Source: Euprymna scolopes (Eukaryota). Taken from it: a stretch of DNA of 64,000 nucleotides. The stretch is from the NCBI GenBank assembly GCA_053919585.1, contig CM132791.1. The stretch is one strand, 5' to 3'. The notes beneath the pieces were generated by a model. The model was not told the DNA's origin. It made no database searches and saw only the letters and a program-made list of their open reading frames with translations. How positions within the stretch are numbered: position 1 is the first letter of the stretch; each line of letters opens with the position of its first letter. This document shows, piece after piece, positions 1-64,000 of the stretch. The translations under genes were made by a program, and so were the position numbers.

Positions 1-476
1 GGAGGATTTCATAACTACACGCCCGTGCTTCTGATCTGGCAACATGCAAGTTGTGGACCGGAGCGTTGTCCTGCAGGAGGAGGGTAACTTTGCTGATCTC
101 ACCCCGCCTCTTGATTTTGATAGCTTCCCTTAATTTCCTCAAAAGGAAAGCATAATAGGCTCCTGTAATTGTGGTACCCTTTGCCAGGAAATCTGTCATC
201 ACTACTCCGTCCTGGTCCCAGAAGACTGTGAGCATGACCTTGCCAATGGAGGGCTGCACCTTTGCCTCTTTGGAGGTGGTGAGTCCAAGTGCTTCCACTG
301 CATTGACTGGGCTTTGGTCTCTGGATCATAGTGATTGACCCAGGTTTCATCCTATGTAATCAGTCTTTTGAAAAACTTTGACCCATCTTCTTGTCACATC
401 TCCAAATTCATCTTCGAGCACTCAACGCATTCTCACAACCTAGGAATCCATCTGGCAGACACCTTATGAACATATG
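1..476 (-). mobile_element. Mariner (DD34D) transposase fragment, decayed; continues off the left edge
   Basis: The reverse complement aligns closely with the mariner copy at ~13530-14030 (RWIPR-like, ITQDET-like and LLQDNAP motifs). It has frameshifts/stops and ends at a (TG)/(TA) microsatellite. Confidence 0.9.
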
Positions 477-486
477 CGTGTGTGTG

Positions 487-554
<68 letters not shown>

Positions 555-556
<2 letters not shown>

Positions 557-1650
557 ACTGATTATAGACAAGTTATCAGAGGCATGTAAAGTTTTTTGAC
601 TAACCATCAGCCTCAAGAAAATATACTACGTTCCTACTGGAATACCTTAGGTTCAACCAAACATCTTAGTTGATGGTAGGAAGTTGAATGTTCCAGGCAG
701 CTTTGTATCTCTTGGTAGTATGCTAATTAAGGACTGTACATTTGTTGCTAAGATGAATAGCCAAAGCCAGTCCTGCTTTTGGCAAACTGGAGAAACATCC
801 GTGGTCAGAATGGGAAATCACATCAAGAACAAATCTTAGTATTTACGAAACATGCTGTATCAGTCAGAAACTTGAATACCATATCAGGCATATCAAGTTA
901 ATGAAAAGGTTCCATCAAAGTTGTATTTGGAAAATACTTAACATTAATTGAATGACTCTAACACTTGACACTGTAGTTCATGAACGATCAAATACCACCA
1001 GTATAGAAATGAAAATCATTCAAAATTAGATGTACTGGACATCTTGCTAGGATGGAGGACAAACATCTTTATAAACAACTATTTCATGGTTAGATAGATT
1101 GGAGTAAAAAACCACAATATAAACAAAGAAAAAGATTAAGAGTTCTCTAAAAACAATTTGAAAATACTTGAAATGGATGTAAATAACTTGGAAGCCTAAT
1201 CGAAAGATCGAACACTGTGGAGAAAAACCATCAGAGAAAGTTGCAAAGTTTTTGGAGAGCGGCATACAGACTTTGTTGTTTGAAAGCGTGTTTCAAGACT
1301 CAGGACGAAAATATAATGTTCGCGAAATTATAACAGGAACTGAAGTGCATTGTATGTGACAGGTACCTTTTTTCAAAAGCTGGTTTTGTAGATCATCTGA
1401 AATTACAAAATACAAGAACGACAATCATACGAAAACGTTATAATAGCATGTCCGGCAATGCTAAGTTATCATATTTGTGGTCTAATCTGCAAGTGGCCTG
1501 ACAGGACATTCAATGATTCACAATATTATCATGCGAACACCCTTACAAGAAGGATAGTTTGTATGTCACATATGTGCCCCTCGTGTAGGACTGAATCTGT
1601 ATTAAAAATTCACCTCTGTGCATACAGCCGCACATCAGTTAACTGAAGAG
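555..1650 (+). mobile_element. RTE-clade LINE 3' fragment (RT C-terminal region plus degenerate C2H2 fingers)
   Basis: Fragmented translation gives KASPAFGKLEK..WS, SET*, KRFHQSC..KILNI, then KCIVCDRYLFSKAGFVDHLK and further C/H-rich segments. Many stops and frameshifts. Confidence 0.75.
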
Positions 1651-1672
1651 ATGGCAAACTTCTGTGAAGAAG

Positions 1673-1737
<65 letters not shown>

Positions 1738-1974
1738 AGAGTAAGTGGGTAGTATTGATGAATTCTGAAATATCCTAGAGGACTCTAGTTTTATGTTTGT
1801 CTCATTATTTAAAATGTTTCACAAATATTATATCCATTCATATTTAACGGTAACAATATCAATTTAAAAATACGTTAATTTTTTCAAAATTACGTTAATC
1901 TAGTTGAAATGTAAATTCCATCAATATTCTACCCATTCTCTCTCACTCTTCTCTCTCTTACTTTCTCTCTCTCT

Positions 1975-2025
<51 letters not shown>

Positions 2026-2057
2026 ATTTATTATGACACTATATATACATATTTCAA

Positions 2058-2131
2058 GGTCGTACCATTGGTTTCGTTACGCCGAATCAACGATAAGAGG
2101 TTGGAAAAAGCAGCTTAAGTTCGTCAGTGAC
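2058..2131 (-). ncRNA. Degenerate type I hammerhead ribozyme motif
   Basis: Minus strand: gtca-CTGACGA-a-cttaagctg...cggcgtaac-GAAA-cc aat gg-TA-cgacc. Core boxes are intact; stems I and II carry mismatches. Confidence 0.55.
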
Positions 2132-2287
2132 AATGAAAAACTTTACCAATGCAAAGTGAACAAACAAGGAGAAAAACGTTAAATGAGCGTTTAAGACTCA
2201 GAGTTTCAGAATTTAAAATCAAAAAAAATATAACTATAAAACCGGCGCCAATAGATTATGGAAGGAAGAAAGCGTGTATATATTTCC

Positions 2288-2600
2288 CTCTGGCTTTGGT
2301 GGAGGGGAGACTAAAACTTTCTGCTACGGTTTCAAATGATCTTAAATAACAGCAAGGGGAGACTTGATTCCAAATATTTCTCATATATTATATTTCCCCT
2401 CTTTTGGAAATAGGGCACGATTAAGAATATCCTCAGTATCAAATAATCCTTATACACTGTGAAATTTATTTTATGTATGAAAAACAAAGAGAGGAGATAT
2501 AACATGAGAAATATTTGGAATCAAGTCTCCCCTCGCTGTTATTTCAAATCATTTGAAACAATAATAGTGAGTTTTACTTACCCCTCCATCAAGGCCATAG
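2288..2600. repeat. Fold-back / MITE-like inverted repeat (~115-bp arms, ~85-bp spacer)
   Basis: 2288-2403 is the diverged reverse complement of 2488-2600 (e.g. ggggagacttgattccaaatatttctcat vs atgagaaatatttggaatcaagtctcccc). Confidence 0.8.
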
Positions 2601-2855
2601 TTTTTTGTGGAACTATAAGATAATCTGTAATTCATATACAAAACTAGGAAACAAATTACTATGATTGAAACATTTTATGGCTGTAAAAAAAAGTGCCGAA
2701 AATAGGCGCTGGATGATGGATGATCATCTTAATAAAAAGCAAATGTCACATAGCTCGCTACACAATTCAGGCCATTACCTTTCCTACGAACCTTCATTTG
2801 TTAAACTTTGATCAATAGTCGCTGAGATTTAGAACTTATAAAATTGCAAAAAGCT

Positions 2856-2887
<32 letters not shown>

Positions 2888-2890
<3 letters not shown>

Positions 2891-3075
2891 CTACTTCATT
2901 TAATCACATAAATTAATATACGAAAGTATAAATTTATTAAGTATTTAAGTATTTACTTCAACAGTGTTCAATACGTAGGTAGAGCTAGGTAGTAAGTTAT
3001 AAAATATATATGGCGATTAAGCTACACAAAATATTCCGCGTTTCATCCACACTAGGATTCATCCGGCTTATAACC
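2888..3075 (-). mobile_element. HHR-bearing short element, same family as 29667-29905; core mutated
   Basis: Clear similarity to 29667-29905. The HHR at 3018-3070 reads CGGATGA instead of CTGANGA. The element abuts a (TA)n tract. Confidence 0.8.
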
Positions 3076-3433
3076 AATCTAACTAACAAACTCATTTTAA
3101 AGCACCTGGAAAAATCTATATTAATATGTGTGTTCGATTTTTGTTTTTTTTTTTTGATAAAAAAAATTATTTAGAATTAATTAACAAATAATGTTGTTTA
3201 CATTCTCATAATTAAGTATGCTCGAACAAAATCATAATTCATTAATTTCAAATGCCATTCTGGAAGGTGAATGTTTACAGAATCGGTAAATTAATTGGAC
3301 GCTTGGATAAAAATATAAATGTATAAAGATTTACACATGGTATATTATCATTATAGATTTCTCTGAAGAAGCTCAGAATAGTGCTAAACATTATGTAAGC
3401 TAATTGTGAAGTAATTTCGTTTTCTTCATTTTT

Positions 3434-3503
<70 letters not shown>

Positions 3504-3610
3504 CTGATGATGAACTCTCGTGTTTGCATAAGTAATACCGTTATTAGATGAAACGTATATAAAATTCATATAAGGGAAAACATGCATATGTTTCCAATTC
3601 TGTATATAAA

Positions 3611-3838
3611 CTAGCAGGCCGCCGGGCGTTGCCGAGTCATAAAGTACACATAAATACTATATTTAATTAATACAGAAACTGAGGCATGTGCATGCGAGTA
3701 TCATGTTTTTTTCTAAATAGATCACTTCTTGTAAGTAAAAAAAAAAACACTCGAGCTGAGATCGAAACCAAAACCTTGAGTACATAGGTTGAGAAGTCTC
3801 CTTACACACACACATTCTCACTTTTATAGATATTTAGA
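3611..3838 (-). mobile_element. Non-autonomous Helitron-like element (228 bp)
   Basis: Minus strand starts TC (tctaaatatctataaaagtgag, then a GT microsatellite) and ends with a GC-rich hairpin and CTAG. It lies between A and T. Confidence 0.7.
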
Positions 3839-3862
3839 TTAACTGTTGCATTTAATAATCGT

Positions 3863-3864
<2 letters not shown>

Positions 3865-3924
<60 letters not shown>
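3865..3924. repeat. (AAT)n microsatellite
   Basis: Direct inspection. Confidence 0.95.
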
Positions 3925-3925
<1 letters not shown>

Positions 3926-4195
3926 TGTATTATATAAGCTAACACAATAGCAACGTATAATGCTGATCATTAGAAAAATTAAATCTAAATATTTTTTTAC
4001 ATAGGCATCATCACTTATCAAGGCATATGAGCCACTCGAGGATAAAGGTTAAAGAGTGTACAGTAGTCAATTGGATAATATAGTAATCGTTAGTAATGAA
4101 AATTCGGTAAATTTGTTAACTTAAGTGGAACGGCTCATCAAGAACTTGTTTACGTTGGACTTGAAGATATATTATATTCAAATAATAATAAATCC

Positions 4196-4930
4196 TTCTA
4201 GACTGAGACATTTTGCACAACTAATAATAGTAAGTAATTTAAAATGCAATCAGGTATTTATATTCAGAGATGAAATATCTTATTTTCTGGAAAAAAATGC
4301 AAGTAAACAATTATGTCTAGGCGTGGTATTTTTTATTTCTTTGGATTATTGTGTTATTGTTTTTGTTTTTTTTGCTGGCATAAAATAAAATACAGATACT
4401 GTTTATTTTGTTGTGATAGCATGAATTAGCACACATTATGCAGGAGAACGGGGGTTAGTAAAAAATGTGAATAAGAAATAGCAAAAAGATAATTAATAAT
4501 ATCTACAAAAAAAAAACAAAAAAACAAGAGAAAATCTTACTGAAGAAAACGTTTTTGCCAAAGGTTCCCTGTATGTATAGTAAATAAAACGCATGATGCC
4601 TACAGTTATAACAAAAAAAATGTAAATACTAGCGAACAAATATTTTATTCGTTCGAATAAGTAATTCTCCTAGACTTAAACATCTTTCAAATATTTTTCA
4701 AGTAAATGGAAAGCAACCAGGTATTTAGATCCGCACTTAAATATTTTATTCTCCAACAAAGGCGCAAGTAAACAATTATATCTACGCATAATATTTAAAT
4801 ATTTTATTTACTTTAGAACGATTGTATTGTTACATTTTTATGTATGATGCAATACAGAATATTTCAAAAGAAAATAATGATATTCATTTTGCGAAAAAAA
4901 ATCACACTGTTTATTTTATTGTAACAATGG
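4196..4930. repeat. Diverged tandem duplication (~250-bp units, ~470-bp period)
   Basis: ctagact...caggtattta...gcaagtaaacaattat...actgtttattt occurs at ~4196-4420 and ~4668-4930. Confidence 0.65.
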
Positions 4931-5006
4931 TAACTGTGTAAATAAGTAAATTTTAGTTGTTTCTATTATTTGAAAAAGTTTGTATGACATTATATCGCCG
5001 GAAATA

Positions 5007-5088
<82 letters not shown>

Positions 5089-7764
5089 TGAAAAGCACAA
5101 CGTCCAAAAATGTTTGTGAGCTGAAACATTGGTAGACGTTGAATATGTTCATTTAAACGGAAAGCGGTTATGCAAAACGTTTAATTATCATGCAGCTAGA
5201 ATTACAAAATAGAAATTCGTGAATGATTTAATATAGCCGTGCGGTAATTGCTTGTTTCTATATCCACAAATAATCCAGTGTCAATGGATGGTATGTTCAT
5301 AGATATTTTATAGGGAGGGAATATGATTGCTATCCTCTTTTCGAAGAAACAGAAATCTCAGAATAAGTGTTACATTTTTGTGTAATAATTAAATGTAAAA
5401 ATATTTTCATGAAACGCGCTGTATGAAGTCCTATTGGGGTTGTACAGGAAATATTTTCATATGAGGTGTTCGGTTATTTTCATGGGATTGCTGAATTTAC
5501 AAAAAGGGAAAATCGAAATTACTTTATTACATACAAGGAGATATGACTCAAAATTAGATGTAGAGAAATTATTTTCTTTACTAAATTTTTTGTATCTTAT
5601 TTTACAATTTTTTAAGGGAGGTGCGAATTTGCGTGGACGTACCCTTTAAATGACAAGGTTTTCAAAGAAAAAATGCATAAATGCACTCCTCATACTGCCG
5701 AGAATACATATTCTAAAATTCATAATGATCAGTTTATTAGGTTAGGAATTTATCCAAAACAACGAAACATATACACATACCTTACTTTAGATATAGTAAC
5801 TCCTTACATGTTAAAAATTACAAAAAAAAAAAGAAATAAATAAATAAAATGATAATAATGTTTTCATCTTACTCAATGCATTCGTTCATTTCTCTAGGAG
5901 ATTATCCCGTACATGGAAATATATATATATAAATACGTACGCATACCTAACTTATATTGAGAGAGATAAGTAAATATGATTGGCCAGTAATAAAAGTTGT
6001 ATATATCTCCAAAGACTTTTCTGTGTATAAACATTTGTTAATAAAATTGATATTACAATGTCAACCAGTAGAGTTTTGGTGCGCCATTTTACATATATAT
6101 TTTTTAAATCATATTTTTTTTTTAAATTTGATTATTTTCAGAGAAAATCTATGAATGCTTCTTTCATCAGCCAATGAATTTTGTTATGAAAGTAAATGAC
6201 TTAATAAACTTGATTTCTATCACAAGTGAAAGGAGGTACACGTGTATTTGGCTGTTAATGCTTAAAAAGGAGACAAACATGCGAGATCGGTGTTCACATG
6301 TATTTACAAACCTGGCAGCCAACTTTGTATATCTTCAATTACCTACACGAGTGATGCCGAGTAGAGATGTGCAGATCATATTATAACATAAATACAGTCT
6401 ATTTCTTGTATATATTTTCGTAATTAATTATTTTTATTTTGTTTTTTGACAATAATTACGCATTTATTTTCATCTGTTGAAACTTTTTCACTAAATTCCC
6501 GACATTGATTAATTGCGCAGAGATTTTTTACTAACAATTTCAGAATTTTTAATCATGGCCTCTTATCAAGTCTCAATGGCTATTTCATCTATCTTATATA
6601 TTATGCCATAAATATGTAATCATTATAATGCATGTCGTGTATCTTTTTACATATTTATAATTTGTTTGTAACATTACATGAATTAAGATAGCACAAGCAT
6701 TCTGATTTTTTTTTTCAAAATGGTGAACCAAATTTAACCGAAAATAATTAGATCACCCGCGTTCCGTTAGGAAATGAATTCTTTTTAATGGCATTTCTTT
6801 CCATTTAAATTAATAATCTTTTTTTTTTTTTGTTTTTAAAAATAATACCTTGTAGAAATTGGGTACATAAGATGCGCAGTGGAAATACAGATAATTTAAG
6901 AGATTCAATTAAATAAATTTGGCAAAAAATAAAACAAGCATGCTTCAGTTGTGATAGGAACTGCTTATAAATAAGAACAATCTAGAGAAATGTGTGCAGA
7001 ACAGGCAACTTTGTTGGTGTGGGCACATTGACAGAATATGTGAAAGCTCTTGAGTTAGTAGACATAACAGTTGATGTTGCGGGGTCAGTTTGCAGAGAAA
7101 TACCAGATTAAACATTGGGGGTTAGGGTTAGGGTTAGGGTAGCGATAAGAAAGTATTTGAAAAAGAAATACCTGACCATAGATAGTTTCTTTTTAAGCAA
7201 ACCAGTCTATTTCTGCTTCCAGTTTTGAATTCTACATTACCTTTTTATTCTGATTTTTTTAAAAACTTTTATTATTTTTTATTTTCAAATTATAAATAAA
7301 ATAAAACTAGATCCGTAGGGGTTCTAGAAGTTCATCTGTAATCCAAAAAATCGCAGGTAATCCACATTAAAAAAAACCCCTCTTAACCTCTACCTCGGAG
7401 TTCATGGATAACGTCATCTCTGTTTTAAGAAATGTCATCATTCTTTAGCGACATCACCCTTTAGCAACACATTATCGAATGTGCACAAAGATAAACAAAC
7501 AAGATAACAAATGTGATTTTAAAACACAGAGCTTTAGTATCATATTGAATGAAGTAAAATGTGTATGATAATTGTCCGGTGTGAATAACAGAACCAAGAT
7601 ATTATTGTAAGACACCATTATACAAGACCTATATCACTAATTTCTTGTAAACTTGTGATTACTTAAATTATATTACTTTGTTTTCAGTTGTATCTGTAAA
7701 AAAAGAGATCAAGAGAAAGGCAGAGATTCGGAGAGTCAGAGAGATAGAGACATCATATTTATAT

Positions 7765-8195
7765 TATAGATTTTGTAGCATTTGGATTATTGGGACTACT
7801 CTTTTCATCTCGGATATTATTCTCGAAACATCAGACGTTTTTCATGTGCATCTTGTAGATTTCAGAAATCTTTATGTCGAATTCGGGAATCAGTATTGAA
7901 TCTGGAATTGGACTTATTATTTAATCGCTTACTATTTTTCTGTAAACCATGATCGGATCGAAATCTTAAATAATTTGTAATTGTATTCTTAGTATCGCCC
8001 CCACTGAAGATTGAACCTTCAACCTCCAGAAGAAAGTAGAACTGGTCATTATTAGCACATATCCATTGCGCCACGGGCCCTTGCTACAATGGCCGAAACG
8101 TTGTGAGAATAACATCCAAAATGAGAACAGCAGTCTGAATAATCCAAATGATACAAATTATCAATCCTCATCTCAAAAATTCTAAAACGTAATTA
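7765..8195. mobile_element. tRNA-Arg-headed SINE-like element (minus, 8080->7765) joined head-to-head to a 3' partial copy (plus, ~8085-8195) with an HHR 3' half
   Basis: Minus strand begins gggcccgtggcgcaatggata (tRNA-Arg-like, A box) with B-box-like ggttcaatc. 7770-7830 is the diverged reverse complement of 8100-8160. ggccGAAACGTTgtg and the downstream tail are shared with the elements at 45.4-46.0 kb and 58.4-58.6 kb. Confidence 0.7.
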
Positions 8196-10019
8196 TAGAT
8201 ATTGTCTTGATTTATGTTCTTTGTTATTCTTTGCCTTTATAGCGCAAATTGCTTCTATCTAATGCAGCATAATTTCCTAAAGAACGGTCAGGTAATATCA
8301 AAGATACACTCATGAAAGCACTAAAATATTTCTATGCATGTCATAAAAGTAGAGATGAGGAATATTAAACAATGTGTCTCTCATGTTCATTTTACATATT
8401 AATAACTTTTACTTTTGATATAAGTTCACATAGACAGCTCGTTGACATTGCGTAGAGACGGACAGCAAGATTGAAAAATATGATATGATAGGTTCGGGCA
8501 GAGAGGAGATGCCAGCCAGTCAGCCATTCTAATTAGAATGCAAGTGTTCATTTGTGCATCCCTTTACTGGCATTTCTGCGTTGCCCTGCCCTTGATTTAA
8601 GCATGCAACAGCAATGCATGCCTGCATCATCTCTTGTCCATTTTTCTTTCCCAATAGCATGATACATTTTACCATAGATTAAGGTATCAATACCTAATTT
8701 GTTTTTACTCTTGATTCCTACTTTCTCAAATGTCAAGTTCACTTGGGCTTTATTAATGTGGATAGTATTCAAGCCCCGTCAGAAGGGATTTTATTATGAA
8801 CCCAGTCTGACTGTACAGCGTTTAAGGTAGAAAACAAGGAACTGATTAAGTTTGTTCGTATTCGTTTTCTTCTTCTTTTTTTTTTTTTGCTGCGCTTGCC
8901 TCTGCTAGTGCAGATAATTATCAATGTGATGCTGGATTTTGGCAATAAGCTTTATAAGATATTTTGATGAATGACTACAACAATTTTCTAAAATTATTGT
9001 CATTTAATTTTTATTTTGCAACTCTTCAGATTACTAGAGATAAACAGCAAATTTTTCGATTATAAGATATTCTTTTGCAATTGACATCTGCAATTTAGCA
9101 TATATGTTTTGCCACATTTTAAAAGTAAAACTGAACTATCAATCGATCTGACATATTGATATTTGATTCAAACTAGTCAATTCATCATTCCTTCCACTCT
9201 GTTATTGAAATAGACGCATTTATTTTGCATTAATTGTTTTTGAAAATAATTCTGGAAACTTTTAGAGTAGAGATTCTCTGCCTTATTCACCGAATATTCT
9301 TATATATTAAAGTGACGCAATCGTGTCATAAATATTTTCCTTAAATCGCCAAAATTTATTGCCATTTCATCTTACCATTGTTTATAAAAACGAATCAGTT
9401 AATTTTTCTTTTATTGCTGGGCAACTAGGTTTTAATATAAAGCGGTTATTTGTGAGATGATATTTTCCAATGACTTGTTCATCACTTTAAATACTTTTTT
9501 ATTCGATTTTGTTTTAATCGTGTTAGTGATTGAACAACAAATTATCAGATCAGGATTTTTAAAACTTATTCACCTTTTTATGAAGATAATTGCAACTTCA
9601 CGTCCTTTGCTGATATCATTATTAAATTATAGATTATGTTAACTTATGTTAACTATAAATTATGTTAACTTATTCATTTTTATTTATTTTAAATTCGTTA
9701 AAAAGCGTTTATAACATTACATATACATAATTAGTTTTAGTGTTCTGAAAAATGAACTTTTACAACTTGACCGCCACCGTTTGCAACATAGTAAATTAGA
9801 ATTGTCAGAGGTAAAAAAAAAATATGCTTAAAGTCAATTTCACTTAAAGTTTGTGTGAAAGGTAAAATTTGTTGTTCAAGGAAATTTTTGATTTAATAAT
9901 TCCAATCGTTTTTATAGAAATTGAACAAAACATAAAAGAGACGAAAACACAGTAATAAAACAACTAGAAAAATATTTTGTTTTTTAAAACATTTTAATTT
10001 TATAGATTAGCAAAAGCGA

Positions 10020-10073
<54 letters not shown>

Positions 10074-10575
10074 ATTTAAAACAGGTTTTTCGTGATTCCA
10101 CAACTCATGAGTTTGGCTGTTTAGTATATATCGTGCCATTCAGAACTGCTGACATTTCTTATCGTGTTTATTAGGATCTCTAGTTCCGTTTTTCAAATTA
10201 TTTGAAATCGTCCACATACATTAGGTAGTTTTTTATTCTTTGTGCATGAAATTTTTATAGCAATCACAATACCTGAGTATGTTGCTGAATGGCATCATGG
10301 CTATGATAAACAGTATTTAAGATAGAGACTTCTTTGAATATTGCTTCTCTATCAGATGCTGTGTTACAGTTGTCAGTTCCAGTCTCTATATTTTCATTGC
10401 TTTTTCCAAAATGTAGATAATTTTATCAGACATTTATACATTATTATTAGTAGTAGTAGCAGTAGTAAAGAAGTATTTATGGTATTATAACACCTAACTG
10501 AATATGTCAATGGTTCTCCATGCCAATTTTGTATAATTTTATTCATTAGTTTTGGTATTTATAGCTATTTATTCT

Positions 10576-10611
<36 letters not shown>

Positions 10612-10924
10612 ATGTTCCCCTACAACATATTGTTTAAATTTTCCATATAATTTGAAATCTCTAATTTTTTTTATTTTTACTATTAACAGAATTTACCTCC
10701 TCCCCTCCCATGACACACCCAGAACCTTAGAAATGCTTTAGGCTAATTTTGGTGCAATTCTGTTAAGTAGGTTTTCAGTCTATAAGTGAGCAACAGACAC
10801 ACGGAAAAATTGCTCAATTATAATAATGATTCTTTAAATTCCAAATATGAGTTTTATATTTTCTGATAATATTTGAAACATGTTGACATTATTAGAATCA
10901 CAAGATTAAAATTCAGTGTAAATG

Positions 10925-11175
10925 CTCACCTATGCAAACTAACCGACCTCTTGCTCTTTCTCTCAAATCCATCCTTATCAGTTATTCCCATGTTTTCCTT
11001 GACTGTTACTTGAAAACTCAACTATTAATCTAGTAATCCAATAACACTCACCCATTCTTTCAGTGTGACTAAACCAACGAAGTCTCCTGTTCGGCACCTA
11101 TACTGTCCTGATTAAATCTTCCTCTAAGTTCATCAGATTAAGAATCACATTACACATCTATCATATCATTCTAAT
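10925..11175 (-). mobile_element. RTE-like LINE 3' fragment
   Basis: Minus translation resembles RMI.WMCNV...SDELRGR...RRLRWFSH.ERM; similar to 20205-20545. Confidence 0.65.
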
Positions 11176-11350
11176 GTGAGAATTGAGAAAGATAGAATTC
11201 AATTTTTAAAAATCCTCTCATGTTAATGAGCTTTATGAATAAAAATAATTAGAATTGAAAAATTTGAGCAAATTTTACTGATTAAATCACTACAAATTCA
11301 ACATTTTTCTAAATTTATAACTTTAGTTGTTTGATCCGTATTTGTACACA

Positions 11351-12277
11351 TGTTACGTGACCGTTCCTAGGAGCAGTAGGGCTCCCCATTTGGGGGAGGT
11401 TGAGACTTCCGAAACTCTGGAGGATGATGGGCAGCTGTGTTTGTGTTATTTGTTAAGTATTATTGTATGACCGGGTAACGACGGCCGACCTTGCTGAAAG
11501 GAAGAGTTAAGTTACACATTTTATTATTTTTTATGAAACCAACATATAAATCTGACTGTTTGGTGAAAGTGACAATTCAATGTCACTTTGAGAGACTTAA
11601 CGAAATATAATTTCATTTCCTCTGAGCACAATGCCAGATGAGCGGTCACGGGGTTAACCTCTTCCGATCATGAGAACCACAACTGAGAGTGTTCACAGAT
11701 TCGCAGGTGCATGCAGGAAATCGGGAATTCCCCTGGAATGACGTACTTATTGGCGATTGGTCTAGGGAACAACCTACCGTACCCCAATACCTCGATATAT
11801 AAGCGAATCCCCATGCCAAAATCAATAGTTGGAACTGAGTTCTGAGCGAATATAATCCTGACCGAAGAGCTGTCACCACCCCTCTCTGCCTGTCCGTCAC
11901 CACCGTAAAAACTGAGAGTAATTAAATCTAATTGGGATTCAATAGTGTTTGTTAAATATCAACCACGGAACAATTGTATATAAGTGTATATCATATTTTG
12001 TATATCTAACCTGAATTAACAAAGTAGAATAGAGATACCTGAGTCTGTCTTTCTTTTACGCACATGAAAATCTATTCACTTCCAGCATGATAGCGGCATA
12101 TCAACTCAAACGTGAGATCGACTCCGACCAAACATATCAACGAGATCTACTGCGCCAAGAGAACTTATGGAGAATTCCTTGTGAAGAACGAGCATGATGC
12201 ATATGTGACAAGGTGATCCCCATTAGGGATTGCTGAGGGCTCACATCTGGTTGCTGGTGACCCAGAAAGGTCACACA
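11351..12277. mobile_element. Possible solo LTR
   Basis: GC-elevated block starting TGTTACGTGACC and ending GGTCACACA (TG...CA, short terminal dyad); non-coding. No second copy in the window. Confidence 0.3.
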
Positions 12278-13059
12278 CAGATTTTATGAGATCAAAATGT
12301 TTTTCATTGTGTTAACAAATATTCAAGGTCAGACAGTATCGGTGCCCTATTCCATAATCTGTGCAGGTCCACATAATAATAATAATAAAAAACAGAATTT
12401 AATTTTTTATAACTGAAAACAAGTGAATTAAACCAATTATATTTTTCAGTATTTATTCCATAAATTATGTTTATAGGAAATTCTCAATTTAACATCAAAG
12501 AAGGGTTGATGCTGGTATGATAGGAAGGGTTGGGAGTTGATGGAGTAAATTTGGGGAACTTGTGTGATTATTAGCCAGAAGAACATTACTATTGTCGACC
12601 AAGGGATGTGAACGTCGTAATGATGTGTCTAAAGAGACTCATAAGACATACCAGTCAAGGATCCATTCTAGGCAAAAGCTGAGCCAGCTTGGTAACCTTT
12701 TATATGTCGAACTGAGGTATTGTTCCTGGATAATCCTATCTTTGCTCTTTGATCTGGACTTCGTTTATTGCTGACTGACTGAGACGCTCCAACCAGAGAA
12801 TGCTGACAGGATTGTGCAGGCAAATTTTAATAAGGAAGTTGGCTTTGATTCTTTTCAACTTCCGACCTTGTGTCACAACTGCCTGCAGTGGAAAGGCAGT
12901 AAATAATGTCTAAGAGAGCAGTCTTTTCTGTAACATACTAATCTGTACTTCTGCAAATACACATTTTGTAAATATACCACCGTGTTGTCTTATTTATTAT
13001 TGGTCCTTCAAGTCCACAACACTAACAAGAAGAGCATTACTGCTGTTGAACAAATGAAG

Positions 13060-13400
13060 AGACCATCATTGATGAATCAAAGTGAAACTTGGTCAGTAAA
13101 GATTGAGAATATGTGCGAGATGGAGACAAATCGTATCATAATGGTATGTTGGACACTATATATGATATGTGTAGTGCAAGAGAATTTGTCAGTTTAGTTA
13201 CTTTGAAAGAATGAATGAGAGAATGAAAGAATGTAGAACAGTAAAGCTAGTAGGGTCATTTGTCAGGAAAGCATCGAGGAAATGATAAAGGTGAATTTGA
13301 GAGAAAAAGGGACATATAAAGAAATAGGTTAGTTTGGAAGTCAACTTTTAAAAGGCACTCAACACATGTGAGTATGTAAAACAAATATTAAATCAAAGAA
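13060..13400 (+). mobile_element. RTE-like LINE 3' fragment
   Basis: SETWSVKIENMCEMETNRIIMVCW resembles the conserved RTE SETW...RLE..E..M.RW region. Confidence 0.55.
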
Positions 13401-13507
13401 GAAGAGGAAGAAGGTGGTGGTGATGGTGGTGGTGGAAGTGTTACAGAATTTAAATATAGTATAGATTGATGAACACGCACATTTTTTCTGCCATTTTGTC
13501 AATTTAA

Positions 13508-25734: not shown

Positions 25735-27959
25735 GCATTAAATTAAAAACTCGAACTTAATGGCTAACCTAAAGGGTCATATTTTGTCTAATTATATATA
25801 AGTTTAAATTGTTCAAAATTTGTGGTACCCCTGACCATTTACACTATTTACCTAATTAGTAATGTCAAGCATGGAATTAAGTTATAAAAATTGATATACA
25901 CTTGAATTCATTTCTTATACAACAGAATAAATTTAGATCTATGGGTAGAATGCTATTCAAGAATTCACAAATTGTATAAATTGTTTCGAAAATATTTGAT
26001 TTGACCATCAAATATGACTGCATTTATTGTTGTTACACGTTTTATTATTCCTTAAAAAGTTATTTTATTGCATTTACCATGAAAAACACTTGGAATTATG
26101 AACAGGACTAAAACATTCTCATTTAATACAGCAAGTTTTATGTGGTATGGGATGTTCCAAAAGTAATGCCTCATATTCTTTTAGACCATGGTCGGATAAT
26201 CTTAAATGCTAAGCGTATAAGACATCTGTATCTCATAAATGCAAATTTTCTGAAAAGGGATGCTTTATTCCAGTTTGAAGCATCACATCCACCTGCTCAT
26301 GCCACACATGTAAGGCATGCAATCCATGCAAGTTGTGTATAAGTGTGCACTGATTGACCATTTAAACCAAGCTCAGTGGCTGGCTACTGTTGCGAATTAA
26401 AAGAAAATGAGTGGAACAATCACTATATCTTGTAAAACACTATGTGAAATGTACAAGACATGTCACGGTTTTAATTCATTGCAATCACGAAGATGAATGA
26501 GCAAACGAATTTCATTCTGCATTATAGCCATTTACAAAAACAAAAACATCATTTCAATCCAAATGAGAAAAGAAAAATAAATTTAGTATATTTAGTTTCT
26601 TTTTTTATCTGTGTCATCATAGAATCCATGCAGTTGTATGCAATAACAGAATGTCAGCCAAACTCTTCATATATTGTGTCTCCTTAGTTCACACCTTTTA
26701 CTCTTCTCTTCATCACAGTAACACATCTCGGTGGATGAGGCCTCACGTACGTATGCAAAATAACAAAGTATCAGAATTACTACATTACATTTTTATCTCC
26801 ATCCTCTCTTCGTTAACACAACAAAATGGCCACCTTTTACAAATACGTCCTTACAATACTTGTCCATATCTTATCATATGAAAGCATGGCCAAGCATTCA
26901 CTAGCAGTTACTTATCAGAAAGCATAGGTTCAAATTTTATAATAAACATACGTTGTCATATGCAGATAAAAATGTTCCCTCAATTTTTTTTTGTCGTCTA
27001 TTTATTATAAGCCATTTATAAATATAGATTGTATTTAAATCGAGTTGTACAGAACATTGATATTTGTTGCATTACATAAATGGTATAAAATATTCAAAGA
27101 AATTTACATTCATTTTTCTAGCATATAAAAATGCATTTATTGGTGTTGATTTTTTGCTATTTCGTCTTTACTATGGAAGAACTTTGAAAGTATAGGAAGA
27201 ACTGAGTAAAATAAACTAGTGTAAAAATATATCGGATATTTTTATTTTTCCATCATACTATTGAATTATAAGCGATTTTACTCACATGAACCTCCTGCTT
27301 ATCTTGACCATCCACAATTTATGACCCATTAATACAACTCGAGATTAAAATGGTTTTATCTGTAGTTTTCGGGTATTTAAAGATATGGACCCTAGAGTGT
27401 TCCAGAAGCAATGTTTTATGAGACTACTAAAGATTTTTTATAAAAAGGGTCTAATAAAATCAGACATGAAAAAAGTTATTTCTGCTTGTGGAGTAAAAAA
27501 GGTCACCTGGAAATCTGTAGCATAGAAATCATTAAAAGATTGTGCCACAATTATGCATTCATTAAGTTTGTCAGAGCACATTCTGTGGAAGTACTTGTCA
27601 AACAAGCGCAGAGATGCAACATTGTGATAATGGGACAGGGTCTGAAGCTAAGTAGACAATGCAAAACCTATTATGCTAGAAACTTTTTTATTTATCAACT
27701 CTTCAAACAGGACAGGCATTCCATAATCTCTGCTTGGGAACATCATCGCCGACTCAATTTCATGTAAAAGATTTCATGTTTTGCACCCCTCTTTGGTTGT
27801 TACATCTGACTTGCACCTGTGACAATATGCAGGATTAACCTGCTCTGATTCATTTATGTTTTGTTTATAATTTCTTCGACCTCATTTAGCGTAATTGTAA
27901 GAGCGTTTGCTATTGGGCCGTTCAATCTTTGCTTGTGTCATACCAAAAATTTAAATAAT

Positions 27960-28732
27960 GTATTTTATATGAAATAAAGACATATCAAGTAACAATATTG
28001 ATCCAAAACAAGAACGAATTTCACATTATTTTGGAATTATTATAAGGAAATATTTATTTATCAACATAACTCCCATACTTCAAAATTACTTCGAACAGCT
28101 TCTTGTCAACTGATGACGTCAATCAACGGATTTGAGATGATGTGATGCTATAGGAAATTTCCAAAATCTTTCTCCAAAGTTCATCTTTCGACAAAAATTG
28201 AACACCTCCTTTATAAACTTTCATCTTTATTATTGACCAGAGCTGCTCAATTGGGTTTATATCTGGAGAATAAGGTAGCTATGCAATCAAATTTTCTCCA
28301 CTAATACCTAATGACTTAAGGTAGGACATCGTAGCCTTGGCTGAATGGGATTGGTGCATTGTCGTGCATAAAAATCAATGTGTTGTGACGTGCCAATGGA
28401 AGATCATCAAGCCATGATGATAAATACTCATTTAAAAATAAAATAGAAGACTGGCTTGTCAGTTTGACACCTTCTGGCACTTGAAATGGTCCAATTAGTT
28501 CATTGCAGATTATTCCAGACCAAAACATGACACATCCACCTCCCTGTTGACAACGGAATCGATGAGGGGTAGATAATCTAAGATGTCTCCAAACTTTGGC
28601 CCACCCATCTGGTCCATCAAGGGTTTCTCTAGCCTCATCGGTGAAAAGAACATTTTCAAAGCTGATTTTCATGCATCTCTGAACCCGAGCCAAACGTTTT
28701 TCCTTATGAGTTTGGTTTAAAACAGGTCTTAT
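27960..28732 (-). mobile_element. Tc1-like DD37E/TRT-type transposase fragment
   Basis: VLFTDEARETLDGPDGW, GGGCVMFWSGII, IFMHDNAP, then frameshifted PYSPDINPIEQLW. Confidence 0.88.
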
Positions 28733-28770
28733 ATACACACACGCACACACACACACACATGCATATATTC

Positions 28771-28807
<37 letters not shown>

Positions 28808-29340
28808 AGACAATGCACCAAGTCATGAATAAAAGTTTATGAAATCCTCGCTGAAAGAAAAGGGATTTGTTGAGGATTCTCTTATGCACTGACCTTCAAA
28901 TAGCTGTGACTTTAATTCATTTGAGGACCTGTGGAGTATCCTCAAGAGAGCTATTTATTCTAATGGAAAGCAATTTAACAGCATGTGTGACTTCTTGAGG
29001 ACAGTTAAAGTTGCTGTCAACAACTTTCCAGACGCTAAAATTACAAACCTAACATCAGATGTTTGCAATAAGTTGCAAAGAATTATCGAAACGAAATGAG
29101 CATTTGTGCAATGAATTTTAGGAAATTTTAAGAATTTTTTTCTAATATAACTTTTATTTGTAAAATTAGACGTTTTCTTTTATATTTTTCTTATAATTTG
29201 TTCTACAATTTTTTCATACTATATTTTTATATTAGTTTTACAAAGTATAATAATGTAAAAATATCAAATTCAATAGTTGTAAATAATTAAGTCTGCTTTG
29301 TTAACTTAGTAAAATTTTTCCTAACAAAAACAATCGTTTT
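28808..29340 (+). mobile_element. Tc1-like transposase 3' fragment (divergent copy)
   Basis: MQDNAPSH...PSNSCDFNSFEDLWSILKR remnants; lies head-to-head with the minus copy across a microsatellite. Confidence 0.7.
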
Positions 29341-29634
29341 CTCTATCACTATATTGGGAAACTCATAAATATATATAAAATAAACTTCGATATATATTTA
29401 AGGTAATGATATTAAGTAGAATCTAAACAGCATCATAATCAGACTTTTAACATTAAAGTTGCAACTCTATATTCTAAGTCATATAATCTGTAGACACAAT
29501 TTATATGCATTCATTTCTATATGCTCTGTTATATTTAACACGGATAGACCTCTAAATATTAAGGATTGTCATACACAAAGATTGAAATATAGTTGTAAAA
29601 GCGGAGTCTCCCAATAAGTATATATGTAAGAATG

Positions 29635-29666
<32 letters not shown>

Positions 29667-29670
<4 letters not shown>

Positions 29671-29901
29671 ATTTGTAAAATATATATGGCGATTAAGCTA
29701 CACTGAATATTCGGCGTTTCATCCACTCTAAGATTCGTCAGGCTTATAAGCCGAATATTCAGTGTAGCTTAATCGCCATATATATTTTATAAATTACTAA
29801 CTAGCTCTACCTACGTATTGAGCATTTTTTAAGTAAATACTTAAAGTTTACGCATAAATCTATACTTTCGTATATTAATTTTATGTGAGTAAATGAAGTA
29901 G

Positions 29902-29905
<4 letters not shown>
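29667..29905. mobile_element. HHR-bearing element inserted as head-to-head inverted arms within (TA)n
   Basis: 29667-29715 is the reverse complement of ~29750-29798. The plus arm continues to 29905 and matches 2888-3040. (TA)n lies on both sides. Confidence 0.8.
29694..29746 (-). ncRNA. Type I hammerhead ribozyme (intact core)
   Basis: Minus: taagc-CTGACGA-atct tagagt ggat-GAAA-cgccgaatattcagt-GTA-gctta. 5-bp stem I, 4-bp stem II, near-palindromic stem III, GUA triplet. Confidence 0.8.
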
Positions 29906-29934
<29 letters not shown>

Positions 29935-29945
<11 letters not shown>

Positions 29946-30285
29946 TTTAAAATATAATTATCCACTGACATGTGTTTCGTCGTCTACGACTCATCAGAAT
30001 AGATGTATCTAGTGAGATTCGAAATCGGGACCCTGCGGTAATGAGCCTAAACCCTTTATCCGCGCGTCCATCCCGCTCGACAGTCTGGATGTATCGCGAT
30101 TTATTTAGATGTTATTTGTTTTTACGATACGTTTTGAATGAATTCAATTATTTACGAAAGTGCATTTTTACCTAAATACGAGTTGCAAATAATTTTCCCT
30201 TTAACCAACTTTGTACCCCCATATGGGGAGAGGCATATATATTATTTTTTAAAATATAATTATCCAGTGACACGTGTTTCGTCGT
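29935..30285 (-). mobile_element. Retrozyme/SINE-like element: 302-nt monomer plus ~50-nt terminal redundancy, with tRNA-like head and HHR
   Basis: Direct repeat 29935-29983 / 30236-30285. GTC cleavage triplets are 302 nt apart (plus-strand gac at 29967 and 30269). A/B-box-like region at 30010-30080. Flanked by (TA)n. Confidence 0.75.
29960..30004 (-). ncRNA. Minimal type I hammerhead ribozyme (intact core)
   Basis: Minus: atctatt-CTGATGA-gtcg taga cgac-GAAA-c acat-GTC-agtggat. 7-bp stem I (2 GU), perfect 4-bp stem II, minimal stem III, GUC triplet. Confidence 0.85.
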
Positions 30286-30314
30286 ATATATATATATAAT
30301 TATTTACTATAATA

Positions 30315-30455
30315 ATTATCAAATACCTACAGACACTAGTGTTTCAGTGCAGGGTCTCACGATTAACACCAGTCGATGGATTCGAACCTGGAGAAAAAAA
30401 CCCTCTCTGGTTTCATTAGCAAATACCGTATCCATTCGGCTACCGGTAACAGCGT
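30315..30455 (-). mobile_element. tRNA-headed SINE-like element with HHR 3' half
   Basis: Minus: ggtagccgaatggata (A box)...ggttcgaatcc (B box)...GAAAC actagt GTC (palindromic stem III); the CTGANGA box is missing. Confidence 0.55.
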
Positions 30456-31341
30456 GAAATAAATTTGAAATTTAAACATTTTATTTTTAAATGTTTTTGA
30501 CGTCAGTCAGAGTGATTTAATAATTATATGATGGTCTGTGCATAAGAGCTAAATTGACCGACTTAATTCAACTGAAAGTTCACAACGATAAGAAACGCGT
30601 TTCTTAAAGGGGCTGACACAATTATTTACTATACNNNNNNNNNNNNNNNNNNNNNNNNNNNNNNNNNNNNNNNNNNNNNNNNNNNNNNNNNNNNNNNNNN
30701 NNNNNNNNNNNNNNNNNNNNNNNNNNNNNNNNNNNNNNNNNNNNNNNNNNNNNNNNNNNNNNNNNNNNNNNNNNNNNNNNNNNNNNNNNNNNNNNNNNNN
30801 NNNNNNNNNNNNNNNNNNNNNNNNNNNNGTTGACTGGGTTCAAAAACAGCCTACAGAAAATACACTCTGATTTATGAAAATATGATAGGTTATGAAAAGG
30901 AAGGGTTGTAAAGAGATAGCTTCGAATTTGGGGGTATCAAAACCAAAGCAAAATATGATGAAAGTAAAAATAAAATAGATAAACCCCATAATTTATTATA
31001 CCATACCTGTTCACACTGAAACACTTATCACAATATTCTGTGGATCTATATTAAAAAAAACTTGTTAAACTTTGTGACATATTTCCATTCTATGGAGGTC
31101 AGGCGCGAACAAACACCCCATAATTTTATTATACCATATTTCTTCAAACTGAAACATAATTATCAAAATATACTTATGCAGATAAATATGAAAAGTCTTT
31201 ATTAAAGTTTGTGCCTATTTCCATTCTATGGAGGTTAGGCGCGAACGCAGACCCCACAATTTTATTATACCATCCCTATTTAAGTTAAAACATACTTATC
31301 AAAGTATTCTTATGTACATCTATATCAAAAACACTTGTAAA

Positions 31342-33768
31342 TAGGGGTAGGCTATAGAAACAAAATTTTACAAATAAATGCCAAAAGTGGCTTATTACCT
31401 TCATTTATATGTAAATAGATGGGAACAAGTGATTTTTCAAAACGGGTCAAAATTGGAGGGTCGCTGACCCCAAACATGATTTGACCGTGTCAACGCGTGA
31501 AAATGGCCCAAATTCCGCCCCCGAACACACTTGATCACTTATTGAAAGCCACAGGGTGCATTTTTTGACTATAAATGCATTTGTATCATTAAATCTAACA
31601 TTCCCATTGGCTATCCCACAAGTATAGGGCTTTTTAGGGTATCTCAGAGTCCAAAATGGGTCAAAATTACCCCAAAATTAGCCAAAAATGGTCGGAAATC
31701 ATGGATTTTCCAAAATGCACCTCCCAAGCCACACAGGGTGCAATTTTTGACCATAAATGGCTCTATATCATTAAATCTAACATTCTCACTGGCTATCCCA
31801 CCTATATAGGGCTTTTCAAGGTATCTTAAGGGTCCAAAATGGGTCAAATTTACCCAAAAATTAGCCAAAAATGAACAAAAATCACGGATAATCCCCAAAA
31901 TGCAGGTATTATATCTCATCGGGCTCCTATAAACACTCCTGTATGGCTTTTTACAGTTGGAAGACTGAAATAACCACCCTGTTATCTTATCCATTTGTAT
32001 TTAGGGTATTTAGAGATCTTTGGGGGATGTAAAAAGGGTCAAAACAATCCAAAAATGACAAAATTACGCTGTACGGTACATAACATATGAATCATTAGTT
32101 CATTCATCAATGATACTTTTTAGAAACATCGTAACTTTACTACATCAACTTCTCAGAAAGTAATTAATTGTAAATTGAACATTGAATGTCAATAAAATGT
32201 TGTCCAAGAAGAGTCTGAATTCATATTGTTCTCATAGTTACCCCAAAATTGATGAAAATGGCCCTCGATTCGCTATTTCTCGATTTGTAACCAATATATT
32301 GAATAACTTTATAAAAGGTATGAGTAATTAGCAAAGGAATTATTTTGTTATTTACAGACACAGCTTCACTTCACATTACTTTAAAATCATTCAACAGTAA
32401 AATATTAATATAATGCATTAAAGAGCTCGTCAATCACATCATTATTCTCTAGCACAAATACTGGTTTTCGTCTTGTCAAGTTCCATGCACCAATGACATT
32501 GCACGACAAAAATTGAATTTTCAATGTCTTCTGCTCTTCAATTGTGCAGTTCTTGCTCTGCCAGAAACCGTTCATGTTCCATATCGACGTGGAAAGTGTC
32601 AATGAGCCATTTGTGAGAGAGAGACTTTTGATCGACAAAGAATCTTCGTTCATGTACATCAAATTCATCAGGATTCACATCTTTTGAAAGTATATTGAGA
32701 AGGACATGGTGCTCTCGTTTCCATTTAATCATATTCACACGTCTGGAACCCTTTGCTTTGTAGACATCTTTGTCGTAAATTTTTAGCGATCGATCAAGTT
32801 TATGTTTTATCCCAGGTATTGTAACATAACGAACATCACTTCCAAAGGCTTTCTGCCACAATTGTAGTAATCGCAAGGAGAACTGGTGAATATGATTTTT
32901 CTGTGTCGTGGTACCATATTTGGCAGCATGATGTTGCACAGCTTGAACACATTCAGCCTCAGTTGGAAGAGAATCAAGCAGAAGATAAGTCCAATCGTCG
33001 TAATTATAATCTTCGTCAATCTGCCCTGCTATACCAGCCATGTTCATTGCATTTTACTAACTGAAAAAGAAAGCAAAGTTCAATCAAATTCACAATTAAT
33101 GCAACGCAATGTTATCGTGTCTATTTAAAGATGCCATTGTATTGTTACAGAAAGAAAACATTTCCTTATTTGGTAATTCTCCATCTATAACTCAAATTAA
33201 GCCCCTTTTTGACAACCTATGTTGATTCTTAGGGACTTTTTGACTCTCTTTGGCTAAATCGGCCATATTTAGCCCTTTTTAAAGGTCCTTATACCCCTCA
33301 TTAACAGTGCAAAAGTTAGGAGAGTGCCTGCTTCAAGCATTTCCCAACAGTTTCTGCCATGTAGAGGTGTCTTTGGGCCCATGGGAGGTGCATTTTGGAA
33401 AATCCGTTATTTCCAACCATTTTTGGCTAATTTTGGGGTAATTTTGACCCATTTTGGACTCTGAGATACCCTAAAAAGCCCTATACTTGAGGGATAGCCA
33501 ATGGGAATGTTAGATTTAATGATACAAATGCATTTATAGTCAAAAAATGCACCCTGTGGCTTTCAATAAGTGATTAAGTGTGTTCGGGGGCGAAATTTGG
33601 GCCATTTTCACGCATCGATGCGGTCAAATCACGTTTGGGGCCAGTGACCCTCCAATTTTGACCCGTTTTGAAAAAGATCACTTGTTCCCATCTATTTACA
33701 TATAAATGAAGGTAATAAGCCACTTTTGGCATTTATTTGTAAAATTTTGTTTCTATAGCCTACCCCTA
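31342..33768 (-). mobile_element. hAT-like (hATw/hATm-type) DNA transposon, internally deleted, ~385-bp TIRs
   Basis: TIRs at 31342-31726 and 33382-33768 begin TAGGGGTAGGCTATAG. Flanking direct repeat TTGTAAA at 31335-41 and 33769-75. An empty-site equivalent is visible at ~16691-16706. Confidence 0.85.
32538..33047 (-). pseudogene. N-terminal transposase fragment (169 aa) of the enclosing TIR element
   Basis: The LPT...LWQKAF...I..KL...LLNI...E..FFVDQK pattern resembles the N-termini of hATm/hATw-type transposases. No catalytic domain follows. Confidence 0.6.
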
Positions 33769-35836
33769 TTGTAAACGTTTCTTTTTAATTTTTTAATTTT
33801 TTATTTCCATACTTTGGGAACCAGGCGCGTACACAGACTCCACAATTTTAATGAATCATCATTATGCCAGATCAAACATACCCATTCCTGTGTCTCGATA
33901 CATCTTCTATCATTATATGTGATCAGTTTCCTATAATAGTCAACCATATAGGAGCTTATTCGTGACCAAACACACACACAAAGACGTTCAGCTTTATATA
34001 TATATATTATAGATATATATATAAAACAATGTGAGGTTTCCAATATTTAATTTTTTATTTATATTTTTCATATTTGATAATTAAATGTTCTTCAGGTGCT
34101 TTGTTTTACCCCCACCCCCACCCCAAGCTGTAAATTCATTAAATTTAAGACTTGTTCTGCTTTAGTGAAGATAATTTACTCAGAGTGTGCTTTGTGCTTT
34201 TTTTGTGTGCATATGTTTATTACCATTTGTTGTAGTTAAAAATCATTCGTTTTTGTGACTTTTTTTTTTGGAAAAATATGTTTTTGTTGTCAAGTGTGTA
34301 TGTGTGTATGCCTGCGTTTATTCTCTGTGTGTATTTATTATCCATTGTGTGTGTGGCCGTTTGTGTATTTGTTCTGTTTCGATATGTGTGAGTTTGTATG
34401 CGTGTTTTTGTGGGTAGGTGTTCCTGTTTCCCTGTAGTGTGTGTAGGAGAATGTTGATGCATCTCTGTTGGTATGCTTTGTGTGTCTATGCATGTTTAGT
34501 TTCATATATCATAGATCAGCATATATATTTTCGTTCTGCATATTTATATTTTAGATATTAAAAAGGGATGATAATAGTGTATGTTGGTGTTTAGCATGTT
34601 GTGTGTATGTGTGCAACTTAGCCACTATGCTTCTTTTGCTTTGTGTATGCGTGTGCGCCTGTTATTCATACATGCATATCTCTTATATCATGATCTATAT
34701 GAAANNNNNNNNNNNNNNNNNNNNNNNNNNNNNNNNNNNNNNNNNNNNNNNNNNNNNNNNNNNNNNNNNNNNNNNNNNNNNNNNNNNNNNNNNNNNNNNN
34801 NNNNNNNNNNNNNNNNNNNNNNNNNNNNNNNNNCTAAGTAATGTAAACAAAATCTTTCATTGTAAGCCATGATTAATGAGAATGGCAATTAATAGAGCAC
34901 ATATCACTGTCAAGACTCAAACTAATTACCAATGTAAATAAAAACGAATATAATAAAACTTTAATTAATTGACGCTCCAATTATAGGAAGAAAAACCTGA
35001 ATAAGTTAAATTTTATATCGAATTTCAAACATGCTTTCTCCAAATATTTAACTTATAAAGCAAAATAAATGCAGAGTTGGCGTTTCATCCACCAAACAGT
35101 TTTAAACTATTTAACTTGAAAACCAAACAATTCCTGTACTCACTTCCATCATAATTTGGTTGAGTTTTATGCAGTTTATCAACAACAAATACACAAATAA
35201 ACACAAATGAAACAAAACAAAACTTCTGTCAAATTTCAAAATTTGTTTTGTTTTGGTTTGTGTTTTTTTAAAATTATTTTCTGTAGCGTTGTTATGATTT
35301 TTTTATGGTGTATCACACTATTTTCAGATTACTTAATTCCAAAGCAAAATATCAGTTGCATATGATTATAAATGATTAATACATCTCATAGTTTTCCTTG
35401 ATAACATTTTGTGCATCGACCGAATTTGAACTTGAGATAGTTAACTCCACAATTTGCAGCAATATCCAATACTCAATCATATAGTCTCAGAAAACATATA
35501 ATTAGAATATATGACTCGTTATCCAACAGTGAATATAATTGAATATTTACAATTATATTAAAGTTGAGCTAATCAACGTTTTTATTTTTTTCCTTACTGC
35601 TTTTTTCGGTACTGGTACAACTTTTGAACCAGACAGAACCAATTTTTGTATGGCATAATCAGTGTGATTTCGAAAACAGCCAGTACATGCTAAAGTGGTA
35701 GATTAATCAGAAGACTCACGATAAGTTGATCTGCACCCCAAAAAAAATAATTTTTTTTCGTAAAATAAATCATTAGTTTTTTCACACAAAAATAAAATTT
35801 TTGAAAATTAACTTTTACTTTTCCCCGTGAAAAGAA

Positions 35837-36100
35837 AAACATTTATTTCATTGATTATCTTTATAAAATATAAACATTTATTTCATTGATTATCTTTATA
35901 AAATATAAACATTTATTTCATTGATTATCTTTATAAAATATAAACATTTATTTCATTGATTATCTTTATAAAATATAAACATTTATTTCATTGATTATCT
36001 TTATAAAATATAAACATTTATTTCATTGATTATCTTTATAAAATATAAACATTTATTTCATTGATTATCTTTATAAAATATGACATTTATTTTATTGATT
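35837..36100. repeat. 35-bp minisatellite, ~7.5 copies
   Basis: Unit aaacatttatttcattgattatctttataaaatat, nearly perfect copies. Confidence 0.95.
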
Positions 36101-36196
36101 AAATATAAATGACAGTGTTTGGTTTTGATGCCGCTTCATTTTAATTCAACTTCTTCTGACTTTTTTTTTTCATTTTTCTTAAACTTTTTCTTCTAG

Positions 36197-36241
36197 GGGA
36201 TGGGACATCCAAGCAGATGTCTGACATTTACCCCTATTTTA
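36197..36241 (+). CDS. Candidate 45-nt internal exon of an unidentified host gene
   Basis: Long polypyrimidine tract ending ttctAG upstream and a GTGAGT donor downstream. Length is divisible by 3; open as (x)DGTSKQMSDIYPYF(x) or GMGHPSRCLTFTPIL. Confidence 0.35.
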
Positions 36242-36686
36242 GTGAGTCCAACCAAGAGATTGTTTCAGGATTCTAGCCGTCCCTTTCAGTGCAATCGTTT
36301 GTATTTCACTTGCACTTGGTTCACCGGGTATGCTTGCTATGTACTTTTTAAAGTTCTTTTTCATAAGTCCAGTTGCTCCTATGATGACTGGTATAATTGA
36401 AACGTCTGTTTACATATTTCTGTGCCGGAAAAAGTCAGTATTGTCTGCAGTCTTTTTTTTTCCTATATATGTTTATCATATGTTAAGTTCATGTTAAAAT
36501 ATTCCTTAATTTTGAGATTGACTTATGGTTTTGCGAAAAGTTATTTCAGTTGTTATTTTCAATTTTCAATTCATTTACCAAATCACTCATCCTGTACTAA
36601 GTTTCAATCTATTACTCCCCCCCTCTCTCTCTCTCTCTCTCAGAGTAGTTTGAGATTTTCACTCTTATTTTATACAATAGCTATAT

Positions 36687-36729
<43 letters not shown>

Positions 36730-37108
36730 TTCTCTCTCTTTTTCTCTCTCTCTCTCTATCTATCTGTATTTTTATTAAAAGACAAAGTTAAGACAGAAAT
36801 AAGAACATTGAAAGAAATTAAAGATTGGAATGGTTCATTATGAACAATAAGGTTATATAATCACATGATTAGAAGCAATAATATTATTTAATCCGCAATT
36901 GTAGAGAAAAAAGAGAAAGAGAGAAAGAAATATATAGCGAGAAGAAGCAAACTAATTATGAATTTTGTCTTTTATTTCTTTATATTTTACTGCTTTGCAA
37001 CTTATTTTTCTCCGATTCAATCAATTTAACTCGATCTCAGTGGGTAACTCAACGGGTCACATTGTTTTTAGTATCAATATAGTTACATTCACTTAGAGAA
37101 AGATTTCA

Positions 37109-37900
37109 TCTATATATATAAAAGCGAAAATGTGTGTATGTATGTATGTTTGTATGTATGTATGTTTGTATGTGTGTTTGTATGTCTCGCAAAAACTTTC
37201 GACACGGGTCACGGATTTTCACAACATTGGTATCATTTTAAAGCTCGATCCTTCGCCCGACAAATATTGAAAAATTGGCCAAAAATATTAATTCTTTCGC
37301 CCTAAAATCATCAGTTTTCTACAGGGAGGGGTCAGCAAAAATCGTCCTCTCATGGCAAGTTCGCTTCTACATATTTGCAAATGACGTCGGAACATGATTT
37401 AGTGTAAATATTAAAAAAACCGACCTAATTTTGTCAACATCGTCTTAGTTCAGTTCATTATCTAAAGGTTTTGGGTTCGAATCGTGGTGTAAGATAACTT
37501 TTTTGTTTTTTTTTTCGATTTTTAAATTTTAATATTGAAACAGGGTTATTTAAGCCATTTTTCACGTTCGATGTTTTTTTTGTTTTTATTTTTCAGATTT
37601 TTTAAAGAAGTTTTAACGTTCGTTTTTCTGTTTTCTTTTTCCATCACATTCGCGTTTTCTTTTTTGTTTTCTTTTTCCGATTTTTATATTAAACATCGTT
37701 TGTTTGCCTTACGTTAATTTTTTTTAGTGTTTTTTTTTCGATTTTTTAAAGTTTTAACATTTATTTTATATAAAATGTTTAATAATTTGTTATTTAATAT
37801 TTAAAAATATTTACTTCGCTTATTCTTATGTTTTGATTACCCCCCATTCCCGAGCACACACGCCTCTAAACACCCGGGCAACGCCGGGTACCCCCGCTAG
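37109..37900 (+). mobile_element. Complete non-autonomous Helitron (792 bp)
   Basis: A|TCTATATATATAAAAGCG 5' end, GTAT microsatellite, subterminal hairpin cccgggcaacgccggg, CTAG|T 3' end, no TSD. Confidence 0.85.
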
Positions 37901-37913
37901 TCAAGAATAAAGG

Positions 37914-38065
37914 CGTGTGTGCTTAGTTTAACGGATACCATGATTAACTGATTGATCTGTGTTGTCAGGTTCGAATCCAATCAAATCTATTCTGTTTTTT
38001 TTAGTATCAAATACTGTTAGGAAAGGTATGAACCTGCAATTTCATCCCTACTATGAGTAAATTAG
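37914..38065 (+). mobile_element. tRNA-derived SINE fragment
   Basis: A-box-like tagtttaacgg and B box ggttcgaatcc followed by a SINE-like body. Confidence 0.5.
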
Positions 38066-38329
38066 AAATTTGCATTCAATAAAATGTATTGTTTCAGTAT
38101 CAAAATAATCAAAAAAGATTTTACATACATACAAAACAGACGTAGCAAATCAAACAAAATCATCTTAAATAAAAGCATGTATAAAAGTTTATTTTGCAAT
38201 GTATTTATTTTTTTTTACAAATGGATAAGCGTCAACGAGATTAATGGATTGTCAGTTGAATGATAAAGAATAATATGAGGAGGTTGAAAATGATGGATGA
38301 AATGGACAATATTTTATTATGATAGTTTA

Positions 38330-39200
38330 TAACAAGTATATGTTAACATTAGATTTGAAGACGACAATGTTGTAGTCTGCAAGGAATTAATTCTGCGGTA
38401 ATGTGTTTCACAAATGGAAAGTTTTGGGGGAAAAATTCTGTTTATGGAAATTTCCTTTGATGTTGGGCAAATGGAGGAAAGCATTAAAGTTTTTTTTACA
38501 GTTGTGATAGAAAACGATTTCTTGCTGTGAATATCTTATAAAAATTAACCGGTGATTGAGAACTCAGTCTTATATGAGAAAGGAGTTGTAAGGAACTGAA
38601 AAGATAATTTCACACTAGGTTGTGAAGTTGAGTTGTTCTTTGTCAAGATTCAAAAGAGTGCTGTCTGACATTAGGAATTAGGTACTTTCTACAGCGGTAA
38701 AGTGATCCAACCATTTTCCAGTAACTTTGACAACGGACTAGGTATAAGTCTTCCATTTTATATCTGAAGTTAAGGGGTAGCTTACTTTTTCAGATTATCG
38801 AGGTTATTTTAAATAACCGTTTGCCTTAAGTTAATCTAAATTATATTCCTTCTTCTAAGTGAATTATCTCTGACTACTTTCTGATATTTAATTGCTGGTA
38901 TTATCCAAAAAAAAACATAAATTCCTTGTTGTCTGTTCCAGCCTAAAACATCGTACATAAAATGAAAAAGGACAAAAACCTAACCCATAATTATTTGTCA
39001 AATGACTTCACAAATCCTCTTGTCCCAACCTGTTACCCTTAATAAATAGTCTCACAACCTTACAAATCAGTCAGACACGCCACTTAGTCGCCTTGAAGCA
39101 TACATAAAAAACTTAAATTGTTGTGAAATCCACTTTTTTTCTGAATCCTGTTTGATACCCCGAACATATCTATTGTGTTAATATTATGGAATTAATTCCA
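38330..39200 (-). mobile_element. Highly decayed LINE (Jockey/CR1-like) 3' fragment
   Basis: Minus-strand remnants such as MVGSLYRCRKYLIP and DYNIVVFKSNVN resemble LINE ORF2 C-termini. Confidence 0.55.
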
Positions 39201-40801
39201 TTCGCCTATTGACAAGGCAGTAACTAGAGTGCACAACTCATTGAGACATGTCTTATTTAGGACATACGTCTTTTTTTTGTTTTCTTTCCCTTTACAAACT
39301 TATTTTTTATATTATAACTTTCTCCTCTATAAAGGGACAATCCCTTGGAAAGTTTCACCTTTGAAATTGATTACTATCCTACCTTTTCTAATCTATTATG
39401 CTTGATTAAGTTTATGGATTATGCACAGAAATGCTTATTCAATAGAAAAAGAAAACAGCTTTTTATTTTATATGGTAAAAAGAAAGAAAAGAAAAATACC
39501 TATTGACAATATTTTCATACCCCTTCCAGCTTTAGTCTCACCTCCTGTACAGTGTCATACATTATTCCTGTCTTTTATGTTTTGCTAAAACGTTTATTTT
39601 GTTTCTTTTTACAACATATAGGTTTAAAATCATAAAAATTGTAATAAACTTGCCCTGTTTTTCTTTCTTACTCGATAAATATATGTTCAATTTCAATTAT
39701 TATTTAGGTGCTTAACAGCAATTCTGTACGAGAAGAAAAAATATGTTTTCGTCCACATTTTATGAGAAGGTCAAAAAGTGTTTTTATTGAAGAAATAATA
39801 AAATCAAAATTAAATTTCCAAAGCAGTAAACATCTTTCAAGTTGACCAAGCCCTGACATTCATTTATACATATTAGTTACCTTCAAAGTAATGTTCAATT
39901 ATTACGGGCATGTATTACAAAGCGACTGAATAGATTTAAACAGTATACACAGTTTGTTTGTTTTTCAAGAAAGAAATGATATTTTTCTGTTTAGGTTGAG
40001 AACTCTGTATGAAAATGAGATGCTTAACTCTTCTCCGTTTTCATTCTTAATCAACTTTTTTGTTAAATCAAAGCGAAATCTCTTCATGAAAACTGAATAA
40101 AGAAAAATATGTTACCCTTGGCTACCACGGCTATAAAATTCTCATTGAGATTATATGTTATATGATACAACAAGCCAGAAAAATCTAATGATATCATAGT
40201 ATCCATTTTGTATCATCATATTTGTTGCATTAAAATAGAATTGTTTGTAGTAATGTTGTTAAAGTTAAACAATAGTTTTACAGAATTCGTTGAAAGTGTT
40301 AATATATTTAGATGAAAGGAAATGTATATACGAAAGGAAATGATTGTTTCGGAAAATAGAAAGTAAAAAAAGTATTGTGGATGCATTCTCGACAGCGTCT
40401 TCTACTTTGTTCCTCAATCTTCATCTAGTATGGGCGATGTTTCTAACTAAAAAGGAAGAAAATGCTGTTTATTCGGTCGGTAGTTTTGTGCCAGCGGTAG
40501 CTGGTGATGACTTGAGTAATTCTATTCATATTCTTATTACTATGTCACTAATTTGTCTGGAGGTAAACGTTTTACTTGAGCTGACGCTATTCACGTGATA
40601 GTCAGAGACTCAAACCTTGGATTAACTCTCAAAAAGGCTGTTCTATCAACAAATGCAAAACACTGGGTTTGTTGTATTGTCAGTTAGTGAATGGAGTTTG
40701 AAGCATGCAATAATTTCTGGTGAGGCCTCTCGATGCCATATTAGTTAGAACTACTGCAGATTTTCCTTTTTCACTGGTTCTCAAAATATGTTTCTTCTGT
40801 A

Positions 40802-40806
<5 letters not shown>

Positions 40807-40880
<74 letters not shown>
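40807..40880. repeat. (CT)n microsatellite
   Basis: Direct inspection. Confidence 0.95.
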
Positions 40881-40882
<2 letters not shown>

Positions 40883-40969
40883 ACACACTATTTACTCTGC
40901 CCTAAGCAATTCTGCTGACCTTTACCATAAATTTCCCAACCTTAATGTAACAAATAAAAATAAATTACA

Positions 40970-42960
40970 TAAACTCAATACCATACCTTACATCAGAGGA
41001 CTATGTTCCAGCCTTCCAAAGGTTGAAATACAATTATGAGAAACAAAACTCGACCTGCTGTTCCTGTGCAGAACTGGTATTGGTCTAACTGCTTCTGTAG
41101 ATGATTTCATGATTAAAGGTTACTCAAACTTTACATACATGATAAGATTTCGTACAATCTGATCCTCAAGATAGCCATAGTCACAGAATATGTATATTCA
41201 TTAGAGATGGCTTCCTATGTGGCAGGAACATCTCCAAAACGATACCCTAACTTGCCCTTTGTGTGCTTTCAAGTACTGTATTCATATTTTCCCTTATTCA
41301 TCCCCACAATGACAGAGTTGTTATTTTTTAATCCTGTCTGCTCGTCTTTTTGCTAACATTCATGTCTGTAGAGATTTTAATGTTCACAATGTTGAATGAT
41401 TAATCCAGTCAAATAAAACAAAAGGGTTAAATGAGATTTATTATCGTTTCTTCATTGTTTATGATCTAACCCTATTGCTTATGAATCTGCACGCATATCT
41501 GATGCTGATGGACAATTTTCATGTCTTCTTGATCTTTTTCTAACAACTTGCCCTGAACTGTGCTCATCCTCCGTTCTGTTTCTGCTTGGATGTTCCAATC
41601 ACTGAGTTGTCTAAATAAAGATTAAAAACATAATGTAACACGATCTCTGATGTCCCTTGCTATCGTACAGTGCACTGATACTTGATGACCGAGTGGGACA
41701 GCTTCAGAATAGTCATATCTGAAATACCTCTGCATTTCATGTTTAAAAAAATGTGTCCTCGTTAATATCTGGCTTAACTGAGTAATTAACCGTCGGTATA
41801 GAGAGCTACATACCCTCCAAACTATTCAACCGAAATCAGTCAGTTGTGGTTCACTCCAGAATGTGCAGGGTTGATTACACACAAAAGTCACTATTTTTAT
41901 TGCTTTCAACAAACTAGATTTTTTGAAGCTAAAGCCGCCTTTAGAACTATCAGTAACCACTAAATAGAATATTAGAAAGATAGAAAACGAGTCATATGCA
42001 CAATCCATTAAGTCTAAAGTAGCTGATCAGAAGCTTGGTTCCCACGAATTTTGGCATATAACAAATAGGTCCCTTACCAGATGTGTGACCTCTATCGCAA
42101 TCACCATCAACAGACTTCAGCCAATTTCGTTAGCATTTGACAAATCCAAACTTTTTACTAAGAACTTTGCACTAAACTCCATCCTTTACAATTAGGGTCA
42201 CCTACGTTTTGAATTTCCTCCCAAAACTGAAAATACTCAGAGTGACATCCATATATCAGTTCACGATGTTGCCAAACATGTCAAGAACCTTGATGCCAAC
42301 AAAGCAACTGACCGTTTCAATATTCCAATGATAGTGCTCAAAAAGTTAAATCAAAAGTTACAATCTGAACTAACTCCCATTCTTGCAAAACTGTTCAGAC
42401 ATTGCTTCAAGGAGAAATGCTTCTTAACATCATGGAAAATTTCATCAGTCTGGCTAGTCAGTTTTTTTTAAATACTTGAGATCTGTTTTTTTTTGTTTGT
42501 TTGTTTGTTTGTTTGCATCCCACTGCAGACTAACTAGTCTCCTGTGCATTTTTAGTAAGCTGCTCCATAATAGTGAAATTTTCAATCGCCTTAGCAAAAG
42601 CAGTCTACTTAATCATAGGCAATATGTTTTCCATCCTGCATGATCAGCAGCTGATGTGCTGACTGTAATATCACACAGGATTAGTGAATCTATTGATGGT
42701 TGTTTCGTTGCTAGATCAATAGCTTTTAAAATATAAAAGACATTTCATAGAATTTGGCATAAAGATATACTTCATATTTCTAACTATGGAATATCTGGAA
42801 ATGTGCTCTCAATAAACAAATCTTTTATCAGAAATGTTTATAAAAGTAGTTGTTGAAGCTCACAGTATCAATGCTGACGTACATCAAGGATTCGTTCTGG
42901 ACAAAACTCTTTTCCTGATCTACATCAATAATTTCGTAAATCACATTCTAAGATCATTTC
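40970..42960 (+). mobile_element. Decayed LINE ORF2 (AP endonuclease plus RT; Jockey/CR1-like)
   Basis: Remnants YIRGLCSS, DLLFLC, CRDFNVHNVE, LDLFLT, KAT...IPMIVLK..ELTPILAKLF and INADVHQGFVL...LFLIYIN occur in the expected order. Confidence 0.85.
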
Positions 42961-43135
42961 TTCTCACGATGTTTTGGCCAATATAACATCCAAGTTTCTT
43001 CCGGTGTATCTTGTAAGACTTGAAAATATTTATGTTGAACTTAAGAATATGTACACAATTTCGAACTGAACCTTTTTTTATTATTTATGTACAAATTTCA
43101 AAGTTCCCCATACACATGTTTGAGTTTGAGAAAAC

Positions 43136-43176
43136 GCACCTGAAGAGCGTCAGTGTTTCTATCAGTCGAAACGTTA
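43136..43176 (+). ncRNA. Decayed minimal HHR-like relic
   Basis: CTGAAGA-g...cagtc-GAAACGTT with the AACGTT palindrome; stems I and II are largely lost. Confidence 0.35.
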
Positions 43177-43262
43177 AAATAATAACATCTAAAATTTAAA
43201 AAAAACTAATCCAAATAATACAAAAAAATTCATAATGTTTTCCATTCAATTTTATTGCAACA

Positions 43263-43317
<55 letters not shown>

Positions 43318-44749
43318 TGTCCATGAACACACGATCAAAGCATTACATATTTAGTTTGTTTTCATTTTCGTTCCTTTTTTTAAAATAATTTACTCCCTCC
43401 ATCCCTACCTTACATCGTTTTGATTCAAAATGTGTATACACTTTTGTTGTCTGGCTATTTATAAAAAAGGTAGCAAAAAAAAGAAATCCACACACCAATT
43501 TTCCACAACTCATGCCTCATGAATATTTAAGTCTTAACCAAGCACATTCTAAATTTCTTGCGATCGTCTTATGAAAAGAAATTGGGCCAAACAAGGGTTT
43601 CATTGAAATTGTTTTAATTCCTCTTCAAACTTTATCATTCAATAAAAGAAACGGCTTTGTTTGTTTCTTCTCCAACTGGTGTTTTAGAACTGACAAAATA
43701 AATAAAGTAACCTGCTCAACTGGTTGGACCTGAATTGGTCTGTTGACAAATTTGAAGGAAGAAAAAAAAAGGAAATAATTGATGTCAAGGAAAATACCAA
43801 CAATGTCACAAAAACAAACAACAAAAAGTTTTCTAACCAGAAAACAAATAAAAAAAAATCAAAATGAATAAATAAGAAAGAATACCATTATTACTGATGT
43901 GATACGATCATAAAGTACCTTAGCTTTTAGTTTGCAGGTGTCATCTTTGCTTGATTAAAAAGAATAACTGAAAACTATCAATGGGCTATGATCGAATAAT
44001 GCAAATAAAGGCGTTGTGGAATTATTCAAAGGACTTAATGCAAAATTATTCAATGCTAAAAGAGAGAAAAAAAAACTTAAAAATCAAGAAAATATAGTTT
44101 ACTAATATAAACAGTGTGCCGGCATTGCACAGAGAAAACAATGACAAACGTAAAAAAAACTCCTGTATTCATCTGTTAACCCTATAATACTATTTAAACA
44201 ACATCAAACTGTAAATGTATCCCTATCTAGTGAAGTTTCGCTTTTCTTGTTAAACTATGCCATAGGTTTTGTTGTTTTTTAACTAAAATATTATTGTTAT
44301 TTTAAAATGTAAATCGACTGCACATTTTACAAAATGTTTAAATTTAAGCTCGAATTTTTTTTTTACACAAGGAAAATCAAATAGGCTAAAAGCCAAGTAA
44401 ATATAATTCACAGAGTGAATCATTTAATAGCTGACTTGTTTGTAAAAAGCGAAATAAATTCAAATAGATTTAATTTTATTTTGATAAGAAAATTATTTTT
44501 ATGAATTATTTTTAAATATATTATTTTTATCTATAATAAATTATAGCGAATTTAACTTTTTAATGAAATATGTATTTATGAATAAATTATTATTTCTAAA
44601 GCGATTTCTTTCAATAAGGAATTCAGGTCATTCTTTTCATTTAATTAGAAAAGCGTAAACAATGAAAAATGTAGTTCTCAATTGGAATTGAACCAGTAAC
44701 CTTCCATTAATAGATGAATGCATTATCGTTGCAATGTGAAAACAAATTT

Positions 44750-44868
44750 TGTAAAAAGTTCAAAACTAGTCGTTATTTATGTATACGTGTATAAGTTTTG
44801 ATAACTGTAAAAAGTTCAAAACTAGTCGTTATTTATGTATACATGTATAAGTTTTGATAACTGTAAAA
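44750..44868. repeat. 56-bp tandem duplication
   Basis: tgtaaaaagttcaaaactagtcgttatttatgtatacRtgtataagttttgataac, two copies. Confidence 0.9.
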
Positions 44869-45421
44869 AAAGAAAACTATTGTTTATGAATGTTAATGTA
44901 CTAAATCTGCGGTCTTGCTTACAGTTTGTTGACCAAACTGTATAAAACTCTTGCTTTAAAGTTTCTATATGCTGAAGAATATGAACCGCTCCAAACCATT
45001 CAAATATAATTAATGCATATTAATGAGATCTAGGTTAATCATGTTTTAAGGGAAATTGATTTAATGAAAGCGAACGATTATGAAATAATAAAATGACAGT
45101 ATTTGAGTTAATGCGATTTCATACAAGAATACTATGTTGATTTTGTTAAAGTGATGAATTATGAAAAGACAGAATGATGATTAGAGGTAGTTTTTGACCC
45201 GTAGAATATGAACCATAGTTTCTATGTCTAAATAAAGGAGAATTGCTCAATATCGTTGAAATGCAGTATATGAAATATTTGATATATGTTAATAAATATA
45301 AAAGATTGTTATTGTAATGTGTACCAGTATCCTCTGTAACTGGTATTGCTAAAATTTTGTATTTTACCAAATAAGTACAGGTTTAACATTTAAATTAATT
45401 TAGTGATCATTATGAATTTCA

Positions 45422-45978
45422 GTAATTGTCTGTATTTTTGAGATGAGGTGTTTTCATTTATTGAAATTGTCGGACTGACCTCCTCATCTTGGTTGTTATA
45501 GTCACAACTTCGGCCGTTTTGCCCTCGGCCTTCATGAGGTGTTTTGTATCGAACTGGGGAACCGTTTGTTAGGAGTCTTGAACCCAACCCTGTATTATTA
45601 TTACAGGAGTACCGTGTTCGGACTCTAGCTAGGCTCTGAGACATAGTTGCTGATTCTCTGTTTTGAATGTTACTTTTCACTGCCTTCGTTTAGGATTGAA
45701 CTCAAAGTTTACAGTTACCCAAAGGTGCTGAGTTCAATCCTGAACGAAGGCAGTGAAAAGTAACATTCAAAATAGAGAATCAGCAACTATGTCCCAGAGC
45801 CTAGCTGGAGTCCAAACACGGTACTCCCGTAATAATAATAAATCGTTGGGTTCGAGACTCCTAACAAACGGTTCCCCAGTTCGATACAAAACACCTGATG
45901 AAGGCCGGAGGGCAAAACGGCCGAAACGTTGTGACTATAACAACCAAGATGAGGAAATCAGTCCGACAATCTCAATAA
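45422..45978. mobile_element. Head-to-head inverted HHR-bearing element with 13-bp TSD
   Basis: Arms at ~45455-45704 and 45729-45978 with a 24-nt spacer. ATTATGAATTTCA occurs at 45409-45421 and 45979-45991. Confidence 0.88.
45892..45933 (+). ncRNA. Minimal (dimer-type) hammerhead ribozyme
   Basis: cac-CTGATGA-a-ggccg gagggcaaaa cggcc-GAAA-c-GTT-gtg. AACGTT palindrome replaces stem III; extra A before stem II; short 3-bp stem I. Confidence 0.7.
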
Positions 45979-48598
45979 ATTATGAATTTCAAAGCACATG
46001 TATTAGACATAACAGGACAAAATCTTGGCTTTGCTTTGTTTAAGTTGGTTTTATGCAAAGGGGCGTGAAAAAAGTATAGAAGCCTTCATGAAAATTCAGA
46101 CAACTTCGATTTTTGTGAAATTTGAACAATAGTTATTAGGCATCAATAAATATTTCTCAAGTTTCAGTTTCTTAGGAATATTGTAAAGGGGTTTACAGTA
46201 AGTAATGTGGGCACAACCCCTTATTTAAAATTTAAATATTTCAGATTTGCATTGAATTTGATCCATAGTGAGATTAAGATTCTACGAATTTCAATTTCTT
46301 TTTAACTGACTTAAAATTTAGTTATTTTCTAGAATATAAATTATGTAATGGGTTTTGATCGAAATTGTAATAAGGGTTAGAATCATTATATTTTGGTATT
46401 AATCTTCGTAAGAGGGCATAAACGTGGTGCAAAACTGTTCTGTTCAGGGAATTCATTTTATTAGCTCTTGGATGGGCATTGTTCTAGTTCCCTATAAAAT
46501 TATCTACAAAAATACATAAAAGCATTTAATACATATCAACACCTGCGTGAATGTTCTCCTTATATACTGGACAAAATATTTACACATGATTTAATTTATT
46601 TATTTAAATATTATTTGTGATATAAAATGAGCCAGACCCTTGTAACGAAGCCACTTTTCTATGGTGTTATTTCTACCACTAATTTAAATAATGTATGTAT
46701 TGTTTGATTTGACTGTTTTGTGTTTATTTTATATCCAAATTCAATGCATATTATAAACAATTCATTTTATACCATTGTTCGAACACATGTTGCTATTTTG
46801 CTTAGAGTTGAGATAAAAATTGTGGGTTTCTACCTTTTCTAAGCATATTAGTGCATAATCGAACAAGAGATCCGATACAAATTGAACTCAGCATTCCCGA
46901 TTCCATAGCCTTTACATATGTGCTCACGTTTTGAGTTTTCTGATCTTCTAATGTTGTTTTCTGTCTATCATTTTAACTTTATGTCACAAGTGTTGGTAAC
47001 TATTCACGCTATACATAATCAGTTATGTTTGATCCGGTGTTTCTCCACGCCTTCAGAGAACAGCATGTTTCACATTTATATTCGCTGCAACACCTGCATA
47101 GTATTGAATGCGCACATGTCTTGTTTATGTTCATAATAAAATGATATGTCTATAAATAACGTTAGTAAGTAGTGCCTACATCTGGAAGAATACAATTTGA
47201 ATCATCAGACAACCTCTGCGCATAAATCTATCTTGAGTGTTTCATGACCACTCTCCCCATCAGACAAGTTATGTTACATGATAGAGACAGACATGAACGT
47301 ACATATTGGCTTAGAATCTTTTCTTGTCTCTACGAGTTCAGCAAGGATTTAGAATATGTACAGTTTTCACCTGTAGTTGTATGAAGAAGATATGGTGTCA
47401 TAACTTTATCAAGAGTATTAGTGGATTTAAACCAATAGTAACAGCTGGAATTGAACACATAATGCCGAATTCGCTGTTTGAGCGAGTAGACAGTTGTGGC
47501 TCCCAATAAATAAATCAATTTCAATTAGATTTTTATCTAAGCTTTCAAATTATATGGTTCTTCTTTTTACCTACAAAATATTATTAAATGAACTTTATTT
47601 ATTTACATGTTTAAATGTTATCTTGACTGTTGCTATGTTTACTATGTTTCCACATCTACTACTCTTTGTATTCTTTTTTCAATTCTTAGTAGTCGGTAAC
47701 TTTCGGGGAATTTTTATCTTAAGCCTTTATTAAGGTTACCAGAGTTAACTCATTTTGCATTCGATATTTTCAGATATCTAATATAAGTTCATTATTCTGG
47801 ATCATGGATTGAACACACATCACAACCAAGCGGCTGAAGAATTAATGCTGAAACTACACTCTAAACCATTGTGCAATCATAATGTTTATAAATAAATCTA
47901 CATCAGACATAATTGTACAGTTTTAATCTAATGTTTCAAATTGTATGATACTTCCAATTTCAAAACAGTTCGTACATTATTATTGTTATCATTATTATAA
48001 TTTGATAATCATTAATTTTCTCAATTATTCATTTTTTTATTCTTNNNNNNNNNNNNNNNNNNNNNNNNNNNNNNNNNNNNNNNNNNNNNNNNNNNNNNNN
48101 NNNNNNNNNNNNNNNNNNNNNNNNNNNNNNNNNNNNNNNNNNNNNNNNNNNNNNNNNNNNNNNNNNNNNNNNNNNNNNNNNNNNNNNNNNNNNNNNNNNN
48201 NNNNNNNNNNNNNNNNNTATGAATATCAATATGAATAAGTATCAGAATAACATTGATTTTTTTTCATTGATCATTAACTTTTACCAACATTCTGTCACTT
48301 TATAAGGTAAATGTTATCAATTCGAGAATATCAATTACATTTCTGGCAAAACCAACTGTTACAAAGAGGACAATAAGTTAAGTTATTTATGTAAAAGTTG
48401 GTTTACCTTGGGATAGGAAATAATATTACCCGATTAAATCGAATGCATAATTCAACAAGTATTGAATATTATGAGGGTTTTTTATATTAATTCTAAGTAT
48501 AAATGTTTGAAATTTAAAAATAGTTCATTGTCTGCTGCCATCTCTTAATATAATCACTGTTGAATGCAATCTGATACGTTCATTTTTATGTTGCACTA

Positions 48599-48641
<43 letters not shown>

Positions 48642-49285
48642 TAAAGAGATAAACAAAAAACAAATCAATAAAAACAATATATGCAATATGTGTTTGTTTT
48701 TTTTTTTCAATAAAACTTATTTTTTTCAGTAAATCTTTCTCTTAGTGTTATTTCATAGAGTTCAACATGATCGAAAAAATATGTTTAATATTACGGACAC
48801 AGTCTTTCCTTTCTCAAAAAATATGCGTTTTATGAAGAGAACTTGTTTCCACTTATTGTTTTTCTTCATCTTTCTTTCAGCATTCCGGCTTCTACCGCAT
48901 TGTACCTATATGCTTATTTACCAGCAATGTTTCAAGCAAAATAGCATCTCTCTCTCTCTCATTTTCTCTCTCTCTCCCTCCCCCTCTCTCGATCTTTATG
49001 TATATCTCTATCTCTACTATTATATACAAGAGACTGTGTGTGTGCATGCGTGTGTGAGTTCCTTCCTCATAGATTCCGAAACGGCTGAGCCTATCATTTG
49101 CAAATTTCATACAAAGGTAATTTATATGTCTGCCAGTGTTCTTAGATATGTTTTGTACAAAAATCCATCCAATAAATATCGAAAATCGAAAATATTCAAT
49201 CTTAAAATACTCTTTCTCTCTTATAGATAAAAAGAAGCATTTTTACATGGTAATATTTTACGTTACACTGGCAAAGGGAAATAAT

Positions 49286-51794
49286 CAGTGTTACCAAGTT
49301 ACAGTTTTCCCACTGGATCTGGAGATTTCGTTTGTAATCTAGCGGGTAAAATTTTTATCTAGCTGCTACTGTTTTTTTTTTTCTAGAAAATATTGGAGAT
49401 ACAACCCCACAAAAATCAAAGAAAATCGCTTGAAAATACTTTGAAACATAAACTAAACTCATTCAGGTAGAAATGTAGCATTTATTACCTTTCATAACAA
49501 TTATGTATTGATTATTCGTTTGTTTTTCACCATTTGGGGGGGTTAACCATTCTTAAACTCGTTATAAACTCGTTTTTTCCAAGTACTTTCTATTGGAGAG
49601 GGAGGAGAGAATACGATCTAAGGATTATTTTAATTTAAAAGTATTTATTAACTTGGTAAAAAGTATAGAAAAGTTTACAGTCGAAAATTATAAAAAAAAG
49701 CAACAACAGGAAAAAACTTATACCAAATGCAGTAGAATTTAATTATCTACCGACATGTATACTTTTAATGTGCTAAAACTAAGTCTTTTCTAATTTCAAA
49801 ATATGTTGTCAAAGTGCTTTTTGTACACTGAATTAAAAGAAAAAAACAAATGGCCGCTTATCGCTTAATGGACGGGGGAAGGCTTAATTCCTGAAAAGTT
49901 GTAAACAAATGACTTATTCTACCCCTAATCCCGAGTTCTTGTTGCACTACCAAATTTAGATTTAGTGGAAGTCATATATTTTTATACAATTTTTCAAGAA
50001 TGAAATCCCCAATGGTTAAGCGATAAGCAACCAGTTGTTTGTTTAAAAGACAGCTAAAAGAAATGAAATAAAAAGAATGTAACCACAATTTAAGCATGTA
50101 TAAAAGATACTTGAATTTTATTGCATTTGGTATAAGGTATTTGTTGACTTTTGTCATTGCTTACATTTTCTAAACCTTTAACTATACAACACTATAACAA
50201 AGAGCCAACATTCATGCTTTTACTTATTTTTACTAACTTTTTCAACGTTTATTTAATTGTCAGCTTGAACTAAGTTTTATAATATGCAGCATATATGTGA
50301 ACACCTCAGTGAAGTTTATTGCGTTTATTTTTGAGCAAACATTAAAAGCAGAAACCAAATTTTTCACATGAAGAAAAAACATTTACTTGCCTTCCTACAA
50401 TGGCGAAATTAGACACAAGATCAGAATTTAATGTAGTGAAAACCTTGTTACCTCCAAAAAGAAGCATTCAGAATTGAGGTAACTTTTGTTTTAATCCTCA
50501 ATTTCAAGGATTTCTTTTTCATTGACCCAGGACAGAAAAGATAAAGTAGAGTATCAGACCAGATGCTATACTTTAATGTTAATTTTATTTGGAAAAGTAA
50601 AAAATAATACACATGAACCGAAAATAAAAAGATATTGTAAAATTAGCAAATATTTTAATCGTAATTTTTCTTTAATTTTGAAATATTCAGAGCAGACAAA
50701 AATATACTCGATTCTGAATGGTGGTGGCTAAAACGTGTGCTGTTTAATTTAATATAAAGTAACGCTTTATTTCTAAGGCTTTTTACTGGTTTAGGATTCA
50801 AGACGGCTTAGCATTTTTTTATTTTATTTTGCAATGAGAGATAAATTCTGCATGTTTAACGTGATTTCATGTAGTTTTATGACACTGCGATTTACACTTT
50901 GGATTAGACAGATATTAAAGATTAGTTATCTGTCCCCAAAAGTTAGAATGTTCTAGAAATCAGGGATCATTTTAATAAACATTTATATGAAAAAATGATC
51001 CGCCACTTTAAATTCCAAAATATTTTTGGAATATTCAACATAATCACCTAAAAAAGCAAAATTTAATTTTTTGAAGGGGGATAGCTAAGGGTGCTTATCT
51101 GCTTTTAAACATAAATATAATTCATTTGTTATATTAACAAACTATTTAATGTTTTCCCTTTGTATATATTCTCGAAGATGTTCATCTTGTGCTATTTCTG
51201 CCATTTATACATTTCTGCCATTTTTACCTACCCTCACTCAATCTCCTTTTTAGAATAGTTCTAAAACCTATCAATTAATTCACGTATAAATGTAATGCCT
51301 GTATTCTGGGGATTTAGTTTTTTAATTTTTATTTTGCCAATATTAATTTTTCTTATTTTTGAGGAGAATTTATTCGACAATATTAAATATTTAGGTACAT
51401 CATTATTGTGATGTTTAATTTGTAATATATTTCAATTTAATTTTATTATATTACATACTGTTTGATTTTATAATTTGTTTCTTGCAAAACAAAATTAACT
51501 TGACCGAAAAAACAGATAAAACTAGCTGATAAAATTTGAAAACCTTCTGGAGAGCTAACCGCTTCAATATAATTCCAAAAATATATAGTGAGAAAACACG
51601 GAATATTTTGTATATGCATGATATTTTCATGTACGGAAAGAAGTTAAAGTATAGTGCTTTTCTTTTTTAGAAATATTTTTGCTTCAAATTCGAGGTTTTT
51701 GAAATTTTCAGACGGCAAAAGTTAAAAATCTAGCGAATTTCTGGAGATTTCTTTTCCTTGATGTTTTTTTTTTAAATCTTAGTTGGCAACACTA
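49286..51794. mobile_element. Non-autonomous hAT-like DNA transposon (2.5 kb)
   Basis: Short imperfect TIRs CAGTGTTACCAAGT / AGTTGGCAACACTA. 8-bp TSD GAAATAAT/GAAATAAA. Subterminal motifs (ctggagattt, tctagcg) occur at both ends. Confidence 0.75.
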
Positions 51795-51981
51795 GAAATA
51801 AAATCTTAGCCAATCATTTTCGAAAATCGAAAAAATCTTATCTTAAAAGTAGTTTTTCTCTCTTATAGATAAAATAGAAGAATTTTTACAGGGGAATATC
51901 TTACGTTACACTGGCCAAGTGAAATAATAAGATCTCACAAAATAATTTCTTCTTAAAAGAGAAACAGATTTATTGTCATCT

Positions 51982-52057
51982 GGAGCTATAGCACAGTGGT
52001 AGAGCATTCAACCTAAACTCAAATGATCCTTTGTCTAAGCCAGGTTGTATCTCACCA
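51982..52057 (+). pseudogene. tRNA-Cys-like pseudogene ending in CCA
   Basis: GGAGCTATAGCACAGTGGTAGAGCATT...TCACCA, 76 nt. The 5' half resembles metazoan tRNA-Cys; the anticodon and T-loop are degenerate. Confidence 0.6.
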
Positions 52058-52822
52058 TTTTATTTTATTCTATTTTATTCTTATTAATAAGATAAATTTA
52101 CGATAAAAGAAGAGATACTATTTCATATCGCCGAGAATCATTTCTTCATTTTCATATTTTAAAACTAAACATTAATGAAAAATGACTTTTCCAGGGCATT
52201 CATCGTAATGCTCAAATATCAACTGACGGGATATGGTAAACAAACACGGAGAGGATTTGATGAACGACATTATCATTATTATTATTTTTATTTTTTTGCG
52301 AATTACTCCACAGGGCAAATTATTCCTCATAATATATAATAATCAATAGAGGACAAATTCTATAATTATACATATGCAATCTGCATGATCATGTTTAAGN
52401 NNNNNNNNNNNNNNNNNNNNNNNNNNNNNNNNNNNNNNNNNNNNNNNNNNNNNNNNNNNNNNNNNNNNNNNNNNNNNNNNNNNNNNNNNNNNNNNNNNNN
52501 NNNNNNNNNNNNNNNNNNNNNNNNNNNNNNNNNNNNNNNNNNNNNNNNNNNNNNNNNNNNNNNNNNNNNNNNNNNNNNNNNNNNNNNNNNNNNNNGTATG
52601 CCAACACTTGGGCTGAAGCAATTGTACACAAGATGTTACCAATAAAAGATCAACATTTTGAAAATGAATAAATGATTGTGCATCTNNNNNNNNNNNNNNN
52701 NNNNNNNNNNNNNNNNNNNNNNNNNNNNNNNNNNNNNNNNNNNNNNNNNNNNNNNNNNNNNNNNNNNNNNNNNNNNNNNNNNNNNNNNNNNNNNNNNNNN
52801 NNNNNNNNNNNNNNNNNNNNNN

Positions 52823-54277
52823 TAAAATATCAATATTTCACTAAATATACATCACAAAAAAAAAATTTAAATTGTATCATCAAAGGACTGCTTTAAGATT
52901 AGTTATTTCCCAAAATGTTATTCAAACGCATGCGATATTCACATTTTGTTTATTTTCAAGGAATTTATACTATCGCTTTATTGCAGATCTTTGTAGAGTT
53001 TATCGAAAAGCAAAGGATTGTTGTTGAACTCGCAGAAGGATTGTCCATCAAAGATTTAGCCATGGAGCTGGAAAGGGATCCAAGAACCTTGTCTTCATTT
53101 GTGAACAACACTAACACCAAACACAAAAAGTATAAGGGTACCAGGAGAAACCTTTAAGATCGGAAAATTTGTAGAGAAGTCAACCGAAACCCAAACAGCA
53201 CCAGTGCATCCATTTTTGCAAGAGCTGGAATCGCTCCAACATCAAGACAGGCCTGATGCAATGTGTTGAATGCGATGGAAGGACCATAAAACCCTTTCCA
53301 AGGCCTCCATTGAGCAAACAACATAGGGAAAAAAAGAATGGGTTGGACACAGAATTACATGAAAATGGATTTTCAACATGTCCTATTTACGGATGAGGCC
53401 CATACTACTCTTGACGGCCTGGATGGATGAGCCAAAGTGTGGAACATGAACAGAACTCCAACAAGAGGCATCATGTTTTGGGCGGAAATCATTAGGAATT
53501 TATTGGATGGATCATTTCAAGTGCAAGAGGGTGTAAAGCTTACCAGCAATGTGTACACAGCCTTTTTGGATAATCATTAGTCGCCATGACTAGATGACCT
53601 ACCATGGTCATGTTGCTTTCAGATGATTTTTATGCATGACAATGCACCATCGCATTCTGCTAAGGCGATTGCAGCCTTCCTTGAATCTATGGACTTCGTT
53701 GGAGAAACCTTCATAATTGACCACCGTGTTCTCCAGACATTGACCTTATTGAACATCTCTGGTCAATATTGAAAAGAGGGGTTTATAAGAAAGGAGAGCA
53801 ATTTACTTTAAAAGATGCTTTGTGGAGAAAAATAGTTGATGTCGTCAGAGCGATAACTCCTTTCAGATCAAACAATCGACTTCCTTGGTGGACAAAAGGT
53901 AGTTTCAAGTTATTTTTTTTAAAAATGGTGGTTATGTCGATAAATAATTCATTTATGTGAGACTTAGCACATAGGATGTGGTTTATTGTTCTTTGACAGA
54001 AAAATTTTATAAAAAATAAAATATTCATGATTAGACATTATATTTTTGCCCTAAAACAACATTTTAAGAGATCTGTAATAAAGCTTTGAACAGTGGAAAT
54101 TCCTTAATAAAGAATAAAATGTTATAATTGCGTGAATATCGCATGAATTTGAATAAAATTTTGGAAAATAAGTAACCTTAAAGCAGTCCCTTGATGATAC
54201 AATTATAATTGTTTGTGGCGCATATTTTGTGGAATATTGATATTTTACTAATCTGCAATAAAGCGATTGACACAGTT
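52823..54277 (+). mobile_element. Near full-length decayed Tc1-like DD37E (TRT-type) transposon with long TIRs
   Basis: HTH-like N-terminus (LAEGLSIKDLAMELERDPRT), VLFTDEAHTTLDG, IFMHDNAPSHSA and IEHLWSILKR. 52823-52990 is inverted relative to ~54060-54250; the left tip is in an N gap. Confidence 0.9.
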
Positions 54278-54547
54278 TATATATCATCCAATTTTTATAA
54301 GCAAATATGTAAAGTGTGAACAGTCAGATAAATATGCATGAAAATTTATTGGCAAGAAAGTTTTTAAAAACTAAATATGCCACACAATTAGATTTGTTTT
54401 CTGCTAGTTTTATATTTTTTAAACAAATTATCTAAGCAAGTAAAACATGCTAGTACAAAGAACATCTTTCGAACAAACACTGAAGGCATTCCAAAATAAT
54501 TGTAAAAAAAATAACTTAACCTTCTGGTTGTTTACCATAGATGATTT

Positions 54548-54604
<57 letters not shown>

Positions 54605-56859
54605 AACTGCAGATTTGAAAACTATTGGTTATTTTGAGTTCAGCTTTGTTTGGCAATTCATCATGAAGAGACTGACACTTGAAAAACATTTGCAAATTGC
54701 TAATTTAAAGAGAGAAGCATTTGATGAATAAATAATTTCACGAAGTCGATCTGTCAACTTTCCACCTTTATTGTGCGATTTAACCCCACTAGATTACATT
54801 CTTCTTTGAAGTTTTTTGAAATAACGTGAACAAGTTCTTGATGGGACATGCCCTTAAGTAATCCAATTTACTAAATTTCCCCTACCAACGATTCTTACGA
54901 TATTTTCTCATTGACTCATTAACTCTTATCCTCAAGTGGCCTCCAGGCCTTGATAATAGTGACTCCTTTGTAAAAAAAAAAGATATATAAATTCCCATGT
55001 TGACGCTGATAACCAGATGCAAGAGACCACTTTACAGACAACATTCGATCCGTTATTGCCAAAATACTATCTAATTTACTGCTTCGAATTTGTAACAACT
55101 TAAACCTCTAGATTAGCTTATACAAGCACGAGTTGCTGGGCCGAAATTGTATTTTAATTATAAATGCTTAAAATTATACTTTGGAATAAATCACAGATTT
55201 TATTATAAAAATATTTTTCTGTTATTTATTTTTATTTAAAGTTCACCGTCTCTAAAAAAACAAACACTCTTTATATATCTCAGAGTGATCATAGGCTCGT
55301 TTTTCATAGCTTTCAGAATTTGCAGCTGCACCGACCTCTGTAATTAAAAAGTCTATATGGAGAGCATATACAGCTCTTTAAAATATTCTCACTTTTTCAT
55401 CGACAATGCTAAAGCATAGCTTTCAATATTCTCAACCAAAAAATAGGCTAATACATAAAATTTCCCATCACAAGGATGTCACTAGAGTAACAAATAAGAC
55501 TGACAAGATTAACAAATATAATTCTTGTATGGGTTTCCCCACTAACTCCATTTCTTCCTCCTTACAACCACAATTTGAGTTTAAAATAGTGACATAATTT
55601 ACTCAACACAAAAGGCTGCCCTCACTTTCTGTAAGGATACTTTTTCCCAACTAGCATCTATAAAATAAAATCTGCTGCTACTATTAATAACAATCTGGCA
55701 AAAAAGTCCAAGTTAAACAAGTATACACTGCCATTGTCTTATCAACTGTAAAGTCGAGTTTGATAAATCAGCTTATCTCCTGTTAGACGGTTCGAAATGG
55801 TTCAAAGAAATATTGGTAAATTTCAATTGAAAATTCTCAAAACGCCATATCTGTTACTCATCTAATTTATTTCATCTACTAAAGTAGAGACTGACACCTG
55901 AACAGCGTTTGCAAAATTATACGATTCTTCTTTTTATATGTTGGAGTGGCACCCCTACAAATTCTTACGATGGACTATTGCTGACGTCACTTTTGGTAAC
56001 CAGTTTCTGCTATTGAGCAGTCTGAACCTTAGACTAACTTTGTCCTTCCAGTTGAAAAGAGTCGCACTCAACCAATATACGTTTCTGTATTTTCTGTTAA
56101 TATATATTTCATTTCACTGTTTCCAAGCCTTCTCATTTTTCTTTCAACATCTAAGCCACAACAGTATGTTATTTGATTCTTTTTCAAAATCATATGATGC
56201 CTTCTTTTACCTGGATGAGATAATAGTAGTGTGACGTGAATGGGAGTGAAATTGATTTTAGTGAAACTCCAATAAATTGAACAATCATTGTGTAAATCGT
56301 AAAATGTACAAGAATTATCTATAAAATTGAATATATTGTAAAAGTTGAATGCATTGCTTTAAAAAATAAATAAAACAACGTCCCTCCACAAACCCAAGAA
56401 GCAACACCCTTCCTTTTTATATGTAAACTTTTTTTTATTTTATTTAAACTTGTTGCTAAAATGTTTTTGTCTGAAGATCCTACCCATGATANNNNNNNNN
56501 NNNNNNNNNNNNNNNNNNNNNNNNNNNNNNNNNNNNNNNNNNNNNNNNNNNNNNNNNNNNNNNNNNNNNNNNNNNNNNNNNNNNNNNNNNNNNNNNNNNN
56601 NNNNNNNNNNNNNNNNNNNNNNNNNNNNNNNNNNNNNNNNNNNNNNNNNNNNNNNNNNNNNNNNNNNCTCCTTCTATTCACTTCTCTTAGTAACAGCTTC
56701 TACACTTCCATTTTAGTAACAACAGCATGCGTACGATTATTTCATTTTTTTTCAATTGTGTTAAAGCTCTCAATCAGTTTGCTCATTTGAAAAGGCTCTA
56801 TTAGGTGGAAATAAATTTATAATGAGATTTAGTTGTTTGTCGTCTTTTATTCTTTTATC

Positions 56860-56920
<61 letters not shown>

Positions 56921-57699
56921 TGTGTTTGTGTTTGCCTTTGTGTGTGTATTGACATGTACAAAAGATATTCCACATGAATGCTAGTCGTGATGAGAATGAT
57001 TAAAGCCTTGTTACATTGATGAAGTGTAAGTAACCAAGATATTTTCAATCAGTGAGAGAGGATGCCACTTAGAAATTAAATGCATTTCACTATCACTATA
57101 GATAATCAAGTTGAGAAGAAGGTGAGAGAATCCAAAATCCAGATGCAAGCACATCATATAATTTCATACTCCTGCACCCCCTCCTTTTTAATCCATTTTT
57201 ATTCGATTTTTTTTTTCACTTTTTTTGTTCGCATTATTTAACTCCAATTCTTTATGCAAGTTTTATCCTTTTTACAACTTGTCCAACTTTTCACTCGTTT
57301 CTGATAAGCCGTGTAGATTTTGATCTACATTTTCTGCAACACAATATCTAATGCCGCTGCGGATTTATTGGATGCGCTTAGCTACTCATCTGTAGTTTGT
57401 AGAGATTTTAATTCTTCATGAATCTTAAATTTCTTAGAATTTCTTTTGCAGTCCTCATCCCACCTCCATCCCCTCTCTCATGTTTGTGCAAGTTGTAATC
57501 TTATTATGTCTGGATCTAGAAATCGTATAAAATTCATTTTGTTTAAAATGTTCATTTCAAAACTCTGTGCCTTTCTGTACTTAATCATTATTTTTTTGCG
57601 TGTGTATGTTTTCATTTTACATATTGAATTCTTATTATTAAAAATAATTTTTTTCTCCATCCTTATTATTTATTTGCATGATGTATATTTCTGAAAAGG

Positions 57700-57701
57700 A
57701 A

Positions 57702-57752
<51 letters not shown>

Positions 57753-57998
57753 AGTTATACATATGTACATTGAAATGTATGGATAAACATACATATGCAT
57801 GCGTTGAAATGTGTTAAATGTGTGGTTTTATACTTTATAAATGCGTGTGTATGCTACATTAAGGATATGTGTCTGAGGAAATATACATATGTTATATATG
57901 TGTGTGTATGTAAAGAAGTACATATATATGTGTGCGTGTGTGTGTGTGCGTGTATTTGTGTGTGTGTGCGAAAATAGAGCTTTATCTATCAATACAGA

Positions 57999-58059
<61 letters not shown>

Positions 58060-58200
58060 TAGATATCCATAGGCACGTGTTTCGCTGTCTTGTGTATATA
58101 TATAGAGAGAGATGCATATTTATATATATATGTGTATTTTTGTGGATATATATTCATGTCTATGCAGATATGTGTATTCTGTGTACATATTTTTTGTATA
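57700..58200. repeat. (TA)/(TG)-rich low-complexity tract
   Basis: Direct inspection. Confidence 0.9.
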
Positions 58201-58379
58201 TAATCAACTCCATAATAGGTAGCCTTCAGTACATGGTAATGTGAAAAGTGGCTTTCAGGACATGTCAATATGAAAAGTCGGCTACAGAATATGGTTATGT
58301 TTGAAACACTTCTGAATAACAATACTTGATTAATACCTAAAATCGGTTATGGCTCACAAAACAAGAACAAACTACATTT

Positions 58380-58580
58380 ATTAATTAAATAAAAGGTTCA
58401 GTTCAAAATTCTGCATAAGTTGTCATGTTCGAACTCAAAATTCCCAAGTTCGTAAAGATAACCTGATTAGGATTCGAGATTTCATCAGTTGAAACGTTGT
58501 GAAATAAGAAAGCAGGATGAAAACAGTGGTGAAAATAATACAAATTATCATCATCTCCAAAATTGCAAAACATAACTTGT
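58380..58580 (+). mobile_element. Old copy of the HHR-SINE family (cf. 8085-8195, 45729-45978)
   Basis: ttcccaagttcg...cCTGATTAgg...GAAACGTTgtg...aatacaaattatca..tctccaaaatt; HHR core mutated. Confidence 0.6.
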
Positions 58581-59234
58581 GAAATTTGAAATCATGAGCA
58601 AATGTGAGATGTGTCTTTCCAAATGCTTCTAATGTGAGAAGCAGAGTTCAAAGCGTGTTGAATGTGAAAACTGCCTTACAAGAAGTGTTAAATAGTAGTG
58701 GTGGTCTTCCAAATATGTTACTGTGCGAAGCTGCTTTAGAAATGCAGAAAATATTATAAGCTGGGTTTCGGATGAGACCGAAAAGAAGAACAAATGCATT
58801 CGTACAAATAATAGATTTCCGATTAAGTGTTAAAGGCTGTATGAAATATGTGGTGCCAAGACAAGGCTATGGGATGAGGAGAAACCCCAAGAATGATAGA
58901 TAAGCTTCTACCAAAAATAAGGTGATTTTTAGGGCAAAATGGATAATTTGAAGAAATAGGAAACGTAAAAAAAGAAAATAAGTTATTTTCTAAATTGAAT
59001 CTATGACGAGAAACTAATAGTAAACATTATTATTATGAAGAAAAAAAAAGATAAAATAAATAAATATGCAAGAAGGAGTAAAAAAGAAACGCACGAAAAC
59101 AAAAAACTAAGGAGGAAATACTACAAGGAAAACACAAATGGAAATGACAAAAGCCTGAGAATAAAAAGTAAAAACAAAAATCATATTGTTGTTTGAAGTT
59201 GCGATAACAATGAAATAAATTAGCAATGGCCGAA

Positions 59235-62200
59235 AAACATAGGGAGAAATGTAAAACTATAATTAACAAACATAGGGAGACATGTAAAACTATGATTAAC
59301 ACGCATAGGGAGGCATGTAAAACTATAATTAACAAACATAGGGAGACATGTAAAACTATGATTAACAAACATAGGGAGACATGTAAAACTATGATTAACA
59401 CACATAGGGAGACATGTAAAACTATAATTAACAAACATAGGGAGACATGTAAAACTATGATTAACAAACATAGAGAGGCATGTTAAACTATGATTAACAA
59501 ACATAGCGAGGCATGTAAAACTATGATTAACAAACATAGGAAGGCATGTTAAACTATGATTAACAAACATAGGGAGACATGTAAAACTATGATTAACAAA
59601 CATAGGGAGACATGTTAAACTATGATTAACAAACATAGGGATATATGTTAAACTATGAGTAACAATAATAGGGAGACATGTAAAACTATGATTAACAAAC
59701 ATAGGGAGACATGTTAAACTATGATTAACAAACATAGGGAGGCATGTAAAATTATGATTAACAAACATAGGGAGGCATGTAAAACTATGATTAACAAACA
59801 TAGGGAGACATGTAAAACTATGATTAACAAACATAGGAAGACATGTAAAACTATGATTAACAAACATAGGGAGACATGTTAAACTATGATTGACAAACAT
59901 AGGGAGACATGTAAAATTAATATTAACAAACATAGGGAGGCATGTAAAACTATGATTAACAAACATTGGGAGACATGTAAAACTATGACTAACAAACACA
60001 GGGAGACATGTAAAACTATGATTAACAAACATAGGGAGACATGTAAAACTATGATTAGCAAACATAGGGAGACATGTAAAACTATGATTAACAAACATAA
60101 GGAGACATGTAAAACTATGATTAACAAACATAGGGAGACATGTAAAACTATGATTAACAAACATAGGGAGGCATGTAAAACTATGATTAACAAACATAGG
60201 AAGACATGTAAAACTATGATTAACAAACATAGGGAGACATGTAAAACTATGATTAACAAACATAGGAAGACATGTAAAACTATGATTAACAAACATAGGA
60301 AGACATGTAAAACTATGATTAACAAACATAGGAAGACATGTAAAACTATGATTAACAAACATAGGAAGACATGTAAAACTATGATTAACAAACATAGGAA
60401 GACATGTAAAACTATGATTAACAAACATAGGAAGACATGTAAAACTATGATTAACAAACATAGGAAGACATGTAAAACTATGATTAACAAACATAGGGAG
60501 GCATGTAAAACTATGATTAACAAACATAGGAAGACATGTAAAACTATGATTAACAAACATAGGAAGACATGTTTAACTATGATTAACAAACATAGGGAGA
60601 CATGTAAAACTATGATTAACAAACATAGGAAGACATGTAAAACTATGATTAACAAACATAGGAAGACATGTAAAACTATGATTAACAAACATAGGGAGAC
60701 ATGTAAAACTATGATTAACAAACATAGGGAGACATGTAAAACTATGATTAATCAACATAGGAAGACATGTAAAACTATGATTAACAAACATAGGGAGACA
60801 TGTAAAACTATGATTAACAAACACAGGGAGACATGTAAAACTATGATTAACAAACATAGGGAGACATGTAAAACTATGATTAACAAACATAGGAAGACAT
60901 GTAAAACTATGATTAACAAACATAGGGAGGCATGTAAAACTATGATTAACAAACATAGGGAGACATGTAAAACTATGATTAACAAACATAGGGAGACATG
61001 TAAAACTATGATTAACAAACATAGGAAGACATGTAAAACTATGATTAACAAACATAGGGAGACATGTAAAACTATGATTAACAAACATAGGGAGGAATGT
61101 AAAACTATAATTAGCAAAAATAGGGAGGCATGTAAAACTATGATTAACAAACATAGGGAGACATGTAAAACTATGATTAACAAACATAGGGAGACATGTA
61201 AAACTATGATTAACAAACATAGGAAGACATGTAAAACTATAATTAATAAACATAGGGAGACATGTAAAACTATAATTAACAAACATAGGGAGACATGTAA
61301 AACTATGATTAACAAACATAGGGAGACATGTAAAACTATAATTAATAAACATAGGGAGACATGTAAAACTATAATTAACAAACATAGGGAGACATGTAAA
61401 ACTATAATTAATAAACATAGGGAGACATGTAAAACTATGATTAACAAACATATGGAGACATGTTAAACTATGATTAACAAACATAGGGAGACATGTAAAA
61501 CTATAATTAACAAACATAGGGAGACATGTAAAACTATGATTAACAAACATAGGGAGGCATGTAAAACTATGATTAACAAACATAGGAAGACATGTAAAAC
61601 TATGATTAACAAACATAGGAAGACATGTTTAACTATGATTAACAAACATAGGGAGACATGTAAAACTATGATTAACAAACATAGGAAGACATGTAAAACT
61701 ATGATTAACAAACATAGGAAGACATGTAAAACTATGATTAACAAACATAGGGAGACATGTAAAACTATGATTAACAAACATAGGGAGACATGTAAAACTA
61801 TGATTAATCAACATAGGAAGACATGTAAAACTATGATTAACAAACATAGGGAGACATGTAAAACTATGATTAACAAACACAGGGAGACATGTAAAACTAT
61901 GATTAACAAACATAGGGAGACATGTAAAACTATGATTAACAAACATAGGGAGACATGTTAAACTATGATTAACAAACATAGGGAGGCATGTAAAACTATG
62001 ATTAACAAACATAAGACATGTAAAACTATGATTAACAAACATAGGGAGACATGTAAAACTATGATTAACAAACATAGGAAGACATGTAAAACTATGATTA
62101 ACAAACATAGGGAGACATGTAAAACTATGATTAACAAACATAGGGAGGCATGTAAAACTATAATTAGCAAAAATAGGGAGGCATGTAAAACTATGATTAA

Positions 62201-64000
62201 CAAACATAGGGAGACATGTAAAACTATGATTAACAAACATAGGGAGACATGTAAAACTATGATTAACAAACATAGGAAGACATGTAAAACTATAATTAAT
62301 AAACATAGGGAGACATGTAAAACTATAATTAACAAACATAGGGAGACATGTAAAACTATGATTAACAAACATAGGGAGACATGTAAAACTATAATTAATA
62401 AACATAGGGAGACATGTAAAACTATAATTAACAAACATAGGGAGACATGTAAAACTATAATTAACAAACATAGGGAGACATGTAAAACTATGATTAACAA
62501 ACATAGGGAGACATGTAAAACTATAATTAACAAACATAGGGAGGCATGTAAAACTATGATTAACACATATAGGGAGACATGTAAAACTATGATTAACAAA
62601 CATAGAGAGACATGTTAAACTATGATTAACAAACATAGGGAGGCATGTAAAACTATGATTAACGAACATAGGGAGACATGTAAAACTATGATTAACAAAC
62701 ATAGAGAGGCATGTAAAACTATAATTAGCAAAAATAGGGAGGCATGTAAAACTATGATTAACAAACATAGGGAGACATGTAAAACTATGATTAACAAACA
62801 TAGGGAGACATGTAAAACTATAATTAATAAACATAGGGAGACATGTAAAACTATAATTAACAAACATAGGGAGACATGTAAAACTATAATTAATAAACAT
62901 AGGGAGACATGTAAAACTATGATTAACAAACATAGGAAGACATGTAAAACTATGATTAACAAACATAGGGAGACATGTAAAACTATAATTAACAAACATA
63001 GGGAGACATGTAAAACTATGATTAACAAACATAGGGAGACATGTAAAACTATGATTAACAAACATAGGGAGACATGTAAAACTATGAGTAACAAACATAG
63101 GGAGACATGTTAAACTATGATTAACAAACATAGGGAGACATGTAAAACTATGATTAACAAACATAGGGAGACATGTAAAACTATGATTAACAAACATAGG
63201 GAGACATGTTAAACTATGATTAACAAACATAGGGAGACATGTAAAACTATAATTAACAAACATAGGGAGACATGTAAAACTATGATTAACAAACATAGGG
63301 AGACATGTAAAACTATGATTAACAAACATAGGGAGACATGTAAAACTATGATTAACAAACATAGAGAGGCATGTAAAACTATAATTAGCAAAAATAGGGA
63401 GGCATGTAAAACAATGATTAACAAACATAGGGAGACATGTAAAACTATAATTAACAAACATAAGGAGACATGTAAAACTATGATTAACAAACATAGAGAG
63501 GCATGTAAAACTATAATTAGCAAAAATAGGGAGGCATGTAAAACTATGATTAACAAACATAGGGAGACATGTTAAACTATAATTAACAAACATAGGGAGA
63601 CATGGAAAACTATGATTAATAAACATAGGGAGACATGTAAAACTATGATTAACAAACATAGGGAGACATGTTAAACTATAATTAACAAATATAGGGAGGC
63701 ATGGAAAACTATGATTAATAAACATAGGGAGACATGTTAAACTATGATTTACAAATATAGGAAGACATGTAAAACTATGATTAACAAATATAGGGAGGCA
63801 TGGAAAACTATGATTAATAAACATAGGGAGACATGTTAAACTATGATTTACAAATATAGGAAGACATGTAAAACTATGATTAACAAATATAGGGAGGCAT
63901 GTAAAACTATGATTAACAAACATAGGGAGACATGTAAAACTATGAGTAACAAACATAGGGAGACATGTTAAACTATGATTCACAAATATAGGGAAGCATC
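59235..64000. repeat. 33-bp tandem satellite, ~144 copies, continuing off the right edge
   Basis: Consensus aaacatagggagacatgtaaaactatgattaac. It explains all long repetitive ORFs at 59-64 kb. Confidence 0.98.

What the first reader, a model, noticed from the sequence alone, without database searches (positions are those of the whole stretch)
2058..58580. High density of hammerhead-ribozyme mini-elements from several families: candidate Penelope-dependent SINE/retrozyme system
Seen: HHR cores or half-cores at 2058, 3018, 8092, 14361, 15405 (half), 15723, 29694, 29960, 30265 (half), 30330 (half), 43136, 45500, 45892 and 58460. They represent at least five different sequence contexts, and four have intact cores. 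Most have a palindromic stem III (AACGTT, ACGATCGT, ACACGTGT, ACACTAGTGT, GAATATTC). Four loci are head-to-head inverted pairs, several sit in (TA)n, and at least three have tRNA-like A/B boxes upstream. Established: Penelope-like elements carry minimal HHRs in their pseudo-LTRs and insert as partial tandem or inverted repeats; animal non-LTR retrozymes are short HHR-containing monomers. Inference: several non-coding families here combined a Pol III head with an HHR and are mobilised in trans by PLE RT/GIY-YIG, which is not encoded in this window.
Basis: partly seen in the sequence, partly recalled or inferred. Interest (0 to 1): 0.85.

Follow-up and report, generated by a model that had tools for sequence, protein, structure and literature searches.

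The report
Hammerhead-ribozyme retroelement copies, ordinary here
The window holds real but mostly decayed copies of several small jumping elements that carry a self-cutting hammerhead RNA motif; one family is the tail of a Penelope-like retrotransposon, and the density is simply the norm for this 5.9-Gb mollusc genome.

Summary
Thirteen of the 14 listed sites lie in repeat families that carry type I hammerhead (HHR) motifs. The fourteenth, 14361, is single-copy and a chance match. Four motifs are complete, against 0.23 expected in shuffles. Two are canonical (29967-29997 and 29699-29741, both minus). Two are variants (45895+ is a Penelope-type minimal HHR; 15730+ has a long helix II).

At least six families are present:
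- Family B (GAATATTC) is not a SINE. It is the 3' end of a Hydra-clade Penelope-like element (GIY-YIG ORF, then TATA box, HHR, tail and (TA)n).
- Families A and D and the old 8092 and 58460 copies are tRNA-box-headed SINE-like elements.
- Family C is a roughly 291-bp retrozyme-like unit.
- Families E and F are non-coding (TA)n-targeted elements.

The head-to-head pairs, partial tandems and (TA)n sites are confirmed and recur genome-wide.

No Hydra-type Penelope ORF was found in the window. The genome holds at least 70 uninterrupted Hydra-type RT+nuclease frames.

The density is not special. The two-box HHR pattern occurs 122,209 times genome-wide (reversed control 1,086), which predicts 1.3 per 64 kb; the window has 2.

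Trans-mobilisation and cleavage remain inferred. The scan reported these families earlier on other DNA of this genome. Verdict: new members of a known kind.

The parts
2030..2277 (-). Family F copy: a non-coding repeat ending in an AT-rich tail plus (TA)n. It carries CTGACGA and a GAAAC half-core (2058-2135), but no closing helix II.
   Evidence: At least 1632 genome candidates at 86-92% identity over this span. The sequence and fold show no canonical HHR.
2858..3073 (-). Family B copy: the 3' end of a Hydra-clade Penelope-like element, starting at the HHR. The HHR (about 3018-3070) is disabled by U4 changed to G. It ends in (TA)n.
   Evidence: 90% identical to 29750-29934. Family alignment.
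7772..8075 (-). Old tRNA-derived SINE copy, the left arm of a head-to-head pair. The A box is at 8063-8073, a B-box-like motif lies near 8010, and the HHR region is decayed.
8085..8200 (+). Inverted, 5'-truncated tail fragment of the same SINE superfamily. It starts at the GAAACGTT half-core (the listed site 8092).
   Evidence: Inverted repeat 7772-7824 against 8105-8157. Many genome copies begin at this same point at 85-91% identity.
14361..14430 (-). Chance co-occurrence of CTGATGA and GAAAC. Not part of the system.
   Evidence: Single-copy in the genome. Fold z-score +1.5 and no helix II. It lies next to a mariner transposase remnant.
15298..15491 (-). Family E inverted fragment (element positions 93-286). 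It has a 3' HHR half with A14 changed to G, and its outer end abuts (TA)n.
   Evidence: 97.4% inverted repeat with 15745-15938. In other loci the inverted fragments also end at position 286.
15653..16073 (+). Family E main copy, from an element of about 490 nt with no ORF noted. It has a fixed 5' end. Its complete HHR (15722-15840) has CTGACGA, a helix II with a roughly 75-nt extension, and an ACGATCGT helix III. The copy is cut by the assembly gap at 16074.
   Evidence: At least 1471-1890 candidates at 95-99% identity, nearly all starting at 15641-15656. Descriptor hit. The L084 copy has a perfect 8-bp helix II extension and one compensatory change.
29666..29749 (-). Family B short arm (element positions 1-84) holding a complete canonical type I HHR at 29699-29741. 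Helix I has 5 bp, helix II AUC/GAU is 3 bp in this copy (4 bp, AUCC/GGAU, in the family consensus) and helix III has 4 bp in this copy (7 in the consensus). H17 is A.
29750..29934 (+). Family B long arm (positions 35-216), joined head-to-head to the short arm. It ends in (TA)n.
   Evidence: Loose ends at 29747 in RNA and DNA contigs continue into the family's upstream region.
29945..30235 (-). Family C unit (about 291 nt): a tRNA-related segment with a B-box-like motif (30010-30080), a canonical HHR (29960-30004, core 29967-29997) and an AT-rich tail running into (TA)n.
   Evidence: At least 5783 candidates at 87-93% identity. Consensus HHR. Rfam Hammerhead_1 scores 25.4 bits here and 27.8-31.5 bits in other copies.
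30265..30288 (-). Family C 5'-truncated fragment (3' HHR half plus tail), forming a partial tandem with the full unit.
   Evidence: Other loci show the same arrangement.
30296..30470 (-). Family D copy: a tRNA-derived head (A box 30432-30442, exact B box 30378-30388) followed by a GAAAC-ACTAGT-GTC 3' half-core (30330-30350). There is no CUGANGA box.
   Evidence: At least 2404 candidates at 78-86% identity. Boxes. Related copies stand in tandem with a 346-nt period in L029.
43136..43178 (+). Degenerate remnant of the GAAACGTT-type HHR (CTGAAGA ... GAAACGTT). Helix II is not closed.
45421..45718 (-). Family A left arm, 5' truncated, with the full tail. Its HHR is mutated (CTCATGA and GAAGTT, about 45500-45541).
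   Evidence: 493-bp inverted repeat at 90.7% identity. Sequence.
45719..45980 (+). Family A right arm: the B-box part of the tRNA-like head, the body, and a Penelope-type minimal HHR at 45895-45933. Helix II is GGCCG/CGGCC with a bulged A, helix III is the AACGTT core, and helix I has 3 bp.
   Evidence: At least 1260 candidates at 95-98% identity. Full-length alignment. Descriptor hit. The exact 39-nt core occurs 2083 times in the genome.
58056..58085 (-).
58300..58580 (+). Old SINE copy of the GAAACGTT-tail superfamily. Its HHR (58463-58505) is disabled (CTGATTA).
   Evidence: At least 584 candidates at 69-81% identity. Sequence.

Best explanation
The window is ordinary repeat-rich DNA of a 5.9-Gb mollusc genome. 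It has collected insertions from at least six retroelement families that carry a type I hammerhead ribozyme.

The families:
- Family B is the 3' terminal region of a Hydra-clade Penelope-like element (PLE). Its order is GIY-YIG ORF, about 430 nt, CCAAT and TATA boxes, HHR, about 160-nt tail, (TA)n.
- The other families are non-coding passengers. A, D and the older GAACGTT-tail copies are SINE-like elements with tRNA-type A/B boxes. C is a retrozyme-like unit of about 291 nt. E and F are non-coding elements.

Likely life cycle (inferred):
1. Transcription, from Pol III boxes or from the PLE terminal promoter.
2. HHR processing of longer-than-unit RNA. The minimal motifs would act as dimers.
3. 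Target-primed reverse transcription by PLE RT and GIY-YIG nuclease supplied in trans, mostly at (TA)n.
4. This leaves 5'-truncated copies, partial tandems and head-to-head inverted pairs.

In this window nearly all copies are dead.
For: Shown:
- Every listed site except 14361 belongs to a family with hundreds to thousands of genome copies.
- The window has 4 complete HHRs against 0.23 in shuffles.
- Family consensus HHRs are intact, and they differ in all three helices while keeping the core. Helix II is GUCG/CGAC, AUCC/GGAU, GGCCG/CGGCC or GGAGA/UUUCC. More helix II pairs appear genome-wide: GCCC/GGGC, GUUG/CAAC, GCUG/CAGC, GAUG/CAUC.
- Rfam Hammerhead_1 passes its cut-off at 73 of 74 scored genome places.
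- Family B's HHR lies about 430-450 nt downstream of a GIY-YIG ORF in L062, L063, L083, L090 and L091.
- That ORF has the CxCX5C linker, no CCHH motif and a CxxC-E motif. It aligns with RT-bearing coral proteins. These features, together with a canonical HHR and (TA)n insertion, define the Hydra clade (PMC8557442, section 11).
- At least 70 uninterrupted 590-768-aa Hydra-type frames exist in the genome, often in tandem or head-to-head clusters.
- Family A's motif matches the published PLE minimal HHR: a long helix II with a bulged 5' base and a palindromic minimal helix III. The published motifs also occur as pairs on opposite strands (PMC4209133).
- Head-to-head pairs recur. 11 of 29 family B loci have one. 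Among the first 100 exact family A cores there are 13 close (-,+) pairs and no (+,-) pair.
- Family B, C, E and F copies end in or next to (TA)n.
Against: - No motif in the window reaches Rfam's gathering score.
- Within families B and C the paired columns covary no more than shuffled controls, so inserted copies decay neutrally.
- Laid RNA reads show both strands and no clustered ends at the predicted cleavage sites.
- ARAGORN and the Rfam scans report no tRNA match for the 'tRNA heads'. Only the box motifs support a tRNA origin.
- No sequence similarity was found between A, C, D, E or F and the family B PLE 3' region.
- The two intact Hydra-type ORFs that I could check by coordinates (on contigs C1 and C2) have no exact A-, B- or C-type core nearby.
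- The L062 and L091 ORFs lack the conserved C-terminal N/CxH block, so those copies are probably defective.
Confidence: 0.8

Rival explanations
1. The tRNA-headed families (A, C, D and the old SINEs) are ordinary SINEs copied by a LINE (CR1, RTE or similar). The hammerhead is only a passenger motif with no link to Penelope-like enzymes.
For: A/B boxes are the SINE hallmark. No tail shared with an autonomous PLE was demonstrated. LINEs are abundant in cephalopod genomes (PMC8967140).
Against: None of the copies inspected ends in a poly(A) tail. Their ends lie in (TA)n or in a conserved AT-rich tail. Head-to-head pairs occur with a strict (-,+) orientation, and partial tandems occur; both are PLE signatures. 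The motif is the PLE-specific minimal HHR. Hydra-clade PLEs target (TA)n.
Confidence: 0.12
2. The inverted pairs (45.7 kb, 15.5 kb, 29.7 kb and 8 kb) are DNA-level structures such as MITE or foldback transposons or local duplications, not products of reverse transcription.
For: The arms are long and similar (493 bp at 90.7%, 194 bp at 97.4%). The centre of the family A pair even scores as a plant microRNA-like hairpin.
Against: Most copies of the same families are single and share a fixed 3' end with variable 5' ends. The arms are unequal and truncated at different points. Spacing between paired cores varies from 54 to 2800 nt, always in the same orientation. No terminal inverted repeats were noted at the outer ends; target-site duplications were not examined.
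Confidence: 0.05
3. Most of the listed sites are chance matches to a short, loose motif in AT-rich DNA.
For: CTGATGA alone is only about 1.8-fold over shuffles. One site (14361) is indeed chance. Several 'half-cores' have no second box.
Against: The window has 4 complete motifs against 0.23 expected. It has 2 matches to the two-box pattern against 0.02 expected. Genome-wide the two-box pattern occurs 122,209 times against 1,086 for the reversed control. Thirteen sites lie in repeat families whose consensus or younger members carry the motif.
Confidence: 0.03

Closest known systems
Hydra clade of Penelope-like elements (Craig, Yushenova, Rodriguez and Arkhipova 2021, PMC8557442)
   Same: Family B's ORF has a C-terminal GIY-YIG domain, a CxCX5C linker and no CCHH motif. 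A canonical HHR lies downstream, and insertion is into (TA)n. The genome's intact frames are 590-768 aa (short elements) and sit in tandem or inverted clusters.
   Different: The paper reports only a small number of mollusc families. Here the first-look candidates number in the tens of thousands. The family B copies in hand carry a C-terminal deletion and an N-rich insert. Many short copies start about 33 nt after a TATA box, right at HHR helix I.
Minimal hammerheads of Penelope-like elements (Cervera and de la Pena 2014, PMC4209133)
   Same: Family A and its older relatives have a helix II of 5-6 bp with a bulged base at its 5' end, a minimal palindromic helix III (AACGTT) and a short helix I. 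They are widespread as single motifs or as pairs on opposite strands.
   Different: Here the motif sits in an element of about 350 nt headed by tRNA-type A/B boxes, not in the pLTR of a coding PLE. The coding partner was not identified.
Animal non-LTR retrozymes (Cervera and de la Pena 2020, PMC7229834; Li, Clavereau and Pollet 2026, bioRxiv 10.64898/2026.07.22.740005)
   Same: Units of about 290-410 bp with low GC content and a type I HHR, arranged in tandem or partial tandem. They are non-coding and are proposed to depend on PLEs.
   Different: In this window there is only one full family C unit plus a fragment. The units include a tRNA-related segment and target (TA)n. Circular RNA was not shown.
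Schistosome Sm-alpha / Sj-alpha SINE-like elements with hammerheads (Ferbeyre et al. 1998, as cited in PMC4209133; the remaining details are from my own knowledge)
   Same: A Pol III-type tRNA-like head combined with an HHR in a short, abundant retroposon.
   Different: The host phylum is different and there is no detectable sequence relation. Here there are several independent families and two HHR styles (canonical and minimal).

Membership tests
Type I hammerhead ribozyme (Rfam RF00163) | Conserved core CUGANGA ... GAAA ... UH in the type I order, with helices I, II and III | tested here: met
   Four window motifs pass a descriptor that requires the core and all three helices, against 0.23 in shuffles. 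The family consensus sequences are intact.
Type I hammerhead ribozyme (Rfam RF00163) | Score at or above Rfam's gathering cut-off (34 bits) | tested here: not met
   The best window score is 25.4 bits. Family C copies elsewhere score 27.8-31.5 bits. Other families in the same genome score 42-57 bits.
Type I hammerhead ribozyme (Rfam RF00163) | Helices supported by covariation | tested here: inconclusive
   There is none within families B and C. It is clear between families, and there is one compensatory change between family E subfamilies.
Type I hammerhead ribozyme (Rfam RF00163) | Self-cleavage at H17 | not testable with these tools
   Laid RNA reads show no clustered ends, but the libraries are oligo-dT or contig-based and are not suited to the question.
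PLE minimal hammerhead | Long helix II with a bulged 5' base, a minimal palindromic helix III and a short helix I | tested here: met
   Family A has CTGATGA, a bulged A, GGCCG...CGGCC, then GAAACGTT followed by GTG. The definition is in PMC4209133.
PLE minimal hammerhead | Located in the pLTR of a coding Penelope-like element | tested here: inconclusive
   All family A copies in hand are SINE-like. Some paired cores are 0.9-2.8 kb apart, too far for two SINE copies, but those places could not be read.
Hydra-clade Penelope-like element | C-terminal GIY-YIG nuclease without the CCHH motif, and a CxCX5C linker | tested here: met
   Alignment A3 of L091, L062 and the homologs. Protein-atlas neighbours carry PF01541 and PF26215. 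Pfam itself gave no hit for these proteins.
Hydra-clade Penelope-like element | Reverse transcriptase in the same ORF | tested here: inconclusive
   The family B loci hold only the RT thumb and pieces around the Y-x-DD motif. The homologs P0081 and P0095 show RT motifs. The genome has at least 70 uninterrupted frames covering residues 4-580 of P0081. Their link to the B-type tail was not shown.
Hydra-clade Penelope-like element | Canonical HHR in the terminal region and insertion into (TA)n | tested here: met
   compared with PMC8557442 section 11.
Hydra-clade Penelope-like element | Phylogenetic placement of the RT within the clade | not tested
   No reference set of PLE RTs was available.
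Animal non-LTR retrozyme | Tandem units of 150-450 bp, each with a type I HHR | tested here: met
   The feature is met at family and genome level: partial tandems in most of the 30 family C loci fetched, and arrays with periods of 323, 346 and 410 nt. In the window there is only one unit plus a fragment.
Animal non-LTR retrozyme | Expressed as unit-length linear and circular RNA | tested here: inconclusive
   Family sequences are present in poly(A) RNA-seq contigs and in raw reads. No back-joined unit was clearly supported.
tRNA-derived SINE | Internal Pol III A and B boxes at the 5' end | tested here: met
   In the family A consensus the A box matches exactly and the B box is a looser, B-box-like match. 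Family D has a 10/11 A box and an 11/11 B box. The old copy at 8010-8075 has both. Family C has only a B-box-like motif. Families E and F have none.
tRNA-derived SINE | Head recognisable as a tRNA | tested here: not met
   ARAGORN finds none in the window. Rfam reports no tRNA match at E up to 10 in the window or up to 1 in full-length copies.
tRNA-derived SINE | 3' tail shared with the autonomous partner | tested here: inconclusive
   A conserved tail of about 100 nt is shared among family A, 8092 and 58460. No coding partner with that tail was found.

The most novel reading that the evidence does not exclude
The GAAACGTT-tail elements (young family A plus the older 8092 and 58460 types) may form a superfamily of tRNA-derived SINEs. 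Its shared 3' module would be a Penelope-type minimal hammerhead plus a tail of about 100 nt. That would make it a SINE/PLE partnership defined by a shared 3' end, alongside a massive, still intact expansion of Hydra-clade PLEs in a cephalopod-like genome. Together these could account for the SINEs said to be nearly absent from decapodiform repeat annotations.
Probability: 0.3. Interest if true: 0.55.

Novelty: new member of a known kind. Interest (0 to 1): 0.35.

Why it matters
The finding adds a mollusc host to a known kind of system. That host has about 1.2 x 10^5 hammerhead cores and several independent families. It also gives a direct physical link, in this genome, between a canonical hammerhead and a Hydra-clade Penelope-like ORF. 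For genome annotation, these families (thousands of copies each) should be masked as PLE-related. They should not be left unclassified or read as microRNA-like hairpins. For ribozyme biology, the natural series of helix variants could be useful for cleavage assays. The series includes a minimal dimeric motif, a canonical motif with a 7-bp helix III, and a motif with a 75-nt helix II insert. The window itself holds nothing exceptional.

Tried and rejected
- Rfam at gathering score gave nothing in the window. The 'MIR7533' and mir-297 type hits are the family A palindrome centre and (TA)n, not microRNAs.
- ARAGORN and the Rfam scans found no tRNA in the heads.
- Pfam gave no GIY-YIG or RT hit for the family B ORFs or their homologs. 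The identification rests on motif reading, homologs and protein-atlas neighbours.
- Minimum-free-energy folding of single motifs does not discriminate; z-scores run from -1.8 to +1.5.
- Within-family covariation tests were flat.
- RNA evidence: family sequences occur in RNA-seq contigs and in raw single-cell reads on both strands, but there are no clustered ends or well-supported back-joints. This is no evidence either way for cleavage or circles.
- I tried to fetch intact PLE loci to compare their 3' ends with the SINE tails. I did not work around it.
- BLAST between families and against the family B 3' UTR showed no cross-family similarity.
- My first idea was that family E is a pLTR followed by the start of a coding PLE. 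I rejected it because the L084 copy ends in (TA)n about 60-75 nt beyond the point where the window's copy meets the gap.
- My first idea was that the long family B form ends about 750 nt upstream of the HHR. I rejected it because in L063 and L090 the ORF runs to the edge of the locus.

Full report
SCOPE. The finding lists 14 hammerhead (HHR) cores or half-cores across a 64-kb window. It reads them as Penelope-dependent, Pol III-headed mini-elements. I checked each site, defined the repeat family behind it in the window's own 5.9-Gb genome, tested the motif statistics, and looked for the proposed helper.

ARE THE MOTIFS THERE, AND ARE THEY MORE THAN CHANCE?
- The sequences are at the stated places.
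- Rfam finds nothing at its gathering scores. Its only sub-threshold hit is Hammerhead_1 at 29960-30004 minus (25.4 bits, cut-off 34).
- A strict type I descriptor (core plus three helices) finds two complete motifs: 29997-29967 minus and 29741-29699 minus.
- A relaxed descriptor, allowing one extra base after A9 and a long helix II, finds four. The extra two are 15730 plus and 45895 plus. Dinucleotide shuffles give 0.23 +/- 0.48, and 0 of 200 reach four.
- The site at 14361 is single-copy in the genome and has no closing helix II. It is a chance match beside a mariner transposase remnant.

FAMILIES. Self-comparison and genome searches place the other 13 sites in at least six families.
- Family C (29945-30235 minus). 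The unit is about 291 nt, with at least 5783 first-look candidates at 87-93% identity. The consensus core is CTGATGA-GTCG-TAGA-CGAC-GAAAC-ACGTGT-C. Its exact 31-nt form occurs 3085 times in the genome (reversed control 0). Arrays begin at variable unit positions and end at unit position 291 or near position 130, both abutting (TA)n. The window has one unit plus a 3' fragment at 30265-30288. A further fragment at 58056-58085 was not listed.
- Family A (right arm 45719-45980). At least 1260 candidates at 95-98% identity. The exact 39-nt core occurs 2083 times. Full-length copies start with a tRNA-like head that has an exact A box and a looser B-box-like motif. About 200 nt further on comes the HHR, then a conserved tail.
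- Older relatives of family A. The copies at 7772-8200 and 58300-58580, and the remnant at 43136, share the GAAACGTT core. The first two also share the following tail.
- Family D (30296-30470 minus). It has the best tRNA-type boxes but only the 3' half of an HHR. Related copies stand in 346-nt tandems elsewhere.
- Family E (15653-16073 plus). An element of about 490 nt with a fixed 5' end. No ORF or tRNA-type box was noted in it. It has at least 1471-1890 candidates at 95-99% identity. Helix II carries a roughly 75-nt extension. In a diverged copy that extension pairs perfectly over 8 bp, with one compensatory change relative to the window's copy. The window's copy runs into the assembly gap at 16074. 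I did not infer its missing end.
- Family F (2030-2277 minus). Another element flanked by (TA)n, with only half-core resemblance to an HHR.

FAMILY B IS A PENELOPE-LIKE ELEMENT'S TAIL.
- The copies are at 2858-3073 and 29666-29934. The family has at least 1298 candidates. Its 27-nt core occurs 1847 times.
- In 11 of 29 loci the similarity continues upstream through a TATA box (about 33 nt before helix I) and CCAAT boxes.
- About 430-450 nt further up lies the stop codon of an ORF. That ORF carries, in order, an RT-thumb-like block, a CxCX5C linker, GIY...YIG...R...H, and CxxC-E.
- Its relatives are coral and mollusc proteins. The longer ones show RT motifs. Protein-atlas neighbours carry GIY-YIG and HTH_animal.
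- These features, with the canonical HHR and (TA)n insertion, are those given for the Hydra clade of PLEs (PMC8557442 section 11).
- The genome has at least 69,602 first-look candidates for such a protein. At least 70 are uninterrupted 590-768-aa frames covering residues 4-580 of the coral protein, and many sit in tandem or head-to-head clusters.
- A second set of GIY-YIG frames of 800-870 aa points to canonical PLEs as well.
- tblastn with Hydra-type proteins finds no such ORF in the window. I did not search the window for canonical PLE ORFs.
- The ORFs next to B-type tails that I could read lack a conserved C-terminal block and carry an N-rich insert, so they look defective.

INSERTION SIGNATURES.
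- All four head-to-head pairs are real, and the pattern recurs across the genome.
- 11 of 29 family B loci have a short inverted arm covering element positions from about 3 to 58-92. The outer end of that arm lies in the element's internal AT-rich tract, usually next to (TA)n.
- Family A shows 13 close (-,+) pairs and no (+,-) pair among the first 100 exact cores. Spacings run from 54 to 2800 nt.
- Family E's inverted fragments always end at element position 286.
- Short family B copies mostly begin at positions 1-12, just downstream of the TATA box. This suggests (inference) that they are retrocopies of a short transcript from the PLE's terminal promoter.
- The asymmetry of the arms fits two primings at a nicked (TA)n better than simple snap-back synthesis (inference).

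STATISTICS AND DENSITY.
- Within families B and C the paired columns behave like shuffled controls, as expected for neutrally decaying copies of a master element.
- Between families, all three helices differ while the core is kept. The genome-wide list adds further helix II pairs.
- The loose two-box pattern CTGATGA-N9-24-CGAAAC occurs 122,209 times in the genome, against 1,086 for its reversed control. That is about one per 48 kb, or 1.3 per 64 kb.
- The window has 2 matches, against 0.02 in shuffles.
- So the motif density is far above random sequence but equal to this genome's average. The 'high density' is a property of the genome, not of this locus.
- Rfam Hammerhead_1 exceeds its cut-off at 73 of 74 scored genome places, including arrays with about 410-nt periods.

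RNA.
- Poly(A) RNA-seq contigs and raw single-cell reads contain family B and C sequences, on both strands. There are no clustered starts or ends at the predicted cleavage sites and no well-supported back-joins.
- The libraries are unsuited to the question, so this neither supports nor refutes cleavage or circular RNA.

COMPARISON WITH WHAT IS KNOWN.
- Minimal HHRs in PLE pLTRs have a long helix II with a bulged 5' base and a palindromic minimal helix III. They are frequent as single motifs or as pairs on opposite strands. All this was described in 2014 (PMC4209133). Family A fits that description exactly.
- Animal retrozymes were described in 2020 (PMC7229834).
- tRNA-like heads joined to HHRs are known from schistosome Sm-alpha (cited in PMC4209133).
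- I found no paper describing HHR elements in cephalopods or this host. Penelope elements are reported as abundant there, and SINEs as scarce in decapodiforms (PMC8967140).
- Earlier follow-ups of this scan had already reported the C- and D-type arrays and the palindromic SINE on other DNA of this genome. First-reader notes had flagged GIY-YIG relics upstream of hammerheads. I re-derived these points independently.

LIMITS.
I could not read the 3' ends of the intact PLEs.
- As a result the shared-tail test for families A, C, D, E and F is open.
- For two intact Hydra-type frames on contigs C1 and C2, the coordinate lists show no exact A-, B- or C-type core nearby.
- No Dfam or Repbase comparison was possible.

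VERDICT. The window is an ordinary sample of a genome-wide population of Penelope-related hammerhead elements: new members of a known kind.

Noticed in passing
window 59235-63994: A 33-bp satellite with about 144 copies at 93% match runs to the end of the window. It explains the strong AT and GC skew and the long spurious ORFs on both strands there.
   Followed up: partly
window 13824-14252 (+): An ORF with a partial mariner-type DDE transposase domain (Pfam Transposase_1, E 7e-6). It is a DNA-transposon remnant next to the chance 'HHR' at 14361.
   Followed up: no
window 16405-16698 and 30983-31314: Two short arrays of the same 136-bp tandem repeat. Each lies a few hundred bases beyond an assembly gap that follows an HHR-element cluster.
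   Followed up: no
window 37880-38000 (+): A tRNA-like segment with an exact B box (37968-37978). The string ATCTATTCTG follows it, the same as helix I plus the start of the core in the window's family C copy. A T-run comes next, as if a Pol III terminator cut an HHR element short.
   Followed up: no
window 45648-45785: The Rfam 'MIR7533' hit (80 bits, E 3e-14, far below its cut-off of 230) is only the centre of the family A head-to-head palindrome. Such pairs could be mis-annotated as microRNA precursors.
   Followed up: yes
L091 1810-2814 (-) and L062 787-1041 (+): Compared with their coral relatives, the Hydra-type ORFs next to B-type tails have an N-rich insert of about 45 aa before the CxCX5C linker. 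They also have a deletion of about 21-25 aa that removes the conserved N and CxH block of the nuclease.
   Followed up: partly
G000 C16:23483150-23490600, C27:15780662-15793142, C18:96665867-96669519 and C23:7722212-7725796 (coordinates only): Uninterrupted Hydra-type RT+nuclease frames with near-identical scores sit in tandem (3.4-4.4 kb spacing) and in head-to-head clusters. This suggests recent activity.
   Followed up: no
G000 C8:10432194-10435515 and C1:2303617-2304610 (coordinates only): Regular hammerhead arrays: 9 units with a period of about 410 nt, and 4 units with a period of 323 nt. Each scores above the Rfam cut-off or carries an intact core. These are full retrozyme-type tandems, unlike anything in this window.
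   Followed up: no
window 35830-36101: A 35-bp tandem repeat with 7.8 copies at 97% match.
   Followed up: no

What the first reader, a model, noticed from the sequence alone, without database searches (positions are those of the whole stretch)
29935..30285. Circularly permuted 302-nt retrozyme-like monomer with an internal tRNA-type promoter just upstream of an intact hammerhead
Seen (minus strand): the insertion starts mid-HHR (acgac-GAAA-cacgt-GTC). It runs through ~155 nt of spacer and a tRNA-like segment (tggacgcgcggataa...gatttcgaatctc), then a complete HHR (CTGATGA gtcg-taga-cgac GAAA cacat GTC), and repeats ~50 nt. The two GTC sites are exactly 302 nt apart, both ends lie in (TA)n, and a TTTT follows ~15 nt after the cut. 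Established: non-LTR retrozymes are short HHR-delimited monomers that form circular RNAs; schistosome Sm-alpha couples Pol III boxes with an HHR. Inference: this ~1.15-mer is what reverse transcription around a circular (or multimeric) RNA would leave, pointing to a Pol III-driven circRNA retroelement family possibly undescribed in this lineage.
Basis: partly seen in the sequence, partly recalled or inferred. Interest (0 to 1): 0.88.

Follow-up and report, generated by a model that had tools for sequence, protein, structure and literature searches.

The report
Decayed hammerhead retroelement copy, Penelope-style
This is one old, 5'-truncated copy of a very abundant small non-coding jumping element that carries a self-cutting hammerhead RNA motif and was pasted into a (TA)n microsatellite the way Penelope-like retrotransposons insert; the kind is known, and the proposed tRNA-type promoter does not hold up.

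Summary
The sequence facts are real. On the minus strand there is a complete type I hammerhead (core 29997-29967). A 5'-cut second hammerhead ends 302 nt upstream. About 33 nt after the cut site are repeated, and (TA)n lies on both sides.

The copy belongs to a dispersed family with a 307-nt unit. The 5.9-Gb mollusc genome holds 15,323 hammerhead motifs within 2 mismatches of the family consensus, against 0 for the reversed control.

In 72 copies:
- 5' ends vary.
- 3' ends fall at two internal sites: about 33 nt after the cut, or an AC-rich stretch at about 157-175 nt.
- No copy reaches 2 units.
- The cut-site junction is always seamless.
- About half the unbiased sample sits in head-to-head inverted pairs.

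These are the published insertion marks of Penelope-like elements (PLEs). Coding PLEs in this genome also end in (TA)n and also form inverted pairs.

The "tRNA-type promoter" is not supported. ARAGORN and Rfam find no tRNA, and box matches this weak occur in 47% of shuffles.

Poly(A) RNA reads are mostly chimeric with flanks, lie on both strands, and show no ends at the cut site. No circle is shown.

Verdict: a new member of a known kind (non-LTR retrozyme / non-autonomous PLE-type element). The scan reached the same reading for other families in this genome.

The parts
29934..30288 (-). The whole insertion, about 1.16 units of the 307-nt family unit. It reads: 5'-cut hammerhead remnant, one full unit (302 nt here), then the first ~33 nt of the next unit. 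Both borders are blurred by (TA)n.
   Evidence: L001 = this locus: q3 to q33, 93% to consensus; 284 of 308 aligned columns identical to the consensus
30269..30288 (-). 5' remnant. Only the 3' half of a hammerhead is present (helix II 3' strand, GAAA, helix III, GTC). This is a 5' truncation at about unit position 285-289.
   Evidence: Other copies (L002, L016, L026) are cut at nearly the same place, while most carry a full upstream hammerhead.
29967..30268 (-). One full unit from cut site to cut site (302 nt; consensus 307 nt, this copy lacks 6 nt in the A-rich stretch).
29960..30004 (-). Complete type I hammerhead. It has an open helix I, a 4-bp helix II with loop TAGA, and a 2-bp helix III with a 4-nt loop. 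The predicted cut is 3' of the C at 29967.
   Evidence: RF00163, 25.4 bits, E 0.0012; (folds)
29934..29966 (-). Terminal ~33 nt that repeat the start of the unit. This is the family's 'class A' 3' end, i.e. the place where reverse transcription began.
   Evidence: 22 of 33 and 13 of 39 copies end here
30010..30082 (-). GC-rich imperfect long hairpin just upstream of the hammerhead. It is not a recognisable tRNA. A hot spot of 5' ends (unit position 241) lies on its 3' side.
   Evidence: no tRNA, boxes not above chance; hairpin in the circular fold; 6 of 39 copies start at q241
30099..30129 (-). AC-rich stretch (AAAAACAAATAACATCTA). In other copies it is the alternative 'class B' 3' end, followed by in-phase microsatellite tails. 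It is internal in this copy.
29903..29933 (.). (TA)n tract downstream of the insertion: the target microsatellite and/or tail.
30289..30303 (.). (TA)7 upstream of the insertion: the other half of the target microsatellite. No target-site duplication can be read.

Best explanation
The locus is a dead, roughly 7% diverged copy of a high-copy, non-coding retroelement family. The family unit is 307 nt and carries one canonical metazoan type I hammerhead.

The family is best read as a non-LTR retrozyme in the sense of a non-autonomous passenger of Penelope-like elements (PLEs).

Inferred mechanism:
1. A PLE protein (reverse transcriptase plus GIY-YIG nuclease) cuts a (TA)n microsatellite.
2. It starts reverse transcription not at an RNA end but at one of two internal sites downstream of the hammerhead: about 33 nt after the cut site, or an AC-rich stretch at about 157-175 nt.
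3. It copies backwards through the still-joined cut-site junction of a multimeric (or re-ligated circular) RNA.
4. It stops at a variable point.

In the window copy it started at +33, ran one full unit, and stopped inside helix II of the next hammerhead upstream. That gives the '1.15-mer' that looks circularly permuted.

When both DNA strands are primed, the result is a head-to-head inverted pair, usually with one arm ending at each start site.

The consensus hammerhead has a palindromic helix III. It is predicted to act as a double hammerhead between two units. The window copy has lost that ability.

Shown here: family size, end positions, seamless junctions, inverted pairs, the (TA)n context, and coding PLEs with the same insertion marks.

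Inferred, not shown: which PLE moves the family, the internal start of reverse transcription, ribozyme activity, and the promoter.
For: Family size:
- 15,323 motifs lie within 2 mismatches of the 31-nt consensus hammerhead, and 4,934 match the 24-nt core exactly. The reversed control gives 0.
- Copies are dispersed over all chromosomes.

Architecture in 72 copies:
- 5' ends are variable.
- 3' ends fall in two classes (q15-36 and q140-180).
- The longest copy is 1.88 units.
- 10 head-to-head pairs occur among 39 unbiased copies, and 6 of those pairs are A/B.
- 3' flanks are mostly (TA)n.
- Class B copies carry (CT)n, (TCTA)n or (CA)n tails in phase with the last bases, followed by (TA)n.

Junction and coding capacity:
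- Of the 90 distinct hammerhead 3'-end motif hits found in these loci, about 80 run on without a break into the start of the unit; the rest are stray motif hits in flanks.
- The longest ATG ORF in a consensus trimer is 46 aa, and GC is 41%.
- The consensus hammerhead is predicted to form a dimer with an 8-bp intermolecular helix III, at -28.5 against 2 x -10.1 kcal/mol.

PLEs of this genome:
- There are at least 15,396 first-look GIY-YIG candidates, with open frames up to 870 aa.
- One ORF carries RVT_1 plus a C-terminal GIY-YIG.
- Their copies end in (TA)n, and about 12 of 30 loci have an inverted 5'-truncated arm.

Literature:
- PLE insertions show 5' truncation, partial tandems, adjacent inverted copies, a tail at one end, and (TA)n targets (PMC8557442).
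- Reverse transcription starts internally at two sites in an AC-rich region downstream of the hammerhead on unprocessed RNA, and both DNA strands are cut and extended (PMC11167929).
- Animal retrozymes derive from PLE pLTRs (10.64898/2026.07.22.740005).
- Canonical metazoan type I hammerheads have a 4-bp helix II and a 1-2-bp helix III with a palindromic loop, and act as dimers (PMC4209133).
Against: - No sequence likeness was found between the unit and the one PLE family I could read (3' 1.8 kb plus 3' UTR). The only shared element is a short AACAAT(C)ATA at the 3' border. The partner is therefore unknown.
- Long tandem arrays, typical of the retrozymes first described in corals and axolotl, are absent from the sample.
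- No RNA of unit length, no ends at the cut site and no circle junction were seen. Only poly(A) libraries were laid.
- Class A ends could partly be later deletions between an expanded internal (TA)n and the flanking (TA)n. Four copies show such an internal expansion.
- The sample is 72 copies of more than 15,000.
Confidence: 0.78

Rival explanations
1. A Pol III-driven retrozyme: an internal tRNA-type promoter transcribes the unit, the hammerhead cuts it, a ligase closes a 302-307-nt circle, and reverse transcription running round the circle leaves the 1.15-mer.
For: - More-than-one-unit permuted copies with seamless cut-site junctions.
- A canonical type I hammerhead of the retrozyme type.
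- A TTCGAATC core just upstream of the hammerhead.
- The circular fold is more stable than shuffles, z = -3.4.
- Retrozyme circles are documented in mussel and coral (PMC7229834).
Against: - No tRNA by ARAGORN or Rfam, and A/B-box matches at chance level. The B-box-like site lacks the conserved GG.
- The conserved TTTT at +15-18 would stop Pol III after about 140 nt.
- No copy of 2 or more units in 72.
- In four poly(A) RNA runs, depth over unit positions 178-240 is near zero, 72-80% of laid reads run on into unlike flanks, both strands are read, and no ends pile up at the cut site.
- Only 53% of the circle is paired.
Confidence: 0.1
2. An ordinary SINE moved by a LINE with a microsatellite-type tail. 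The hammerhead is a passenger module, as in Sm-alpha of schistosomes.
For: Copies are dispersed, 5'-truncated and have fixed 3' end regions followed by simple repeats. Other hammerhead-bearing SINE-like repeats are noted in this genome.
Against: - There is no fixed 5' head.
- Copies run through the supposed 3' end into another unit. 29 of 33 and 7 of 39 copies are 1 unit or longer.
- Head-to-head arms with two different 3' ends, and the (TA)n target, match PLE insertions of the same genome rather than LINE insertions.
- No tRNA-derived head.
Confidence: 0.07
3. A local DNA-level event, not retrotransposition: a satellite remnant or replication slippage in (TA)n that duplicated about 50 bp.
For: (TA)n tracts are unstable, and the two repeated 43-mers differ at 3 places.
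Against: The same partial-unit architecture recurs at dozens of unlinked loci with different flanks. There are more than 15,000 dispersed hammerhead motifs, and no long arrays.
Confidence: 0.03

Closest known systems
Metazoan non-LTR retrozymes (Cervera and de la Pena 2020, PMC7229834)
   Same: - Unit of 170-400 nt (here 307), GC below 50% (41%).
- No ORF, LTR, PBS or PPT.
- One canonical type I hammerhead per unit, with a short palindromic helix III.
- Thousands of copies, and co-existence with PLEs.
- Described in a mollusc (mussel).
   Different: - This family is dispersed as 0.2-1.9-unit pieces, not arrays of up to tens of units.
- Circular RNA was not shown, and poly(A) RNA data give no hint of it.
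- Only about half of the unit is self-paired in the predicted circle.
Penelope-like elements and their non-autonomous derivatives (PMC8557442; PMC11167929; bioRxiv 10.64898/2026.07.22.740005)
   Same: - 5' truncation, partial tandem ('pseudo-LTR'), adjacent inverted 5'-truncated arm.
- An extension present at one end only, and a (TA)n target.
- 3' ends at two internal sites, one of them AC-rich, downstream of the hammerhead.
- No reads or copies ending at the ribozyme cut site.
   Different: - The two start sites are about 125-140 nt apart, against 30-40 nt in the anole element.
- The hammerhead is the canonical 4-bp-helix-II type, not the minimal PLE type.
- No likeness to the pLTR of the PLE family sampled here.
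- In-phase (CT)n, (TCTA)n and (CA)n tails are not, to my knowledge, described for endonuclease-bearing PLEs.
Sm-alpha of Schistosoma (tRNA-derived SINE with a hammerhead)
   Same: A short, non-coding, dispersed, high-copy element with a type I hammerhead.
   Different: Sm-alpha has a recognisable Pol III head at a fixed 5' end. This family has neither.
Newt/salamander satellite 2 hammerhead repeats
   Same: A unit of about 330 nt, with a hammerhead whose weak palindromic helix III makes it work as a dimer.
   Different: Those form long tandem arrays. This family does not in the sample.

Membership tests
Metazoan non-LTR retrozyme | Type I hammerhead with the conserved catalytic core | tested here: met
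   RF00163 scores 25.4 bits (window) and 28.2/27.8 bits (consensus-like copy L003), E 1e-3 to 6e-5, all below the gathering score of 34. Core letters are intact.
Metazoan non-LTR retrozyme | Short unit (about 150-450 nt), low GC, no ORF, LTR, PBS or PPT | tested here: met
   307-nt consensus, GC 41%, longest ORF 46 aa. PBS and PPT were not searched for specifically.
Metazoan non-LTR retrozyme | Head-to-tail tandem repeats (dimers to long arrays) | tested here: inconclusive
   Partial tandems are common: 36 of 72 copies are 1 unit or longer. None reaches 2 units. Only 2 tandem pairs occur among the first 100 exact core motifs.
Metazoan non-LTR retrozyme | Expressed as linear and circular RNA of unit length | tested here: inconclusive
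   Four poly(A) RNA-seq runs show reads mostly chimeric with flanks, no ends at the cut site, and near-zero depth at unit positions 178-240. Total or RNase R-treated RNA was not available to me.
Metazoan non-LTR retrozyme | Self-cleavage of the hammerhead | not testable with these tools
   Folding only. The consensus is predicted to form a double hammerhead, and the window copy is not.
PLE-mobilised non-autonomous element | PLE insertion marks: 5' truncation, partial tandem, adjacent inverted 5'-truncated arm, extension at one end | tested here: met
   10 head-to-head pairs among 39 copies, 6 of them with one class A and one class B end.
PLE-mobilised non-autonomous element | Insertion into (TA)n, as for PLE clades with the CX2-5CxxC linker | tested here: met
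   (TA)n follows 22 of 35 class A ends. It follows, directly or after a short other tail, most class B ends. It often lies at the 5' side too.
PLE-mobilised non-autonomous element | Coding PLEs present in the same genome | tested here: met
   RVT_1 plus C-terminal GIY-YIG ORF; at least 15,396 candidates; same (TA)n ends and inverted arms.
PLE-mobilised non-autonomous element | Sequence likeness to the terminus or pLTR of a coding PLE | tested here: not met
   No blastn match between the unit and 30 PLE loci, apart from one nested insertion. Only AACAAT(C)ATA at the 3' border is shared.
tRNA-derived Pol III SINE (Sm-alpha-like) | tRNA-related head with A and B boxes | tested here: not met
   ARAGORN and Rfam find none. 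The box pair has 3 + 3 mismatches, as in 47% of shuffles.
tRNA-derived Pol III SINE (Sm-alpha-like) | Defined 5' end at the head and no internal Pol III terminator | tested here: not met
   5' ends are scattered. A conserved TTTT lies at +15-18 inside the unit.
Hammerhead satellite DNA (newt satellite 2 type) | Long head-to-tail arrays | tested here: not met
   No copy of 2 or more units in 72. Motifs are dispersed about one per 0.4 Mb.

The most novel reading that the evidence does not exclude
The family records two mechanistic habits of a PLE-type reverse transcriptase that are not yet described for endonuclease-bearing PLEs.

(i) In one integration event the two DNA strands are primed at two different internal template sites about 130 nt apart. 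This gives inverted pairs with one short-ended and one long-ended arm.

(ii) At the AC-rich site the enzyme first copies the last 2-4 template bases again and again, as telomerase does. This builds (CA)n, (CT)n or (TCTA)n tails in phase with the element end, between the element and the (TA)n target.
Probability: 0.3. Interest if true: 0.55.

Novelty: new member of a known kind. Interest (0 to 1): 0.27.

Why it matters
For this locus, little: it is a decayed repeat copy with no sign of a function.

For the family, it adds a large, well-behaved mollusc example to the view that animal 'retrozymes' are passengers of Penelope-like elements. Its thousands of copies form a natural record of where that poorly understood enzyme starts and stops copying.

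It also warns that box-like words next to hammerheads in this genome should not be read as Pol III promoters without a statistical test.

Tried and rejected
- Rfam at gathering score over the whole window gave nothing. The hammerhead only shows at E-value thresholds.
- tRNA tests with ARAGORN (including relaxed thresholds), Rfam and an A/B-box scan against shuffles all failed.
- I looked for the family's hammerhead or unit in 30 coding-PLE loci and found none.
The PLE 5' ends and a wider copy census could not be done.
I did not try to get round it.
These would be 5' ends exactly at the cut site or 3' ends at it. I found 1 of 39 5' ends at position 1 and no 3' end at 307, which is not above chance.
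- I tested whether hammerhead conservation exceeds the rest of the unit. It does not. Conservation is flat at 80-99% apart from CpG-rich and A-run spots, as expected for neutrally decaying copies.
- A 'goes back 283' joint in one RNA run (4 reads, 2 starts) was considered as a circle junction. I rejected it because it skips the cut site and has an extra letter, so it is more likely a genomic variant.

Full report
**1. What is in the window**

Read on the minus strand, the stretch 30288-29934 holds, in order:
- the 3' half of a hammerhead, ending in GTC at 30269;
- 302 nt of unique sequence that ends in a complete hammerhead core at 29997-29967;
- a repeat of the first ~33 nt of the unit;
- a long (TA)n.

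Another (TA)7 lies directly upstream. The complete core is the only such match in the window, and 100 shuffles give none. A 43-nt direct repeat at 93% identity is spaced exactly 302 nt.

Rfam finds nothing at gathering score. At E-value thresholds it reports Hammerhead_1 (type I) at 30004-29960 with 25.4 bits, E 0.0012.

**2. It is one copy of a very large family**

A search of the window's own genome gave dozens of 86-92% identical copies on many chromosomes, from 6,262 first-look candidates. The genome is 5.9 Gb in 925 contigs. Public run labels point to a mollusc.

The 31-nt consensus hammerhead occurs 15,323 times within 2 mismatches, and the 24-nt core occurs 4,934 times exactly. The reversed control gives 0.

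From 27 full units I built a 307-nt consensus. The window unit matches it in 284 of 308 aligned columns. The unit has no ORF over 46 aa and 41% GC.

**3. Architecture of the copies**

I mapped 72 distinct copies (at least 60 nt, at least 80% identity) in 60 loci onto the consensus. Thirty loci were picked by likeness to the window copy. Thirty were picked only by a perfect hammerhead, in order along one chromosome, and I treat these as the unbiased sample.

- *5' ends* are scattered. There is a hot spot at unit position 241 (6 of 39 in the unbiased sample), at the 3' side of a GC-rich hairpin.
- *3' ends* fall in two classes. Class A lies about 23-34 nt after the cut site, at AACAATAT, and runs into (TA)n. 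Class B lies at an AC-rich stretch at about 157-175.
- *Class B tails.* After class B ends there is often a short microsatellite in phase with the last bases: (CA)n after AACA, (CT)n after ATCT, (TCTA)n after ATCTA. (TA)n follows.
- *5' flanks.* (TA)n is frequent at the 5' flank as well.
- *Length.* No copy reaches 2 units (maximum 1.88). 36 of 72 are 1 unit or longer.
- *Inverted pairs.* In the unbiased sample, 20 of 39 copies sit in 10 head-to-head inverted pairs joined at their 5' ends. Six of those pairs have one class A and one class B arm.
- *Junction.* Of 90 hammerhead 3' ends, essentially all run on seamlessly into the start of the unit, and none marks a copy end.
- *Dispersion.* Among the first 100 exact core motifs there are 2 tandem pairs (spacing 304-306) and 3 inverted pairs, with no triplet.

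The window copy is a single-arm class A copy. Its 5' end lies inside helix II of the upstream hammerhead.

**4. What this matches**

Published descriptions of Penelope-like elements list these marks (PMC8557442):
- strong 5' truncation;
- partial tandems;
- an inverted 5'-truncated copy next to the 5' end;
- an extension at one end only;
- a preference for (TA)n.

In-vitro work with an anole PLE (PMC11167929) showed that:
- the protein cuts and extends both DNA strands;
- it starts reverse transcription at two internal sites in an AC-rich region downstream of the hammerhead;
- it uses unprocessed multi-copy RNA;
- no RNA-seq reads end at the ribozyme site.

This genome is full of PLEs:
- There are at least 15,396 first-look GIY-YIG candidates, with open frames up to 870 aa.
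- One ORF carries RVT_1 plus a C-terminal GIY-YIG.
- One locus (L076) has the next PLE's ORF start directly after a copy's 3' end; its two GIY-YIG hits lie 2.9 kb apart on the same strand.
- Their 3' ends abut (TA)n, and about 12 of 30 loci have an inverted arm.

The hammerhead family shares every one of these marks. I could not find its coding partner. The unit has no blastn likeness to the PLE family I could read. Only a short AACAAT(C)ATA at the 3' border is shared.

**5. The hammerhead**

The consensus has:
- a 5-bp open helix I;
- a 4-bp helix II with a tetraloop;
- a 2-bp helix III capped by the palindromic ACGU.

This is the 'canonical metazoan type I' form, said to act as a dimer (PMC4209133). 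Two copies are predicted to pair through an 8-bp intermolecular helix III, at -28.5 against 2 x -10.1 kcal/mol.

In the window copy four helix I letters have changed (leaving two G.U pairs) and one loop 3 letter has changed. The hammerhead is not its minimum-energy fold, and the dimer helix III is lost. The upstream hammerhead is cut in half. The core is intact, but the locus is unlikely to make an active ribozyme.

**6. The promoter claim**

- ARAGORN finds no tRNA in the window.
- On the consensus it finds none down to 80% of its thresholds. At 70% it reports a fold at 192-269, but shuffles give 341 hits in 200 sequences at that setting.
- Rfam reports no tRNA at E up to 10.
- The best A-box and B-box matches have 3 mismatches each. 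A correctly spaced pair of that quality occurs in 935 of 2000 shuffles.
- The segment folds as a long imperfect hairpin.
- The conserved TTTT at +15-18 would end a Pol III transcript after about 140 nt.

The claim is not supported.

**7. RNA**

I laid four raw poly(A) RNA-seq runs of the same species label, from two studies, on a 97%-consensus 1.3-unit copy. Each run gave 238-903 reads from about 12% of the run.
- Both strands are read.
- 72-80% of laid reads run on into unlike flanks.
- No pile-up of starts or ends appears anywhere, including at the cut site.
- Depth is about 0-3 over unit positions 178-240.
- Much of one peak comes from a single locus with constant flanks.

This looks like passive transcription of truncated copies inside longer RNAs. 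It argues against an abundant full-unit RNA in these samples. Poly(A) libraries are a weak test for a small circle.

Related species also hold the family, at 34-47% of sampled words.

**8. Verdict**

It is wrong or unproven in its novel parts: the Pol III promoter and the obligatory circle.

The element is a new family member of a known kind. Earlier follow-ups of this scan reached the same reading for other hammerhead families of this genome.

The family's two start sites, the A/B pairing of inverted arms and the in-phase tails are the only points that might repay a genome-wide census.

Noticed in passing
window 30298-30633: A ~320-bp repeat bounded by direct 14-mers (AATTATTTACTATA). It holds an A-box-like TAGCCGAATGG and a perfect B box GGTTCGAATCC. 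It abuts the hammerhead copy through (TA)7. The same repeat end, inverted, abuts another family copy in L028/L029. ARAGORN and Rfam do not call it a tRNA. It is probably a tRNA-derived SINE that also lands in (TA)n.
   Followed up: partly
window 29647-29818: A palindromic element with 78-nt arms (82% complementary) set in (TA)n, with a hammerhead-like CTGACGA...GAAAC on the minus strand at 29741. Rfam only gives spurious miRNA-hairpin matches. A relative lies in the 3' flank of a PLE copy (L089).
   Followed up: no
L061-L090 (e.g. L080, L076): The dominant PLE of this genome has RVT_1 plus a C-terminal GIY-YIG in open frames of about 806 aa. In L076 the next PLE's ORF start follows directly after a copy's 3' end, with two GIY-YIG hits 2.9 kb apart on the same strand. 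An internal poly(A) run follows the stop codon. The 3' end ...CAACAATCA runs into (TA)n, and head-to-head arms are frequent. About 90 nt before its 3' end lies a degenerate hammerhead-like CTTGAAGAAGCCCG...CGGGCGAAAC that Rfam does not score.
   Followed up: partly
L005:1988, L013:2526 and 3075(-), L028:1428: A second hammerhead type with a different helix II (CTGATGATTCC..AAAGGATGAAACAC...). It lies within 0.2-1.3 kb of copies of this family, so it belongs to another hammerhead family of the same genome.
   Followed up: no
L008, L016, L026, L030, L033, L039, L040, L047, L052, L053 (3' ends of class B copies): Tails of (CT)n, (TCTA)n or (CA)n start in phase with the last bases of the element (AACA / ATCT / ATCTA). 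They sit between the element and the (TA)n target. This suggests repeated copying of the template end at the start of reverse transcription.
   Followed up: partly
L035, L037, L039, L049, L052, L059 (unit position 241): Six of 39 unbiased copies begin at exactly the same base (GGGTCCCGA...), at the 3' side of the GC-rich hairpin. This could be a stop of the reverse transcriptase or an RNA 5' end. Unexplained.
   Followed up: no
L026, L040, L047, L052 (unit positions 24-33): The internal ATATGTAT of the unit has grown into a (TA)n tract of tens of bases inside otherwise continuous copies. Some 'class A' ends may therefore be later deletions between this tract and the flanking (TA)n.
   Followed up: partly
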